DNA of 64,000 nucleotides from Sphyrna mokarran (lineage: Eukaryota). The notes beneath the pieces were generated by a model, which worked only from the letters and a program-made list of their open reading frames with translations, searched no databases and had not been told where the DNA came from. Positions within the stretch are counted from its first letter, which is position 1; the number at the start of each line of letters is the position of its first letter. Where the stretch lies: NCBI GenBank assembly GCA_024679065.1, contig JAGIQG010000020.1, positions 8,742,001 through 8,806,000 of the forward strand, written 5' to 3'. The position numbers and the translations under genes are program-made. Positions 1 through 64,000 of the stretch are shown here, piece after piece.

Positions 1-330
1 AAAACGTGACTGGCACATCTTCCACAAACTGCCTCCGTTACGATGAACAGTGGCAGTAGAGGTTACCAACTGGACGATGCATTGCAAAAACGCATCCAAT
101 ATCTATAGGCAACATCTTGCAAAATCACATTTCTACGGTCCAGAAGGACATGTGAACACTCAGCGCTCTCCTCCAAGTCATTCGCAATCTGACCTGGGGA
201 TATATTGCTTACTTAGGCCATAAGGACTGCGCTGATTCTACAAAGCAGTTCACCACCATCATCGTGAGGACATTTAGCGGTGAGGAATAAATGATGGTCT
301 AGCCAGCGATGCTTACACCCCATTAAAAAG
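1..330 (+). mobile_element. 3' end of a decayed LINE (CR1/L2 group), paralogous to 20341-20690, ~35015-35370 and ~57065-57420
   Basis: Shared sequence ending ...ggtctagccagcgatgc..c.cattaaaaa. Confidence 0.6.
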
Positions 331-1419
331 ATGCAAAATTCGATAGATCCCTGATTGAAAAAAGGCCCAGAGAGCATATTGGTGGACCGAATGTGGGATT
401 CCGCCCACGATCTCATCAGTCACGATCTTCGGCCTGATCTTCGTTCCAATTTATATGATCGTATGATTCGTATTTGTGCCCTTTTTATGTATTTTTATCC
501 TATCAAATTTCTGAACCTTCGGATCCATAAATGTGGCGCTGGCAGCATTAGCTTTAGTGAATGACGAGGAAAGGAAGTGAGAGTAACACCTTTAGTGGCA
601 CTGGGTTCTTACTGCTTCTAATCATTCAGATTTTCTGATGTGGGCATTCACCATTAAAAAAGGGAACTCATTGAACATCCAAATTAATTGACAATACCTA
701 ATGAGAATATTCTGAAAACGACTTTTATGTCCGAATCCCTATTTTCCAAGTGTCCCTGTATTTTTGCCAGGAATTGATATTTTGAGGTCGTTTTCGCCGC
801 GCACACACTCCATGTGCAATATTGCCATCTGCTGGTTCAGCCGCGAAACGCGCACAGGTTCATTGGGATTCGTTTTGGACTTCTTTCATCTATTGTGAGA
901 AGTCCAATAGAAAGCAGGGAGAATAAAATGACAATTATAACATAAAATTTAGGATAAATTCGGGAGATCTGGTAGCACTTTTGAAGAGAGAAACACAATT
1001 TCTGCACGAGGGTTATTCGCACTGCTGTGTTCGGTGACACTGTGTTCAGTGTCTAGTAAAATAAGCGTAAATCCGGTTCGTACTTTTATGATGCATTTCA
1101 AACGTTTCGAAGACAGTTGGAGGCACAGCCTCAAACAAGGAAGCAGAACTAACACTGTAAAGCATGTCGACACTGTACTCCGGCGACTAATTGCCGGATT
1201 AGTATTGTAGAGTTCTGGAACAAGCAATGATTGTAAATCCTATCATGGTATCTGGCAATAAATATCGAACAAAAACATTTATAATAATGTTAACCATGAA
1301 ACTATTGAATTGCTGGAAAAAATCGTTTCATTGACATCATTCTGGGCAGGAAATCTGCCATCCTTATTGAATACATTTTTGTGACTCCACGTTTTCCATC
1401 GCGAAAAAGATATTGATGT

Positions 1420-1655
1420 CTGAGGACACGGATCAACCAAGTTAATAACAGCTTCTTCCCTGCTGCACTCAGACTTTTGAATGGACGTATCTCCTATTGA
1501 ATTGATGTTTCTCTAACCCCAGCTTTGACTGTTACACTATATTCTGCAATCTCTCCTTTCCTATGAACGGTATGCTTTGTCGGTAAAGCATGTAAGAAAA
1601 AATACTTGTCACTGTATAGTATTATATAAAACAATAATAAATCAAGTCAAATCAT
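1420..1655 (+). mobile_element. 3' fragment of a non-LTR retroposon, possibly Rex1-like (paralogs ~36470-36712, ~58520-58762)
   Basis: aacagcttcttccctgctgc ... aataataaatcaagtcaaatc with an (ATCAA)n tail; family assignment from memory only. Confidence 0.4.
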
Positions 1656-1839
1656 AAACATTTGTGCTGTTAGGGAAACATATCCACAATACGTGATCAG
1701 CCATATTGCTGACACGCTGTTAGCAGTTCTCTTGATAATGAACCTCCTGACCAGATTGGTTTACGTGTTACAGAAAAAGCCCGTTCACCTGAAATGTTTT
1801 CAAAAATAACAGCGAAGGGCAAAGCGGCAGTGGCGCAAG

Positions 1840-2790
1840 TTTTATTTCAATTTACGGAGGTAATTTCAGATGACATTTAGATGCCAGGAATGAAGGAGTT
1901 TGGGGGAAGAAGAGGCGAGTATTAGAGCGTATGTAAAACGTAGCAGAACGCAAGAACATAACTGGTACTATACTAAAAACTTACCATTACTTATATAAAT
2001 TGTAAAGGGTAGAGGCCACAGCATTGATCACTGTAGCACACTACCCCTTATATCTTGCATATCACAAAATTGTCCCTTTTGCCTACTCTCTGTTTCCTGT
2101 TCGCTCGCAAATTTTCTGTCCATGACCCCACACGCTAAACTTTCATTTTCCGCAATACTCTGCTGTGACATCTTATCATATGCTTAGTGTAAAACACAGT
2201 ACATCCACTTGCTCCCCTTTATCCACAGCACGTTACTTCTTCAAATCACTCCAGTAAATTGATTGAACATGACTTCCCTTTGGCAAAACTGCGTTGGCTC
2301 TATCCGATTACCGTGATTTTACTTATGTGCTCTACTATCAAATCTTAATAACCGCTGCGAACATTTTCCTTATATGTCACATGTTTAGATCACTGGGGTT
2401 GTTCAGCTAACGTGTTATTCCCTGCTTTAGGCCGCTTTTCCCGATTGCATTAAGGTACTATAGTCGCTTTTTCCAATCTAATGGACGCTTCTCAGAATCT
2501 GGGGAATTTTGGGACAATAAAACCAACCTATTAATTGTCTCATTTGTCACTTCTTTTAACACCTTTGGTGAAAGCCATCGGGATCTGAGGACTTAGCAAC
2601 CGACATCTTCAACAACGTTCTTAATGTTATTCTAGTTTTCTTGAGTCCCTGTCTTCCATTTCCTGCTCTACAGTTATGACTGCAATACATCTTGCATCCT
2701 CTACAATGAAGACTGAAGCAAATTGCCTGTTCTCTTCATCTGCAATCTTTTTGTTTGCTACAAATTCCTCAGACTCAATTTCTATCATTC
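1840..2790 (-). mobile_element. Highly decayed CR1 LINE ORF2 fragment (paralogs ~21480-22460, ~36890-37870, ~58940-59930)
   Basis: The paralog translates KPSGPDRFHPNVLKEV...PLDWKTSNVAP (ORF 22049-22276), typical of the CR1 pre-RT region. Confidence 0.65.
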
Positions 2791-3039
2791 TTTGAATTTT
2801 TTTTATCGTTTAACTTTACAAATTGAAATTGATATATTAGTGTCACGAGTAGATGTGCATTAATACTGCAATAAAATTACTGTGAAATCACCCAGTCGCT
2901 ACACTCCGGCACCTGTTTGGGTCCACTGAGGGAGAATTAGCAATGCTAAGCACTGTGCCACAGTGCCAAAGGCAAGAACTAAGTAAAACCGTCCAGAATA
3001 TTCGGGAAACGAGTCAGCTGGTCTGGAAGCATTATGGAG

Positions 3040-3330
3040 ACACTGCTGCTTCACAGCACCAAGAACCCGGTTTCGATTCCCGGCTTGAGTCACAGTCTGT
3101 GCAAAGACTGCAAGTTCTTCCCATGTCTGCATAGGTCTTCCGGTTACCTCCGACAGTCCGAAAGATGGGCTAATTAGGTGCTTTGGCGATGCTAAATTCT
3201 CTCTCATTGTACCTGTACAGGCGCCGGAGTGTGGCTACGAGGAAATTTTTCACAGTAACTTCATTGCAGTAATTGCAGTTTGGATTACAATCGATAGTTG
3301 TAAGTCTATTGGTGACAATAATAAAGAAAC
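3040..3330 (+). mobile_element. tRNA-derived V-core SINE (HE1-like)
   Basis: B-box-like ggtttcgattcc, core gttcttcccatgtctgc, tail cacagtaacttcattgcag; a reverse-oriented tail fragment lies at ~2835-2955. Confidence 0.75.
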
Positions 3331-3864
3331 AGTAAAAAAAACTTTAATACTTAAAAAAATCTAGTAATAGTTTGCTATCGTTACAGTTGAATAGAATGTA
3401 ACTTTGATAAGGGACATATCAGTATTGTGGCAAAAGCAGAAACGCGATTTTGGAGATTCAATGCTGGAATTGTTGGAACAACATAATGGATTTGGGATTG
3501 GTAATATCTTCAAATAGAGAGGAAATGTTAACTGAAAATCGATAGTAGCTTGCAAGGAAAGAGGAACAAGGAGAAGTTTGATTGTAATCGGTATGAAAGT
3601 AAGAACAGTATCTGAGGAGAGAAAGCAGTTAATGACATCAACGAAAGTGGGGCAATAAAAGTTCGATGGTCAGTAATTTAGTGGAAGCATGGTCAACATG
3701 GGTCTAATGGAGAAAATGAGTTGTGAACGGAAATGAGGGGATATATGAGAAAAACATCCGAGTCAACTATAATGCATGCGAAGCAGTGTTTCGTCATTTC
3801 ACTTCAAAATAGCTTCACTCTAAGAAAAGTGTATGCCCTATTTTTTCTGGATTGTGTTATTAGA

Positions 3865-6800
3865 GCAAAGAACAAAGGAAATTGCAGCGTAAGAACAGGC
3901 CTTCGGTCCTCCAAGTCTGCACCGACCATGCTACCCGACTGAACTAAAACCTCCTATCTTCCGAGGACCATATCGCTCTAATCCCATTCTATTTATGTGT
4001 TGTCAAGACGCCCCTTAAAAGTCACTGCCTCCCTGGACAACGAGTTCCAGGCAACCATGACCCCGTGTGTGAAAATCCTGCCTCGTACATCTCCTTTAAA
4101 CCTTGCTCATCGCATCTTAAACATGTGTCCCCTAGTAATTGCCTCTTCCACCCTGGGAAAATTCATTTAATTATCCGCGTGGTCCATGCTTCTCATAATG
4201 TGCTATCAGGTCACGCCTCAATCCCTGTCTTTCCAGTGAGAACAAACCAAGTTTCTCCAAGCTGTGCTCATAGCTGATGCCCTCCATACCATGCAATATT
4301 CTGGTAAATTTTTTGTACTTTCTCCAAAGCTTCCATGCCCTTCTGGTAGTGCGGCAACCAGAATTGAACACTATATTTCAAGTGTGGCTAACTAAAGTTC
4401 TATAAAGCCGCAATGTCATTTGCCATTTTTAAACTCAATGCCCGGCAGATGAAACCAAGCATGCCGGTTGCCTTCTTGATTACCTTTTCTACTTGCATTG
4501 ACACTTTCAGTGACATATGTATCTGTACACCCAGGTACCTTTGCCTATCAATATTCTTAAGGGTTGTACCATTTAATGTTCTTTTAGCTATTTGTATTAG
4601 ATCTTCCAATATGCATTGCCTCACATTTGTGTGGATTAAACTCCAGCTGCCCACTGACCTATAACCTGCAGTGTCCTCTGATGGTCTTTGTTGTCTGCAA
4701 ATCCAACGACTTTTGCATCATCGGCAAACTTACTAATCAATTCAGTTACATTTTCCTCCAAATCATTTATGCATATTACAAATAACAAAGTTCCCAGAAC
4801 TGATCCCTGAGGAATGCCACTTGTCATAGTCCTCCATTCAGAAACGCACACATACACTGCTACCCTGTGTCTTCTTTCACTGAGCTAGTTTCGTATCCAA
4901 CTTGCCAGCTCATCTCTGATCCATCCACCTTATAAACCAACTTGCAATGAGCGGCCTTGTCATTGGCCTTATTGAAGTCCATGCAGATAACATCTACTGT
5001 CCTACACTCATCAATGATCTTCATCATCTCCTCTAAATCTCATCATCCCTCACTTGGAGTACTGCGTCCAGTTCTGGTCACCGTACTACCGGAAGGATGT
5101 GGAGGCCTTGGAGAGAGTGCAGAGGAGATTTACCAGGGTGCTGCCTGGTATGGAAGGGCTGTCTTACGAGGTAAGATTGAACACACTGGGGTTGTTTTCC
5201 CTTGAAAGACGTCGGCTGAGAGGGGATCTAATAGAGGTATATAAGATTATAAGGGGTATAGATAGAGTAAAAGGTGGTAAGCTTTTTCCACCATTAGAAA
5301 TGGATAGAACGAGGGGTCATGGCCTTAGGGTGAGGGAGGCTATGCATAAGACGAATATTAGAGGGCAGTTTTTCACACAAAGGGTAGTGGGGGTGTGGAA
5401 TGCACTGCCTAGTAAGGTGGTGGGAGCAGGCATGCTAGGGTTGTTTAAGGGTCTCTTGGACAGCCACATGAGCGGTCTGCAGATAGAGGGATATAGCAGG
5501 ACTGTCTAAATATCTTATTTGTTTCCACAGGCAATTCGGTCCACCTTGTTGACGAACAAGGTGCATGCATTCGGCAGGTCGTGTGAGGGCTGCTCTTGGA
5601 TGTTGCTTCAGGAGTGGCCTAGTGCTTCAAGTCGTTACTATATGCTTAAACTGGACCATCTGATGGGCAACATGACAGCTCAGAGACTATCGCTGTTGTT
5701 GTGCAGACACATGGATTTGGGCCTGTGCCTGCGGGAGTTTGCGTGTTCTCCCTGTGGTTGCGTGGGTTTTCTCCAGGTGCTCCGGTCTCCTCCCACATCC
5801 CAAAAATGTGCTCCTAGGCTGATTGGGTAACAAATTGTCCCTATATTGGTCCCTATATGGGAATCTTCCACAATAGGCATAGCCTAAAGTCATGGGTATG
5901 TCATTAAGACGTTAGGACGGCTGCGTGGGCTCGTTGGGCCAAAGGGCCTGTTTCCCGTGCTGTGTTGCTCTTTGTTCTTTGTTCTTTAAAAACTCAAACA
6001 AGTTAGTGAGACACGAGCTCCACTTCACAAAACTATGGTGCCTCTCAGTAATACGTCCATGTATTTCCAAGTGGAATAAATCCTTCTTAGAAAATCCTCT
6101 CCAATCATATCCCTACCACAAATGTAAGGCTCACCAGCCTGTAATTACCTGAGTTATTCTTGCTAACCTTCTTAATCAAAGGCACAACATTGGGTAATCT
6201 CCAATCCTCTGGGACCTTCATGTAGCCAGTGAGAATACGAAGATTTATCTCAAGGCCCCAGCGATTTCCTCCCTTACCTCTCTGAGCATTCTGGAGTATA
6301 TGCCATCAGGCTCTGGTGACTAATCTACCTTAATGTTTCTCAAGAACTCCAATACCTCCTGCTTTTTGATGTCAACATTACTCAAAGTATCAACACACCT
6401 TTTCCCAGCCTCATAATCCATCAAGTCGCTCTCTTTGGTGAATACTACCACAATGTACTAATTTAATACATCACCCATTTCCTCTGGCTCCATGTATAGA
6501 TTCCCTCCCTCATCCTTGAGTGTGCCAACCATCACCTGGCTACCCTCTTGCTCTTTATACATGTATGAAAAGCCTTGGGATTTTCCTTAATCCTGCTGGC
6601 CAAGATTGTTTTGTGACCCCTTTCAACCTTCCTGATTCCTTGCTCTAGTTTCACTCTATTTTTATTATTCCGCACTTGCTTTGTGTGTTTCCAGCTTTCT
6701 AGCTTTGACAAATGCATTCTTTTGCTCTTTGACATGTCTCACAATATCTCTCGTTACCCAAGGTTCCCACACCTTGCCTTCCTTATCCTTCATCTTTACA

Positions 6801-7070
6801 GGAATGTGCTGCTCCGGGATCCCTATTAAATTACACTTGAAGACCTCTCACATACCAGGTGTTGATTTTCCCTCAAACATCTGCTCCCAATCTACATTCT
6901 TTAGATTCTCTCTAATACTGTTGTAATTAGCCTTCCCCCAATTTAGCACCTTAAATTGAAGACTAACTTATCTTTATCCATCAATATCTTAAAGCTTACT
7001 GAATTAAGGTCACTGTTCCTGAAACGCTCCCCAACAGAAACATTGACCATTTAACCGGGCTCATCAGTAG
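3865..7070 (-). mobile_element. Decayed 5'-truncated CR1 LINE, interrupted by a younger CR1 at ~5047-5987
   Basis: RT motifs SGIPQGSVLGTLLF..INDL..SKFADD (4636-4857), SYEHSLEKLGLFSLER, RIKENPKAFHTCIKSKRVAR. Confidence 0.88.
5047..5987 (+). mobile_element. Young CR1 LINE 3' fragment (subfamily A), nested
   Basis: Intact ORF2 C-terminus EYCVQFWSPYYRKDVEALERVQRRFTR...LGLFSLERRRLRGDLIEVYKI (5054-5509), 3' UTR and (TTCTTTG)n tail. Confidence 0.92.
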
Positions 7071-8377
7071 AAATAATTTCTCTAGATCTGTCCTATCCCA
7101 TTCGTAAATCATTCTAAATACGTCGATTTTATGTAGATAGAGCACAAAGGACTGCAGAATGTGAATCGCCTTGCTGGATTTAGCAGAAAATGTTACTATT
7201 CCAATCTGTATTCTCACTCAGGTCTTTAACTTACTTCACTATAAGTGTTCTCTTTTGCAAAGACACAGGAGTGATTGCTTCAGTCATAGCCTCATATCAA
7301 ACAAGAAACAAGATATCCTGAAATATTTTCAACCATTTTGTGCAAAATTCCAATGCTGGAAAGTCCTGCCTTCTCAAATAGTTTATGCCTCTTACTGTCT
7401 CTATATAAGGCCATTCCAAGTAAGGACAAAGTTCAACATTTCTTGCGAGCCAGTTTTCCTACAGATATATTGGTATTTAGTATGCTTCCATTAAGCAGCA
7501 TGGTCCAAATTGTCAGAATATGCTCTTGACTCCACCTACCCTCAGCTGCACTGTTCTAAGATACTGCTTCCACGATCCTTGCTAAAATAAAAAAAATTTT
7601 TATTACTGGGTAGTAACTTTGGGAATATCTGAGTTTCTTTTTGTGTGTGGAATGAGGCACTCTACTAGAAGATTTACCAGGATGCTGGCCAAGCTGTGAT
7701 TATTTTTCGTAAAGCAGAGAAAGCTGAGGTGTTGTTTCATGGAGGTGCACAAATTATGAACGATATAGATAAGAAGAAACCTTTCAGCTCAGTAGAATGG
7801 GTCAATAACCAGGGGACATGGATTTAATGTAAGGAGAAAGGGATTTAGAGGAGATTTGAAGAAATACCTCGTCAGCCAGAGGATGCTGGGAACTCGCTGT
7901 CTGTAAGGGTGATGGAGCAAGGAACTCTCACAGTGTTTAGGAAACATATTGTTAAGGAATTGGAAAGTCATTGCATGGAGAGCTATGAGCCAACTGCTGG
8001 AAAATGAATTAGAATCGGTGGTCGGCACAAATGCGAAGGGCCTTATTCTGGGCTGGATTCCTCCTCCAGCTTTAAAGGGCAATATATAGCACATTTAGGC
8101 AATCGGTCTTCAAAATTGAACCCTTCAGCAATTACTTCAACCCGACGAATCAACAAATGTATCTCAGGCATTTGTATCGCTTTGCCCGCTACGGAATCAG
8201 AGCGGACGAGGGGCAGAGAAAGGAAATGTCCCTTGACCTCGGGCGGGAATTTCCGCGCTGGGTCGAGAGAGGACGTAAAAATCCCGCAGCTCAATTTGAA
8301 AACCTAAATGCAGAACTCCAGATGTGATCTGATCAAGGCTGTAGACAAAAAAAGCATTACTTCCCCGCTCCAGAAGT

Positions 8378-8552
8378 AGGTGGCACGTAGCACAGTGGTT
8401 TGCAGTATTACTTCACAACTCCAGATATCTGGGTTCGATTGCTGGCTTGGGTCACTGCCTATGTGGAGTTTGTACATTCTCCTCGTATCTGCGTGGGCTT
8501 CCACCGACTGTCCAAAGACGTGCGGATTCAGTTGATTGGCCATGCTAAAATT
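8378..8552 (+). mobile_element. tRNA-derived V-core SINE (HE1-like), truncated
   Basis: A-box-like tagcacagtgg, B-box-like ggttcgattgc, core ggagtttgtacattctcc. Confidence 0.75.
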
Positions 8553-8847
8553 GCAGACTTCGCACTTTAATATATTTTTATAATCTGGAGACGCAGTTCA
8601 GCCCATTCATTACAGTGCCAGAATGCAACTCAGCCCATTTTTAAAAAAATGCAATATTTCTTCATGGTGTTAAGTTAATGTCATCGATCGTCCCTAGTTG
8701 CGCCTGGATATCATTGGCTTTAAATAAAATGTGGAGGATATCACAATGATATAATCTCACTATTTAATTCCCTTTAGAATCTTGCCATTAATTATTTTTA
8801 AGGGGAAGAGAGAGAAGAATAGAACATCGGTAGAGATAACGGTATAT

Positions 8848-8853
8848 TTTATT
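8848..8853 (-). terminator. Polyadenylation signal AATAAA, cluster 1
   Basis: tttatt on +, about 195 nt past the stop, same position in all three clusters; a proximal AATAAA is also present at 8989-8994. Confidence 0.7.
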
Positions 8854-9047
8854 ACACAGCGGTATCAATGACATTACACTGAAGCTTTGATCCATTCAGG
8901 GTGAACACAGTTAAGTTGAAACTAAGTGAATCAGCCGATCTGCTGCAAACTGTGATGAAATGTTTGAAATATTCCACTATTTGCGGAATTTATTTTGAAA
9001 CGAATCTTCACTAACGGCAGAATACAAAAATGCATTAAATGCATGAA

Positions 9048-9370
9048 TCAGATACAGCTGGATCTGGAGACGGTTGTTTGAAGCGGGTTTGCTTGAGTCT
9101 CGTGTTTAACCACACAGGAGTAAAGCTCGTGTGAGTTCCACTCTGAGGCTGACAGAGTCAGATAACTGCTCACACTGAACGTGTTGTCCGCCTCCTGCTG
9201 GATCCGACTGGTCTCAACTCCATTCCCTCTGACGCTGCCATCGACAGTCCATTCAATCTCCGCAACTCCTGGGTTAAAACCGCTCACCAAACACACCAGT
9301 GTCGCTATGTTCTTCGCTGTGATTTGATCCGATGAAGGCGGAAGGACAGACACAGTGGGGCTTCGTGGAT
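9048..9370 (-). CDS. IgL: IgL constant (C1-set) exon, cluster 1
   Basis: Acceptor tttccag at 9371; PRSPTVSVLPPS..ATLVCLV..EWTVDG..YSCVVKHE..SRSSCI* with both domain Cys, the Trp and the penultimate inter-chain Cys; 323 nt, TGA at 9050-9048. Confidence 0.96.
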
Positions 9371-11019
9371 CTGGAAAGTAAAGAGAAATTTTGCACATCT
9401 ATTAAGAATCGGCATAAATGATTGAATCGTTGTTTCGCCTTCTGTTTTTTTTAATCGGTATTATTCTACAAGAAGATTTTATACAGTGGAGCCTTATTGA
9501 TGCCAAATGCAAAAAAGTCAGGACTGTGGTTTCTGGAACACATACGAACTGAGATGGTTTTTCTTTTTTCCCAGCACGGACGGGAACATGCAAATAAAAT
9601 CTGATCTAAAGAAAATAGTGGAGATTTAAATATTAAAGAGAAAAATAAGACGGGAAGTTTATTGCATCCAGGTGTGATTTGAGACAATGCTGTCCAACCC
9701 AGCATGGCGACCACCGAGGATTTCAGAATAACGTTAATCCCTCAGAATTTGGGGTCAATATTGGATCCTACTTTGACTGCAACATTTCTATATTTTGCAA
9801 CTCAAAATCCTCGATTCGAAACAATTAAATCGATTGTTTGCTTCTATCACCATTTACACTTCTTGGGTACACTGGACTGATATTTGGATTAGTGTACATT
9901 CTTTGCCAGAACTTCACACCGTGTCCAACTCAGACCAACAGTAACGATATAGCGTAAATCTTAATAAATAACTCCCTGTCGAAATGGAAATTTTTGGAGA
10001 CTTTTTTTCCGTGTGAAATGTTAGAAAAGATTCCTTACAGCAAAGAGGAAGAGTTTCTCACAAAGATTGTAAACAATTCTAGCTATATAACAACATAACG
10101 TAACGACACCATCAAAAGATTAGTAATATACCAAATATGTCCTCATTATGATTTATCTCTGACACCTTATCGCCAAAGCAAATGGACTGTGAGTTCTTAC
10201 TGCGCTTAGATACGGATCCATGATTCTGACATTTGAAGAATGATTCTATTTCACAAGTACTTCATTGTGAGGATGTTCTGAAGTCGTGGTCGGCGCTAAA
10301 TCAATGCACGTTTGCATTTTCTTGCCTTTATCATTAGTAGGTATTCGTAAAGCTGAAATGGTTCTTCCCTCTTTCAGACTCCATTTATCACTTAAGTTAC
10401 CATCTATCACAGTCAATGGGAAAACGCTCAGTAAATAAGTTAAGGCATTGTAAAGCATCGAAGAAAGTACCAAATATGAATATCCAAGGATAAGGCTAAC
10501 CTTTTACAATTCGCCCTGACATTGAGGTATTATGTCGGCTACAACAACAGTATGAAGTTTGTCGCCGTCGGTGTAAACATCGATTGTGTCTGGAGCTAAA
10601 AATTCGTCTTGTTTTTCTTGAAATGTAATTTGGATGTTGAAACTGAGTCGGCAGACAAATGCCGCCAGCCCTTATCTTAATGTCGGTATCGTCTTCTTGC
10701 GCCACCAAGAATTTCGCTGAATAATCTCAAATGTCTGCACCGATGAACAGGTGTGACGATCAACTTCTATTTAAACGAAAGCGGACTCAAGTGAATTATT
10801 TTTACACCGGCATTTTCGCCAGATATGATTTCTTAAAGCAACAACTAAAATATTTAAGAGCATTTTTCTCCTTTTTGCCTCATGCTGGTCCATTTCACCG
10901 TAACATAGTCCAATAAACAAATGACTTGTAGAAAAAAAAATTAAAAAATAAAATACTATTGAGAAGGGAAGATACCCTCACCACAATTTTCCAATCATGT
11001 TTGGAGCAGGTTTGGCTCT

Positions 11020-12545
11020 CGGTGGCAGGAGGACAGATGGAATTGTGAAAGGGCGAAAGGGGGTAGCATAGTTACAGACCAGTGAATTCAACCCCACTAA
11101 AGGGAGAACAATTGGAATAAACGCGGCATAATCAAATACAGTGATTACGGCTTTGCTGGCGGAAAATCTTACCCCACGGCGTGAATTGGTATATTTGAGC
11201 AGGTAGCATGAGCTGTGAATGACTGCAATATTTTTGGTATAGTCTACATAGATTTTAACAAGGCTCTTGTTAAGTTCATATAGGGGAATGAACAGGTTGG
11301 ATCCGAAATTGGCTCACAGGCAGGAAGCAAAGGTTCCCTATATCAATGAGTGCCTCTATGAGTTTTGACAAATGATACAAAATTGGCAACGTGATTGCTA
11401 ACGAAGAAAACTGCATAATACAGGAAGATAACAATAGACTAGTCAGAAAAGTGCAACAGCGATAAATGGAATTGAAGGTGGAAACTGTGAGGAACTGCAT
11501 TTCAGGAAGGACAATTGTATAAATGGGACAATGCCGAGAAATATAAAGAAACTGTGTGCACTGAAAATGCATGTCCAGTGATCCTGAACGCAGCTGCGCA
11601 ACTGGATATGGCAGCAAAGAAGGCATATGAGGCAGTTACATTTATAAGCCCAGGTATAGATTGTTAGAACTTGGAGGTTATGTTGAAACTGCTGGAAATG
11701 TGCATAGGAAAAATGTAATTGTATAAGAGCGAGAACGGGGAGACCTAGAGGGATGTCGGCTGAAATGAAATATTTAGTTATAAGTAAGCATTGAACTGAC
11801 CAGCGTTCTTTTCTTTGGAACAGACGAGGCTGAAGAGAGAAGGCATAATATTCTGAGGTGTCTGGGCAGAATGGATCGGAAAACAGTATTGCCAATGGTT
11901 GAGCGATCGATGAGAACGGGACTTGATTTGGCGTTAGAAATGGAAGGTTTAACGGAGATTCGAAGTGAATAGTTTCATCCAGATGGTTTAGGAGATATGG
12001 AAGCTACTGCCGGAAAATCTGTTAGTGGCAAATTAATGGACACTTAAACTTACATGCAATGTGTAATCTCAATGCTAATGAATAAATGTTGGATTCTTCC
12101 TTGTGAACCAGTGCAAACATAATTGGCCAAATATTCTGTAACAATGTTGCAAAGACATATTATTTCTATGATTCTGCGAATACATTGTATTGCTTTCATC
12201 CCTCACTAAAGCAAAGGGGATACAGCGTGCATATTTATAAGGTACACTGCCGCAACTCCGACAAGAACTTCCAAACCAGCCATGTCTTCCACCAGACGCA
12301 CACAGGCGCAGCAGATGCACGGCAGCACCACCAAATGGTAAATTCCCATCAAGCCACACAGCATTACCAAAGTCCAATTGTTACCGCTTCTCCTTCACTG
12401 TCGCTCGGCCCAAAAACTCTTAACTCCCTCCCGAACAACTCTGCTGTGTAGCTATTACACATGGACCACTACTGTCTCCATGGATGTTAGGCGGGGACCA
12501 CACGAATGTTAGCTTTCTGGTCACATCCCATGAATCAATAAAAAT
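11020..12545 (+). mobile_element. Ancient LINE remnants in the J-C intron (paralogs ~26330-27875, ~46550-48010)
   Basis: Decayed CR1-like phrases (tagtctacatagattttaacaaggc; tttctttggaacagacgaggctga) followed by the 3' tail of the second LINE family. Confidence 0.6.
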
Positions 12546-13595
12546 GGCAGTAATACCCATGTTTTGTTCTCTTACTAGTCACTGACAATCACAGAGCCAG
12601 CAGCAGAGCTGAACGAGTCCACAACAATACTCAAAGACCTGATAACCTCACATCATTCCAAAAACAACTGATTGGATAGGTAGAAAATGAATCTTAATTT
12701 CTGAAGAACGCAAACATCCTGCACATTACTGATGTTTGTTACTATGTTATCCAGTAATAATACGGTCGATTATTACTGGCGGAATTCCCGCAACAGTATG
12801 GTTACATTGGATACCCAGGATTAATGCGAAATGTTAGGCGGAGCATCTTGTACTGAACGGTTTTCAGTGAATTTGGGGACCAGTGGGAATTTGGGGACCA
12901 CGCTATCCTTCCGCAGACTAAATGCAAGAAAGATCTTAAAACACAATGTTGCTTTAAGTGGAATGAAGCAGCCTGATGTAAAAGTTTCGAAAATAATTCT
13001 AGCCTTTTAAACAAGACTAAAAAAAGGCAGAATATGAAACAGCTTCAACCGTCATGTCGCTTTCATACAATTATAGAATTACAGAGCACACAAGTGGACC
13101 GACCATAGTTGTAAAACAAAACTACCGACTTAGCTCATTTCCATGCCTTTTTTTTGTTTTAAAATGTTTATCGTCTTACTAATAGTTCCACTCGCAGTGT
13201 TCATATAGCTAGGGCACTCTACTCCTAACACTGGCTAAGCGAAGGGAAATATCTCATCTTTCTAACAATCGCATTCAAATCATCACTTCGCCGACTGGAT
13301 CAGATGGGTCAAAATTCTAGGAAGTCCCAGCAGATCAGACCGTGAGCTTCCCGTGAACTGATTTTCACTCGTAATTAAAATGCCCCTTTACCCTATCACA
13401 TAACTGCACTCCAGAAAACCACTGAAGTTCTGAGCCCAGCTTTCACTGTAATATCATTGGCTGCTGAATCAAAGCATGAAAATGTTTCAGAAGAAATCAT
13501 TTTGATTTGCACTCATTCAATCCACCGTTTCGAAGTACGTTTTGTTATTTAGATAGTGTCACAAATGTTAGAGGACATTAAAGTGATTTACTTAC

Positions 13596-13943
13596 TGCTC
13601 AGATTCAACTTCGTTCCTCTCCCAAAAATGAAACTACATCCATTGCTGAGCCAAGCACAACAGTGATAATCTGCAGCGTCCTCCGACTGCACGTTGGTGA
13701 TGGTTAAATGCATCTTGTTACTCGATGAGTCCACAGACCCGGTGAATCGGTCTGGAATGTCTGAACCTCTGGTAGAGCTCTGGTACCAAACGAACACAGG
13801 GGTACTGCCGGATTTCTGCCAGTACCAGCTCGTGTCGTATCTGTTAATGCTGTCTCCCGACATGGTGCAGGTAATGGCGACAATCTTTCCCGGTGAAGAT
13901 GAAATGGATCGTGGTTGGGTCAGGACAGAACCCTCAATTGCAC
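13596..13943 (-). CDS. IgL: Germline-joined VJ exon, cluster 1
   Basis: Acceptor ttcaccag at 13944, donor GTAAGT at 13595; V-set motifs ITC, WYWQK, IPDRFTGS, EDAADYHC run in frame into the J motif FGRGTKL; 348 nt. Confidence 0.96.
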
Positions 13944-14078
13944 CTGGTGAAATGCAAAGTATTATCAGTCACACATTGTGAGATGTTGAATATAGCGTAC
14001 AATTCAGGTTCGTTGCAACACAAGTGCAAAAGCATAACGAAAAAATGAGCGTTACCTCAGCTTGACGCCCGTACTTAC

Positions 14079-14127
14079 TGTGGAAACAGAGAATCAGTGC
14101 GGCGAGAACTCCAATAGATTGTGTCAT
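14079..14127 (-). CDS. IgL: Leader (signal peptide) exon, cluster 1
   Basis: ATG at 14127, MTQSIGVLAALILCFH, 49 nt, donor GTAAGT at 14078. Confidence 0.92.
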
Positions 14128-14248
14128 CGTGAAGGTTTGGGGAGAGGAAGAAGGAAAATAAATCCAGACACGAATGCGCTTCTGAGTTCTTTCCAACCTG
14201 TCCTTAAAAAGACTCAAACAAAACAGGGCGAATGAATATTAATTACGT

Positions 14249-14270
14249 ATGCAAATTTCCTTTGACGTAA
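14249..14270 (-). promoter_or_regulatory. Ig promoter octamer (ATTTGCAT on the coding strand) with adjacent CRE-like TGACGTAA
   Basis: ATGCAAAT on + at 14249-14256, about 122 nt upstream of the ATG, in light-chain orientation; TGACGTAA at 14263-14270. Confidence 0.88.
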
Positions 14271-14629
14271 TATTAGGCCAAAAATCTCCATTTCGGTATT
14301 ATGTGATATTTGCAGAATGCAACGTTAGCCATTTTGGAAAAGAAGAAATATAAATCTCCCAATCCACATTATAACATGCAAAATGGCTCAATAACCAACC
14401 ACCCCACCCCCTCCCCCCAAAAAGAAACAAATGGTGCGGTGAAACATAAACAGATCATGGCTTGATCTGGAAACTGCAGATCACAATAAATAAATGTTGC
14501 GGATAGTAAAGAGTATAATAGCCGTAGCGTTCATGCCGCATAAATTACAGACGAAAAGTGTGAGTTGAGATTTCATGTGCGCACAGAGGAGCGTAAGTGA
14601 ATTGACCACACTCCTTATTGGTTTCTCGG

Positions 14630-14845
14630 GATAGATAGACAGACAGATAGGTAGGTAGATAGATAACTAGACAGGTAGATGTACAAAGATGGATGAGTAG
14701 AGACAGAGATATATAGATATAGAAATAGATAGATATAAATAAATAGACAGCTAGATAGCAAGAAATAGATAGATGGAGCAAGTGGTCGATAGGTAGATCG
14801 ATCGATAGATAAATAGAATGATAGAGATAGATAGATGGATATCTG
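14630..14845. repeat. Degenerate (GATA/TAGA)n microsatellite upstream of promoter 1
   Basis: gatagatagacagacagataggtaggtagatagata... Confidence 0.9.
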
Positions 14846-15721
14846 AAGTGAACGAATGATAGACAAGTCCCTAAGGACATTTTATTACCTTCCTGGAATG
14901 TGATTGAGGTGCCAAAACTGTCCACTTAGATTTATTCAAGTGTTGGAAACCCACGGCATACATAGTGAGTGAAGCGTTGGCAAAATGCTCTAGGAAACAG
15001 AGCTCTCGCATGACTTTCGTTGTTGGAGTTGAGGGGTATATTTGCTGTCATAGGAAACAATGAGTTTGAGAATGTCAATGCATTGGCCGGAATGAGCTGA
15101 AAGTAGCGGTTTTTTAAAAAATCAGATTTCTGATGGCAGTCACTCTCCTCCAACAGTACCTTCGACTCCCGCCGCGCAACAGTATTGCAGGAGTCATCGT
15201 ACAATGTTCCATTGCACCCACGTTTGAAAAATTAAACAAAATCAGACAAGCACTTTAAAGGTTGTAAGCGTTAGCTTGTCACACATGTTAACACGTGTCC
15301 TTAAAAATTTGTGAGAAGTAACATTTTGGCTATGCAGTTGGAGCTCATAGAGGAGGATAAAGAAATGAATTAATTATTTTGCGTAGAGAGCTAGCGATCA
15401 TGGTTGCAGATGCAGTTGCGTCAGTATAAAGAATTCGAGAAGATTCACCGCAGAAGGAGGGTAATCAGCCCATTGCATCCATGTCTGTTCTGTAAAGGAG
15501 CGATCGAACTTCTGTCTTGATCTTACTCCAGGTTCCAACATATTTTCCACCATTTTGACAGTGATTGTTAAATTCTTTTCCTTTCTCCTTTCATCCAATT
15601 GTCTCCGGATCATTAAGTAAGAATTTCTACATGCTTTTAAAAAGGAAAATGCTCATTAAAATAAGTGTGGTTACTCAGGAAAAGGAGTATTCGAAATTCA
15701 TAATACGAAATGAGGAAATAG

Positions 15722-17553
15722 CAAAACAAAGAACAAAGAACAAAACAGCATGGGAAACAGGTCCTTCGGCCCAACGAGCCCGCGCCGCCACCCCGATGTT
15801 CCCACCTTTACCCGTGATCCCTGTCTATGTTTATAGATCTATGGATTAAAATCCAAATTTGAGACAATTTAGGGAGAATTTGTTTTGCCAATTAGCCTAA
15901 GAGCACATCTTTGGGATGTGGGAGGAAACCGGAGCACCCGGAGAAAAACCCACGCAAGCACGGGGAGAATGCGCAAACTCCCACAGACACAGGCCCAAAT
16001 CCATGTATCTGCACAGCACAGCGATAGTCACTGAGCTGTCGTGTTGCCTACCAAATGATCCAGGTCAAGCATACACTAACGACGTGAAGCATTAGGATAC
16101 TCTCGAAAAATCCAAGAGCAGCCCTCTCACGACCCATCGCGTGTATGCCCTTGTTAGACAACAAGGCGGACCAAAGCACCTGTAGGATAAAAACAAGTAC
16201 ATCAATATCATTATCTATTTACACTCTTCCCAGGGACTCCCAAGGTTCATGACCCCTATTTTAAATCAGTTTTCTATACCCCTCCATCCCCATTCTGATC
16301 ACGTGCCCATCTAAGTATCTCTTAAATAACTCCAGAGTGCCTGCTTCCACCACTTTACTTGGCAGCGCATTCCATACCCCCACCACCCTCTATGTGAAAA
16401 AATTCCCTCCAGCATCCAAATTATACCTTACCCCCCTCACGCTAAGCCCATGACCCCTCGTGCTATTTGAGTCCATCCTAGGAAAAAGCTTAACCCTGTT
16501 TACTCTATCTATACCCCTCATAATCATGTACACCTCTATTAGATCTCCTCTAAGTCTACATCCTTCTAAGGAAAACAGCCCCAATTTGCCTAACCTCTCC
16601 TCGTAACTCAGACCTTCCACACCAGGCAACATCCTGGCAAACCTCCTCTGCACTCTCTCCAGAGTCTCCACGTCCTTCCAGTAGTAAGGCGACCAGAACT
16701 GGATGCAGTATTCCAAATGAGGTCTAACCAACGTTTTATACAACTGCAAAATTAAAGGCCATCGCTTGTACTCTATACCCCTTCCTATAAAGGCTAGCAT
16801 ACTATATGCTTTCTTCACAATCTTCTCCACCTGCTCTGCCACCTTCAGAGGCTTGTGCACCTGCATTCCCAAGTCCCTCTGAGTTTCTATATTCTTAATA
16901 GGTCTACCCTTTATCATATACCTCCCCCCTACATTCTTTCTCCCAAAATGCATCATCTCACATTTATCAGGATTGAATTCCATCTGCTATCTACCTGTCC
17001 GAGCTACCAGCCAATCTATGTCTTGCTGCATCGCCTGACAATGCTCCTCACTATCCGCAAGTCCAGCCATCTTTGTATCGTCTGCGAACTTGCTGATCAC
17101 TCCACTTACTCTCTCTTCCAAGTCATTTATATGTATTACAAATAGAAGAGGTCCCAGTACCGAGCCCTGCAGCATACCACTAGTGACCGACCTCCAGCTA
17201 GAAAGACACACTTCCACTATTACTCTCTGTCTCCTATTACTAAGCCAGTTACTTATCCATCTAGCTATTGTCCTTGTATCCCATGAGCCTTGACCTTTTC
17301 AACTAACCTCCCATGAGGGACTTTGTCAAACGCCTTACTGAAATCCATATAGATGACATCAACGGTTCGCCTTTCGTCGACCGTTTTCGTCACCTCCTCA
17401 AAAAATTCTACCAGATTCGTAAGGCACGACCTCCCCTTAACAAAGCCATGATGCGTATCCCTAATCAGATTGCAACGCTCTAAGTGCCTATACTTCCTGT
17501 CTCTAAGAATCCTCTCCAACATCTTCCCTACCACTGACGTCAAACTCACCGGC
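15722..17553 (-). mobile_element. Young 5'-truncated CR1 LINE (subfamily B), frameshifted RT; present only in this unit
   Basis: ORFs 17265-17549 (HGFVKGRSCLTNL..MDFSKAFDKVPH), 16987-17217 (QGSVLGPLLF..KFADD) and 16390-16983; tail aaaacaaagaacaaagaac; empty site at ~32160 and ~52670. Confidence 0.93.
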
Positions 17554-17799
17554 GTATAATTTCTCCACCTCGCTGTAGAATAGATAGATAATATTTATTG
17601 CTTGGAGGTGAAGAGAAAGAAGGAAGCGAGTAAGGTAAAGCAATTCGAAGCACCAGGTCAATGCTACTGATAAAACGATCAGAACTAAAGGCTGTCAAGT
17701 CGTTCGGACATGATGGAGCTGGGAAGGTACCTTTGCGGAGAATGGATGTAGGCGGGGTGGGCCGTTTGGCCTCCTTCTGCATTATAGTGATTTTACAAT

Positions 17800-19025
17800 T
17801 TCATGAGATCGGGAAATAACATATCTAACTCCTCTATTCAAGAAAGGAAAGAGACAGAAAACATAATTGCATGTCACCCAATTAGCCTAACATCTGTCAA
17901 AAGTTAAATACTCGAGTCTACTATCAGAAGATTATAGCAGGGCACTTATAATTATGCAGAGTCAACACGGTTTTGTATAATTGAAGCCATACTTTCCTAA
18001 TTTGTTATACTTACTGGAGCAACTTATTAATAACGTGAATAAAGAGAAACCTGTAAACTTGGATTTATGAAAAGTTTTTAATAAAATCCTGCTTCAATAC
18101 ACATTATGACAAGCCAAATAGGAGCTCATCATGTATGAGGGAATGTTTATCACGAATCGAGCACTGGTTCGCTTACAGAAACAGAGAGGTGAGGAACTGA
18201 GTCATTTTCTGTGGCGGGGAATGTGGGGGGCCTGGAGGGCAAACTGTAGTCGGTGGTATGTGACATCTAGGGCCTCAACTATTTTCAATTTATAGAAATG
18301 ACCTGGATGATGGGACGGATTTATTGCAATTCTTTTCTCACAACATTAATACAGGGGAAAAAGTAAATTGTGAAGTTAGCATAAATAATATACAAAGTGA
18401 GTTAGATAGGCTAATTGAGTGGCAAATAGAAGCAGGCGGAGTACAATGTGGTAAAATGCGAATTCGTCCACTTTGGCAGGAAGAATGGAAAGCAGCAAAT
18501 TATTCACACGGAGATGAGAGCGCAAAGATCTGCAACACTAAAGGATCTGGATGCCTGGAACATGATTCACAAAACTTCGGCATAAAGCTGTAAGTGATTA
18601 GGAAAGCAATTGCAATGCTGTCACTTATTGCAAGTGGGATGGAATGTAAAAGTAGGGAAGATTCGCTACAAATGTGTCGGCATTGGTGTGAACACATCTG
18701 ACGTACTTTCCTGTTGGCACGCCTACCTTAGAACGGATACAATAACACCAGCAACAGTTCGGAGAAATCAGCTGAAATGGATATCATATAGGGAAAGGTT
18801 GAACAAGTTGAACCTGTACCCATTAGAGTTTAGAAGAATTAAAGGTGATCCTTCTGGAGCACCTACTATCCTCAGGGGAATTGAGATGGTGAAGACTGAG
18901 GAAGTGCTTCCCGTCGAAAGAGACTGGAACGAGGGGACATGAATTCAAATAAGAGGTTTTCTTCATAAGAGATGAAGATAAAGAGAATTTCATTCTCTGT
19001 GAGGGCCTGTGGAACTCTCTTTACC
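17800..19025 (+). mobile_element. Decayed CR1 LINE fragment
   Basis: SYRERLNKLNLYPLEFRRIKGD (ORF 18610-18942) and other CR1 remnants. Confidence 0.7.
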
Positions 19026-19029
19026 AGGA

Positions 19030-20690
19030 ATATCCAATCGTGAATGGTAGTGGGTAATTAAAAAACTCACTGGAGAAGAAGGCATCACAAATTCCCCATC
19101 CTCAATGAGCAGTGAAAAAGATCAGACTAAAGCCTTCGCAACAATCTTTTGTCACAAGTGCCAAGTGGATGATCTATCTTCGTCTTTTACAAAAATGGTT
19201 AGCATCACAGATGTCAACCTTCAGCCAATTCAATTCGCTCCACGTGATATCAAAAAATGGCCGAACGCGTTGCATACTGCAAAGGCTTTGGGCCCTAACC
19301 ATATTCTGCTGACAGTGCTGAAGACCTGTGCTCCAGGCTATGCGATCCCTTCAGTCGAGTTGTTTCAGTACATCTACCCGGCATTGCAGAAAATTGCCCA
19401 GTTATGTCCTCTACTCAAAACGGAGGGCTATCCAACTTTGTTCATTAGCCATCAGGCCACTCCAGCTAATCAGTAAATTGATGGAAGAGATCATTAGCAA
19501 GGCTATCAAACGGCAGGAACTTAGCAGGAACCTATTCATTGACACATGGTTTGAATTCCGTTAGTCACTCAGCACCTGACTTCATTACAGCCTTGGGTCA
19601 AACATGGACAAGAGTAATTGAACGTCAGATGTGAAATGACTGCCTCTGATGTCAAGGCAGCACGTATGGAACTAAGGAGCCCGAGCAATGTTGGAGTCAA
19701 TTAGAATCAGAGGGAAAATTCTACGCTGGCTGGAGTCATACCTACCAAGAGGAAGAGTCTTGGCATGGTTGGAGTTCAATCCTCTAACTTGAGCACTTTT
19801 CTGTAGGAGTTTTTCAAGGTGGTGTCCGAGGTCCAACCATCTTCAGCTGCGCTATCGTTGACCTCCCTTGCAGCAGTGGACAGTACCATTCCCCCATCCT
19901 CAGAGACTGAAGCCGTGCATGTCCAATTGCAGTAAGCCCTGGACAATATCGAAGTTTGGGTTGACAAATGGCAAGTAATCTTCGTGACAAAGTAGTGCCA
20001 GAAAATGACCATCTCCAACAACAGAGAATCTAACCATTGTCCCTTGACGTTCAATAAGAACATAAGGACATAAGAAATAGGAGCAGGATTAAGCCATCTA
20101 GCCCCTCGAGCCTGCCCCGCCATTCAATGAGATCAGAAGCTGAACTGGTTTTGACATTCAAATATGGTGACTGCAAGAGCAGGTCAGACGCTATGAATTA
20201 TGTGGCAAGTATCCCACTTGCTGACTCGCCAAACCTGTCCAGTATCTGCGAGACACAAGTCAGGAGTGTGGTGGAATACTTTGCATTAGCCAGGAGAGTG
20301 CAGCTTCGATAGCTTTCAAGAAGCTCACAACATCCAGGACAAAACTTGACTGGCATTTCTTCCACAAACTCCCTCCGCCACGATGAACAGAGGCAGTAGT
20401 GTGTACCATCTGCAAGGTGCATGCAAAAACCCATCCAGGCTCCATAGGCAGCATCTTACAAAATCACATTGTTCCCATCCAGAAGGACAAAGGCAGCAGA
20501 TACATGGGAACATCACCATCTTAGCCCACCCTTCCAACTCATTCGCAATTCGACTTGGCGATATATTGCTTACCTAGACCATAGGGTCTGAGCTGATTCA
20601 ACAAAGCAGTTCACCATCATCATCTCGAGGGCGGTTAGCGGTGAGGGATACATGCTGGTCTAGCCACCGATGCCCACAATTCGTAAAAAA
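19030..20690 (+). mobile_element. Decayed LINE of a second family (paralogs ~32985-35370, ~55035-57420)
   Basis: KAFATIF..CQVDD..AKALGPNHILLTVLKTCAP..ISKLMEEII, typical non-LTR ORF2 remnants. Confidence 0.7.
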
Positions 20691-23600
20691 ATACAGAATT
20701 CGATAGATTCCTAATTAAAAAGGGACTCAAAGAGTATAGGGATAGACAGGAATGTGGGGTCGAGCCCACGATCACATCAGCCATGACCTTAGGCCCATTA
20801 TTCGTTTGAATTCATATGATCACATGATTCGTATTTGCGCTCTTTTTGTCTGCTTTTATCCTATTAAATTTCTGAGTCTTCGGTTCCATTAAAGTGGCAC
20901 TGGCAGCATTATATTTAATGAATGACATAGGAAAAGAAGTGAGCGTAAAACATTTAGTAACACAGGGTTCTTGCCGCTTCTAATCATTCGGATTTTCTAA
21001 TATTTATGGGCATTTTCAACTGAAAAGGCGAACTCAGTAAACATCTGAATCATTTGACAATAGTTTAAGGGAATATTTTGAAAACGACTTTCATGTCCGA
21101 ATCTCTATTTTCCAGGTGTCCGCGCATTTTGCCAGGAATTGATATTTTGAGATATTTTAACCGCAAATACACTTCGTGTAATTACATGGTCCTTGTTATA
21201 ACAAGTGCAATGTTGCCATCTGCTGGTTCAGCCCCCCAGAAAAAACGCACAAATTCATTGGGATTCGTTCTGGATTTCTTTCATCGTAGTCATGCATAGT
21301 CCAATAGCAAGCAATAGAAATTATGTTATAATTGTCACATAAAATGACAATTATAACATGAAATTCTGTATAAATTTAAGATATCTGGGAGCGCTGTGAA
21401 GAGAGAAACACAATTTCTGTATAAGGGTTATTCGCTCTGCCGTGTTGGGTGAAACAGTGCTCAGTCTTTAATAAACAGTGCTACAAGTTTTGTTTTCAAT
21501 TACGGAGGTAGTTACAGATGAGAATTAGAGGCCAGGAGTGAAAGAATTTGGGGGAGGGAGAGGCAAACATCAGAGCGCATATATAACCTAACAGAAAGCA
21601 AGAACACAACTGGTGCCATGCTGAAAACATAACTATTATTAATATAACTTGTAAAGAGTTGAGGCCACAGCATTGATCAGTGTAGCACGCCATCCCTTAC
21701 ATTTTGTCAATCAGAACATTGTCCCTTTTGCCTATCCTCTGTTTCCCGTTCACTCGCAAATTTTCTGTCCATGCTCCCTCACGATAAACTCTTATTTTCC
21801 GCAATACCCTTTGTTGCAACATCTTAGTAAATGCTTATTGAAAATCACAGTACATCCACTACTCTCCTTTATCCACAGCACTTCAAATCATTCCAATAAA
21901 TTGGCTGAATATAATTCCCTTTGACGAAACTGTGTTGGCTCTATCTGATTACTGTGGTTTTACTTAAGTGCCCTGCTATCAAATCTTTAATAATCGTTGC
22001 TAACATTTTCCTTATATGTCACATGTTCAGCTAACTGGTGTTGTTCAGCTAACATGTGTTGGTTCTTGCTTTAGGCCTTTTTCTCCTATTGCATTCAGGC
22101 GCTACATTCGAAGTTTTCCAATCTAAGGGACGCCTCCTGGAAACTGGAGAATTTTGGAACATTAAAACCAACCCATCAATTGTCTCACTTGTCACTTCTT
22201 TTAAGACATTCGGGTGAAATCTATCAGGACCTGAGGGCTTATCAACTGACATCTTCAACAACTTTCTTGGTGTCATTTCCTGATAATTCTAATTTTCTTG
22301 AGTCCTTCTCTTCCATTTACTGCTTCAAAACTATTTCTGTGACTCTACTTGTATCCTCTACAGTGAGGGCTAAAGCAAAATGCCTGCGCTCTTTAGCTGC
22401 AATCTTTGTGTTTGCTACAAATTCTCCAGACTCAATTTCTATCGGACTGTCGCCCAGTGTTTAACTTTACAACTTTAAGTTGATGTATTAGTGTCACGAG
22501 CAGGCGTACATTAACACTGCAATAAAATTACTATGAAACCTCTTAGTCTCCACACTCCAGCACTGTTCGAATGTACTGAGGGAGAATTAGCAATACTAAG
22601 CACTGTGCCACAGTGCCAAAGGCAAGAAATAACTGAAAAAAACGAGAGTACTCGGGAAACAAATCAGTTGGTCTGGAAGCATATGTGGAGACAGAAACAA
22701 AGTGAAAATTGCGCCTCTAAATGTGCCAGATGAAAATGTATGCAACGAGTTTTGTTGACCTGACATTGACTGAAAGAGTACAGGAAATCGTTCCAGTTAT
22801 AACTTCAAGATGAAAATTGGATTGATTCATGAAACTGATGTCTGCATGAAATGTTGATCAAGCACTGGAGTGCAAATTACTTGGATAGCTCTTTCAAAGT
22901 GTATGGTGGGTTAATTGTATTTTTCCGTTGTATTCATCTGTGAAATGTTTGGGAACTGCACTCAGTGTAAGGTTACTAAGTCATTTATCAACTGTGTTCC
23001 CCTTTGGAGGGAGCCAGATGTTTATCCTTTCTATGTACACATATTTTTCTTTAGCTGGTGACGTAAAGTTACATAGCCAGTTGCCATGATCAGAAATGCA
23101 AAAGTTTAAGTGATGAACGGACAGATTCAAAAATTTACATGTGAAGTTAAGAACAGTTGAAAGATTATGGCGAGAAATTGTCTTATATTAATGGGCCATC
23201 ATCACTTCTCTGTGCTTCTGTCCTAATTGTTATAGGTAAAAGACACCTCTGTGACTGCTAGTGAGTCAAAAAACAGTGAGTTTTATTTCAAAAGCTTTTG
23301 GGAGAAATCTGATCTCAACTGTGGTTTATAAGGCTTCGTTTATGCAATCGATCTTCAGAATTGAACCCTTCAGCAATTACTTCACCCTGACGAATCAGCC
23401 GTATACCCATTCATGATACCAATATATCTACGGCAATCGTACCACCTCACCCGCCACGGAATCCGAGGGGCAGAGAAAGGAAATGTCGCTTGATCTCCGG
23501 CGGGAATTTCCGGTCTCGATCGAGAGAGGCCCTAATAATCCCACAGTTCAGTGTGAAAAACTTAATGCAGCACTCCAGATGAGATCTGACCAAGGTTGTA

Positions 23601-25107
23601 ATCAACAGAAAGCATTACTTCTCCACTTTTTTTTAAATTTCAATGCCCTTGTGATAAAGGGGGGCATTCTGTTTGATTTCTAATTTACCTTCTGTTCATG
23701 TACAGGGACACCCAAATCGCTTTGTTCATTCAAAACATCTCGCCTCTTAACGTTAGATTAATATTTTCGAGCAGCTCACTGTGATATTTTAGAATCACAG
23801 AATTGGCTGATCTATTCACTTAGATTATCTGTGAAATTCTACTGAAGAGTCAGCCAGCTTTCGGTGCCTTTGTAATTTAATCTGATCTACCGACATACTT
23901 ATGAAACTCTCTGACCCTCTATTTCAACGGCAAAATGCTCTCGTTCACGAAACGATTCTCAGGAATCCGCATTTCTCATATGCAACCAATTTGGGAACAA
24001 ATCCTTGATCAGTACATTCTCTCTTCTACCAATAACCAATCCCCGACCTATACATTCAAATAAATTATTGATTTGCTCTGCCCCTGGATTTTTTTTTATG
24101 TCTCCCTGTTTTCGGACTCACTCACGGTTGAAAATCTTTCTCTGCCTTACCCTATCATAACTTTTCCTAACATTAAAGCCGCCTATTATACCTCCGCATC
24201 CTCTCCTCAGAGAGAAGAGCCCAACATATTCATTTTCCTGATAGGTACATCGTCCCAATTCCAGTAAAGATCTGGCAAATAGTTTTTGCACTGTCTCGTA
24301 TTCTACAACATCATTTTTCAGGTGTATAGACTATAAATGAGTAAAACTCAATGCAAGTCTAATAAATCCCCGCATGTTTTGTTTTGTTCATCTGTAAGTG
24401 CATCAACACCTTGATTGCACGTTTTACTAAGTGCGCAACTTCTTGCTGCTTATAGCAATTTATGTCTTGCAAGCCCAAATCTAATTGAAAAAATAAAACA
24501 ATAATGCATCAAAGGGACGTCCTGTCGATTTTGCGATTCGTATGAAGCTGAAGTCTTTTTAAAAAATAAAACAGATTTTGTTCTCAGCTGGTTTGAGTCA
24601 ACGTCTCACTGAAAAATAATCTGCGCAAGTTGACTTGTTAGTAAAAAGTCTGCTTCAGTATCGTCATTGTAGACCAATTAAAGCAATTGGTTGGTTTATT
24701 TAAAAACTGACTTGCAGTCCCAGAATCTACGTTGCATCTGGTGTATTAAAAAATGAGGCAGTGACAGAGTTTGTCCTGAATTTTTGTAACCGACTGGTTT
24801 AGAAGTGTGTGCCCCTTTATCGTATTTTTGTACATCTCGAAACGCAGTTCAGCACTTCCACTGCAATGGCGGAATATAACTAGGTCCATTTTAAAACAAA
24901 TGTTGCAATATTACTTCATGGTGTTAATCTAATGTTATCGATCGTCTCCTAGTTGCGCCTGGATATCATTGGCTTTAAATAAAACGTGTAGGATATCACA
25001 ATGATATAATATCACTATTTAATTCCCTTTAGAATCTTACCATTAATTGTTTTTTATGGGGAAGAGAGAGAAGAATAGAACATCGGTACAGATAACGGTA
25101 TAATGAT

Positions 25108-25113
25108 TTTATT
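25108..25113 (-). terminator. Polyadenylation signal AATAAA, cluster 2
   Basis: tttatt on +; proximal copy at 25246-25251. Confidence 0.7.
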
Positions 25114-25303
25114 ACACAGTAGTATCAATGACACTACACTGAAGCTCTGATCCATTGAGGATGAACAAGTTAAATTGAAACTAAGGGAATCAGCCGAACT
25201 GCTACAAACTGATGAAATGCTTGAAATGTTCCACTACTTGCGAAATTTATTTTCAAATGACACTTTACTAATGCAGAATACAAAAATGCATTAGATGCAT
25301 GAA

Positions 25304-25626
25304 TCAGATACATTTGGATCTGGAGATACTTGTTTGAAGCGGGTTTGCTAGAGCCTCATGTTTGACCACACAGGAGTAAAGCTCGTGTGAGTTCCACTCT
25401 GAGGCTGACAGAGTCAGATAACTGCTCACACTGAACATGTTGTCCGCCTCCTGCTGGATCCGACTGGTCTCAACTCCATTCCCTCTGACGCTGCCATCTA
25501 CAGTCCATTCAATCTCCGCCGCTCCTGGGTTAAAACCGCTCACCAAACACACCAGGGTCGCCATGTTTTTCGCTGTGATTTGATCCGGTGAAGGCGGAAG
25601 GAGAGACACAGTGGGGCTCCGTGGAC
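25304..25626 (-). CDS. IgL: IgL constant exon, cluster 2
   Basis: Acceptor tttccag at 25627; PRSPTVSLLPPSPDQITAKNMATLVCLV...YSCVVKHE...SRSKCI*; 323 nt. Confidence 0.96.
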
Positions 25627-28600
25627 CTGGAAAGTAGAGACAAATGATTGCACATCCATTAAAAATCGGCATCAATGATTGAATCGTTGTTTCACCTTCT
25701 TCAATTTTTTAAAAAATCGGCATTATTCTACAAGAATGTATAGATTTTACACAGTGGTGTCTTATTGATGCTAAATGCAAGCAAGCCGGAACTCTGGTTT
25801 CTGGAACACATGCAACCTGAGAAGGTTTTCTTTTTTACCCTGCACGGACAGGAACAGGCAAATAAAATGTGATCTAAATAGTGGAGTTTGAAATGTTAAG
25901 AAGAAAAATAAAACGGGAGGTTTATTGCATCCATATGTGCTCTGAAGCAATGCTGTCCAAACCATTGTCGCAACCATCGACAATTTCAGAATAACGCTAA
26001 CCACTCAGAACTTGGTGTCAATATTGGAACCTATGCTGACCACATCATTTCTAAATGTTTCGCTGAATAATCTCAAATGCTGGCAACATTGAGCAGGTGT
26101 GACGATCACTTTCTATTTAAACGAAAGCGGATTCAAGTGAATTATTTTTACATCGGCATGTTCGCCAGATATGATTTCTTAAAGTAACATCTAAATTGTT
26201 CAAGAGCATTTTTCTCCCTTTTGCTGCATGCTGATCCATTTCACAGTAACATAGTCCAATAAACAAATGACTTGTAGAGGAAAATTTAAAAAAAGGGAAG
26301 AGACCCCTATCACAATTTTCCAATCGTGCCTGGAGCAGGCTTGGCCCTCGGAGACAGGAAGACAGATAAAATTGTGAAAGGACAAAAGGGGGGTAGCATA
26401 GAGACAGACCAGTGAACCCAATCTCATTAAAGAGAGAACAATTGGAATAAACGCGGCATAATCAAATACAGTGATTACGGCTTTGTTAGCAATCTTAGCC
26501 TAGCGTGAATTAGTACTTTTGAGCAGGTGGATGAGCAGTGAATTGCGGTAATATTTTTGGTATAGCCTAAATGAATTTCAGCAAGATTCTTGTTAAGTTC
26601 ACACATAGGTATGAACAGTTTGGATCAGAAATTGGATCAGAGGCAGGAAGCAAAGATTCCGTATATCAATGAGTGCCTCTATGATTGTTGTCAGATGATA
26701 CAAAATTGGCACTGTGGTTGCTAACGAAGAAAGCTGGATAATGCAGGAAGACAATAGAGGACTAGTCGGATAAATGCAACAGCGGCAAATAGAATTAAAT
26801 GCGGAACTGTATTTCAAGAAGGCCAACAAGACCAGCGATTACACTGTATAAATGGGACAATGCCGTGAAATATAGAGAACTCAGTGAAATGAAAATGAAT
26901 GTTCACAGATCCTGAATGCGGCTGAGCAAGTGGATATGGTAGCAAAGAAGGCATTATAATCCGAGGTATAGATTCTTACAACTTGGATATTATGTTGAAA
27001 CTGCTGGAAAGGTGCGTAAGGAAATGAAACGGGGACGAGTACAGGGGAGATCGAGAGGGGCGTAACGGCTGAAATGGAATATTTAGTTATTAGTAAATGT
27101 TGAATTGACCAGCGTTCTTTTCTTTGGAACAGACGAGACTGAAAGAAGATCTAATTGAAGCATAATATTCTGAGGTGTCTGGGCAGAATGGATAGGAAAA
27201 CAGTATTGCCGATGGTTGGGGGGCCGATAAGAATGGGGGTTGCATTTAGCGTTAGAAATAGAAGATTTAGTGGAGATAGAAGAGAATAGTTTCACCCAGA
27301 GAGTTTAGGGGATGTGGAACCTACTGCCGGAAAGGCTATTAGTAGCAAATTAATGGACACTTAAACGCACATACAATGTGTAATCGAAAGGCTAATTATT
27401 AAATGTTGGATTATTCCTTGTGAACCAGTGCAGACATAATTGGCCAAGTAGATTGTAACAACGTTGCGAAGGTATATCATTTCTATGATTCTGCGAATAT
27501 AATATATTGCTTTCCGCCTTCAGTGACGCACAGGGGCTACGGTGTGCGTATTTATAAGGTACACTGCCGCAACTCCGACAAGAGCTTCCAAACCAGCAAT
27601 GGACGAACACGTGGCCGCAGATGCACGGCAGCACCACCAGTTAATAAATCCCCATCAAGCTACACAATATACCAAAGTAGAACTATACCGCATTTCCTTC
27701 ACTTGTCAAAAACTCTTAGCCCCCTCCCTACGAGCACTGAGATACACCTAAGACACATGGACAACATCGGTTGAGAATGTGGCTCACCATCACTTTATCC
27801 ATGAATATTAGGCGGGGAGGGGAGGGCGGCAATGAATGTTAGCTTTCTGATCACATCCTATGAATCAACAAAAATGTTAGCAATCCCCATGTTTTGTTCT
27901 ATTACAACTCACTGACAATCACAGAACCAGCGGCAGTGCTAAATGAGTCCACAGCAATACTCAAAAACCTGGCAACCGAGTCCGGGGCATTCCAAAACTG
28001 ATTGGATGGGAAGAAAATGAACCGTAATTTCCGAAGGAAGCAAATATTCTGCGCATCATTGATTTTTGTTACTGTGATCCAGTAACGATCAGGGTCGATT
28101 ATTACTGGCGGAATTCTCGCAACAGTATGGTTATTTCGGTCAGCTGTGATTAGTGCGAAATATTAGGCTGAGAATTTTGTACTGAACTGTGTTCAGTGAG
28201 TTTGGGGACAAGTGTGAGTGAGTCGCACCCACTTACCACACTATCCTTCAATGCAAGAAAGATCTTAAAACTCAATGTTGCTTTAAGTGGAGTAAAGCAA
28301 CCTGATGTGAATGTTTTGAATGGAATTCGATGCCGTTTAAAACAGACGACAAGAGCAGCGTGTGAAACAGTCTGAACCACTTTATGGTTTTCATGCAATC
28401 ACGGAGTTATAGAGCACACAAAGGGGGACGATGGTAACTTGTAAAAAAACCCTGCCAGTTTAGCTCATTTCCAGGCCTGTTTTTTCACATTTGAATGAGA
28501 GGTCACTCCACTCCTAATACTGGCTGAGCGAAGGAAAACATCCCATTTTTCGAGCAATCGGCATTCAAATCGCGCTGCCGACTGAATCAGATGTCTCAAA

Positions 28601-28708
28601 CTTCTGCACAACCCGAGCAGATCAGACCCTCAGCTTCCAGTCAAATGAATTTCACTTGTAATCACATTTCTCCTTTCCCCTATCCCATAATTGGACACAC
28701 TGCAGAAA

Positions 28709-28900
28709 GATGGGTGTCTGGAACAAGCTGCCAGAGGTCGTCTTTTAAAAAACATTTAGATATTTACAAGGGTAAGATGTGTATAGAACGATATGGGTCA
28801 AACTAGGGCAATTGGAACGAGCTTAGGAGTTAAAAACAGAGTGGCATGGACAAGTTGGGCCGAAGGGCCTCTTTCCATGCTGCAAACTTCTATGGCTCTA
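28709..28900 (+). mobile_element. Short CR1 3' fragment in the J-C intron of cluster 2 only
   Basis: gggtgtctggaacaagctgccagagg...ttgggccgaagggcc...ttctatggctcta; absent at the equivalent sites ~13418 and ~49400. Confidence 0.75.
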
Positions 28901-29103
28901 CAACTGAACAATCGCCGAAGTTCTGAAGCCACCTATTGCTGCAAATCATTGACTGATGAATCATAGATCCCCTATAAAAATATTTTAGGAGCAATCATTT
29001 TGATTTTCACTAGTTCAATCCAACTATCCGACGGTTTTCAAAGTACATTTTGTTATTTAGATAGCGTCATAAAATGTAGCGAACATTTAAGTGATTTACT
29101 TAC

Positions 29104-29448
29104 TGCCCAGATTCAACTCAGTTCCTCTCCCGAAAGCGTAACTACTTTGACTGTTGATCCAATCACTGCAGTAATAATCTGCAGCGTCCTCCGATTGCAC
29201 GTTGGTGATGGTTAAATGCATTTTGTTTCTTGATGAGTCCACAGACCCGGCGAATCGATCTGGAATACCCGAAGCCATACCAGAGTATTGGGACCAAACA
29301 AGCACAGGGACGCTGCCGGGTTTCTGCCAGTACCAGCTCGGGTAGCTGCTAATGCTTTCTCCGGACTTGGTGCAAGTGATGGTGACGGTCTTTCCCGGTG
29401 AAGACGAAATGGATTCTGGTTGGGTCAAGACAAGATCCGCAATTGTAC
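29104..29448 (-). CDS. IgL: Germline-joined VJ exon, cluster 2
   Basis: TIADLVLTQPESISSSPGKTVTITC...WYWQKPG...DYYCSDWINSQSSYAFGRGTELNLG; acceptor at 29449, donor GTAAGT at 29103; 345 nt. Confidence 0.96.
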
Positions 29449-29602
29449 CTGGTGAAATGCAAAGTATTATCAGTCACACACTGTGAAATGTTAAATATAG
29501 CTTAGAATTCGGGGCTTACAATTCAGGCTCGTTAAAACACAAGCGCAAAAGCAAATAACGTGAAGAAAATGAGTGTTACTTCAGCTTGACGCCCGTACTT
29601 AC

Positions 29603-29651
29603 TGTGAAAACAGAGTAGCAGTGCGGCGAGAACTCCAATCGGTTGTGTCAT
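29603..29651 (-). CDS. IgL: Leader exon, cluster 2
   Basis: MTQPIGVLAALLLCFH, 49 nt, donor GTAAGT. Confidence 0.92.
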
Positions 29652-29772
29652 GGTGAAGGTTTGGGGAGAGGTAGAAGGCAAATAAATCCTGACACGAACG
29701 CGCTTCTGAGTCCGTTCCAACCTCTCCTTAAAAAGATTCAAACACGGCAGGGCGAATGAATATTAATTACGT

Positions 29773-29793
29773 ATGCAAATTTCCTGGCACGTG
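29773..29793 (-). promoter_or_regulatory. Ig promoter octamer plus E-box CACGTG, cluster 2
   Basis: ATGCAAAT at 29773-29780; CACGTG at 29788-29793. Confidence 0.88.
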
Positions 29794-30132
29794 ATAGTAG
29801 GCCGTATATCTCCATTTCGGTATTGTCTGATATTTTCAAGATGCGCACGATAGTCATTTTGGAGAAGAAAAAATATAAACCTTCCAGGCCACAGAGCAGC
29901 GTACAAAATGGCTCAATACCCAATTAACCCCCCTCCCCCCAAAAAAGAGATTAAATGAATCGTGGCTTGATCTCTGGAAGCCTGCAGATTACAATAAATA
30001 AATATTGCGGACAGTAAGGCGTTCAAGAGCGTCCCTGGTGAAAAAATTAGAGAAGAAAAGTGTGAGTTGAGATTTCATGTGCACACAGAGGGGTGTAAGG
30101 GAATTAACCACACTCCATGTTGGCTTCTCGGC

Positions 30133-30297
30133 ATAGATAGATAGATATGTAGAGATGGATAAAAATAAAGATAGATAGATATAGAGATAGATAAATATGG
30201 ATAGATAGATGGATGGATAGATACATAGAAAAAGCAGTAGATAGATAGATAGAAACAAAAAGTAGTAGGTAGATACATAGATAGGTAGATAGATATC
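30133..30297. repeat. Degenerate (GATA)n microsatellite upstream of promoter 2
   Basis: atagatagatagatat...gatagatagat. Confidence 0.9.
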
Positions 30298-33200
30298 TGA
30301 TGAGTAAATGATAAACAAGCCACGAGGAACATTTTATTACCTACTGGAATGTGTTTGAGGCGCCAAAATTGTCTACTCAACACTATTCAAGTGTTGAAAA
30401 TCCACGGTATCCAAAGTGAGTTAAGTCTTGGCAAAATGAAATGCTCAAGGAAACAAAGCTTTTCGCATGATCTGTGTTGGTGGATTTGAGGAGTACATTT
30501 GCTGTCATGGGGAAGAATGAGTTTGAGATTGTCAGTGCATTGGCCGACGGAGAAATGAGCTGAAAATAGCAATTCTTTAAAATCAGATTTTTGATGGCAG
30601 GTGACCCTTCACATCACACCACCTTCTCCTCTCACCGTACGACAGGATTGAGAATCCATCGTACAATGTTCTATTGCCTCCTGATTTGAAAAATAAAACA
30701 AAACAGGCAAGCACTTCAAATGTTGATAACGTTTGCTTGCCACACATCTTCACCCCAAGTATCCTTGAACAATTATGAGAAATAACACGTTAGTTATGCA
30801 GTTGAGGCGCACAGAGGAGAACGAGAAAAAAATGAACTAATTACTTCGCCTGGAGAATTAACGATAGCGGCTGCAGATGCAGTTGCGTCAGTATAAAGAA
30901 TTCGAGAAGAATTCATCGCCGAAAGAGAGCAATCAGTCCATCGCTTCCATGTCGCTTCTGTAAAGGAGCCATGGAACTGGAATTTCTGCCTTGATCTTAC
31001 TCCAGTGTTCGACATATTTTCCACTTTTTTTGACAGTGATTGTTAAACCTTCTTCCGTTAGCCTTTGATCCAGTTGTCTCCAGATCATTAAGAGTTGGAA
31101 CATATTTACCCACCACCGGCCCTCTTCTGTTCCTGCTCCCGGGCTATTTCAAATGTTTGCCTTCCGGTGATCAAAGTTGACGACATTTGAAGCAGCTTCT
31201 CCTGTCCTTACCCAACACCTTTAAGAACATCTTTATCAAATCTTCTGTGCGGCACTAAGGAGAACAATTCCAGATTCTCTCGTCTTTCCATCTAACTGAG
31301 GACTTTTATCTCTGGAAACATGCTAATAAACCTTCTTGCACACTCTCCAAGGCCTTGAAATATTGTCAAGAACAGGACTCACTACTCTAGCTGGGGTCGA
31401 ACAAAGATAAAAAGGTTGACATATTTACTTGCATTTGTACTGGAATTTTACTGACACTCGTGTCGCAAGAGTAAAGGGTGGGAAAGGAATATTAAACTTT
31501 CTCCAGCACTGGGAACATTTCCAAGCGGCGGTCAGGTAGAGGAATCAGGAACAGGCAATTAATGTTGTTAGGCTGAAATATATCAAAGGGTATTTACTGA
31601 AAGGGTATGCCTCAGTCAGTACACTGGGAGTGAGAGGTTTAAGGCCTTGCCTCTGAGTGGAATGCAGAGAGTTGACATCTGCGGTGTAGAAAGAGGGAGA
31701 GAGAGAGACAGAGAATAGTTCAGTTAACACAACGAGACAGCAGGTGCGAGAGAAGAACCACCCTCATGGCGTGGAAGCGGAATCGGAAAACGATTCGCAT
31801 GGGGCCAGAAATGCAGATGAAAGTTGACTGAAGACGGGACGCAGTTGAAATAACAGACAGGAAAAAAAGGCCTACTTCATGGAGATGTTGAATCCAATGA
31901 TTGCGTCCGACTGGAAGCAAAAGTGTAAAAATCTGCGATTATTGGCAGAGCTGATGATTGGCAAGAATATAAAAACCGACAAGGAATGATTAATAAAGTA
32001 ATGAGGAAGGAGAATTTAGTGTATGAGAGAATGTTAGCTAGACATATTAAAATAATGTAAGAATTTCTACATACTTTTAAAAAGGAAAATGCCACTAAAA
32101 TAAGTGTGGTTACTCTGGAGTAGGAGTACCGGAAATTCAGAATACGGAATGAGGACATGGCAGCACAATTGATATATTTTTTGCGCCTCGCTGAAGGATA
32201 CATAAATAAAATCCCAGAAATGCTTGCAGGGAAAAGATAGAAGGGAGGGAGGGACGTAAAGCAACTACAAGCACCAGGTCAATGCTGCTGAGAAAACGAT
32301 CAGAACTGAAGGTTGGCAAGTCGTTAAGACATGATGGAGCTGGGGAAGATACCCTTATGCAGAGTGGATGCAGGCGCGATGGGTCTCCCTCTGCGTTGTA
32401 GTGATTTTATAATTCCATGAGATTCGGAAATAGCATCTATTTCTCCTCTATTCAAGAAAGGAAAGAGACAGAAAAGATGTAACTACAAGCTAATTAGACG
32501 AACATGTGTTAAAATTAAAATGCTACAATCTATTGTTAGGCATGGCACTTGCAATTATGCAGGGCTTTATATAATTGAAACCATACTTTATTCATTTGTT
32601 ACATTTACTTGAGCAAATTGTTAGTGACGTGGATAAAAAGGAACCTGTCGTCTTCGATTTCCAAAACGCATTTCATGAGATACCGCTTCAAAGACAAAGT
32701 ATGAAAAGCCAAATAGGAGCCCATCATGTATGGGGTAACATTTATCATGAATTGAGGATTGGTTGGCTTACAGAAACAGAGAGGTGTGTTGATTGAGCAT
32801 TACTGGGGGGAGGGGGCGGGTGGGTCAAATATATCCGGTGGTATGTCGCAGGAAAGGGACAGGGAAAGAAGAAAGGGACATCAATTAAAATAAGTTTTTC
32901 AATTGAGATGTCGATAAAGAGAATTTCATTCTCTGTGAGAGCGATTAGTCGGTGGAACTCTCTTTACCAGGAATAAAACCCATCGTCAATGATGGCGGAT
33001 AATTAAGCAACTCACTGGAGGAGAAGACATCACAAATGTCCCCACCCTCAACGATCAGTGAAAAAGATAAGGCTTAAAACGTTCGCAAGAATCTTTTGTC
33101 ATGTATGCAATATGGATGATCCATCTTCGCCTTATCCGTAAATAGTCAGCATTACGGATGTCAAGCTTCAGCCAAATCAATTCGCTCCACTTGATATCAA

Positions 33201-33980
33201 GAATTGGCCGAACGCCTTGAATACTACAAAGGCTTTGGGCCCTAACAATATTCTGTCGACAGTCCTGACGACTTGTGCTCCAAACCATGCGGCCCCGCCA
33301 GTCATTTACAATACTTACATCTACTGGGCATTGCAGAAAATTACGCAGTTACGTTCTCTACGCAAAAAGAAGGGCAATTCCACTTTATTGATTAGCCATC
33401 AGGCCACTCCAAATCATCAGAAAATTGATGGAAGTGGTCATTAACAGCGCAATCAAACTGCAGGAACTTAGCTGGAACATATTCACCACACATACGTTGG
33501 ATCCGCTAGTCACTCAGTACCTGAATTCATTGCAGCCTTGGGTCAAACATGGACAAGAGTAGTTGAATGTCCGATTGAAGTGACTGCCCTTGACGTCAGG
33601 GCAGCACGGATGGAATTAAGGAGCCCGCACAATGCTGTAGTCAATTAGAATCAGAGGGAAAACTCCTCGCTGGTTGGAGTCATACCTAGCACACAGGAAG
33701 AGTATTGCGGTGTTGAAGTTCAATCATCTAATTTGCAAACTTCACTGCAGGAGTTTCTCAAGATTGTGTCCGAGGTCCAACCATCCTTCTCTGCTGGGAT
33801 GACCTTCCTTGCATTAAAATGTCAGCAGTGGGGACGATCACACAGTCTACAGGACCATTCCCGCATCATCAGAGACTGTCCACACGTAGTAAGTCCAGGA
33901 CAATATCCAAGCTTGGGTTGACAAGTGGCAGGTAACCTTCGTGGAAAAGTAGCGCCAGGAAATAATCATCTCCAACAACA

Positions 33981-34742
33981 GGTGTACAAGATTATGAGGA
34001 GTATAGATAGAGTAAACAGGGTTAAGCTTTTTCCTAAGTTGGACTCAAATAGCACGAGAGGTCACGGGCTTAGGGTGAGGGGGGTGGGGGTAAGATATAA
34101 TTTGGATGTTAGAGGGAGTTTTTTCACACAGAGGGTGGTGGGGTATGGAACGCGCTGCCAAATAAAGTGGTGGAGGCAGATACTCTGGAGTTATTTAAGA
34201 GATACTTAGATAGGCACATGAACAGAATGGGATTGAAGGGTATAGAAAACTGATTTAAAATAAGGATCATGAGCCTTGGGAGTTCCCTGGGAAGTGTGTA
34301 AATTGTCGATGATATTGATGCATTTGTTTTATTCTACAGGTACTTCGGTCCGCTTTGTTGTCATACACGCAATGGGTCGTGAGAGGGCTGCTCTTGGATT
34401 TTTCGAGAGTATCCTAGTGCTTCACGTCGTTAGTGCACGCTTGACCTGGACCATTTGATGGGCAACACGACAGTTCAGTGACTATCGCTGTGCTGTGCAG
34501 ATACATGGATTTGGGCCTGTGTCTGTGGGAGTTTGCGCATTCTCCCCGTGCTTGCGTGGGTTTTCTCCAGGTGTTCCGGTTTCCTCCCACATCCTAAAGA
34601 TGTGCTCTTAGGCTGACTGGCAGAACAAATTCTCCCTAATTTGTCTCAAATTTGTTTTCAATGCATAGATCTATAAACATAGACAGGGATCACGGGTAGA
34701 AGTCGCGGGCTCGTTGGGCAGAAGGGCCTGTTTCCCGTGCTA
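33981..34742 (+). mobile_element. CR1 subfamily B 3' fragment flanked by target-site duplication AACAGG
   Basis: VYKIMRSIDRVNRVKLFP..TRGHGLRVRG; AACAGG at 33977-33982 and 34742-34747; empty site at ~20020. Confidence 0.88.
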
Positions 34743-37700
34743 ACAGGGAATCTAACCGTTGTCCCTTGACATACAATGGTATTGCCACCGCTGTCGACAT
34801 CCTAAGGTGAATATTGACAGGAAACTGAACTGATCCTGACGTTTAAGATGGCTACAAAAACAGGTCAGAGGCTATGAATCCTGTGACAAGTATCTCATTT
34901 CCTGACTCGCCAAACCTGTCCACCATCTGCGAGTCAGAAGTGAGGAATGCGATAGAATATTTGCACTCGCCTGAAGCTTCTATAACTTTCAAGCAGATTA
35001 GACCATCCATGACAAAATTTGACTGGCACCTATTCCACAAACTCCCTCCGCGACGCTGAACAGTGGCAGCAGTTTGTACCATTTGCAAGATGCGCTGCAA
35101 AATCCCATAGGAGCTCCATTGGCAGCATCTTACAAAATTACATCGCTACCGTCCAGGAGGACAAAGGAGGCAGACACATGGGAATTCACCACCATTTTAA
35201 CGCTTCCCTCCAAGTTATTCGCAATCTGACATGAGGGTATATTGCTTACTTAGACCACAGGGACTGCGCTGATTCAAACAAAGCAATTCACCACCATCAT
35301 CACGAGGGCAATTGCGGTGAAGAATAAATGCTGGTCTAGTCAGGATGTTCACATCACGTTAAAAAAGATGCAGAATTCGATTGAAAAGGGATCCAAAGAA
35401 TATAGGGGTAGACAGGAATTAGGGGTCGAGCCAAGACCACATCAGCAACGATCTTAGGCCTAATCCTCCTTCCAATTCATACAATCGTATAATTTGTATT
35501 TGCGCCTTTCTTGCCCATTTTTATCTTGCCAAATTTCTGAAACTTCGAATCCACTAATGTGGCACTGGCAGTATTATCTTTAGTGAATGAAGCAGGAAAG
35601 GAAGTGAGAGTAACACATTTCGTAACATTGGTTTCTTACTGCTTCTAATCATTCGTATTTTCTAATATTATAGACAGTCACCACTAAAAAGGCGAACACA
35701 TTAAACATCGAAGTTAATTGACAATACCTAACGAGAATATTCTGAAAATGACTTCCATGTCTGAATCCCTATTTATCAAGTATCTACGTATTAGGCCAGG
35801 AATTGATATTTTGAGATAATTTTCGCCGCCTAGACACTCCATGTAACAACACGGTCCCTGGTATATCAATTGCAATATTGCCATCTGCTGGTTCAGCCGT
35901 ACAACGTGCAGAGATTCATTGGGATTCAGTTTGGACTTCTTTCATCTATTGTATATAGTCCAATAGAAAGCAGGGGAAATGAAATGATAATTATAACATG
36001 AAATTCAGGATAAATTCAGGAACTCTGATCGCACTTGTGAAGAGAGAAACACAAGTTCTGTATAAGGGTTGTTTCCACTGCTGTGTTTGGTGAAAGTGTT
36101 CAGTCTCCAGTAAATTAAGTGTAAATCCCATCAGTACCTTTATCATGCATTTCAAACGTTTCGAAAACAGGTGCAGGCGCAGCCTCAAACAAGGCAATAG
36201 GAACTAACACTGTAAAGAATGCCGGACGCTGTAGATTGACCATTAATTGCCGGATTAGTATTGCAGAGTCCTGGAAAAAGCAATGATTCTGAATCTCTTC
36301 ATGGTGTCTGGCAATAAATCTTGAACATAAGTAATTATAATTATGTTAACAAAAAACTCTGAATTGCCGAAAGAAACGTTCTCTTCATTAACATCATTCC
36401 GGCAGGAAGTCCTTAATGAGTACATTCGTGACTTCACGTTTTCGGTCCCGAAAAAGATACAGAAGCCCGAGGCCATGTACCAACCAAGTTAAGAACAGCT
36501 TCTTCCCTGCTGCTCTTAAATTTTGAATGGATCTAAGTCGCATTAAGTTAACGTTTCTCTGCACCCTAGCCATGACAGTAACAACACATTCGACACTCTT
36601 GCCTTTTCTTCTCTATGAATGGCATGCTTTATCGGTATAGCATGTAAGATACAATACCAGTCACCGTATGCTAATACATAAAACAAGAACACATCACATC
36701 AAATCAAATCAAAAGTATTTGTGCCATTAGGTGTGCAATGCATGACAGCCACATTAATAAGACGCTGTTAGCAGTTCTCTTGAGAATGGACCTCCTGATC
36801 TATTGGTTTACGTGTTACAGAAAGAGCCGTTCACCTGAAATAATTCGAAAAATAACAGCAAAGTAAGGTCAAAGCGGCAGTAGCGCAACTTTTGTTTTCA
36901 ATTCCGGAAGTAGTTACAGATGAGAATTAGAGCTCAGGAGTGAAGTAGTTTGGTGGAGGGAGAGGAAAACATCAGAGCGTATGTAAAGCCTAGCAAAAAG
37001 CAAGAACACAACTGATGCCATGCTGAAAGCACACCATTATTTATACATATTGTAAAGAGTCGAGGCCACAGCACTGATCATGTAGCATACCACTCCTCAC
37101 ATCTTGCCAATCACAAAATTGTCCCTTTTGCCTACTCTCCGTTTCCTGTTCGCTCGCAAATTTTCTGTCAATGACCCCAGACGATAAACTCTCATTTTCC
37201 GCAATACTCTTTGCTGTCACATCTTATTAAATACTTACTGGAAAATACAGTACATCCACCTGCTCTCCTTTATCCACAGCATGTTACTTCTTTAAATCAC
37301 TCCAGTAAATTGATTCAACATGACTTCTCTTTGACCAAACTGTGTTGGCGCTTTCTGATTACTGTGAATTTACTAATGTGCCCTGCTATCAAACCTTAAT
37401 AACCGCTAAATATGTTTTCCTTATATGTCACATGTTCAGCTGACTTGCGTTGTACAGCTAACGTGTTTCTACTTTAGGTCTCTTTTTCCTATTGCATTAA
37501 ACTGATACATCTGCTGTTTTCCAATCCAATGGACGCTTCCCAGAAACTGGGGAACATTAAAACCAACCCATCAATTATCTCATTTGTCACTTCTTTTAAG
37601 ACTTTCAGGTAAAATCCAGCAAGACCTGAGGACTTATGAACCGACATCTTCAACAACTTTCTGAGTGTTATTTCCCTGACGATTCTAATTTTCCTGAGTC

Positions 37701-38236
37701 CTTCTCTTCTATTTCCTGCCCTACTGCTATTTCTGTGATACTATTTGTAGTATTTGTCATACAAATAGTATCATACTTCTCCCCAATGAAAACTAAAGCA
37801 AAATATCTGTTCTCTTCATCTGCAATCTTTGTTTGCTACAAATTCTCCAGACTCAATTTCTATCATCTATCGCCCACACTTGCAACTTTTTTATTTGATC
37901 GTTAAACTTTACAATTTGAAGTTGATGTTTAGTGTCATAAGTAGTAACACTGCTATAAAATTACTGTGAAATCCCCAGTCGCTGCAGTCCGGCAGCTGTT
38001 TGGATACACTGAGAGAGAATTAGCAACACTAAGCACTATGCCAAAGGCAAGAAATAATTGAAAGAAACTCTGGGAAACAAATGAACTGGTCTGGAAGCAT
38101 CTGTGGAAACGGAAACAGAGTGAAAATTGCGCTTCCAAAAGTGCCAGCTGAAAATATATACAATGAGTTTCGTTCACTTGAACTTCACTGAAAAAGTACA
38201 GGAAATCACTCCAATTATACCCTCAAGATGAAAATT

Positions 38237-38788
38237 GGATAGATTGATGAAACCGATGACTGCATGAAATGTTACTCGTGCACTGGGGTGTGGTTACTTG
38301 GACAGCTCTTTGAAAGAGTATACTGGGTCAAAGATATTTTTGTGTTGTATTCTTCTGTGAAATGGTTGGGAACTGAGTTCAATATAGCCATTTGTTATGA
38401 TCAGGTTTAAATTCGTTTAAATTATGATGAAGCAGATTCACAAGTTTCTTCTAAAAGTCAATAGAAACTAAATACGATTGAAAGATTGTGACGAGAGAAT
38501 GTCTTGGATTAACTATGCATCATCACTTCTCTTTGCTTCTGTCCAAAACAATTGTCCACTGATCCTGAGTCTAAGATCCCGTGTTCTGGATTTCACAAGC
38601 AGGGCAAACATCCGCCTGATCTTTTCAGTTTCAAGGGCAGGGTCTTTCCGATAGTCGGTTTCTCTGTCCATCAACTCAATTCCCCGCTCTTCTTTGACCC
38701 AGTGCACGCTTTGAAAGAGCTGTTCAAGTAATCACACTCCAGTGCACGATTAACATTTCATGCAGACATCGGTTTCATGAATCTATCC
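38237..38788. repeat. 98-bp inverted repeat (arms 38237-38334 and 38691-38788)
   Basis: ggatagattgatgaaaccg...ctgggtcaaaga vs tctttgacccag...cggtttcatgaatctatcc, about 90% identical. Confidence 0.9.
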
Positions 38789-39539
38789 TCCTCAGTCATT
38801 GGACAAATGGTGGGGAAAAACATAAGCCAAAAGGAAGACATGCACACACTTCTGCGGAGGAGGTACCGCGTTAGAGGACTGACGGCCAACCGTTAGTGCA
38901 GCAACTTGTAGGTTCGAGCGGTGACCACAGTTCGGGTTGCAACTGATCTCGAAAGACGAAAGTTGGTGTAGGCCAAATGGCATAGGTTTTTGGGGCTTTT
39001 GGTACCGAGGGAAGCGGTAGTGTTCCCCTTGCCCTACACCAGCACTCAGCTCCCTTGTTGCATTATCTTGACCCAGACAGAGGAATTATTGTAGTACCGA
39101 CAGGATGAAGCAGTTGACTGATTCTTAATTGGTCACTTACGGGCGTCAATGGGCTCAAATGTGCGCTCACCGCTCAAAGAATTTGTTCTTCCCAATAGTT
39201 GGAGGAGATTTCTAATCATCACAGTAGAATTGTTCAGTGAGGCTGTGGTGAGATAGAACTTCGTGCTTTCAGAGTGCATAAAAAGCCTAATATACTTTCA
39301 GATGATGCCTACAAGGGGGAGCACGTGGATGGGCAAAAGAATGGGAGCCAGGGACGTATTGTCGAATTGCTGGAATGTGAGCAGGAACAGTAAACATTGC
39401 AGACAAACTTGTAGACATTATTTGATAAAGAATAATGGAACCTGATCACGAGAATAGGCACAAGCAACTGATTAATGAAGGAGAATTGTTGGTTTATGTG
39501 TAGAACCGCGTCAAAGACCGACGCCAGTCCGAAAAGTAT

Positions 39540-39815
39540 GAGCATAGTGGTTAGCACTGCTGTTCCATACCGCCAAGAACCCTGTTTCGATTCCCGCCTT
39601 GAGTCACTTTGTGTTCACATACTGCACGTTCTTCCCGTGTCTGCGTCGGTTTCCTCCATATGCTCCCGTTGCTTCCCATAGTTCGAAAGATGTGCCATGC
39701 AAAATTCTCACAGGCGGCGGGGTGTGGCAACTAGAGGTTTTCACTGTAACTTCATTGCAGGAATTGTAGTTTGGATTACAACTGATAGTTGAAAGTTTAT
39801 TGTGACAATAACAAA
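39540..39815 (+). mobile_element. V-core SINE (paralog ~61505-61780)
   Basis: tagtggttagcac...gtttcgattcc...gcacgttcttcccgtgtctgcgt. Confidence 0.75.
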
Positions 39816-40361
39816 GGAATTGTAAGCATCTCTTAAAAACAGTAGTACTTTGCTCTCGTTACTTTGAATAGAATGTAACTTTGATAAAGGTCATATCAGT
39901 AATGTGGCAGAAGCAGAAGCAGAGTGATTGTGGGGATTCAATGCTGAGTTGTTGAAACGATTGTAAGGATCTGGGATTAGTAATATCTTCAAGTAGTTTA
40001 GAGAAGGAATGTCAACAGGAGATCGGCAATAGTTTACAAGGAAAGAGGAACAAGGCTGTTTTCAAAGAGAGGTTTGATAGTAATCGATGTGAAAGAAAGA
40101 ACACTGTCTGAGGAGAGATAGCAGTTCATGATATCAGCGAAACTGGGGTAAAACAAAGAAAGTTAGATGGTCAGTAATTTATTGGAAACATGGTCCACAT
40201 GGGTCTAATACAGAAAATGAATTATGGAAGGCAATGAGGGAATATATGAAAAAAACATTCAAGTCAACTATGATGCATGCGAAGTAGTGTTCCGTCATTT
40301 CACTCCGATATAACTTCATTCTAAGGAAAGCGTACGCTCTATTTTTTCTAGATTATGTTAT

Positions 40362-42630
40362 TAGAACAAAGAACACAGAAAATTATAGCGCAGGAACAGG
40401 CCTTGGGCCTTCCAAGCCTGTACCGATCATGCTACCTCATGACTAAAACCCTCTACCCATCCAGGGACCATATCCCTCTAATTTCATTCTATCCATCTGT
40501 TCGTCAAGGCGTTCTTTTAAAGTCACCATCGTATCCGTTTCCACTACCTCCCCAGCAATGAGTTCCAGGCACTCATTACCCTCTGTGTGAAAATTCTGTC
40601 CCGTACATCTCCCTTAAACCTTGCCCCAGGCATCTTAAACATATGTCCCCTTGTAATTGACCCTTCTACCTGGGAAAAGGCATCTGACTATCCGCTCTGC
40701 CCATGCCTCTCATAATCTTGTAGAATTCTATCAGGTCACAACTCAACCTCCTTCGTTCTAGTAAGAACAAATCAAGTTTCTCCAAGCTCTCATCATAGTT
40801 GATGCCCTCCATACCAGACAACATACTGATAAATCTTTTTCTGTACGCTTTCCAAAGCCCCCGCACCCTTCTCGTAGTGTGGCGACCAGAATTGAACACT
40901 ATGTTTCAAATGTGGCCTAAATAAGGCTCTACAAAAATGTGGCTTCTCCATTTTTAAACCGAATGCACCTCCCGCTGAAGGCAAGAATGCCGTTTGCCTT
41001 CTTGACTACCTTCTCCTCCTGCATTGCCACTTTCATTGACCTGTGTACCGGTACCCCTAAACCTAACCCTTTGCCTATCAATAATCTTAAGGGTTCTGCC
41101 ATTTACTATTTCTTTTCTATTGCATTAGACCTTCCAAATGCATTACCTCATAGTTGTCGGATTAAATTGCACCTGCCAACTGATCCAAGTCCTGCAGTAT
41201 CCTCCGATGGTCCTCATTGCTGTCTGAAAATCCAGCAACTTTTATATCGTCTGCAAACTTACGAATTAATCTGGCTACATTGTCCTCCAAATCATTGATA
41301 AAGATATTACAAACAGCAACGGTCTCAGCACTGATCTCTGAGGAACACCACTTGTCACAGTCCTCCTTTCAGAAACGTACCTTTACATTGCTACCCTGTC
41401 TCTTCTTTGACGAAGCTGGTTTTGTATCCATCTTGCCAGCTCATCTCTGACCCTATGCGACTTCACCTTCTGCATTAGCCTGAAATGAGGACCTTGTCAA
41501 TGGCCTTACTTATGTCCATGTAGATAACATCCACTGCCCTACCCCCATCAATCATCTTCGCCACTTGTTCGAAAAACTGGATCAAGTTAGTGAGACACAA
41601 CCTTCCCTACACAAACCATGTTGCCTCTCACTAATATGTCCACTTATTTCCAAGTAGAATAAATCCTGTCTCAAAAATTCCTCTCCAAAAATAGCCCTAC
41701 CAATAATGTTAAGCTCACCAGCCTGTAATTTGGATTATTCTTGTTAACCTTCTTAAACAAAGGAACAACAATGACCATTCTCCAGTCCTCTGAGACCTCC
41801 CATGTAGTCAGTGAAGATACAAAGCCCCAGCAATTTTCTCCCTTGCCTTTCTCAGTACTCTGGAGTACATCCCATCAGTCCCTGGGGACTTGCTTACCGT
41901 AATATTTCTCAAGAACCCCATACTTTCTGCATTTTGATCTCAACATGACCCAAAGTAACTACACACCCTTTTCCATACTCATCATCCACGAAGTCCTTTT
42001 CTTTGGTAAATACTACCGCACAATACTCATTTAATACCTCGCCCATTTCCTCTAGCTCCATGCATAGATTCCTCCCTTGTTCTTGAGTGGGCCAACCCTC
42101 TCCCTGGCTACCCTCTTGTTCTTTACATATGTATAAAAAGCCTTGGGATTTTCCTTAGTCCTGCTTGCCAAAGCTTTTTCGTGGTCCCTTTTAGTCTTCC
42201 TTACTCGTTGCTTAAGTTTCTGTCTTTTTTCCTTATTCCACACTTGCTTCACGTGTTCCTATTTCCTACCTTTGACAAATGTTTCCTTCGCTCCTTTGAC
42301 AATGCTCACAATATCTCTCCTTATCCAAGGGTCCCAAAATTTCCCATACTTATCCTTCATCTTTACAGGAATGTGCCGGTCCTGAATCTCTATCAACTTG
42401 CACTCGAAGGCCTCCCACACGCCAGACGTTGATTTTCCTTGAAACATCGTCCCCCAATCTACATTCGTTAGTTCCTACTTAATATTGCTGTAATTAGCCT
42501 TCCCCCAATTTAGCACCTTAACTTGAGGACTAACTTAATTTTATCCATCAGTATCAGTAGTTATTGAATTGTGGTCACTGTTTCCAAACTGCTGCCTTAC
42601 AGAAACATCAATCACCTGGCCGGGCTCATT
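40362..42630 (-). mobile_element. Decayed CR1 LINE
   Basis: SLEKLDLFLLERRRLSCDLIEFYKIMRG; RTKENPKAFYTYVKNKRVARERVGPLK. Confidence 0.88.
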
Positions 42631-44159
42631 AGTGGAAATAATTTCTCTGGATCTATACTATCGCACTAGTTGATCATTCGAAATACGTCAATTAGGGACA
42701 TAGAGTGCAAGAGAAGGCAGACAGTGAGTGACTTAGCAGAAAAGTGTCACTGTTCCAATCTGTATTCTCATTCATGCTTTTAACTTTCTTCACTATAAGC
42801 GCTCGGTTTCGCAAAGCCACACAAATTCTTGCTTCAGCCATAGCCTCATATCAGTCAAAAAACAAGAGATCCTGAAAATTTTTCAACTAGTTTTGTGCCA
42901 AATATCAGCGTTGGAAAGTCATCCCTTCTGAAATAGATTGTGCCTCTTGCTGTCTCTATCTAAGGCATGTCCAAGTAAGGACAAAGTTCTTGCTGAGGCA
43001 GTGTTCCTCCAGATGTATTGGTATTCAATATACATCCATCATGCAGCATGTTTCAAATTGTTAGAACATGCTCTTGATTCCATCTACCCTCAGGTGCACT
43101 ATTCTAAAATACTGCTTCCACAATCCTTGCTAAAGCAAACGTGTCTTTTTTATTACTAGATTGCAACTTTAGAAACATTGAGTTTCTTTTAGTGCCTGAG
43201 TGAGGCACTCTCGTAGGAGATTCACCAGGATGATGCCTGAGCTGTGATTATTTTTTTATAGAGCAAGGAAAACTGAGGTGTTATCTCATCGAGGGGCACA
43301 AATTATGAACGAAATAGATTGAGAGAAAGCTTTCACCTCAGTACAGCGGGCACTAACCACGGGGCAAAGATTTAAAGGAGCAGGCGATTTAGAGAAGATT
43401 TGAAGAAATACTTCTTCAGCCAAAAGGTGTTGGGAATCTGGAACTTGCTGTCTGCAATGGTGACGGAGCAAGGAACCTCAGTGCATTTGAGAAATATATT
43501 GATGAGGAATGAAAAAGTAAACCGCTGGTTGGCACACAGACGCGAAGTGCCTCATTCTGGCCTGGTTTCCTCCAACAGCTTTAAAAGATAATACCTAGCA
43601 CGTTTAAACGGTCGTTTTCAAAACTGAACCCTTCAGCAATTAATTCACCCTGACGAATAGCCCTATACACCTTCATGATATCAATGCATCTACGGCAATC
43701 GTACCGCCTCGCCCGTCACGGAATCAGAGCTGACAGCGGCAGAGAAAGGAAATGTCCCTTGACCTCTGGCGGGAAGTTCCGGTCTCGATCCAGAGAGGCC
43801 GTAAAACTCCCGCAGCTCAGTGTAAAAACCTAAATGCAGCACTTCAGCTGTGATCTGATCAGGGCTTTAGAAAACAAGAAGCATTACTTCCCCACTTTTT
43901 AATTTCAATGCTCTTGTGATAAAGAGAGGTATTCTATTTGATTTCTAATTTACCTTCTGTTCATGCATAGGAATGTTCATTCAAAACATCTCGCCTCTTA
44001 ACGTTACGTAAATTTTTGGAGCAGCTCGCTTTCATATTTTGGTCACAGAATCACACAATTCACTGGTCCATTCACTTCGTTTATCTATGAATACCGAAGG
44101 GTCAGCCAGTTTTCAGTGCCTCCTGAACTTAATCTGATCTGCCGATATGTCACTTTGTC

Positions 44160-44320
44160 ATTTTTAACATTTAGGCAAAACTTGGACAGGTACATGGGTG
44201 AGAGATGTGTGGAGGGATACGATTCAATTGCAGGTCAGTGGGGCTAGGCAAAAAATAGTTCGGCACAAGCAAGACGGGCCAAAAGGCTTCTTTCTGAGCT
44301 CTGATTTTCTATGCTTCTAT
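44160..44320 (+). mobile_element. Short CR1 3' fragment
   Basis: ttggacaggtacatgg...gggccaaaaggc...ttctatgcttctatg tail. Confidence 0.6.
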
Positions 44321-44860
44321 GTTTATGAATCACTCTAACCTTCAATTCGATCGGCAAAATAATCTTGTTCCAGAAATGATCCTCGGAAACCGACATTTAT
44401 CTCCTTTGTTAGTAAAGCGCCCACTTCAACATAATCATTATAGGCCAATTAAAGTTATTGGACAATATATTAAAAGAATGACTTGCAGTACCAGAACCTA
44501 CGTTGCAACTGCTGCATTAAAAAATGAGGACGGAGTTTGTCCTGAATATTTGTAACCAGGCGGATTAGAAATGTCTGCCCGTTTTTGTGAATCTTGAGAC
44601 ACAGTTCAACTCTTTCATTACAATGGCAGAATATAATTAGTTCCATTAAAAAATATGTTGCAATATTACTTCATGCTGTTAATTTAATGTCATCGATCGT
44701 CTCCTTGTTGTGCCTAGGTGTCATTGGCTTTTAAAAAGAATGTGCAGAATATCACAATATAATCTCATCATTTAATTCCCTTTAAAATGCAACCATTATT
44801 TTTTTTTTAAGGGGAAGAGACAGAATAACAAAACAACAGTCGAGATAACGGTATAATGAT

Positions 44861-44866
44861 TTTATT
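44861..44866 (-). terminator. Polyadenylation signal AATAAA, cluster 3
   Basis: tttatt on +, about 190 nt past the stop. Confidence 0.7.
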
Positions 44867-45056
44867 ACACAGCAATATCAATGACATAAAACTGAATCTT
44901 TGATTCAGGGTGAACAGAGTTAAATTGAAACTAAGGGAATCAGCTGATCTGCTACAAACTGTGATGAACTGTTTGAAATATTCCACGATTTGTGGAATTT
45001 ATCTTGAAATGAAACTTTACTAACGGCAGAAAACAAAAATGCATTAGATGCTTGAA

Positions 45057-45379
45057 TCACATACAGCTGGATCTGGAGATGCTTGTTTGAAGCGGGTTTG
45101 CTTGAGTCTCGTGTTTGACCAGACAGGAGTAAAGCTCGTGTGAGTTCCACTCTGAGGCTGACAGAGTCAGATAACTGCTCACACTGTACGTGTTGTCCGC
45201 CTCCTGCTGGACCCGACTGGTTTCAACTCCATTCCCTCTGACGCTGCCATCTACAGTCCATTCAATCTCCGCAGCTCCGGGGTTAAAACCGCTCACCAAA
45301 CACACCAGGGTCGCCATGTTCTTTGCTGTGATTTGATCCGATGAAGGTGGAAGGAGAGACACAGTGGGGCTCCGTGGAC
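45057..45379 (-). CDS. IgL: IgL constant exon, cluster 3
   Basis: Acceptor tttccag at 45380; PRSPTVSLLPPSSDQ...YSCLVKHE...SRSSCM*; 323 nt. Confidence 0.96.
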
Positions 45380-48300
45380 CTGGAAAGTAGAGACAATGAT
45401 CGCACATCTATTAAAAATCAACATAAAACACTGAATCGTTGTTTCACCTTCTTCAGATTTTGTTTAAAATCGCTATTATTCTACAAGAATGTATACATTT
45501 TATATAGTGGAGTCTTATTGATGCCAAATGCAAAAAGGCTGGGACTCTGGTTTCTGGTTTCTGGAAGACATACAACCTGAGAAGGTTTTCCTTTTTCCCC
45601 TGCACGGACGGGAACATGCAAATATTAAAGAGAAAAATAAGAAGGAAGGTTCCGTGCATCCACTTGTAATCTGAAGGAACGCTGTCCTAGCGGGCGTCAC
45701 GGTCACCGAGAATTCCAGAATAAGAATTGTTTGCTTCTGTCACCATTTACACTTAACTGACACAAATCCTACATACTGGACTGATATTTGGGTTTGTGTA
45801 CATTTTTTGCCGTGGCCTCACACCGTGTGCCGCCCAGACCAACAAGTGAGGATGTAGCGTAAATCTTAACAAATAACTTCCTATCGCAATGGAAATGTTT
45901 GGAGACATTTTTTCCGACTGTCACAAACAATTTGTTACAACTAAGAGGAAGAGTTTCTAATCAATATTGTAAACAATTCTAATACATAACAGCATCACCT
46001 AATGACAACCTCAAAAGGCCAGTAATAAAGCAAACGTGTCCTCATAATTATTTATCTCTCATACCTTGTGGCCAAAGCAGATGGACTGTGAGATCTTATT
46101 GTGCTTAGATAGGGGACCCGTGATTCTGACAATTGAAGAATGATTCTGCATCACAAAGACTTAATTGTGGGCATATTCTGAGATCGTGGTCGGCGCTCAG
46201 TCAATGAAAGTTTGCATTTTCTTTTCTTTGTCATTAGTCGATATTCGCAAAGCTGAAAGGGCGTTGTCTCTTTAAGTGACCATTTACCGCTTAAGTTACC
46301 ATCTATCACAATCAATGGGGAAACGCTGAGTAAATACGTTAAGACATTGTAAGGCATCAAAGAAAGGGTTCAGATATGAATATTCATTTCAAATTAAAAG
46401 GACAAGGCTAACCTCTTACAATTCGCCCTGACATTGTGGTATTATGTCTGCTACTATAACAATATGAGGTTTGTCGCTGTCGGCGTAAAAATAGATTATC
46501 TTTGGAGCTAGAAATTCGTCTTATATTTTGAAATGTAATATTCATCCTGTCGCAGAGAGGATGACTAATGAAATTGTGACCGGGCTAAAGGGGATGGCAT
46601 AGTTATAGACTAGTGAACATAGCCTCACTGAAGGGAGAACGAATGGAATAAACGCGGCGTAATCAAATGCAGCAATCACGACATTGCTAGCGGAAAGTCT
46701 TATCCCAATGCGTGAATTGGTATTTTTGAGCAGGTATCATGAGCGGTGAATGACGGCAATATTTTTGCTATAGTCTACATGGATTTTAACAAGGCTCTTG
46801 TTAAGTTCACACATTGGATGAACAGGTTTGATCCGAAATTGGTTCAGAGGCGGAAACAAAGGGTCCGTATATCAATGAGTGCCTCTATGATTGTTGTTAG
46901 ATGAAACAAATTTGGCAATGTGGTTGCGAACGAAGGAAACTGAATAATGCAGGAAGACAGCAATGGACTAGTTAGATAAATGCAACAGCGGCAAATGGGA
47001 TTAAATGCCGAAAAGCGTGAGCAACTGCATTACTGGAAGGCCAACAAGACAAGCGAGTACACGGCATAAATGGGATAATGCCTTTAAATGTGGCGAAACT
47101 GAGTGACTTGAAAATGCATGTCCACAGATCCAGAAGGTGACACAGCAAGTGTTATGGTAGCAAAGGAGGCATGCGGGGCACTTATATTTATGTGCCGGTT
47201 GTTAGAACTTGGAGTTTATGCTGAAACTGTTGGAAAGATGCATAGAAAAAATGTAATTGTACGGGAGCGAGAACAGGGAGATCTGGAGTCAGCTGAAATG
47301 GAATATTTAGTTATAAGTAAGTATTGAAATGTCCTTTTCTTTGGAACAGAAGAGGCTGAAGACAAATCTAGTTGAAGGCATAATATTCTGAGGTGTCCGG
47401 GCAGAATGAATCGGAAAACAGTATTGCCAATGGTTGCGGCTCCATAAGTACGGAGCTTGGATTTAGCGTTAGAAGTAGAAAGGTTAGCGGAGATTGGAAG
47501 GGAATAGTTTCACCCAGAGTGTTTAGGGGTGTGGAACCTATTGTCGGAAAGTCTGTTAGTGACAGATTAATGGACATTTAAATGCACATACAATGTGTAA
47601 TCTGAAGACTAATTAATAAATGATGGATTGTTCCTTGTCAACCAGCGCAGACACGATTGACCAAGTAGATAGTAATAATGCTGCAAAGATATATCATTCG
47701 ATGATTCCACGAATATATTGTATTGTTTTCCTCCCTCATTCAGGCACAGGGCTACAGTGTGCAAATTTATAAGATACAGTGTCGCAATTCCAACATGAGC
47801 TTCCAAACCAGCCATGTCTTCCACTGGATGAACACACGCGCAGCAGATGCACGGCAGCACAACCAGTTGGTAAATCCCCATCAAGTTACACAGCCTACCA
47901 AAGTAGAACTATACTGCCTTTCCTTGGCGAAAAACTCTTAGTTCCCTCCTTAACAGCTCTGTGGTGTACCTATTACAAATGCTTTCTGATCATATCCCAT
48001 GAATCAATAAAAATGGCAATAATCCGCACGTTTTGTTCTATTACAACTCACTGACAATCACAGAACCAGCAACAATCTGAACAAGTCCACAACAATATTC
48101 AAAAACCTGGCAACTTATTCCGAGACATTCCAAAAGAACTGATTGGGTAGAAAGAAAATGAACCGTAATTTCCGACAAAGCAAATATTCTGCGCATGCTT
48201 GATGTTTGTTAATGTGCGATCCAGTAACAATCAGGATCTATTATTACTGGCTGAATTCTCGCAACAATATTGTTATTTTGGATACCCGGGGTTAATGCGA

Positions 48301-48449
48301 AATGATAGGCTGAGAATCTTGTATTGAACATTTTCAGTGAGTTTGCGGACGAGTGGGAGTGAGTGGCTATTGTTCCGCAGACCCAATGCAAAAAAGATCT
48401 TAAAACATAATGTTGCTTTAAGTGGAATGAAGCAGCCTGATGTGAACGT

Positions 48450-49012
48450 TACAGAACCTTAGTTTGGCCGCACTTGGAATACAATTTTCAATTCTGGTCG
48501 CCACACTATCAGAAGGATATGGAATCTTTGCAGAGGGTACAGAAAAAATTTGACAGGATGTTCTCTGGTATGGAGGGAATTAGCTATGATGAGAGGTTGG
48601 ACAAACTTCGTTTGTTCTGACTGGAGCGTTGGAGTTTGAGGAGACCTGATAGAAGTCTGCAAAGTTATGAAAGGCATGGAAAGAGTGGATAGTCAGAAGT
48701 CTTTCTCCCCCCAATTTGGAAGAGTCAGTTGCTAGGGGGCATAGATTTAAGGTGCGAGGGGCAAACTTTAAAGGAGATGTACGAGGCAGATAGTTACAGA
48801 GGATAGAGTGCCTGAAATTCCTTGCCGGAGGCGGTATGGAAGCAGATACGTAGTGACTTTAAAAGGGTGTCTTGACAAGTACACGAATAGAATGGAAATA
48901 GAGGGTTATGGTCGCCGGAAGGGTAGGATGTTTTAGTTAAGTCGGCAGCGTTGTCGGTGCAGACTTGGAGGGCCAAAGGGCCTGTTCCTACGCTGTAACT
49001 TTCTTTGTTCTT
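48450..49012 (+). mobile_element. CR1 3' fragment in the J-C intron of cluster 3 only
   Basis: cacttggaatacaattttcaattctggtcgccacac...ttctttgttc tail; empty site at ~12985 and ~28314. Confidence 0.85.
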
Positions 49013-49583
49013 TTGAATGTAATTCCAGCGCATTAAATCAGGCTACAAGAGCAGCGCGTGACACAGACTGAACCAGCATGTCGCTTTCATAAAATCATGG
49101 AATTCTAGAGCGCCTAAGGGACCGACGTTGGCTTGTAAGAAAAACCTGCTCACTTCGCTGATTTCTATGTCTGTTGTTTTTCACTGTTGAAATGTTTATC
49201 GTCTTGCTAATTATAGTTCCGCTCGCGGTGTTCATACAACTAGGGCACTCTGCTACTAACACTAACTGAGCGAATGAAAACATCCCATCTTTCTAGCAAT
49301 CCGCATTCAAATCATCTCCTTGGGCTGCCGACTGGATCAGGTGGCGCAAAATTCTGGACAGTCCCAGCAGAGCAGACCGGGATTGCACACACTCCAGAAA
49401 AGTTCTGAACCCAGCTATCGCTGCAATATCATTGGTTGCTGAATCAAAGATCCCCCATAAAAATATTTTATGACCAATCATTTTGATTGTCACTAATTCA
49501 ATCCACTTATCCGACCGTTTCGAGGAAATTTTGTTCTTAAGACAGCGTCACAAATGTTTGAGACATTTAGGTGATTTACTTAC

Positions 49584-49934
49584 TGTCCAGATTCAACTTC
49601 GTTCCTCTCCCGAAAATGAAACTATATGGACTGCTGCTATATCGAGCACCACAGTAGTAATCTGCAGCATCCTCCGACAGCACGTTGGTGATGGTTAAAT
49701 GCACCTTGTTACTCGATGAGTCCACAGACCCGGCGAATCGATCTGGAATACCCGAAGCCATGCCATAGCTCTCGGACCAAACAAGCACAGGGGCACTGCC
49801 GGGTTTCTGCCAGTACCAGCTCGTGTAGTAGCTGCCAATGCTGCCTCCGGACATGGTGCAAGTGATGGTGACGGTCTTTCCCGGTGAGGACGAAATGGAT
49901 CCTGGTTGGGTCAGGACAGGATCCGCAATCGCAC
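49584..49934 (-). CDS. IgL: Germline-joined VJ exon, cluster 3
   Basis: AIADPVLTQPGSISSSPGKTVTITC...WYWQKPG...DYYCGARYSSSPYSFIFGRGTKLNLD; acceptor at 49935, donor GTAAGT at 49583; 351 nt. Confidence 0.96.
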
Positions 49935-50070
49935 CTGGTGAAATGCAAAGTATTGTCAGTCACACACTGTGAAATGTTAAATATAGCTTACAATTCAGGT
50001 TCGTTAAAACACAAGCGCAAAAGGAAATAACGTGAAGAAAATGTTACTTCAGTTTGACGCCCGTACTTAC

Positions 50071-50119
50071 TGTGAAAACAGAGTATCAGTGCGGCGAGAA
50101 CTCCAATCGATTGTGTCAT
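50071..50119 (-). CDS. IgL: Leader exon, cluster 3
   Basis: MTQSIGVLAALILCFH, 49 nt, donor GTAAGT. Confidence 0.92.
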
Positions 50120-50240
50120 GGCGAAGGTTTGGGGAGAGGCAGAAGGCAAATAAATCCTGACACGAACGCGCTTCTGAGTCCGTTCCAACCTCTCCTTAAA
50201 AAGATTCAAACACGGCAGGGCGAATGAATATTAATTACGT

Positions 50241-50261
50241 ATGCAAATTTCCTGGCACGTG
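50241..50261 (-). promoter_or_regulatory. Ig promoter octamer plus E-box CACGTG, cluster 3
   Basis: ATGCAAAT at 50241-50248; CACGTG at 50256-50261. Confidence 0.88.
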
Positions 50262-50629
50262 ATAGTAGGCCGAATATCTCCATTTCGGTATTGTCTGATA
50301 TTTTCAAGATGCTCACGATAGTCATTTTGGAAAAGAAGAAATATAAACCTTCCAAGCCACAGAACAGCGTGCAAAATGGCTCAATACCCAATTAACCCCC
50401 CCCCCACCCCCCCCCCAAAAAAAACGGTGTGATAAAACATAAAGAGATTAAATGAATCGTGGCTTGATCTCTGGAAACCTGCAGATTAGAATAAATAAAT
50501 ATTGCGGACAGTAAGGCGTTCAAGAGCGTCCCTGGTGAAAAAATTAGAGAAGAAAAGTGTGAGTTGAGATTTCATGTGCACACAGAGGGGTGTAAGGGAA
50601 TTAAACACACTCCATATTGGCTTCTCGGC

Positions 50630-50712
50630 ATAGGTAGATAGATATGTAGAGATGGATAAAAATAAAGATAGATAGATGTAGAGATAAATAAATATGGATA
50701 GATAGATGAATG

Positions 50713-50750
<38 letters not shown>

Positions 50751-50810
50751 AAAAGCAGTGTATAGATAGAAAGAAAAAGCAGTGGGTAGATACATAGATA
50801 GATAGATATC
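50630..50810. repeat. (GATA)n microsatellite upstream of promoter 3
   Basis: Includes a pure (gata)n run at about 50713-50749. Confidence 0.9.
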
Positions 50811-53493
50811 TGATGAGTAAATGATAAACAAGCCACGAGGAACATTTTATTACCTACTGGAATGTGTTTGAGGCGCCAAAACTGTCTACTCAACACTATT
50901 CAAGTGTTGAAAATCCACAGCACCCAAAGTGAGTTAAGTTTTGGCAAAATGAAATGCTCGAGGAAACAAAACTTTTCGCATGATTTGTGTTGGTGGATTT
51001 GAGGGGTACATTTGCTGTCATGGGGAAGAATGAGTTTGAGATTGTCAGTGCATTGGCCGACGGAGAAATGAGCTGAAAATAGCAATTCTTTAAAATCAGA
51101 TTTTTGATGGCAGGTGACCCTTCACATCACACCACCTTCTCCTCTCGCCGTACGACAGGGTTAAGAAGCCATCGTACAATGTTCCATGGTCTCCTGATTT
51201 GAAAAATAAAACAAAACAGGCAAGCACTTCAAATGTTGACAACGTTTGCTTGCCACACATCTTCACCCCAAGTATCCTTGAACAATTATGAGAAATAACA
51301 CGTTAGTTATGCAGTTGAGGCGCACAGAGGAGAACGAGAAAAAAATGAACTAATTACTTCGCCTGGAGAATTAACGATAGCGGCTGCAGATGCAGTTGCG
51401 TCAGTATAAAGAATTCGAGAAGAATTCGTCGCCGAAAGAGAGCAATCAGCCCATCGCTTCCATGTCGCTTCTGTAAAGGAGACATGGAACTGGAATTTCT
51501 GCCTTGATCTTACTCCAGTGTTCGACATATTTTCCCCTTTTTTTGACAGTGATTGTTACATCCTCTTCCGTTAGCCTTTGATCCAGTTGTCTCCAGATCA
51601 TTAAGAGTTGGAACATATTTACCCACCACCGGCCCTCTTCTGTTCCTGCTCCCGGGCTATTTCAAATGTTTGCCTTCTGGTGATCAAAGTTGACGACATT
51701 TGAAGCAGCTTCTCCTGTCCTTACCCAACACCTTTAAGAACTTCTTTATCAAATCTTCTGTGCGGCACTAAGGAGAACAATTCCAGATTCTCTCGTCTTT
51801 CCATCTAACTGAGGACTTTTACCTCTGGAAACATGCTAATAAACCTTCTTGCACACTCTCCAAGGCCTTGAAATATTGTCAAGAACAGGACTCACTACTC
51901 TAGCTGGGGTCTAACAAAGATAAAAAGGTTAACATATTTACTTGCATTTGTACTGGAATTTTACTGACACTCGTGTCGCAAGAGTAAAGGGTGGGAAAGG
52001 AATATTAAACTTTCTCCAGCACTGGGAACATTTCCAAGCGGCGGTCAGGTAGAGGAATCAGGAACAGGCAATTAATGTTGTTAGGCTGAAATATATCACA
52101 GGGTATTTACTGAAAGGATTTGCCTCAGTCAGTACACTGGGAGTGAGAGGTTTAAGGCCTTGCCTCTGAGTGGAATGCAGAGAGTTGACATCTGCAGTGT
52201 GGAAAGAGGGAGAGAGAGAGACAGAGAATAGTTCAGTTAACACAACGAGACAGCAGGTGCGAGAGAAGGACACCCTCGTGGAGTGAAAGCGGAATCGGAA
52301 AACGATTCGCATGGGGCCAGGAATGCAGATTAAAGTTGACTGAAGACGGGACGCAGTTGAAATAACAGACAGGAAAAGAAGGCCTACTTCATGGAGATGT
52401 TGAATCCAATGATTGCGTCCGACTGGAAGCAAAAGTGTAAAAATCTGCAATTATTGGCAGAGCTGATGATTGGCAAGAATATAAAAACCGACAAGGAATG
52501 ATTAATAAAGTAATGAGAAAGGAGAATTTAGTGTATGAGAGAATGTTAGCTAGACATATTAAAATAATGTAAGAATTTCTACATACTTTTAAAAAGGAAA
52601 ATGCCACTAAAATAAGTGTGGTTACTCTGGAGTAGGAGTATCGGAAATTCAGAATACGGAATGAGGACATGGCAGCACAATTGATATATTTTTTGCGCCT
52701 CGCTGAAGGATACATAAATAAAATCCCAGAAATGCTTGCAGGGAAAAGGTAGAAGGGAGGGAGGGACGTAAAGCAACTACAAGCACCAGGTCAATGCTGC
52801 TGAGAAAACGATCAGAACTGAAGGTTGGCAAGTCGTTAGGACATGATGGAGCTGGGGAAGATACCCTTATGCAGAGTGGATGCAGGCGCGATGGGTCTCC
52901 CTCTGCGTTGTAGTGATTTTATAATTCCATGAGATTCGGAAATAGCATCTATTTCTCCTCTATTCAAGAAAGGAAAGAGACAGAAAAGGTGTAACTACAA
53001 GCTAATTAGACGAACATGTGTTAAAATTAAAATGCTACAATCTATTGTTAGAAGGTTGGAGCATGGCACTTGCAATTATGCAGGGCTTTACGTAATTGAA
53101 GCCATACTTTATTCATTTGTTTCATTTACTTGAGCAAATTGTTCGTGACGTGGATAAAAAGGAACCTGTCGTCTTCGATTTCCAAAACGCATTTCATTAG
53201 ATACCTCTTCAAAGATAGAGTATGAAAAGCCAAATAGGAGCCCATCATGTATGGGGTAACATTTATCATGAATTGAGGATTGGTTGGCTTACAGAAACAG
53301 AGAGGTGGGTTGATTGAACATTACGGGGAGGAGGGGGAGGGTGGGTCAAATATATCCGGTGGTATGTCGCACGGATTACATCTGGGCCGCAAGTATTTTC
53401 AACGTATAGAAATGTCATAGATGATGGGACGGGTTGATTGCAAATGTTTCTCATGACATTAATATAGGGGGAAAATAAATTGCGAGGTTAGCA

Positions 53494-54358
53494 ACAACAA
53501 CAAAGAACAAAGAACAAAGGGCAACACAGCACGGGAAACAGGCCCTTCGGCCCAACGAGCCCACGCCGCCGTCCTAACGTCTTCATGACATATCCTTGAC
53601 TTTAGGCTATGCCTATTGTTGAAGATTCCCATATAGGGACCAATATAGGGATAATTTGTTACCCAATCAGCCTAGGAGCACATTTTTGGGATGTGGGAGG
53701 AAACCGGAGCACCCAGAGGAAACCCACGCAACCACGGAGAGAACGCGCAAACTCCCGCAGACACAGGCCCCAATCCATGTGTCAGCACAGCAACAGCGAT
53801 AGCCGCTGAGCTGTCATCTTGCCCATCAGATGGTCCAGTTTAAGCATACACTGACGACGTGAAGCACTAGGCCACTCCTGAAGCAACCTCCAAGAACAGC
53901 TCGCGCACGACATGCCGCATGCATGCCTCTTGTTGGTCAACAAGGTGGACCGAATTACCTGCGGAAACAAATAAGACTTAATTAAACATGCTAAAAAAAA
54001 CTAAGACATTCCCGAGACGAAACTAAAAGATACTCTACTACTATTTGGTCCTCCAGATATTCAAACAGTCCTGCTATATCCCTCTATCTGCAGACCGCTC
54101 GTGTGGCTGTCCAAGAGACCCTTAAACAACCCTAGCGTGCCTGCTCCCACCACCTTACTGGGCAGTGCATTCCACACCCCCACTACCCTTTGTGTGAAAA
54201 ACTGGCCTCTAATATTCATCACATACATAGCCCCCCTCACCCTGAGCCCGTGACCCCTCGCTCTATCCATTTCTAATGGTGGAAAAAGCTTACCACCATT
54301 TACTCTATCTATACCCCTCACAATCTTATATACCTCTAAAAGATCCCCTCTCAGCCGC
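53494..54358 (-). mobile_element. Young CR1 subfamily A 3' fragment, probable TSD TTAGCA
   Basis: RLRGDLLEVYKIVRGIDRV...GYSRTV, nearly identical to the 5054-5509 product; TTAGCA at 53488-53493 and 54373-54378. Confidence 0.9.
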
Positions 54359-56035
54359 ATAGATACATAGATTTAGCATAAATAGATTTAGATAGGCTAC
54401 GTGAGTGGTAAAAAGGAACAGGTGAAGTACAATGTAGTAAAATGCGAATTCTCACACTTGGGCAGGAAGAATGGAAAGCAGCATATGATTCCCTCGGAGA
54501 TGAGAGTGCAAAGATCTGCAACACTGGGGATCTGGGTGCCCTGGAATGTGATTCACAAAACTTTAGCATGAAGCTGTAAGTGATTAGGAAAGCAAATGCA
54601 ATGTTGTCACCTATTGCAAGTGAGATGAAATATAAAAGTAGGGAAGATTCCCTACAAACTTGTCGTGCTGTATTGAGAGCACATCTGAAGTATTTTCCTA
54701 TTGGCCGCGTACCTCGGAACGGGTACAATAGCACCAGAAATAGTTCGTAAAAAGGTGCCCCCATCAGATGAAAGGGATATCATATAGGGAAAGATTGGTC
54801 AAGTTGGAGCTATAGCCATTAGAGTTTAGAAGAATTAGAGATGATCCTGCTGGAACATCTACTATCCTCAGAGGAACTGAGATGGTGAATGCAGAGGAAA
54901 TCCTCTCTTCTAAAGAGACTAGGAGAAAGGGATATCAATTAAAATAAGTTTTTCAATTGAGATGTAGATAAAGAGAATTTCATTCTCTGTGAGAGCCATT
55001 AGTCGGTGGAACTCTCTTTACCAGGAATAAAACCCATCGTGAATGATGGCGGATAATTAAGCAACTCACTGGAGGAGAAGACATCACAAATGTCCCCACC
55101 CTCAACGATCAGTGAAAAAGATAAGGCTTAAAACCTTCACAAGAATCTTTTGTCATGTATGCCAAATGGATGATCCATCTTCGCCTTTTCCGTAAATAGT
55201 CAGCATTACGGATGTCAAGCTTCAGCCAATTCAATTCGCTTAACTTGATATCAAGAATTGGCCGAACGCCTTGAATACTACAAAGGCTTTGGGCACTAAC
55301 AATATTCTGTCGACAGTCCTGACGACTTGTGCTCCAAACCATGCGGCCCCGCCAGTCATTTACAATACTTACATCTACTGGGCATTGCAGAAAATTACGC
55401 AGTTACGTTCTCTACGCAAAAAGAAGGGCAATTCCACTTTATTGATTAGCCATCAGGCCACTCCAAATCATCAGAAAATTGATGGAAATGGTCATTAACA
55501 GCGCAATCAAACTGCAGGAACTTAGCTGGAACCTATTCACCACACATACGTTGGATTCCGCTACTCACTCAGTACCTGAATTCATTACAGCCTTGGGTCA
55601 AACATGGACGAGAGTAGTTGAATGTCCGATTGAAGTGACTGCCCTTGACGTCAGGGCAGCACGGATTGAATTAAGGAGCCCGCACAATGCTGGAGTCAAT
55701 TAGAATCAGAGGGAAAACTCTTCGCTGGTTGGAGTCATACCAAGCACAGAGGAAGAGTATTGCGGTGTTGGAGTTCAATCATCTAATTTGCAAACTTCAC
55801 TGCAGGAGTTTCTCAAGATTGTGTCCGAGGTCCAACCATCCTCCTCTGCTGGGATGACTTTCCTTGCATTATAATGTCAGCAGTGGGGACGATCACACAG
55901 TCTACAGGACCATTCCCGCATCATCAGAGACTTTCCACATGTAGCAAGTCCAGGACAATATCCAAGCTTGGGTTGACAAGTGGCAGGTAACCTTCGTGGA
56001 AAAGTAGCGCCAGGAAATAATCACCTACAACAACA

Positions 56036-56792
56036 GGTATACAAGATTATGAGGAGTATAGATAGAGTAAACAGAGTTAAGCTTTTTCCTAAGTTGGACT
56101 CAAATAGCACGAGAGGTCACGGGCTTAGGGTGAGGGGTGGGGGTAAGATATAATTTGGATGCTCGAGGGAGTTTTTTCACACAGAGGGTGGTGGGGTATG
56201 GAACGCGCTGCCAAACAAAGTGGTGGAGGCAGATACTCTGGAGTTATTTAAGAGATACTTAGATAGGCACATGAACAGAATGGGATTGAAGGGTATAGAA
56301 AACTGATTTAAAATAAGGATCATGAGCCTTGGGAGTTCCCCGGGAAGTGTGTAAATTGTCGATGATATTGATGCATTTGTTTTACTCTACAGGTACTTCG
56401 GTCCGCTTTGTTGTCATACACGCAATGGGTCGTGAGAGGGCTGCTCTTGGATTTTTCGAGAGTATCCTAGTGCTTCACGTCATTAGTGCATGCTTGACCT
56501 GGACTTTGATGGGCAACACGACAGTTCAGTGACTATCGCTGTGCTGTGCAGATACATGGATTTAAGCCTGTGTCTGTGGGAGTTTGCGCATTCTCCCCGT
56601 GCTTGCGTGGGTTTTCTCCAGGTGTTCCGATTTCCTCCCACATCCTAAAGATGTGCTCTTAGGCTGACTGGCAGAACAAATTCTCCCTAATTTGTCTCAA
56701 ATTTGTTTTCAATGCATAGATCTATAAACATAGACGGGGATCACGGGTAGAAGTCGCGGGCTCGTTGGGCAGAAGGTCCTGTTTCCCGTGCT
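56036..56792 (+). mobile_element. CR1 subfamily B 3' fragment (duplicate of 33981-34742)
   Basis: Same boundaries and flanks as the 33981 copy. Confidence 0.88.
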
Positions 56793-59700
56793 AACAGGGA
56801 ATCTAACCGTTGTTCCTTGACATACAATGGTATTGCCATCGCTGTCGATATCCTAAGGTGACCATTGACAAGAAACTGAACTGATCCTGACGTTTAAGAT
56901 GGCTACAAAAACAGGTCAGAGGCTATGAATCCTGTGACAAGTATCTCATTTCCTGATTCGCCAAACCTGTCCACCATCTGCGAGTCAGAAGTGAGGAATG
57001 CGATAGAATATTTGCACTCGCCAGAAGCTTCTATAACTTTCAAGCAGATTAGACCATCCATGACAAAATTTGACTGGCACCTATTCCACAAACTCCCTCC
57101 GCGACGATGAACAGTGGCAGCAGTGTGTACCATTTGCAAGATGCACTGCAAAATCCCAGAGGAGCTCCATTGGCAGCATCTTACAAAATTACATCGCTAC
57201 CGTCCAGGAGGACAAAGGAAGCAGACACATGGGAATTCACCATCATTTTAACGCTTCCCTCCAAGTTATTCGCAATCTGACATGGGGATATATTGCTTAC
57301 TTAGACCACAGGGACTGCGCTGATTCAAACAAAGCAATTCACCACCATCATCACGAGGGCAACTGCGGTGAAGAAAAAATGCTGGTCTACTCAGCATGTT
57401 CACATCACGTTAAAAAAGATGCAGAATTCGATTGAAAAGGGACCCAAAGAATATAGGAGTAGACAGGAATTAGGGGTCGAGCCAAGACCACATCAGCAAC
57501 GATCTTAGGCCTAATCCTCCTTCCAATTCATACAATCGTATAATTCGTATTGCGCCTTTCTTGCCCATTTTTATCTTGCCAAATTTCTGAAACTTCGAAT
57601 CCACTAATGTGGCACTGGCAGTATTATCTTTAGTGAATGAACCAGGAAAGGAATTGAGAGTAACACATTTCGTAACATTGGTTTCTTACTGCTTCTAATC
57701 ATTCGAATTTTCTAATATTATGGACAGTCACCACTAAAAAGGCGAACACATTATACATCGAAGTTAATTGACAATACCTAACGAGAATATTCTGAAAATG
57801 ACTTCCATGTCTGAATCCCTATTTATCAAGTATCTACGTATTAGGCCAGGAATTGATATTTTGAGATAATTTTCGCCGCCTAGACACTCCATGTAACAAC
57901 ACGGTCCCTGGTATATCAATTGCAATATTGCCATCTGCTGGTTCAGCCGTAAAACGTGCAGAGATTCATTGGGATTCAGTTTGGACATCTTTCATCTATT
58001 GTATATAGTCCAATAGCAAGCAGGGGGAATGAAATGATAATTATAACATGAAATTCAGGATAAATTCAGGAACTCTGATCGCACTTGTGAAGAGAGAAAC
58101 ACAAGTTCAGTATAAGGGTTATTTGCACTGCTGTGTTTGGTGAAAGTGTTCAGTCTCTAGTGAATAAAGTGTAAATCCCATCAGTACCTTTATCATGCAT
58201 TTCAAACGTTTCGAAAACAGGTGCAGGCGCAGCCTCAAACAAGGCAATAGGAACTAACAGTGTAAAGAATACCGGACGCTGTAGATTGACCACTAATTGC
58301 CGGATTAGTATTGCAGAGTCCTGGGAAAAGCAATGATTCTGAATCTCTTCATGGAATCTGGCAATAAATCTTGAACATAAGTAATTATAATCATGTTAAC
58401 AAAAAACTCTGAATTGCTGAAAGAAACGTTCGCTTCATTAACATCATTCCGGCAGGAAGTCCTTAATGAGTACATTCGTGACTTCACGTTTTCGGTCCCG
58501 AAAAAGATACAGAAGCCCGAGGCCAGGTACCAACCAAGTTAAGAACAGCTTCTTCCCTGCTGCTCTTAAATTTTGAATGGATCTATATCGCATTAAGTTA
58601 ATGTTTCTCTGCACCCTAGCCATGACTGTAACAACACGTTCGACACTCTTGCCTTTTCTTCTCTATGAATGGCATGCTTTATCGGTATAGCATGTAAGAT
58701 ACAATACCTGTCACCGTATGCTAATATATAAAACAAGAACACATCACATCAAATCAAACCAAAAGTATTTGTGCCATTAGGAAAACGTGTACAATACATG
58801 ACCAGCCACGTTAATAAGACGCTGTTAGCAGTTCTCTGGAGAATGGACCTTCTGGTCCGATTGGTTTACGTGTTACAGAAAGAGCCGTTCACCTGAAATA
58901 ATTCGAAAAATAACAGCAAAGTAAGGACAAAGCGGCAGTAGCGCAACTTTTGTTTTCAATTCCGGAAGTAGTTTCAGATGAGAATTCGAGCTCAGGAGTG
59001 AAGTAGTTTGGTGGAGGGAGAGGAAAACATCAGAGCGTATGTAAAGCCTAGCAGAAAGCAAGAACACAACTGATGCCATGCTGAAAGCACACCATTATTT
59101 ATATATATTATAAAGAGTCGAGGCCACAGCACTGATCATGTAGCATATCACTCCTTACATCTTGCCAATCACAAAATTGTCCTTTTTGCCTACTCTCCGT
59201 TTCCTGTTCGCTCGCAAATTTTCTGTCAATGACCCCAGACGATAAACTCTCATTTTCCGCAATACTCTTTGCTGTCACATCTTATTAAATACTTACTGGA
59301 AAATACATTACATCCACCTGCTCTCCTTCATCCACAGCGTGTTTTTCTTTAAATCACTCCCGTAAATTGATTGAACATGACTTCTCTTTGACAAAACTGT
59401 GTTGGCGCTATCTGATTACCGTGAATTTACTAATGTGCCCTGCTATCAAACCTTAATAACCGCTAAATATATTTTCCTTATATGTCACATGTTCAGCTAA
59501 CTTGCGTTGTACAGCTGAAGTGTTTCTGCTTTAGGTCTCTTTTTCCTATTGCATTAAACTGATACATCTGCTGTTTTCCAATCTAATGGACGCTTCCCAG
59601 AAACTGGGGAACATTAAAACCAACCCATCAATTATCTCATTTGTCACTTCTTTTAAGACTTTCAGGTAAAATCCAGCAAGACCTGAGGACTTATCAACCG

Positions 59701-60293
59701 ACATCTTCAACAACTTTCTGAGTGTTATTTCCCTGACGATTCTAATTTTCCTGAGTCCTTCTCTTCTATTTCCTGCCCTACTGCTATTTCTGTGATACTA
59801 TTTGTAGTATTTGTCATACAAATAGTATCATAGTTCTCTCCAATGAAAACGAAAGCAAAATATCTGTTCTCTTCATCTGCAATCTTTGTTTGCTACAAAT
59901 TCTCCAGACTCAATTTTTATCGTCTGTCGCCCACACTTGCAACTTTTTTATTTGATCGTTAAACTTTACAATTTGAAATTGATGTTTAGTGTCATAAGTA
60001 GTAACACTGCTATAAAATTACTCTGAAATCCCCAGTCGCTGCAGTTCGGCAGCTGTTTGGATACACTGAGGGAGAATTAGCAACACTAAGCACTATGCCA
60101 AAGGCAAGAAATAATTGAAAGAAACTCTGGGAAACAAATGAACGGGTCTGGAAACATCTGTGGAAACGGAAACAGAGTGAAAATTGCGCTTCCAAAAGTG
60201 CCAGCTGAAAATATGTACAATGAGTTTCGTTCACTTGAACTTCACTGAAAAAGTACAGTAAATCACTCCAATTATACCCTCAAGATGAAAATT

Positions 60294-60845
60294 GGATAGG
60301 TTCATGAAACCGATGACTGCATGAAATGTTGCTCGTGCACCGGGGTGTGGTTACTTGGACAGCTCTTTCAAAGAGTATACTGGGTCAAAGATATTTTTGT
60401 GTTGTATTCTTCTGTGAAATGGTTGGGAACTGAGTTCAATATAGCCATTTGTTATGATCAGGTTTAAATTCGTTTAAATTATGATGAAGCAGATTCACAA
60501 GTTTCTTCTAAAAGTCAATAGAAACTAAATACGATTGAAAGATTGTGGCGAGAGAATGTCTTGGATTAACTGGCCATCATCACTTCTCTTTGCTTCTGTC
60601 CAAAACAATTGTCCACTGATCCTGAGTCTAAGACCCCATGTTCTGGATTTCACAAGCAGGGCAAACATCCGCCTGATCTTTTCCGTTTCAAGGGCAGGGT
60701 CTTTCCGATAGTCGGTTTCTCTGTCCATCAACTCAATTCCCCGCTCTTCTTTGACCCAGTGTACGCTTTGAAAGAGCTGTTCAAGTAATCACACTCCAGT
60801 GCACGATTAACATTTCATGCAGACATCGGTTTCATGAATCTATCC
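60294..60845. repeat. 98-bp inverted repeat (arms 60294-60391 and 60748-60845)
   Basis: Duplicate of the 38237-38788 structure. Confidence 0.9.
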
Positions 60846-62329
60846 TCCTCAGTCATTGGACAAATGGTGGGGGAAAACATAAGCCAAAAGGAAGACATGC
60901 ACATACTTCTGCGGAGGAGGTACCGCGTTAGAGGACTGACGGCCAACCGTTAGTGCAGCAACTTGTAGGTTCGAGCGATGGCCACAGTTGGCCACCGCTC
61001 GACACCAGCACTGAGCTCCCTTGTTGCATTATCTTGACCCAGCCAGAGGAGTTATTGTAGTACCGACAGGATGAAGCACTTGACTGATTCTTAATTGGTC
61101 ACTTACGGGCATCAATGGGCTTAAATGTGCGCTCACCGCTCAGAGAATTTGTTCTTCCCAATAGTTGGAGGAGATTTCTAATCATCACAGTAGAATTGTT
61201 CAGTGAGACAATGGTGAGATAGAACTTCGTGCTTTCAGAGTGCCTAAAAAACCTAATATACTTTCAGATGATGCCTACAAGGGGGAGCACGTGGATGGGC
61301 AAAAGAATGGGAGCCAGGGACGTATTGTCGAATTGCTGGAATGTGAGCAGGAACAGTAACCATTGCAGACAAACTTGTAGACATTATTTGATAAAGAATA
61401 ATGGAACCTGATCACGAGAATAGGCACAAGCAACTGATTAATGATGGAGAATTGTTGGTTTATGTGTAGAATCGCGTCAAAGACCGACGCCAGCCCGAAA
61501 AGTATGAGCATAGTGGTTAGCACGGCTGTTCCACACCGCCAAGAACCCTGTTTCGATTCCCGCCTTGAGTCACATTGTGTTCACATACTGCACGTTCTTC
61601 CCGTGTCTGCGTCGGTTTCCTCCGGATGCTCCTGTTGCTTCCCATAGTTCGAAAGATGTGCCATGCAAAATTCTCACAGGCGCCGGGGTGTGGCAAATAG
61701 GAAGTTTTCACAGTAACTTCATTGCAGGAATTGCTGTTTGGATTACAACTGATAGTTGTAAGTTTATTGTGACAATAACAAAGGAATTGTAAGCATCTTT
61801 TAAAAACACAGTAGTACTTTGCTCTCGTTACTTTGAATAGAATGTAACTTTGATAAAGGTCATATCAGTAATGTGGCAGGAGTAGAAGCAGAGTGATTGT
61901 GGGGATTCAATGCTGAGTTGTTGAAACGATAATATGGATCTGGGATTAGTAATATCTTCAAGTAGTTTAGAGAAGGAATGTCAACAGAAGATCGGCAGTA
62001 GTTTACAAGGAAAGAGGAACAAGGCTGTTTTCAAAGAGAGGTTTGATAGTAATCGATGTGGAAGAAAGAACACTGTCTGAGGAGAGATAGCAGTTCATGA
62101 TATCAGCGAAACTGGGGTAAAACAAAGAAAGTTAGATGGTCAGTAATTTATTGGAAACATGGTCCACATGGGTCTAATACAGAAAATGAATTATGGAAGG
62201 CAATGAGGGAATATATGAAAAAAACATTCAAGTCAACTATGATGCATGCGAAGTAGTGTTCCGTCATTTCACTCCGATATAACTTCATTCTAAGGAAAGT
62301 GTACGCTCTATTTTTTCTGGATTCTGATA

Positions 62330-64000
62330 TTAGAACAAAGAACACAGAAAATTACAGCGCAGGAACAGGCCTTGGGCCCTCCAAGCCTGTACCGATCATG
62401 CTACCTCATAACTAAAACCCTCTACCCATTCAGGGACCATATCCCTCTAATTCCATTCTATCCATCTGTCTGTCAAGGCGTTCTTTTAAAGTCACCATCG
62501 CATGGGTTTCCACTACCTCCCCAGCAATGAGTTCCAGGCACCCATCACCCTCTGTGTGAAAATTCTGCCTCGTAGGTCTCCCTTAAACCTTGCCCCTGGC
62601 ATCTTAAACATATGTCCCCTAGTAATTGACCCTTCTACCTGGGAAAAGGCATCTGACTATCCGCTCTGTCGAAGCCTCTCATAATGTTGTAGAATTCTAT
62701 CAGGTCACAACTCCACCTCCTTCGTTCCAGTAAGAACAAAACAAGTTTCTCCAAGCTCTCATCATAGCTGATGCCCTCCATACCAGACAACATACTGAAA
62801 AATTTTTTTCTGTACGCTTTCCAAAGCCCCCGCACCCTTCTCGTAGTGTGGCGACCACAATTAAACACTATATTTCAAATGTGGCCTAAATAAGGTTCGA
62901 CAAAAATGTGGCTTGTCCATTTTTAAACCGAATGCACCTCCCGCTGAAGGCAAGAATGCCGTTTGCCTTCTTGACTACCTTCTCCTCCTGCATTGCCACT
63001 TTCATTGACCAGTGTACCGGTACCCCTAAACCTAACCCTTTGCCTATCAATAATCTTAAGGGTTCTGCCATTTACTATTTCTTTTCTATTGTATTAGACC
63101 TTCCAAATGCATTACCTCATATTTGTCGGATTAAACTCCACCTTCCAATTGACCAAAGTCCTGCAGTATCCTCCGATGGTCCTCATTGCTGTCTGAAAAT
63201 CCAGCAACTTTTATATCATCTGCAAACTTACTAATTAATCCCACTACATTGTCCTCCAAATCATTGATAAAAATATTAGAAACGACAACGGTCTCAGCAC
63301 TGATCTCTGAGGAACACCACTTGTCACAGTCCTCCTTTCAGAAACGTACCTTTACATTGCTACCCTGTCTCTTCTTTGACTAAGCTGGTTTTGTATCCAT
63401 CTTGCCAGCTCATCTCTGACCCCATGCGACTTCACCTTCTGCATTAGCCTGAAATGAGGACCTTGTCAACGGCCTTACTTATGTCCATGTAGACAACATC
63501 CACTGCCCTACCCTCATCAATCATCTTCGCCACTTCTTCGAAAAACTGGATCAAGTTAGTGAGACACAAACTTCCCTTCACAAACCATGTTGTCTCTCAC
63601 TAATATGTCCACTTATTTCCAAGTAGAATAAATCCTGTCTCAAAAATTCCTCTTCAAAAATAGCCCTGCCAATAATGTTAAGCTCACCAGCCTGTAATTT
63701 GGATTATTCTTGTTAACCTTGTTAAACAAAGGAACAACAATGACCATTCTCCAGTCCTCTGAGACCTCCCCTGTAGTCAGTGAAGATACAAAGATATCTC
63801 TCAGAGCCCCAGCAATTTTCTCCCTTGCCTTTCTCAGTACTCTGGAGTACATCCCATCAGTCTCTGGGGACTTGTTTACCTTAATATTTCTCAAGAACCC
63901 AATACTTCCTGCATTTTGATCTCAACATGACCCAAAGTAACTACACACCCTTTCCCATACTCATCATCCACGATGTCCTTTTCTTTGTTAAATACTACCG
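62330..64000 (-). mobile_element. Decayed CR1 LINE (duplicate of 40362-42630), runs off the window
   Basis: KSPETDGMYSRVLRKAREKIAGAL..DWRMVIVVPLFNK. Confidence 0.88.

Follow-up and report, generated by a model that had tools for sequence, protein, structure and literature searches.

The usual textbook case of an antibody isotype without rearrangement is shark lambda, and the locus analyzed here raises the question of whether this holds for all of its genes. The window, a stretch of 64,000 nucleotides from Sphyrna mokarran, carries on its minus strand three intact genes, each with one leader (L), one VJ, and one C exon, in which V is fused to J in frame (Table 1). All splice donors read GTAAGT and all acceptors CAG, and the spliced frames, free of internal stops, encode products of 239, 238, and 240 aa for genes 1, 2, and 3, respectively. 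Each ATG is preceded, at a distance of 122 bp, by an exact octamer. The genes are likely to use these octamers as promoters and to be spliced with no recombination step.

Table 1. Positions of the lambda light-chain features. Positions refer to the window unless a contig is named.
Feature	Position	Strand	Remarks
Tandem duplication units	1..64000		about 16-22 kb each; array extends beyond both window ends
Gene 1 octamer	14249..14256	-	promoter, 122 bp upstream of ATG
Gene 1 leader exon	14079..14127	-	49 nt
Gene 1 germline-joined VJ exon	13596..13943	-	CDR3 11 aa, without RSS; Pfam V-set
Gene 1 lambda C exon including stop	9048..9370	-	Pfam C1-set
Gene 2 octamer	29773..29780	-	promoter
Gene 2 leader exon	29603..29651	-	
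Gene 2 germline-joined VJ exon	29104..29448	-	CDR3 11 aa, without RSS
Gene 2 lambda C exon including stop	25304..25626	-	
Gene 3 octamer	50241..50248	-	promoter
Gene 3 leader exon	50071..50119	-	
Gene 3 germline-joined VJ exon	49584..49934	-	CDR3 12 aa
Gene 3 lambda C exon including stop	45057..45379	-	
Split cluster V-23RSS/12RSS-J-C	G000:C772:8979701-8986160 (L041:2701-9160)	+	174 kb past window end

A scan of the whole window for recombination signal sequences (RSS) returned three weak matches (at 6449, 45827, and 45829), none of which separates a V from its J; the earlier note had likewise described V and J as fused with no such signal between them. The absence of a signal between V and J is meaningful, since a scan of the same kind recovered V-12 and J-23 signals in all seven kappa clusters sampled in the same genome; a V-12 signal was likewise present in 4/4 sigma clusters. 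The joint of gene 3 is almost identical to those of the next two clusters beyond the window, and this near-identity in three tandem units, together with matching joints in gene models of other species, suggests that the joints are germline and not somatic. The window genes need no RAG step.

Comparison with chondrichthyan light chains bore out the assignment of these genes to germline-joined type II/NS3 lambda. Their identity to three sandbar-shark lambda chains is 69-89% in V and 91-95% in C (91-94% for the C exon of gene 1), whereas kappa-, sigma-, and sigma-2-like comparators reach only 36-44% in V and 43-47% in C. Both domains group with named shark lambda chains; a kappa or sigma identity is ruled out by these values and by the tree of combined V and C domains described below. 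In their V-J-C clusters, joined VJ exons, and octamer, the genes resemble the cartilaginous-fish lambda (type II, NS3, sandbar) described in the available parts of PMC4279169, PMC5192425, and PMC2193156.

The C exons lie 16,256 and 19,753 bp apart, which matches the distances of 16.3 and 19.8 kb given earlier for three same-strand genes. The suggestion that such an array is unusually compact did not hold, as C exons in the same genome are mostly about 25-30 kb apart for kappa and 15-25 kb for sigma. The three window genes are ordinary germline-joined shark lambda, of a long-known class and with ordinary spacing. The tandem units are 77-97% identical to each other, with indels, and their V exons differ, which argues against an assembly artefact or false duplication.

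The lambda locus on the contig, C772, comprises 20 clusters, as against the six lambda loci stated for nurse shark in the portions of PMC4279169, PMC5192425, and PMC2193156 at hand. Nineteen are joined and one is split. The earlier view that the locus can do without RAG is therefore correct for the three window genes but not for the locus as a whole. A leader pattern search recovered 13 of the 20 lambda leaders, the interval between the two lambda blocks (8.114-8.662 Mb) was covered mostly by genome searches, and the 40-70 kb flanking the array contained no further Ig exons. The contig also carries TOP3B, a GP1BB-like gene, paxillin, and IFT81, the last 17 Mb from the lambda array. By the human map positions of these neighbors, the split cluster sits in the lambda-syntenic region, inside the lambda array.

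This cluster is the last of the array and consists of V-23RSS, a 258-bp spacer, 12RSS-J, and C. Its polarity, V-23/J-12, is of the lambda type, whereas kappa in this genome is 12/23. The heptamer and nonamer carry 1 and 2 mismatches at the V end and 2 and 1 before J, and the pair accounts for 2 of the 10 matches of that grade in 464 kb. The spacer is single-copy in the genome. In S. mokarran itself the gene contains a stop codon, and neither its RSS nor its octamer is perfect. The contig from run X2 of this species has L spliced to V, an unbroken V-spacer-J stretch, and J spliced to C, with 0 differences, and the six reads from the raw whole-genome run X23 cover neither the stop nor the spacer. 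A word-based search that used only the split V gave no match, and an ESM Atlas search returned generic V-set clusters only.

The split cluster does not fit the current definition of lambda by a germline-joined VJ. The available parts of two reviews (PMC4279169, PMC5192425) describe every cartilaginous-fish lambda gene studied as germline-joined, in contrast to the S. mokarran locus with its one cluster of 20 split by 23/12 signals. The literature searched, with some key papers and supplementary tables outside its scope, contained no exception. A split and probably rearranging lambda cluster at the end of the array stands against this review-level view.

Evidence for rearrangement comes from related sharks. 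Organism E (run X15) and organism C (run X9) each yielded a single DNA contig that spans L041:2560-3799 with no joint and has TGG (Trp) where the S. mokarran gene has its stop. Spliced contigs with in-frame V-J joints were obtained from organism E in run X12 and from organism B in run X13. None of these runs is recorded as RNA; X2, X12, and X13 are taken as RNA-derived because their contigs are spliced at exon borders. The two joints, one per species and from assembled contigs, are unequal in length but have the 8 bases that follow V in common. The J of X12 appears untrimmed and is directly preceded by CC, which, with the S. mokarran J start as the reference, probably represents P nucleotides. 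Organism E thus has the gene split in DNA (X15) and joined in a spliced contig (X12), with one contig from each of two different samples, and its in-frame joint with probable P nucleotides points to somatic rearrangement. The DNA-type contigs X4 and X5 of organism B differ from X13 and end in a repeat-like stretch before the end of V. In the catshark S. torazame, 41 aa of spacer plus J were matched in gene model P0053 at 73% (E 7e-17); this model reads through the V-J spacer.

We assign a probability of roughly 80% to the reading in which the window genes are joined lambda within a locus of 20 clusters whose last, split 23/12, undergoes RAG rearrangement in B cells of related sharks; that a RAG-rearranged lambda lineage survives in sharks is about as probable. 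It is unlikely that the split cluster is instead a dead relic everywhere, with the joined transcripts of organisms B and E derived from germline-joined paralogues or alleles and all expressed shark lambda joined. The stop in S. mokarran, where the only contig is unrearranged, would agree with decay. So would the joints in gene models: those of the elephant-shark orthologues, also seen in two further nr records, are 11 aa long and identical but for one residue, and the orectolobiform models have 10-aa joints throughout. The X15 contig has a depth of only 2, at which a joined paralogue in organism E could have been missed. However, the Trp codon is kept in the split copies of organisms C and E, neither X15 nor X9 yielded a joined contig at 80% likeness, catshark still has a recognizable spacer, and the joints of X12 and X13 differ in length.

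The trees place the split gene within shark lambda, even though its identity to sandbar lambda is only 43-50% in V and 60-61% in C. In the V+C tree (LG+G4 without a mixture model, with groups set after inspection of the single-domain trees), 25 shark rows form one clade (support 95/90), within which two joined lineages have the split one as their sister (99/96). In AU tests, a clade of joined genes only is rejected (p 0.023), and so is the grouping of the split gene with kappa (p 0.004) or with sigma/sigma-2 (p 0.019). Separate V and C trees support lambda monophyly weakly. The split gene nests inside shark lambda, apart from kappa and sigma, in trees that include neither a named lambda-2 nor a sterlet lambda sequence.

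Such a position among lineages that are joined or apparently joined, including the elephant-shark orthologue, means that an unweighted count favors one gain of the split state over several losses. A joined gene might have been split again in an ancestral carcharhiniform, through an RSS-flanked fragment that entered the former V-J joint in the germ line. This is very improbable, as the coding ends show no 5-bp target duplication, the genome contains no other match to the spacer, the polarity is canonical lambda 23/12, and germ-line joining recurs, with at least five events in nurse-shark kappa according to the part of PMC2193156 available. Moreover, the joined state in Heptranchias and the orectolobiforms is known from protein models only. 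The idea that the cluster is lambda-2, a separate isotype so far missing from cartilaginous fish and at the array end by chance, is likewise very improbable: the gene is single-copy and divergent, and 23/12 signals and low copy number (1-2 genes per species) are also traits of teleost and gar lambda-2 in the available text of PMC5985310 and PMC11223323, but it nests among joined shark lambda, its hand-counted CDR1 of 8 residues exceeds the 5-7 given for lambda-2 in PMC5985310 (its CDR2 of 3 lies within the range of 2-3), and IFT81, linked to true lambda in sterlet and gar according to the same source, is on the same contig, though 17 Mb away.

A close likeness outside sharks is sterlet IgL3 lambda, for which the accessible part of PMC5985310 describes a single V-J-C with 23/12 RSS and IFT81 linkage, but neither junctional variability nor a joined array, whereas the two shark joints are unequal in length. 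Within sharks, nurse shark NS4/kappa likewise combines split and joined clusters in one isotype, a mix that is attributed to germ-cell RAG activity in the sections of Lee et al. (2000, PMC2193156) consulted. There, however, most genes are split and are close kin of the joined ones, whereas in S. mokarran lambda nearly all are joined, sharks have their joints in common with rays, and a single divergent split lineage persists. In shark and ray gene models, V lineages keep their joint lengths; a 5-aa CDR3, for example, is common to Carcharhinus, Cetorhinus, Heterodontus, and Narcine.

In the preferred reading of a surviving rearranging lineage, the split state would be ancestral, and the joined lineages would have arisen by several separate germ-line joining events and then been multiplied in tandem, with frameworks kept under purifying selection and C exons homogenized. 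In related sharks, RAG would cut and join the split cluster in B cells, and the in-frame joints of organisms E and B would be its somatic products. It is reasonable to infer that the choice among clusters is made at transcription. A blastn comparison of the gene 3 unit and the split-gene unit with the others found no non-coding element common to divergent clusters; the matches, at a resolution that short motifs would escape, were promoter/V, C exons, and one weak 64-bp match. A shared enhancer was rejected at this resolution. Our best guess is that single promoters are activated stochastically and that a working receptor then feeds back.

Whether fused genes are pre-RAG relics or products of germ-cell rearrangement is a question posed in the available text of Lee et al. 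(2000, PMC2193156). For lambda itself, the nesting of a split 23/12 gene in the joined clade argues for an origin by germ-cell rearrangement, with more than one independent germ-line join implied, indeed several. Were the re-splitting alternative true, the locus would have repeated in nature the RAG-transposon event from which rearranging receptors arose. With RAG-needing and RAG-free neighbors in one isotype and one locus, shark lambda would allow a direct test of how B cells choose between them, and S. mokarran, with its broken split copy, would provide a natural loss-of-function comparison.

The three light-chain genes of the window lie on the minus strand as intact L-VJ-C units, as the earlier note had described, with canonical splice sites, no internal stop in any of the three spliced frames and predicted chains of 239, 238 and 240 aa for genes 1, 2 and 3, respectively. 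The distances from one C exon to the next, 16,256 and 19,753 bp, agree with the 16.3 and 19.8 kb first given, and the units are 77 to 97% identical to one another, with indels. All three carry an exact octamer 122 bp 5' of the ATG; an additional exact octamer is found 218 to 237 bp 5' of the C exon of genes 1 and 3 (window positions 9588 and 45616) and is absent from gene 2. The claimed fusion of V and J without RSS held as well: a scan of the 64-kb window detected none between V and J, though the same kind of scan revealed 12/23 signals at all seven kappa clusters and a V-12 signal at all four sigma clusters fetched from the same genome.

The class proposed in the earlier note, type II/NS3 lambda, is also the one to which sequence comparison assigns these genes. 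They share 69 to 89% (V) and 91 to 95% (C) identity with three sandbar-shark lambda chains, and far less with kappa-, sigma- and sigma-2-like comparators, whose isotype labels were assigned in this analysis (V 36 to 44%, C 43 to 47%). Human lambda-6 chains are among the top single-domain PDB matches for the V region of gene 3. The finding as first noted is real; it is also already known, as two reviews describe all studied cartilaginous-fish lambda genes as germline-joined (PMC4279169, PMC5192425).

The window corresponds to positions 8742001-8806000 of contig C772. The 464 kb of this contig assembled around the search matches contain 20 V genes and 21 C exons, arranged in a block of 7 clusters (7.94-8.06 Mb) and a block of 13 clusters plus an orphan C exon (8.72-8.99 Mb), with C-to-C spacings of 16 to 30 kb and an inverted orientation in some clusters. 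Nineteen of the 20 V genes are joined, two of them broken, and have a CDR3 of 5, 8, 9, 11 or 12 aa; these joint lengths are found again, lineage by lineage, in sharks and rays other than this species, so several joints are old. Across six neighbouring clusters, those of the window among them, frameworks gave a pN/pS of 0.38 and CDRs one of 1.17, the CDRs being roughly drawn and the pairs non-independent. C exons are 92 to 96% identical between clusters of unrelated V lineages with unalignable introns, which suggests homogenisation by gene conversion or an exon-level process. The orphan C exon (L003:440-750, near 8722489 of C772) has an altered 5' part and adjoins a repeat, and neither V nor J was found near it. 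The same contig carries TOP3B at 7.0 Mb and a GP1BB-like LRR gene at 8.71 Mb (L002:206-901, near 8712206), the latter some 10 kb outside the array; in human, TOP3B and GP1BB are linked to IGL. A paxillin exon is located at 9.07 Mb and IFT81, reported to flank true lambda in sterlet and gar (PMC5985310, seen in part), at 26.1 Mb.

The last of the 20 clusters, 174 kb past the window end (C772:8979701-8986160, plus strand; L041:2701-9160), is a split, probably rearranging lambda cluster at the end of a joined array. Its RSS pair makes up two of only ten matches found across the 464 kb when up to 3 mismatches are allowed; both signals abut the coding ends exactly. V and the V-J spacer are each single-copy in genome searches, the octamer has one mismatch, and V carries a TGA at the framework-2 Trp in S. 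mokarran.

Features of the split lambda cluster, in coordinates of genome stretch L041
Feature	Position	Strand
L exon	L041:2701-2749	plus
V	L041:2916-3224	plus
23-spacer RSS at V end	L041:3225-3263	plus
12-spacer RSS before J	L041:3455-3482	plus
J	L041:3483-3521	plus
C exon	L041:8832-9160	plus

Phylogeny identifies the split gene as lambda. A combined V+C tree was built from 42 rows chosen out of larger sets of V and of C domains. It unites 25 shark rows, among them the split gene, sandbar lambda and the window genes, in a single clade (support 95/90), within which the split lineage branches as the sister group of two joined lineages (99/96). Grouping of the split lineage with kappa (p 0.004) or with sigma/sigma-2 (p 0.019) was rejected by AU tests, as was a joined-only clade (p 0.023); in separate V and C trees, the latter without 14 near-redundant rows, lambda was weakly resolved. 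Assignment to the lambda-2 isotype, of which the comparison set holds no named chain, is weakened by CDR1/CDR2 lengths of 8/3, as the consulted part of PMC5985310 gives 5 to 7 for lambda-2 CDR1. P0183, a divergent light-chain-like protein of Chiloscyllium punctatum, falls outside lambda, kappa and sigma in both single-domain trees.

Eight of the 23 listed sequence runs were aligned. X2, from another study of S. mokarran, is spliced from L to V and from J to C, runs unbroken through the spacer and shows 0 differences from the assembly; the split state and the stop codon are therefore both real in this species. One DNA contig each from organisms E (X15, depth 2) and C (X9) spans L041:2560-3799 with no joint and with TGG at the stop position. 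Spliced sequences of organisms E (X12) and B (X13) have TGG and an in-frame V-J joint, with a CDR3 of 12 and 10 aa, respectively, by our own count; this amounts to one joint per species, and the DNA and RNA of organism E come from different samples. The two joints have 8 bases after V in common and diverge beyond, and in X12 an apparently untrimmed J is directly preceded by CC, which, judged by the J start of S. mokarran, appears to be the expected P nucleotides. X13 differs from L041:3029-3076 by changes clustered near CDR1 and CDR2, among them one compensated indel, a pattern that resembles shark tandem hypermutation. Contigs of two further runs of organism B (X4, X5) disagree with X13 and, shortly ahead of the second V cysteine (L041:3195), give way to a repeat-like end; mixed labels, a broken allele or another copy could account for this. 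The 6 reads of a raw WGS run of S. mokarran (X23) covered neither the stop codon nor the spacer.

Orthologues were found in Mustelus (C 94%), Heptranchias, Stegostoma, Hemiscyllium, Rhincodon, Chiloscyllium, Scyliorhinus torazame and Callorhinchus. In the S. torazame model, translated spacer plus J make up a 41-aa stretch with 73% identity, so the gene of this species is probably split as well. An 11-aa joint, differing at one residue, is common to the Callorhinchus records, which fits germline joining, and the orectolobiform and Heptranchias orthologues have 10-aa joints, known here from gene models.

The literature searched, including passages of PMC12227049, PMC11223323, PMC13433984, PMC6795676, PMC8188548 and PMC6901605, describes no split lambda gene in sharks; coverage of subscription journals was thin, so prior publication is possible. 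Elsewhere in this genome, all four V genes of the sigma stretches L042-L045 (contig C838) carry an additional 12-spacer RSS-like site, which lies immediately 5' of the V exon in opposite orientation. In one kappa cluster (L056) the C exon is present as two identical copies, separated by 1.76 kb (C1548:81703180 and 81704938). At L046 (C1548:111434001-111444000) a VJ contained in one exon precedes three C1 domains, which resembles the UrIg genes of PMC12227049.

Transcription and splicing alone suffice for the window genes to yield a chain. Their diversity would come from many germline copies and from the hypermutation that NS3 genes undergo. The skate type I genes are described likewise (PMC2192082, in part). 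No shared enhancer was found when the gene 3 and split-gene units were compared with other clusters; our best guess for cluster choice is the scheme put forward for shark IgH, in which stochastic activation is limited and coupled to feedback (PMC2435157, partial text). The split cluster, where intact, would be cut by RAG in B cells under the 12/23 rule. The joined lineages may have arisen by repeated germ-line rearrangement, of the kind reported for nurse-shark kappa (PMC2193156, partial text), followed by tandem duplication. Given an ancestral split state and irreversible joining, the tree requires at least two joining events among the S. mokarran clusters.

Follow-up and report, generated by a model that had tools for sequence, protein, structure and literature searches.

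A conserved CTCF-type element, probably borne by an old repeat, lies upstream of germline-joined lambda light-chain units in Sphyrna mokarran

Ten of the 11 minus-strand units in an array of germline-joined immunoglobulin light-chain genes of Sphyrna mokarran (group A) carry, 6-9 kb upstream of V, a short oriented element built around a CTCF-type core. Comparison of its copies makes it quite probable, in our judgement, that CTCF binding at the element is under selection. We hold, with about even confidence, that it is a conserved putative CTCF element of old repeat origin, which would act as a one-way stop for cohesin facing its own gene.

The stretch of DNA analysed (the window; 64,000 nt, positions 8,742,001 to 8,806,000 of contig JAGIQG010000020.1) contains three complete light-chain units, U1 to U3, all on the minus strand. 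Every one of them consists of an octamer promoter, a leader exon, a fused VJ exon without recombination signal and a single constant exon of its own, located respectively at 14249..14256, 14079-14127, 13596..13943 and 9051..9368 in U1, at 29773-29780, 29603-29651, 29104..29448 and 25307..25627 in U2, and at 50241-50248, 50071-50119, 49584..49934 and 45060..45380 in U3. The octamers match ATTTGCAT, which we take to be the promoter octamer. The VJ exons encode V-set domains with FGRG in frame and contain no internal CACAGTG or CACTGTG heptamer; the PDB matches prominently feature lambda V domains. The constant exon of U2 is of the C1-set, and those of U1 and U3 were located by the constant-exon search. 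We label the units lambda, an assignment based on the PDB matches and on the published germline-joined lambda genes of cartilaginous fish, of which all those studied so far are germline-joined according to excerpts of reviews (PMC4279169, PMC2193156). The units resemble the NS3/type II lambda miniclusters of the same excerpts, likewise made of leader, fused VJ, one C and octamer; no CTCF element is mentioned for those miniclusters among the matches listed.

A genome search returned 21 close constant exons on one contig, C772, in two groups. Group A (8.72-8.99 Mb) comprises 13 VJ-C units, U0 to U12, with U6 inverted, plus one orphan partial C, and group B (7.94-8.06 Mb) comprises 7 lambda units, the joined VJ being apparently intact in 6. 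Broken members on the contig are the orphan partial C (C772:8722489), a unit with frameshifted V and C (8955826-8959132) and two V exons with stops (8979936 and 8018394). The constant exons of five group B units share 84-88% protein identity with those of the window and the V regions 42-47%, a contrast that suggests gene conversion among C exons. In two units, at 9588 and 45616, the intron between J and C holds a further octamer some 220 bp ahead of the constant exon; it is altered in the third unit. Found in lineage a only (see below), it is a candidate intronic enhancer.

The focal element occupies 21206..21226 on the minus strand, with a 13-nt CTCF-type core (21214-21226) and an 8-nt downstream tail, and it lies 7.2 kb upstream of the U1 VJ exon, at which it points. 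Paralogous elements of core plus tail are found on the same strand at 815..835 (core 823-835; the VJ exon is 6.5 kb away, beyond the left edge of the window), 35871..35891 (core 35879-35891; 6.4 kb upstream of the U2 VJ exon) and 57921..57941 (core 57929-57941; 8.0 kb upstream of the U3 VJ exon). An earlier note on this DNA had described an identical CTCF-like 13-mer with an internal E-box at four places, amid flanks diverged by substitutions and indels. All of this was borne out: TGCCATCTGCTGG occurs exactly at 823, 21214, 35879 and 57929, always as read on the plus strand, agrees with the consensus of that note, CCASYAGRKGGCR, at 13/13 positions and includes CAGATG, and pairwise flank identity is 76-83%. 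The flanks of the copies at 35879 and 57929 are 97% identical, so that the window represents three independent copies; among these, an invariant 13-mer begins at 2.2% of the 5,236 well-aligned columns, with 28 invariant runs of at least 13 nt and 5 of at least 19 nt. The uniform orientation described in the earlier note is real but, like the number of one per unit, expected because tandem duplication copied the sites with the units. From the window alone, the claim of a special motif is suggestive; the remaining units of the array are needed to lift it above chance.

The 19-mer around the motif occurs six times in the genome, upstream of U0 to U5 (lineage a). The spacers of U7 to U10 (lineage b) do not align with those of lineage a, and each holds an exact core, on the minus strand as in lineage a, 6.4-9.4 kb upstream of V. 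A copy with one mismatch, c6, lies 4.3 kb upstream of the inverted U6 and aligns with the a5 copy over 92 bp at 71%; it keeps the orientation of the array while U6 is inverted, and consequently points away from the U6 gene. All 11 array copies, c6 included, are on the minus strand, and they fit the consensus of the earlier note at 13/13 positions in ten cases and 12/13 in the eleventh. We found no element with the frameshifted U11, whose flank homology stops about 5 kb upstream, before the site, nor with U12, which has a stop in V. Each of the four b-type elements has a tandem twin 42 bp upstream with a decayed core (L225-L228, at C772:8889334, 8910191, 8929870 and 8948751). Three positions differ between lineage-b paralog pairs in the twin core and 0-1 in the intact core; the twin can serve as a built-in negative control.

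Across the four sub-lineages of lineage a (5,560 well-aligned columns), the element falls in the joint-longest invariant run, of 21 nt; three invariant runs of at least 19 nt were seen against 0.9 in shuffles, and the second run of 21 nt lies 49 bp downstream of the element. Variation among seven representative copies is restricted to core positions 4, 5 and 8, which are degenerate in CTCF sites, with a single off-consensus change among them (A at 5 in c6), whereas positions 17-21 are invariant and agreement falls beyond about 22. The core survived in lineages whose spacers barely align.

Lineages b and c were first located using the CTCF consensus, and a consensus-blind comparison was therefore needed. 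We compared 198 a-conserved with 767 b-conserved non-repeat 22-mers, and the closest a/b pair was this element, at 4 mismatches, with the runner-up at 6; strand, reversed and complemented controls reached 6-8, and letter shuffles reached 4 in 3/100. In the c6 spacer, the element was the best match to an a-word (3 mismatches) and stood at 4 mismatches from lineage b, tied with one other word. For lineages b and c, only this blind test is independent of the consensus. A cross-lineage 20-mer scan allowing 5 mismatches was not strict enough, giving 38, 28 and 3 islands where the reversed control gave 6, and was set aside in favour of the blind test. A second island common to the c6 spacer was rejected as presumably a LINE-like fragment. 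None of the 11 copies overlaps sequence repeated in a 1.1-Mb background, as a known high-copy repeat under the motif would. In two DNA sequencing runs covering the region, the differences were all of the paralog type, and the runs provided no independent evidence.

By itself, a bare core match proves little, because the 3,280 exact 13-mer cores in the genome (one per 845 kb) are only 1.2-1.7 times the 1,880-2,760 expected from Markov models. Their number is 24 times that of the reversed pattern, a control that we rejected as proof of enrichment since the Markov models overshoot the reversed pattern as well (315-560 expected, 136 seen).

The element is likely a CTCF site, with binding by CTCF predicted from its letters. 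That part of the earlier reading which made it a CTCF-type site, here seen to be under selection and not an E-box, is supported; the part that made it a boundary closing each cluster and underlying exclusion is not supported. Every one of the 6 a-type copies includes CAGATG, but none of the 5 b- and c-type copies does. The 21-nt conserved span would fit the continuous 21-bp footprint of CTCF ZF7-ZF1 given in passages of PMC10484683, in a register that we infer. Among the downstream letters, those at 16-18 (ATT or GTT) and the G at 19 suit ZF2/ZF1, an ATT preference of ZF2 being proposed in an excerpt of bioRxiv 2021.09.23.461552, and the tail at 19-21 reads GCA where ZF1 prefers GAG according to PMC10484683, in the same passages. 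Outside the array, 35 cores are accompanied by TTGC at 17-20, compared with 19 when the place is shifted. The upstream module (ZF9-11) was placed at -17/-18 from oligos in portions of PMC12885311 and bioRxiv 2023.12.05.569896. It is absent from the window copies, which score 5, 2, 3 and 3 of 9, a score of at least 5 being reached in 720/5,000 draws (14%) of random DNA; in the focal element it is broken by an insertion. The b-type copies have a variant, TGTCATAY, at -17, shared with unlinked sites described below. Lamprey, chicken and human have similar CTCF motifs according to portions of PMC5504073, and these species bracket sharks.

The core reads in the direction of transcription, facing its own promoter, V and C, and the 3' block of the previous unit lies on its upstream side, away from its facing. 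Given binding, we consider action as a one-way anchor somewhat probable. Under the orientation rules of loop extrusion, as set out in excerpts of PMC5859386 and PMC7811963, cohesin arriving from a unit would halt at the upstream site of that unit, and cohesin from the preceding unit would pass the site, which faces away from it. Contacts of each promoter with regulatory DNA at its own unit or further downstream would be favoured, and the enhancers of one unit would be kept from promoters further upstream; promoter use might then be evened out, with units that would not be sealed domains.

The closest match is found at the mouse Ig-lambda locus, where a B-lineage CTCF site lies outside each V and faces the J-C-enhancer end, as described in passages of Loguercio et al. 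2018 (PMC5859386). Both loci are of the cluster type, with a single site just beyond each lambda V that is directed at the J-C end belonging to that V. The mouse sites were detected by ChIP-seq, face a convergent site on the far side of the enhancer and have been considered in connection with V-J rearrangement. The shark sites are predicted and belong to pre-joined units, and our search revealed no partner for them. Likewise, the convergent CTCF pairs that flank clusters in mouse Ig-lambda and TCR-gamma have a partner downstream of each cluster, of which no counterpart with up to 2 mismatches recurs in the shark array. The arrangement of a CTCF site outside V-lambda is already known in mouse, and the shark element is probably a variant of it, CTCF-type and selected. 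None of the matches listed, as judged from titles and abstract openings, describes CTCF sites at shark Ig clusters or the long motif, and CTCF is absent from the text of PMC12227049. Rearrangement cannot limit which lambda gene a shark B cell uses, because the genes are germline-joined. The array suggests that the mouse arrangement of CTCF sites upstream of V-lambda can be kept without recombination, which would indicate a transcriptional role. A selected, oriented CTCF-type site before almost every unit would offer defined targets for probing the part played by chromosome folding, and the locus supplies its own controls, namely the decayed twin, c6 next to the inverted U6, and group B, whose joined lambda units lack the element.

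The earlier note had read the element as an enhancer-blocking boundary around each cluster, making units independent and allowing one gene per cell without rearrangement. Such a role is unproven and partly contradicted, and we regard it as improbable. It is consistent with one site per interval in 10/11 minus-strand units and with the b-type copies, which keep the variant upstream module at the canonical place; excerpts of PMC12885311 and PMC7811963 add that tandem CTCF sites can insulate and that orientation mattered less in one screen. According to the excerpt of PMC12885311, however, enhancers downstream of a CTCF core are blocked better than upstream ones. Because the core points toward its own promoter, the 3' block of the previous unit is on the less well blocked side; the orientation is unfavourable for blocking that block, as the core would face downstream elements of its own unit. 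The upstream module, which is associated with insulators, is also missing from the window copies. In addition, we saw no convergent partner recurring from unit to unit in the 265-kb array, where the recurring opposite-strand matches with up to 2 mismatches are limited to two-copy families and a coding match in the U6 C exon.

The 3' block contains, at 23502..23511 on the plus strand, a word that we take to be kB-like; its homologues lie at 8245 and about 43771. This kB block is common to the six lineage-a units, with the word altered in U0, was not found in the other two lineages and has weak matches to dispersed repeats. Further kB matches at 6577 and 42145 lie inside an apparent LINE fragment, an identity that we assume. 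As an enhancer, the block is an uncertain candidate. The placement described in the earlier note, in the interval from the 3' flank of a unit to the next octamer promoter, holds, but the NF-kB block, a putative enhancer, belongs to one lineage only. Close to where the array ends upstream, an inverted repeat of 500 bp (C772:8973004-8973503) contains two divergent one-mismatch CTCF-like cores, an arrangement that looks boundary-like.

The distribution of the element also speaks against a boundary of this kind. The element family was absent from the 7 lambda units of group B in a profile search, from 200 kb of kappa-type clusters (7/28 units sampled), from sigma-like units (4/4) and from 200 kb with 3 IgM clusters, and no exact core was found in group B or in the sampled kappa, sigma-like and IgM regions; the labels kappa, sigma-like and IgM are our assumption from sequence features. 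Moreover, insulation separates units but by itself does not pick one. Functional lambda mRNA is reportedly present in kappa-surface-positive shark B cells. Heavy-chain exclusion has been explained by rare activation, according to an excerpt of PMC2435157. In group B, 3/7 units have unrelated candidates with 1-2 mismatches 5-8 kb upstream, facing V, and core matches at 1-2 mismatches occur 9-14 times per 100 kb. Two V genes of group B each have, 7-8 kb upstream and directed at the gene, a one-mismatch core (C772:7946232 and 7969375) with an upstream module scoring 6/9; these cores are not of the same family. A two-mismatch site upstream of V and facing it in 5/7 sampled kappa units (C1548:81096616, 81150989, 81180196, 81210205 and 81238236) was discarded as uninformative, because its flanks are 88-94% identical and such matches are common.

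Competition of the sites for one shared enhancer and a reverse-facing anchor located past the array on its downstream side, in the manner of protocadherin choice, appears to us just as improbable as the boundary. The likeness to clustered protocadherins is that paralogous promoters each have a CTCF site (here predicted) in the same orientation, in a system where a gene has to be chosen without rearrangement, and designs with oriented sites are known from Pcdh, Igh and TCR-beta according to passages of PMC7811963 and PMC5859386. All 11 copies face one way, even c6, and the candidates in 3/7 group B units face the opposite way, so that the two groups would converge. However, uniform orientation is expected from duplication, and each shark unit has its own constant exon. 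Pcdh sites flank promoters and face reverse sites at the shared enhancer, as passages of PMC7811963 describe, whereas the shark sites lie 6-9 kb upstream of V and the 635 kb between the groups, downstream of the array, contains no exact core that could provide a reverse anchor. One-mismatch matches in these 635 kb number 11, 7 of them on the plus strand, against 6 in the control. The more elaborate proposal that a repeat-seeded, protocadherin-like CTCF array would let a B cell choose one ready-made light chain by loop extrusion, with the mouse V-lambda sites as the same design, seems to us quite doubtful.

The evidence for a repeat origin, part of the one-way stop reading that we prefer, came from genome-wide pattern searches. 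A b-derived pattern from -3 to +25, allowing 2 mismatches, gave 9 matches, namely the 4 b-type elements and 5 unlinked sites (control 0), and 3/5 unlinked sites have the b-type word TGTCA(T/A)A(C/T) exactly at -17, which was not part of the search pattern. The reciprocal pattern gave 9 matches, 3 of them new, with a related tail in 2/3. These searches define a 45-60 bp family at 7 unlinked places, with variant upstream word, CTCF core and long tail (L223, L224, L229, L230, L231, L232 and L240, on C1, C668, C993, C335, C882, C446 and C1215, respectively, near base 1500 in each). The five of the seven sites that were checked lie outside background-repeated sequence, and Rfam had no matches in the 7 loci. 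Some unlinked copies are alike up to about 55 bp upstream, and because this likeness reaches beyond the CTCF footprint, an old dispersed repeat is the likely source.

In a profile built from the 7 unlinked sites, which were picked with b-derived patterns, ten array copies were the top ten in 1.15 Mb, at 17-60 bits (reversed control, 10.6 bits); the focal copy was missed because of its insertion. With the core blanked, 5/6 a-type copies scored -0.3 to 7.9, the focal copy -9.6 and 43 unselected cores -48.7 to -6.8, a comparison that is partly circular, since the pattern used for selection already included the first 8 letters of the tail. In lineage a, core and tail are retained but most upstream letters of the repeat are gone. 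The recurrence of the longer form at 7 unlinked places makes it probable that the element is a CTCF site which came with a repeat and was retained by selection. Repeat-borne CTCF sites are known in mammals and, in lamprey, from hAT and Gypsy families, according to portions of PMC5504073. As in those cases, the shark CTCF motif is embedded in a short sequence recurring at unlinked places; unlike in them, unlinked copies number only 7 and no element class is assigned.

The recurrence of the 45-60 bp form would equally suit a passive relic, that is, a fragment of a dispersed repeat with a CTCF-like word, copied along with the units and devoid of a local role. Shared repeat ancestry would explain part of the cross-lineage likeness without selection, and the frequency of invariant 13-mers in the window alignment and the modest Markov enrichment of the core are compatible with it. 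We nevertheless find it quite improbable, given that the core survived while the spacers became unalignable, that its substitutions are at degenerate positions only, that the adjacent lineage-b twin decayed, and that lineage a shed flanking repeat letters yet kept core and tail. Binding by an E-protein or another factor within a distal enhancer, without architectural function, is very improbable, for although CAGATG is found in every a-type copy and the second invariant 21-nt run of lineage a is close by, the E-box is missing in 5/11 copies while the CTCF letters remain, and the conserved span of 21-22 nt is far longer than an E-box.

The lambda constant exons contain one or two CTCF-like matches each, with 1-2 mismatches and in the same orientation, at 9189-9201, 25445-25457, 25492-25504, 45198-45210 and 45245-45257 in the window; one, at C772:8939001, is exact. 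Coding constraint may be their cause.

Follow-up and report, generated by a model that had tools for sequence, protein, structure and literature searches.

Probable unequal crossover in or at the V exon of a germline-joined immunoglobulin lambda array in Sphyrna mokarran

Unequal crossover between adjacent paralogs A and B yields the order A, hybrid, B, and hybrids of the anti-Lepore type have arisen by this route among the tandem paralogs of hemoglobin, opsin and glycophorin. The immunoglobulin (Ig) lambda genes of sharks offer a setting for such exchanges in which V and J are already fused in the germline. Passages of two reviews describe all shark lambda genes as joined (PMC5192425, PMC4279169), and in excerpts of a wider set of papers this statement stands beside notes on the conversion of V regions in cartilaginous fish and of Ig light-chain genes (PMC2193156, PMC5192425, PMC5985310, PMC4279169, PMC6186787, PMC12227049, PMC2192082), V-region conversion in cartilaginous fish being mentioned in part of PMC4279169. 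The source of diversity of shark lambda genes has been an open point since the work on skate and sandbar shark, according to an excerpt of PMC2192082. By its sequence, the stretch described here lies within an array of shark Ig lambda (type II) genes in which V and J come joined in the germline and are followed by C, of the same kind as the joined VJ-C clusters of shark lambda (type II / NS3), to which it belongs without a distinguishing difference.

A germline-joined lambda array and its neighbors

On its minus strand, the window (the whole 64,000-nt stretch that was analyzed, G000:C772:8742001-8806000) carries three full light-chain clusters, each composed of an octamer, a leader, a joined VJ exon and a C exon. 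The following features carry the argument:

13596..13943, minus strand: joined VJ exon of cluster 1, the outgroup (leader 14127-14079, C exon 9370-9048)
29104..29448, minus strand: joined VJ exon of cluster 2, the probable parent at the left end of the triplicated block (Pfam V-set)
29603..29780, minus strand: octamer (29780) and leader exon (29651-29603) of cluster 2, of a promoter lineage common to clusters 3 and 4
25304..25626, minus strand: C exon of cluster 2 (Pfam C1-set; spliced frame open, 238 aa)
49584..49934, minus strand: joined VJ exon of cluster 3, the probable hybrid, with cluster-5-type FR1-CDR1 and late FR3-CDR3-J
50071..50248, minus strand: octamer and leader exon of cluster 3, of the cluster-2 lineage (7/189 from cluster 2 versus 18/189 from cluster 5)
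45057..45379, minus strand: C exon of cluster 3, of the cluster-5 lineage (open spliced frame, 240 aa)

In cluster 2, V is joined to J within a single open exon (29448-29104, minus strand). We added 30 kb to the left of the window and 170 kb to the right, and the resulting 264 kb contain twelve V exons, numbered here as clusters 0 to 11, with clusters 1 to 3 inside the window. All six clusters of group I (clusters 0 to 5) have open spliced frames of 238-240 aa, an in-frame germline fusion of V to J, one leader and one C, and Pfam assigns V-set and C1-set domains. The best single-V hits come from sharks, namely lambda or lambda-like chains with 75-86% identity; V3 is 82-86% identical to Mustelus lambda chains and 84% identical to sandbar shark lambda.

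Beyond group I the contig carries a variety of related clusters, whose positions are given, where they continue the numbering of the window, as window-extended. Cluster 6 (112290-115593, window-extended; L008 region) lies between both groups, is inverted (plus strand) and belongs to a more divergent lambda subgroup, and cluster 11 (213819-217106, window-extended; L018-L019 region) is a pseudogene, frameshifted in both V and C. Farther to the left, five joined VJ-C clusters (L021-L025, 7.94-8.02 Mb of G000:C772) have V exons of another family, with a long CDR2 and 41-48% amino acid identity to V2, and the V of L025 contains stops. Their C exons are 92-93% identical to C3 and their flanks are unrelated, suggesting C conversion over about 0.8 Mb between clusters of opposite orientation. 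The joined VJ exons of L026 and L027 (8.04-8.06 Mb) are of distant families, and their C exons are 67-71% like C3.

At the right end of the joined array lies an unjoined light-chain cluster (L028, G000:C772 from 8978001, plus strand, at 1700-2525 and about 7830-8160). Its V has one stop in FR2 and a 23-spacer signal at 2225, which faces a 12-spacer signal ending at 2482; its J has a GT donor and its C exon is open. It is 56-59% (V) and 59-61% (C) identical to the nearest shark lambda chains compared. A 23-spacer signal at V and a 12-spacer signal at J form the lambda-type arrangement. On these features the cluster could be a relic of split lambda, or lambda-2, of which an excerpt of PMC5985310 reports none found in cartilaginous fish. 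It is perhaps more novel than the hybrid genes described below; passages of the reviews cited above call all shark lambda joined (PMC5192425, PMC4279169).

Opposite groupings on the two sides of V

The earlier note on this stretch had described clusters 2 and 3 as near-identical upstream of V, with a break in identity at the VJ exon, and the break is borne out. Upstream alignments of the two clusters are 93.5, 97.0 and 95.6% identical over 28918-42018, or about 96% over 12.9 kb, and identity falls to about 80% from late FR3 onward. In the J-C intron they are, as had been claimed, no closer to each other than to cluster 1 (p-distance 0.18 for clusters 2 and 3, and 0.17-0.18 for cluster 1 with either). 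The quoted peptide strings were recovered as well, with GMASGIPDRFAG in V2 and V3, SFIFGRGTKLNL in V1 and V3, and SYAFGRGTELNL in V2, and so was the insertion, a putative CR1, that clusters 2 and 3 have in common; it is flanked by a 6-nt repeat and is also present upstream of cluster 4. The drop had been placed at CDR3. However, identity between clusters 2 and 3 is down to about 91% as early as FR1-CDR1 (13/144 differences, with CDR1 of unequal length), indicating that the loss sets in with the 5' end of the exon. The next cluster beyond the window had been predicted to resemble cluster 3 in its 3' half, and cluster 4 does so, with 99% identity in the C exon, 95% in the J-C intron and 1/75 nt different in CDR3.

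With the flanks included, the clusters group in opposite ways on the two sides of V. Upstream, clusters 2, 3 and 4 are 96% alike and cluster 5 is 78-79% identical to all three; in the J-C intron and the 3' flank of C, clusters 3, 4 and 5 are 95-98% alike and cluster 2 is 77-80% identical to all three. When clusters 0 and 1 were used as outgroups, 68/69 shared derived sites down to 29493 united clusters 2, 3 and 4, and from 29444 on, 56/56 united clusters 3, 4 and 5 (55/55 from 29196). The maximum chi-square on the 125 polarized sites was 121, a value reached in 0/2000 permutations. Trees gave bootstrap values of 100 both for clusters 2, 3 and 4 upstream and for clusters 3, 4 and 5 in the J-C intron, and AU tests rejected the opposite topology on either side (p 1e-34 and 1e-39).

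The near-identical block between V2 and V5 consists of a unit of about 22 kb present three times (20.5, 22.4 and 22.0 kb), with 2.7-3.3% divergence between copies:

29098..49577, no strand assigned: copy A of the triplicated unit, in which the C exon and J-C intron belong to cluster 3 and the upstream DNA to cluster 2
49578..64000, no strand assigned: copy B, continuing past the window to about 71960; copy C reaches about 93951
33980..34741, no strand assigned: repeat insertion in the upstream DNA of clusters 2, 3 and 4, absent from clusters 0, 1 and 5
56035..56792, no strand assigned: the same repeat insertion in copy B

Both ends of the 67-kb repeat lie at the homologous V position (V2 and V5). 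The insertions at 33980-34741 and 56035-56792 are edged by a 6-nt repeat, as read by eye from the edges of the sequence. Copy-specific indels of 91-1536 nt separate the three copies, which are equidistant and patchy and give no order for the two duplications. Over 42445-44000 of the window copies A and C are 0.9-1.4% apart, compared to about 3% elsewhere, a low divergence which suggests that repeat copies exchanged sequence afterward.

Parents, hybrids and the exchange zone

Clusters 3 and 4 are very probably hybrids, in which upstream DNA of cluster 2 was joined to the CDR3-J-C half of cluster 5 by a crossover in or at the V exon. Unequal crossover within V had been proposed in the earlier note, and both the opposite groupings and the repeat ends at V2 and V5 agree with it; the note had taken cluster 2 for the recombinant, a choice that the crossover geometry reverses. 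Given the arrangement of a hybrid between its two parents and the order 2, 3, 4, 5 along the array, clusters 2 and 5 would be the parents and clusters 3 and 4 the hybrids, which indeed lie between intact parents, with 5' portions like cluster 2 and 3' portions like cluster 5. As parents should be, cluster 2 in its 3' half and cluster 5 in its 5' half are without a near match in the 11 clusters compared (77-80%), and on either side clusters 0, 1, 2 and 5 lie at roughly equal distances from one another (0.17-0.20). SYPS, SQYSG and SDW (CDR1, CDR2 and the start of CDR3) occur together in a Mustelus chain (P0024) just as they do in cluster 2, suggesting that the cluster 2 V is an old unit. The J string SFIFGRGTKLNL is likely ancestral, the J of cluster 2 being the odd one.

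We postulate an ancestor in which cluster 2 adjoined cluster 5, the two being about 20% apart except in the V/promoter region and the C exons. Misaligned in the germline and paired at the V island, they would have crossed over to give the order 2-hybrid-5, and a second hybrid could have followed once the units, by then identical, exchanged unequally again. Patchy heteroduplex repair, or a later short conversion, may have left a cluster-2-like CDR2 within a cluster-5 V exon, and the resulting combination of CDR loops would be one found in neither parent. Exon-limited gene conversion would hold V and C similar from cluster to cluster, and in doing so would likely supply the homology for crossover.

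The switches between parental types fall within a short interval of the V exon and its 5' edge:

29231..29493, cluster 2 coordinates, no strand assigned: inferred exchange zone, with three switches in about 260 nt
49717..49785, minus strand: cluster-2-like FR2/CDR2/FR3 patch in V3 (6/69 from cluster 2, 12/66 from cluster 5; coordinates converted from the alignment)

There is no clean single switch point, and the three switches indicate that a conversion patch is needed besides the crossover. The last cluster-2-type derived site is at 29493 and the first cluster-5-type site at 29444, single sites that leave the exact point of crossover loose; a cluster-2-like patch follows at 29302-29234, and the cluster-5 type resumes at 29231/29196. 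The promoter-leader-intron tract of cluster 3 sides with cluster 2 (7/189 versus 18/189 from cluster 5). FR1-CDR1-FR2 of cluster 3 differs at 13/144 from cluster 2 and 1/147 from cluster 5 (1-2 in 147 for the hybrids overall), late FR3 at 8/64 and 2/64, and CDR3-J at 17/72 and 2/75. Cluster 4 is like cluster 3, with a CDR2 tract 3/69 from cluster 2 and 16/66 from cluster 5. Synonymous distance in the V frameworks is 0.07 from clusters 3 and 4 to cluster 5, compared to 0.17-0.18 to cluster 2. In tree tests the short FR1-CDR1 tract favors cluster 5, with the alternative not rejected by the AU test (p 0.12), and the equally brief CDR2 tract gives a borderline result (p 0.056). The idea of germline CDR shuffling in the earlier note, which paired CDR1 and CDR2 of one gene with the CDR3 of another, thus fits the CDR2 patch and fails for CDR1, which is of the cluster-5 type. 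It is likely, from these tract comparisons, that CDR2 rather than CDR1 plus CDR2 was swapped into the hybrids.

The CDR2 tract is 18-24% from cluster 5 where about 3% would be expected, pointing to an import on one side, and we consider it probable that the patch entered the hybrids and that cluster 5 was not the altered gene. The hybrids' CDR2 is 3-6/69 from cluster 2, and the nearest array relative of cluster 5 in CDR2 is 9/66 away. Cluster 9 is as near to the patch (4/69) as cluster 2, and cluster 7 is also near. Clusters 3 and 4 differ from each other at 5 CDR2 nucleotides, for which further small exchanges or parallel mutation are needed. The CDR2 type of cluster 5, FVWY..S(T)RG, recurs across sharks, rays and chimaeras, and GMASG occurs in 1/78 chondrichthyan hits, a count over all 78 hits that takes in some cDNAs perhaps bearing somatic mutation. 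A sandbar shark lambda chain (P0018) has YYAS, a CDR2 of the form LVWS..G.ASG and a GAR CDR3 together, and Mustelus and Heterodontus chains pair this CDR2 type with long CDR3s, so that the loop combination of the hybrids may be older than the crossover, or recurrent.

It is conceivable, though rather unlikely, that the crossover was confined to the boundary of leader intron and V, bringing in the whole VJ exon of a GMASG-bearing cluster 5 whose own CDR2 was altered later. Just promoter and leader would then have been swapped, and no CDR; such a sequence of events bears on the CDR2 step only and leaves the crossover intact. Clusters 0, 7 and 9 carry GMASG or something close to it as well, the CDR2 tract groups cluster 5 with cluster 1 (bootstrap 99), and P0018 carries a similar loop combination in another species. 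However, this account requires a CDR2 donor that has been lost. A recent copy from cluster 1 is ruled out, since 9/66 nt separate the CDR2 of cluster 5 from that of cluster 1, a similarity no greater than in the rest of V, and the residues common to the two match the widespread type.

Conversion across the array, targeting and remaining alternatives

Exon-limited gene conversion across the array is evident from comparisons of exons and flanks. The C exon of cluster 5 is 93-100% identical in most 60-nt bins to those of clusters 7 and 10 and of two clusters about 0.85 Mb away, and the flanks of the same distant clusters are mostly 53-70% identical. Among ten clusters, synonymous distance in the C exon is 0.03-0.15, and flanks are 17-20% apart or unalignable. 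The recombination signal in the V exons persists when the hybrids are left out (simplified PHI, p 0.0005); among the V exons of clusters 7 to 11 the same test gave none (p 0.24-0.43). Sawyer-type runs passed the Bonferroni threshold in 5/45 pairs, a result sensitive to framework conservation and given no weight here. The CDR3 of cluster 9 resembles that of its neighbor, cluster 10, although the flanks of cluster 9 group with clusters 7 and 8, which is suggestive on few sites. In a separate observation, clusters 0 and 2 share a CDR1 codon deletion and nearby changes (V0 lies at -6056 to -5712, window-extended), and FR1 of cluster 0 is nearly identical to that of clusters 3, 4 and 5, indicating that cluster 0 is itself a V patchwork.

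Between the parents, clusters 2 and 5, the main stretches above 88% identity are the C exon and the V/promoter region, in the part of the comparison left of 39500, which is the valid part (rightward it runs into the duplicated block); further single windows reach 88% at 31900, 37900 and 22600. With the main parental homology in these two places, homology alone predicts a break at V or at C, and the position of the break is explicable without targeting or selection.

A second, older triplication comprises clusters 7 to 9 (132284 to about 193000, window-extended; L010-L016 region), with copies about 90% alike. The CDR3 of cluster 7 is 12 nt shorter, a form that also occurs in other sharks and in chimaeras, and clusters 8 and 9 share a longer type with cluster 10.

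The broad proposal that the joined lambda genes form a system of slow recombination in the germline, with repeated exchange of CDR-sized tracts even across subfamilies, breaks biased to VJ and selected CDR combinations replacing V-J rearrangement, appears doubtful. Quite improbable, too, is a directed system in which AID or RAG breaks were targeted to the VJ exon and the hybrids were selected for restored combinatorial diversity. RAG action has been argued for shark germ cells, in an excerpt of PMC2193156. Within a unit of 22 kb, the break zone spans about 260 nt and falls on V; among clusters 7 to 9 non-synonymous distance in the CDRs is 0.16-0.25, compared to a synonymous distance of 0.05-0.13; and the CDR3 of cluster 9, on few sites, matches cluster 10 and not its flank-sisters 7 and 8. 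An excess of non-synonymous over synonymous distance in the CDRs is, however, usual for Ig V genes. The homology islands of the parents already account for the place of the break, C exons have been converted as strongly as V with no gain in diversity, and the V exons of group II lack a recombination signal (p 0.24-0.43). The triplication of clusters 7 to 9 begins and ends in intergenic DNA 3' of C, and one of two events at V makes no case for targeting.

Another reading, which we regard as very unlikely, makes cluster 2 the recombinant, copied from the 3/4/5 unit but with a CDR3-J-C half that some other gene supplied in place of the original one. Within the window alone it is indistinguishable from the hybrid origin of clusters 3 and 4, and the CDR3-J of cluster 2 is the most divergent of clusters 0 to 5 (16-17/72 nt from clusters 0, 3 and 4). 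Yet it also needs the upstream DNA of cluster 5 to have been replaced wholesale and the two donors to have been lost, as neither half has a relative above 80%, and the linkage in Mustelus P0024, which makes the cluster 2 V an old unit, stands against it. An assembly artifact or haplotype switch is scarcely credible: near-identical tandem units are hard to assemble, and no hybrid gene is spanned by any read or contig in the public runs examined, but the 264 kb are without any N, the 2.7-3.3% divergence and copy-specific indels of 91-1536 nt oppose a haplotype switch, and in one public run (perhaps made from the very sample that was assembled) two contigs represent the first part of the J-C intron, the one without any difference from cluster 3 (depth 18.6) and the other with 5 differences (depth 10.6), and a 253-nt contig joins a cluster-5-like CDR2 deletion to a CDR3-J of the 3/4/5 type.

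Comparison with known systems

The hybrid origin of clusters 3 and 4 offers one concrete route by which joined lambda genes could diversify, with crossover adding genes and conversion remixing CDRs, and with parents, products and exchange zone all preserved. Through the crossover, these genes, which do not rearrange, likely acquired binding loops in a new combination. Trees of V or of C from joined lambda clusters do not track the history of the genes, a warning for their use. The event would carry greater weight if breaks recur at V across shark genomes more often than homology predicts.

The mechanism is a familiar one, an anti-Lepore-type hybrid plus conversion, and what is new is the reconstructed crossover between lambda clusters. 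No such reconstruction was found in the literature searched, a scope that excluded the original sandbar shark papers and most subscription journals and so provides weak evidence of novelty. As in hybrids of the anti-Lepore type, the hybrid lies between intact parents, takes its 5' part from one and its 3' part from the other, and has its break in the most similar stretch. In contrast to them, the shark parents are about 20% apart outside the exons, and the hybrid is present twice, in copies about 3% diverged, with a patchy zone of three switches.

Germline gene conversion is reportedly also at work among the light-chain genes of pig kappa. The homogenization of C limited to the exon, and the patchwork of V, are likenesses to the germline conversion of Ig light-chain genes described for duplicated human IGKV in an excerpt of PMC6186787. 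The array described here differs from human IGKV and pig kappa in having V and J in one exon, so that CDR2 and CDR3 can recombine in the germline within a finished gene. The joined NS4 genes of the nurse shark, attributed to RAG in an excerpt of PMC2193156, likewise involve germline change to light-chain V genes; however, NS4 genes arise by joining of V to J at signal sequences, whereas the event behind clusters 3 and 4 would be a homologous exchange between genes already joined.
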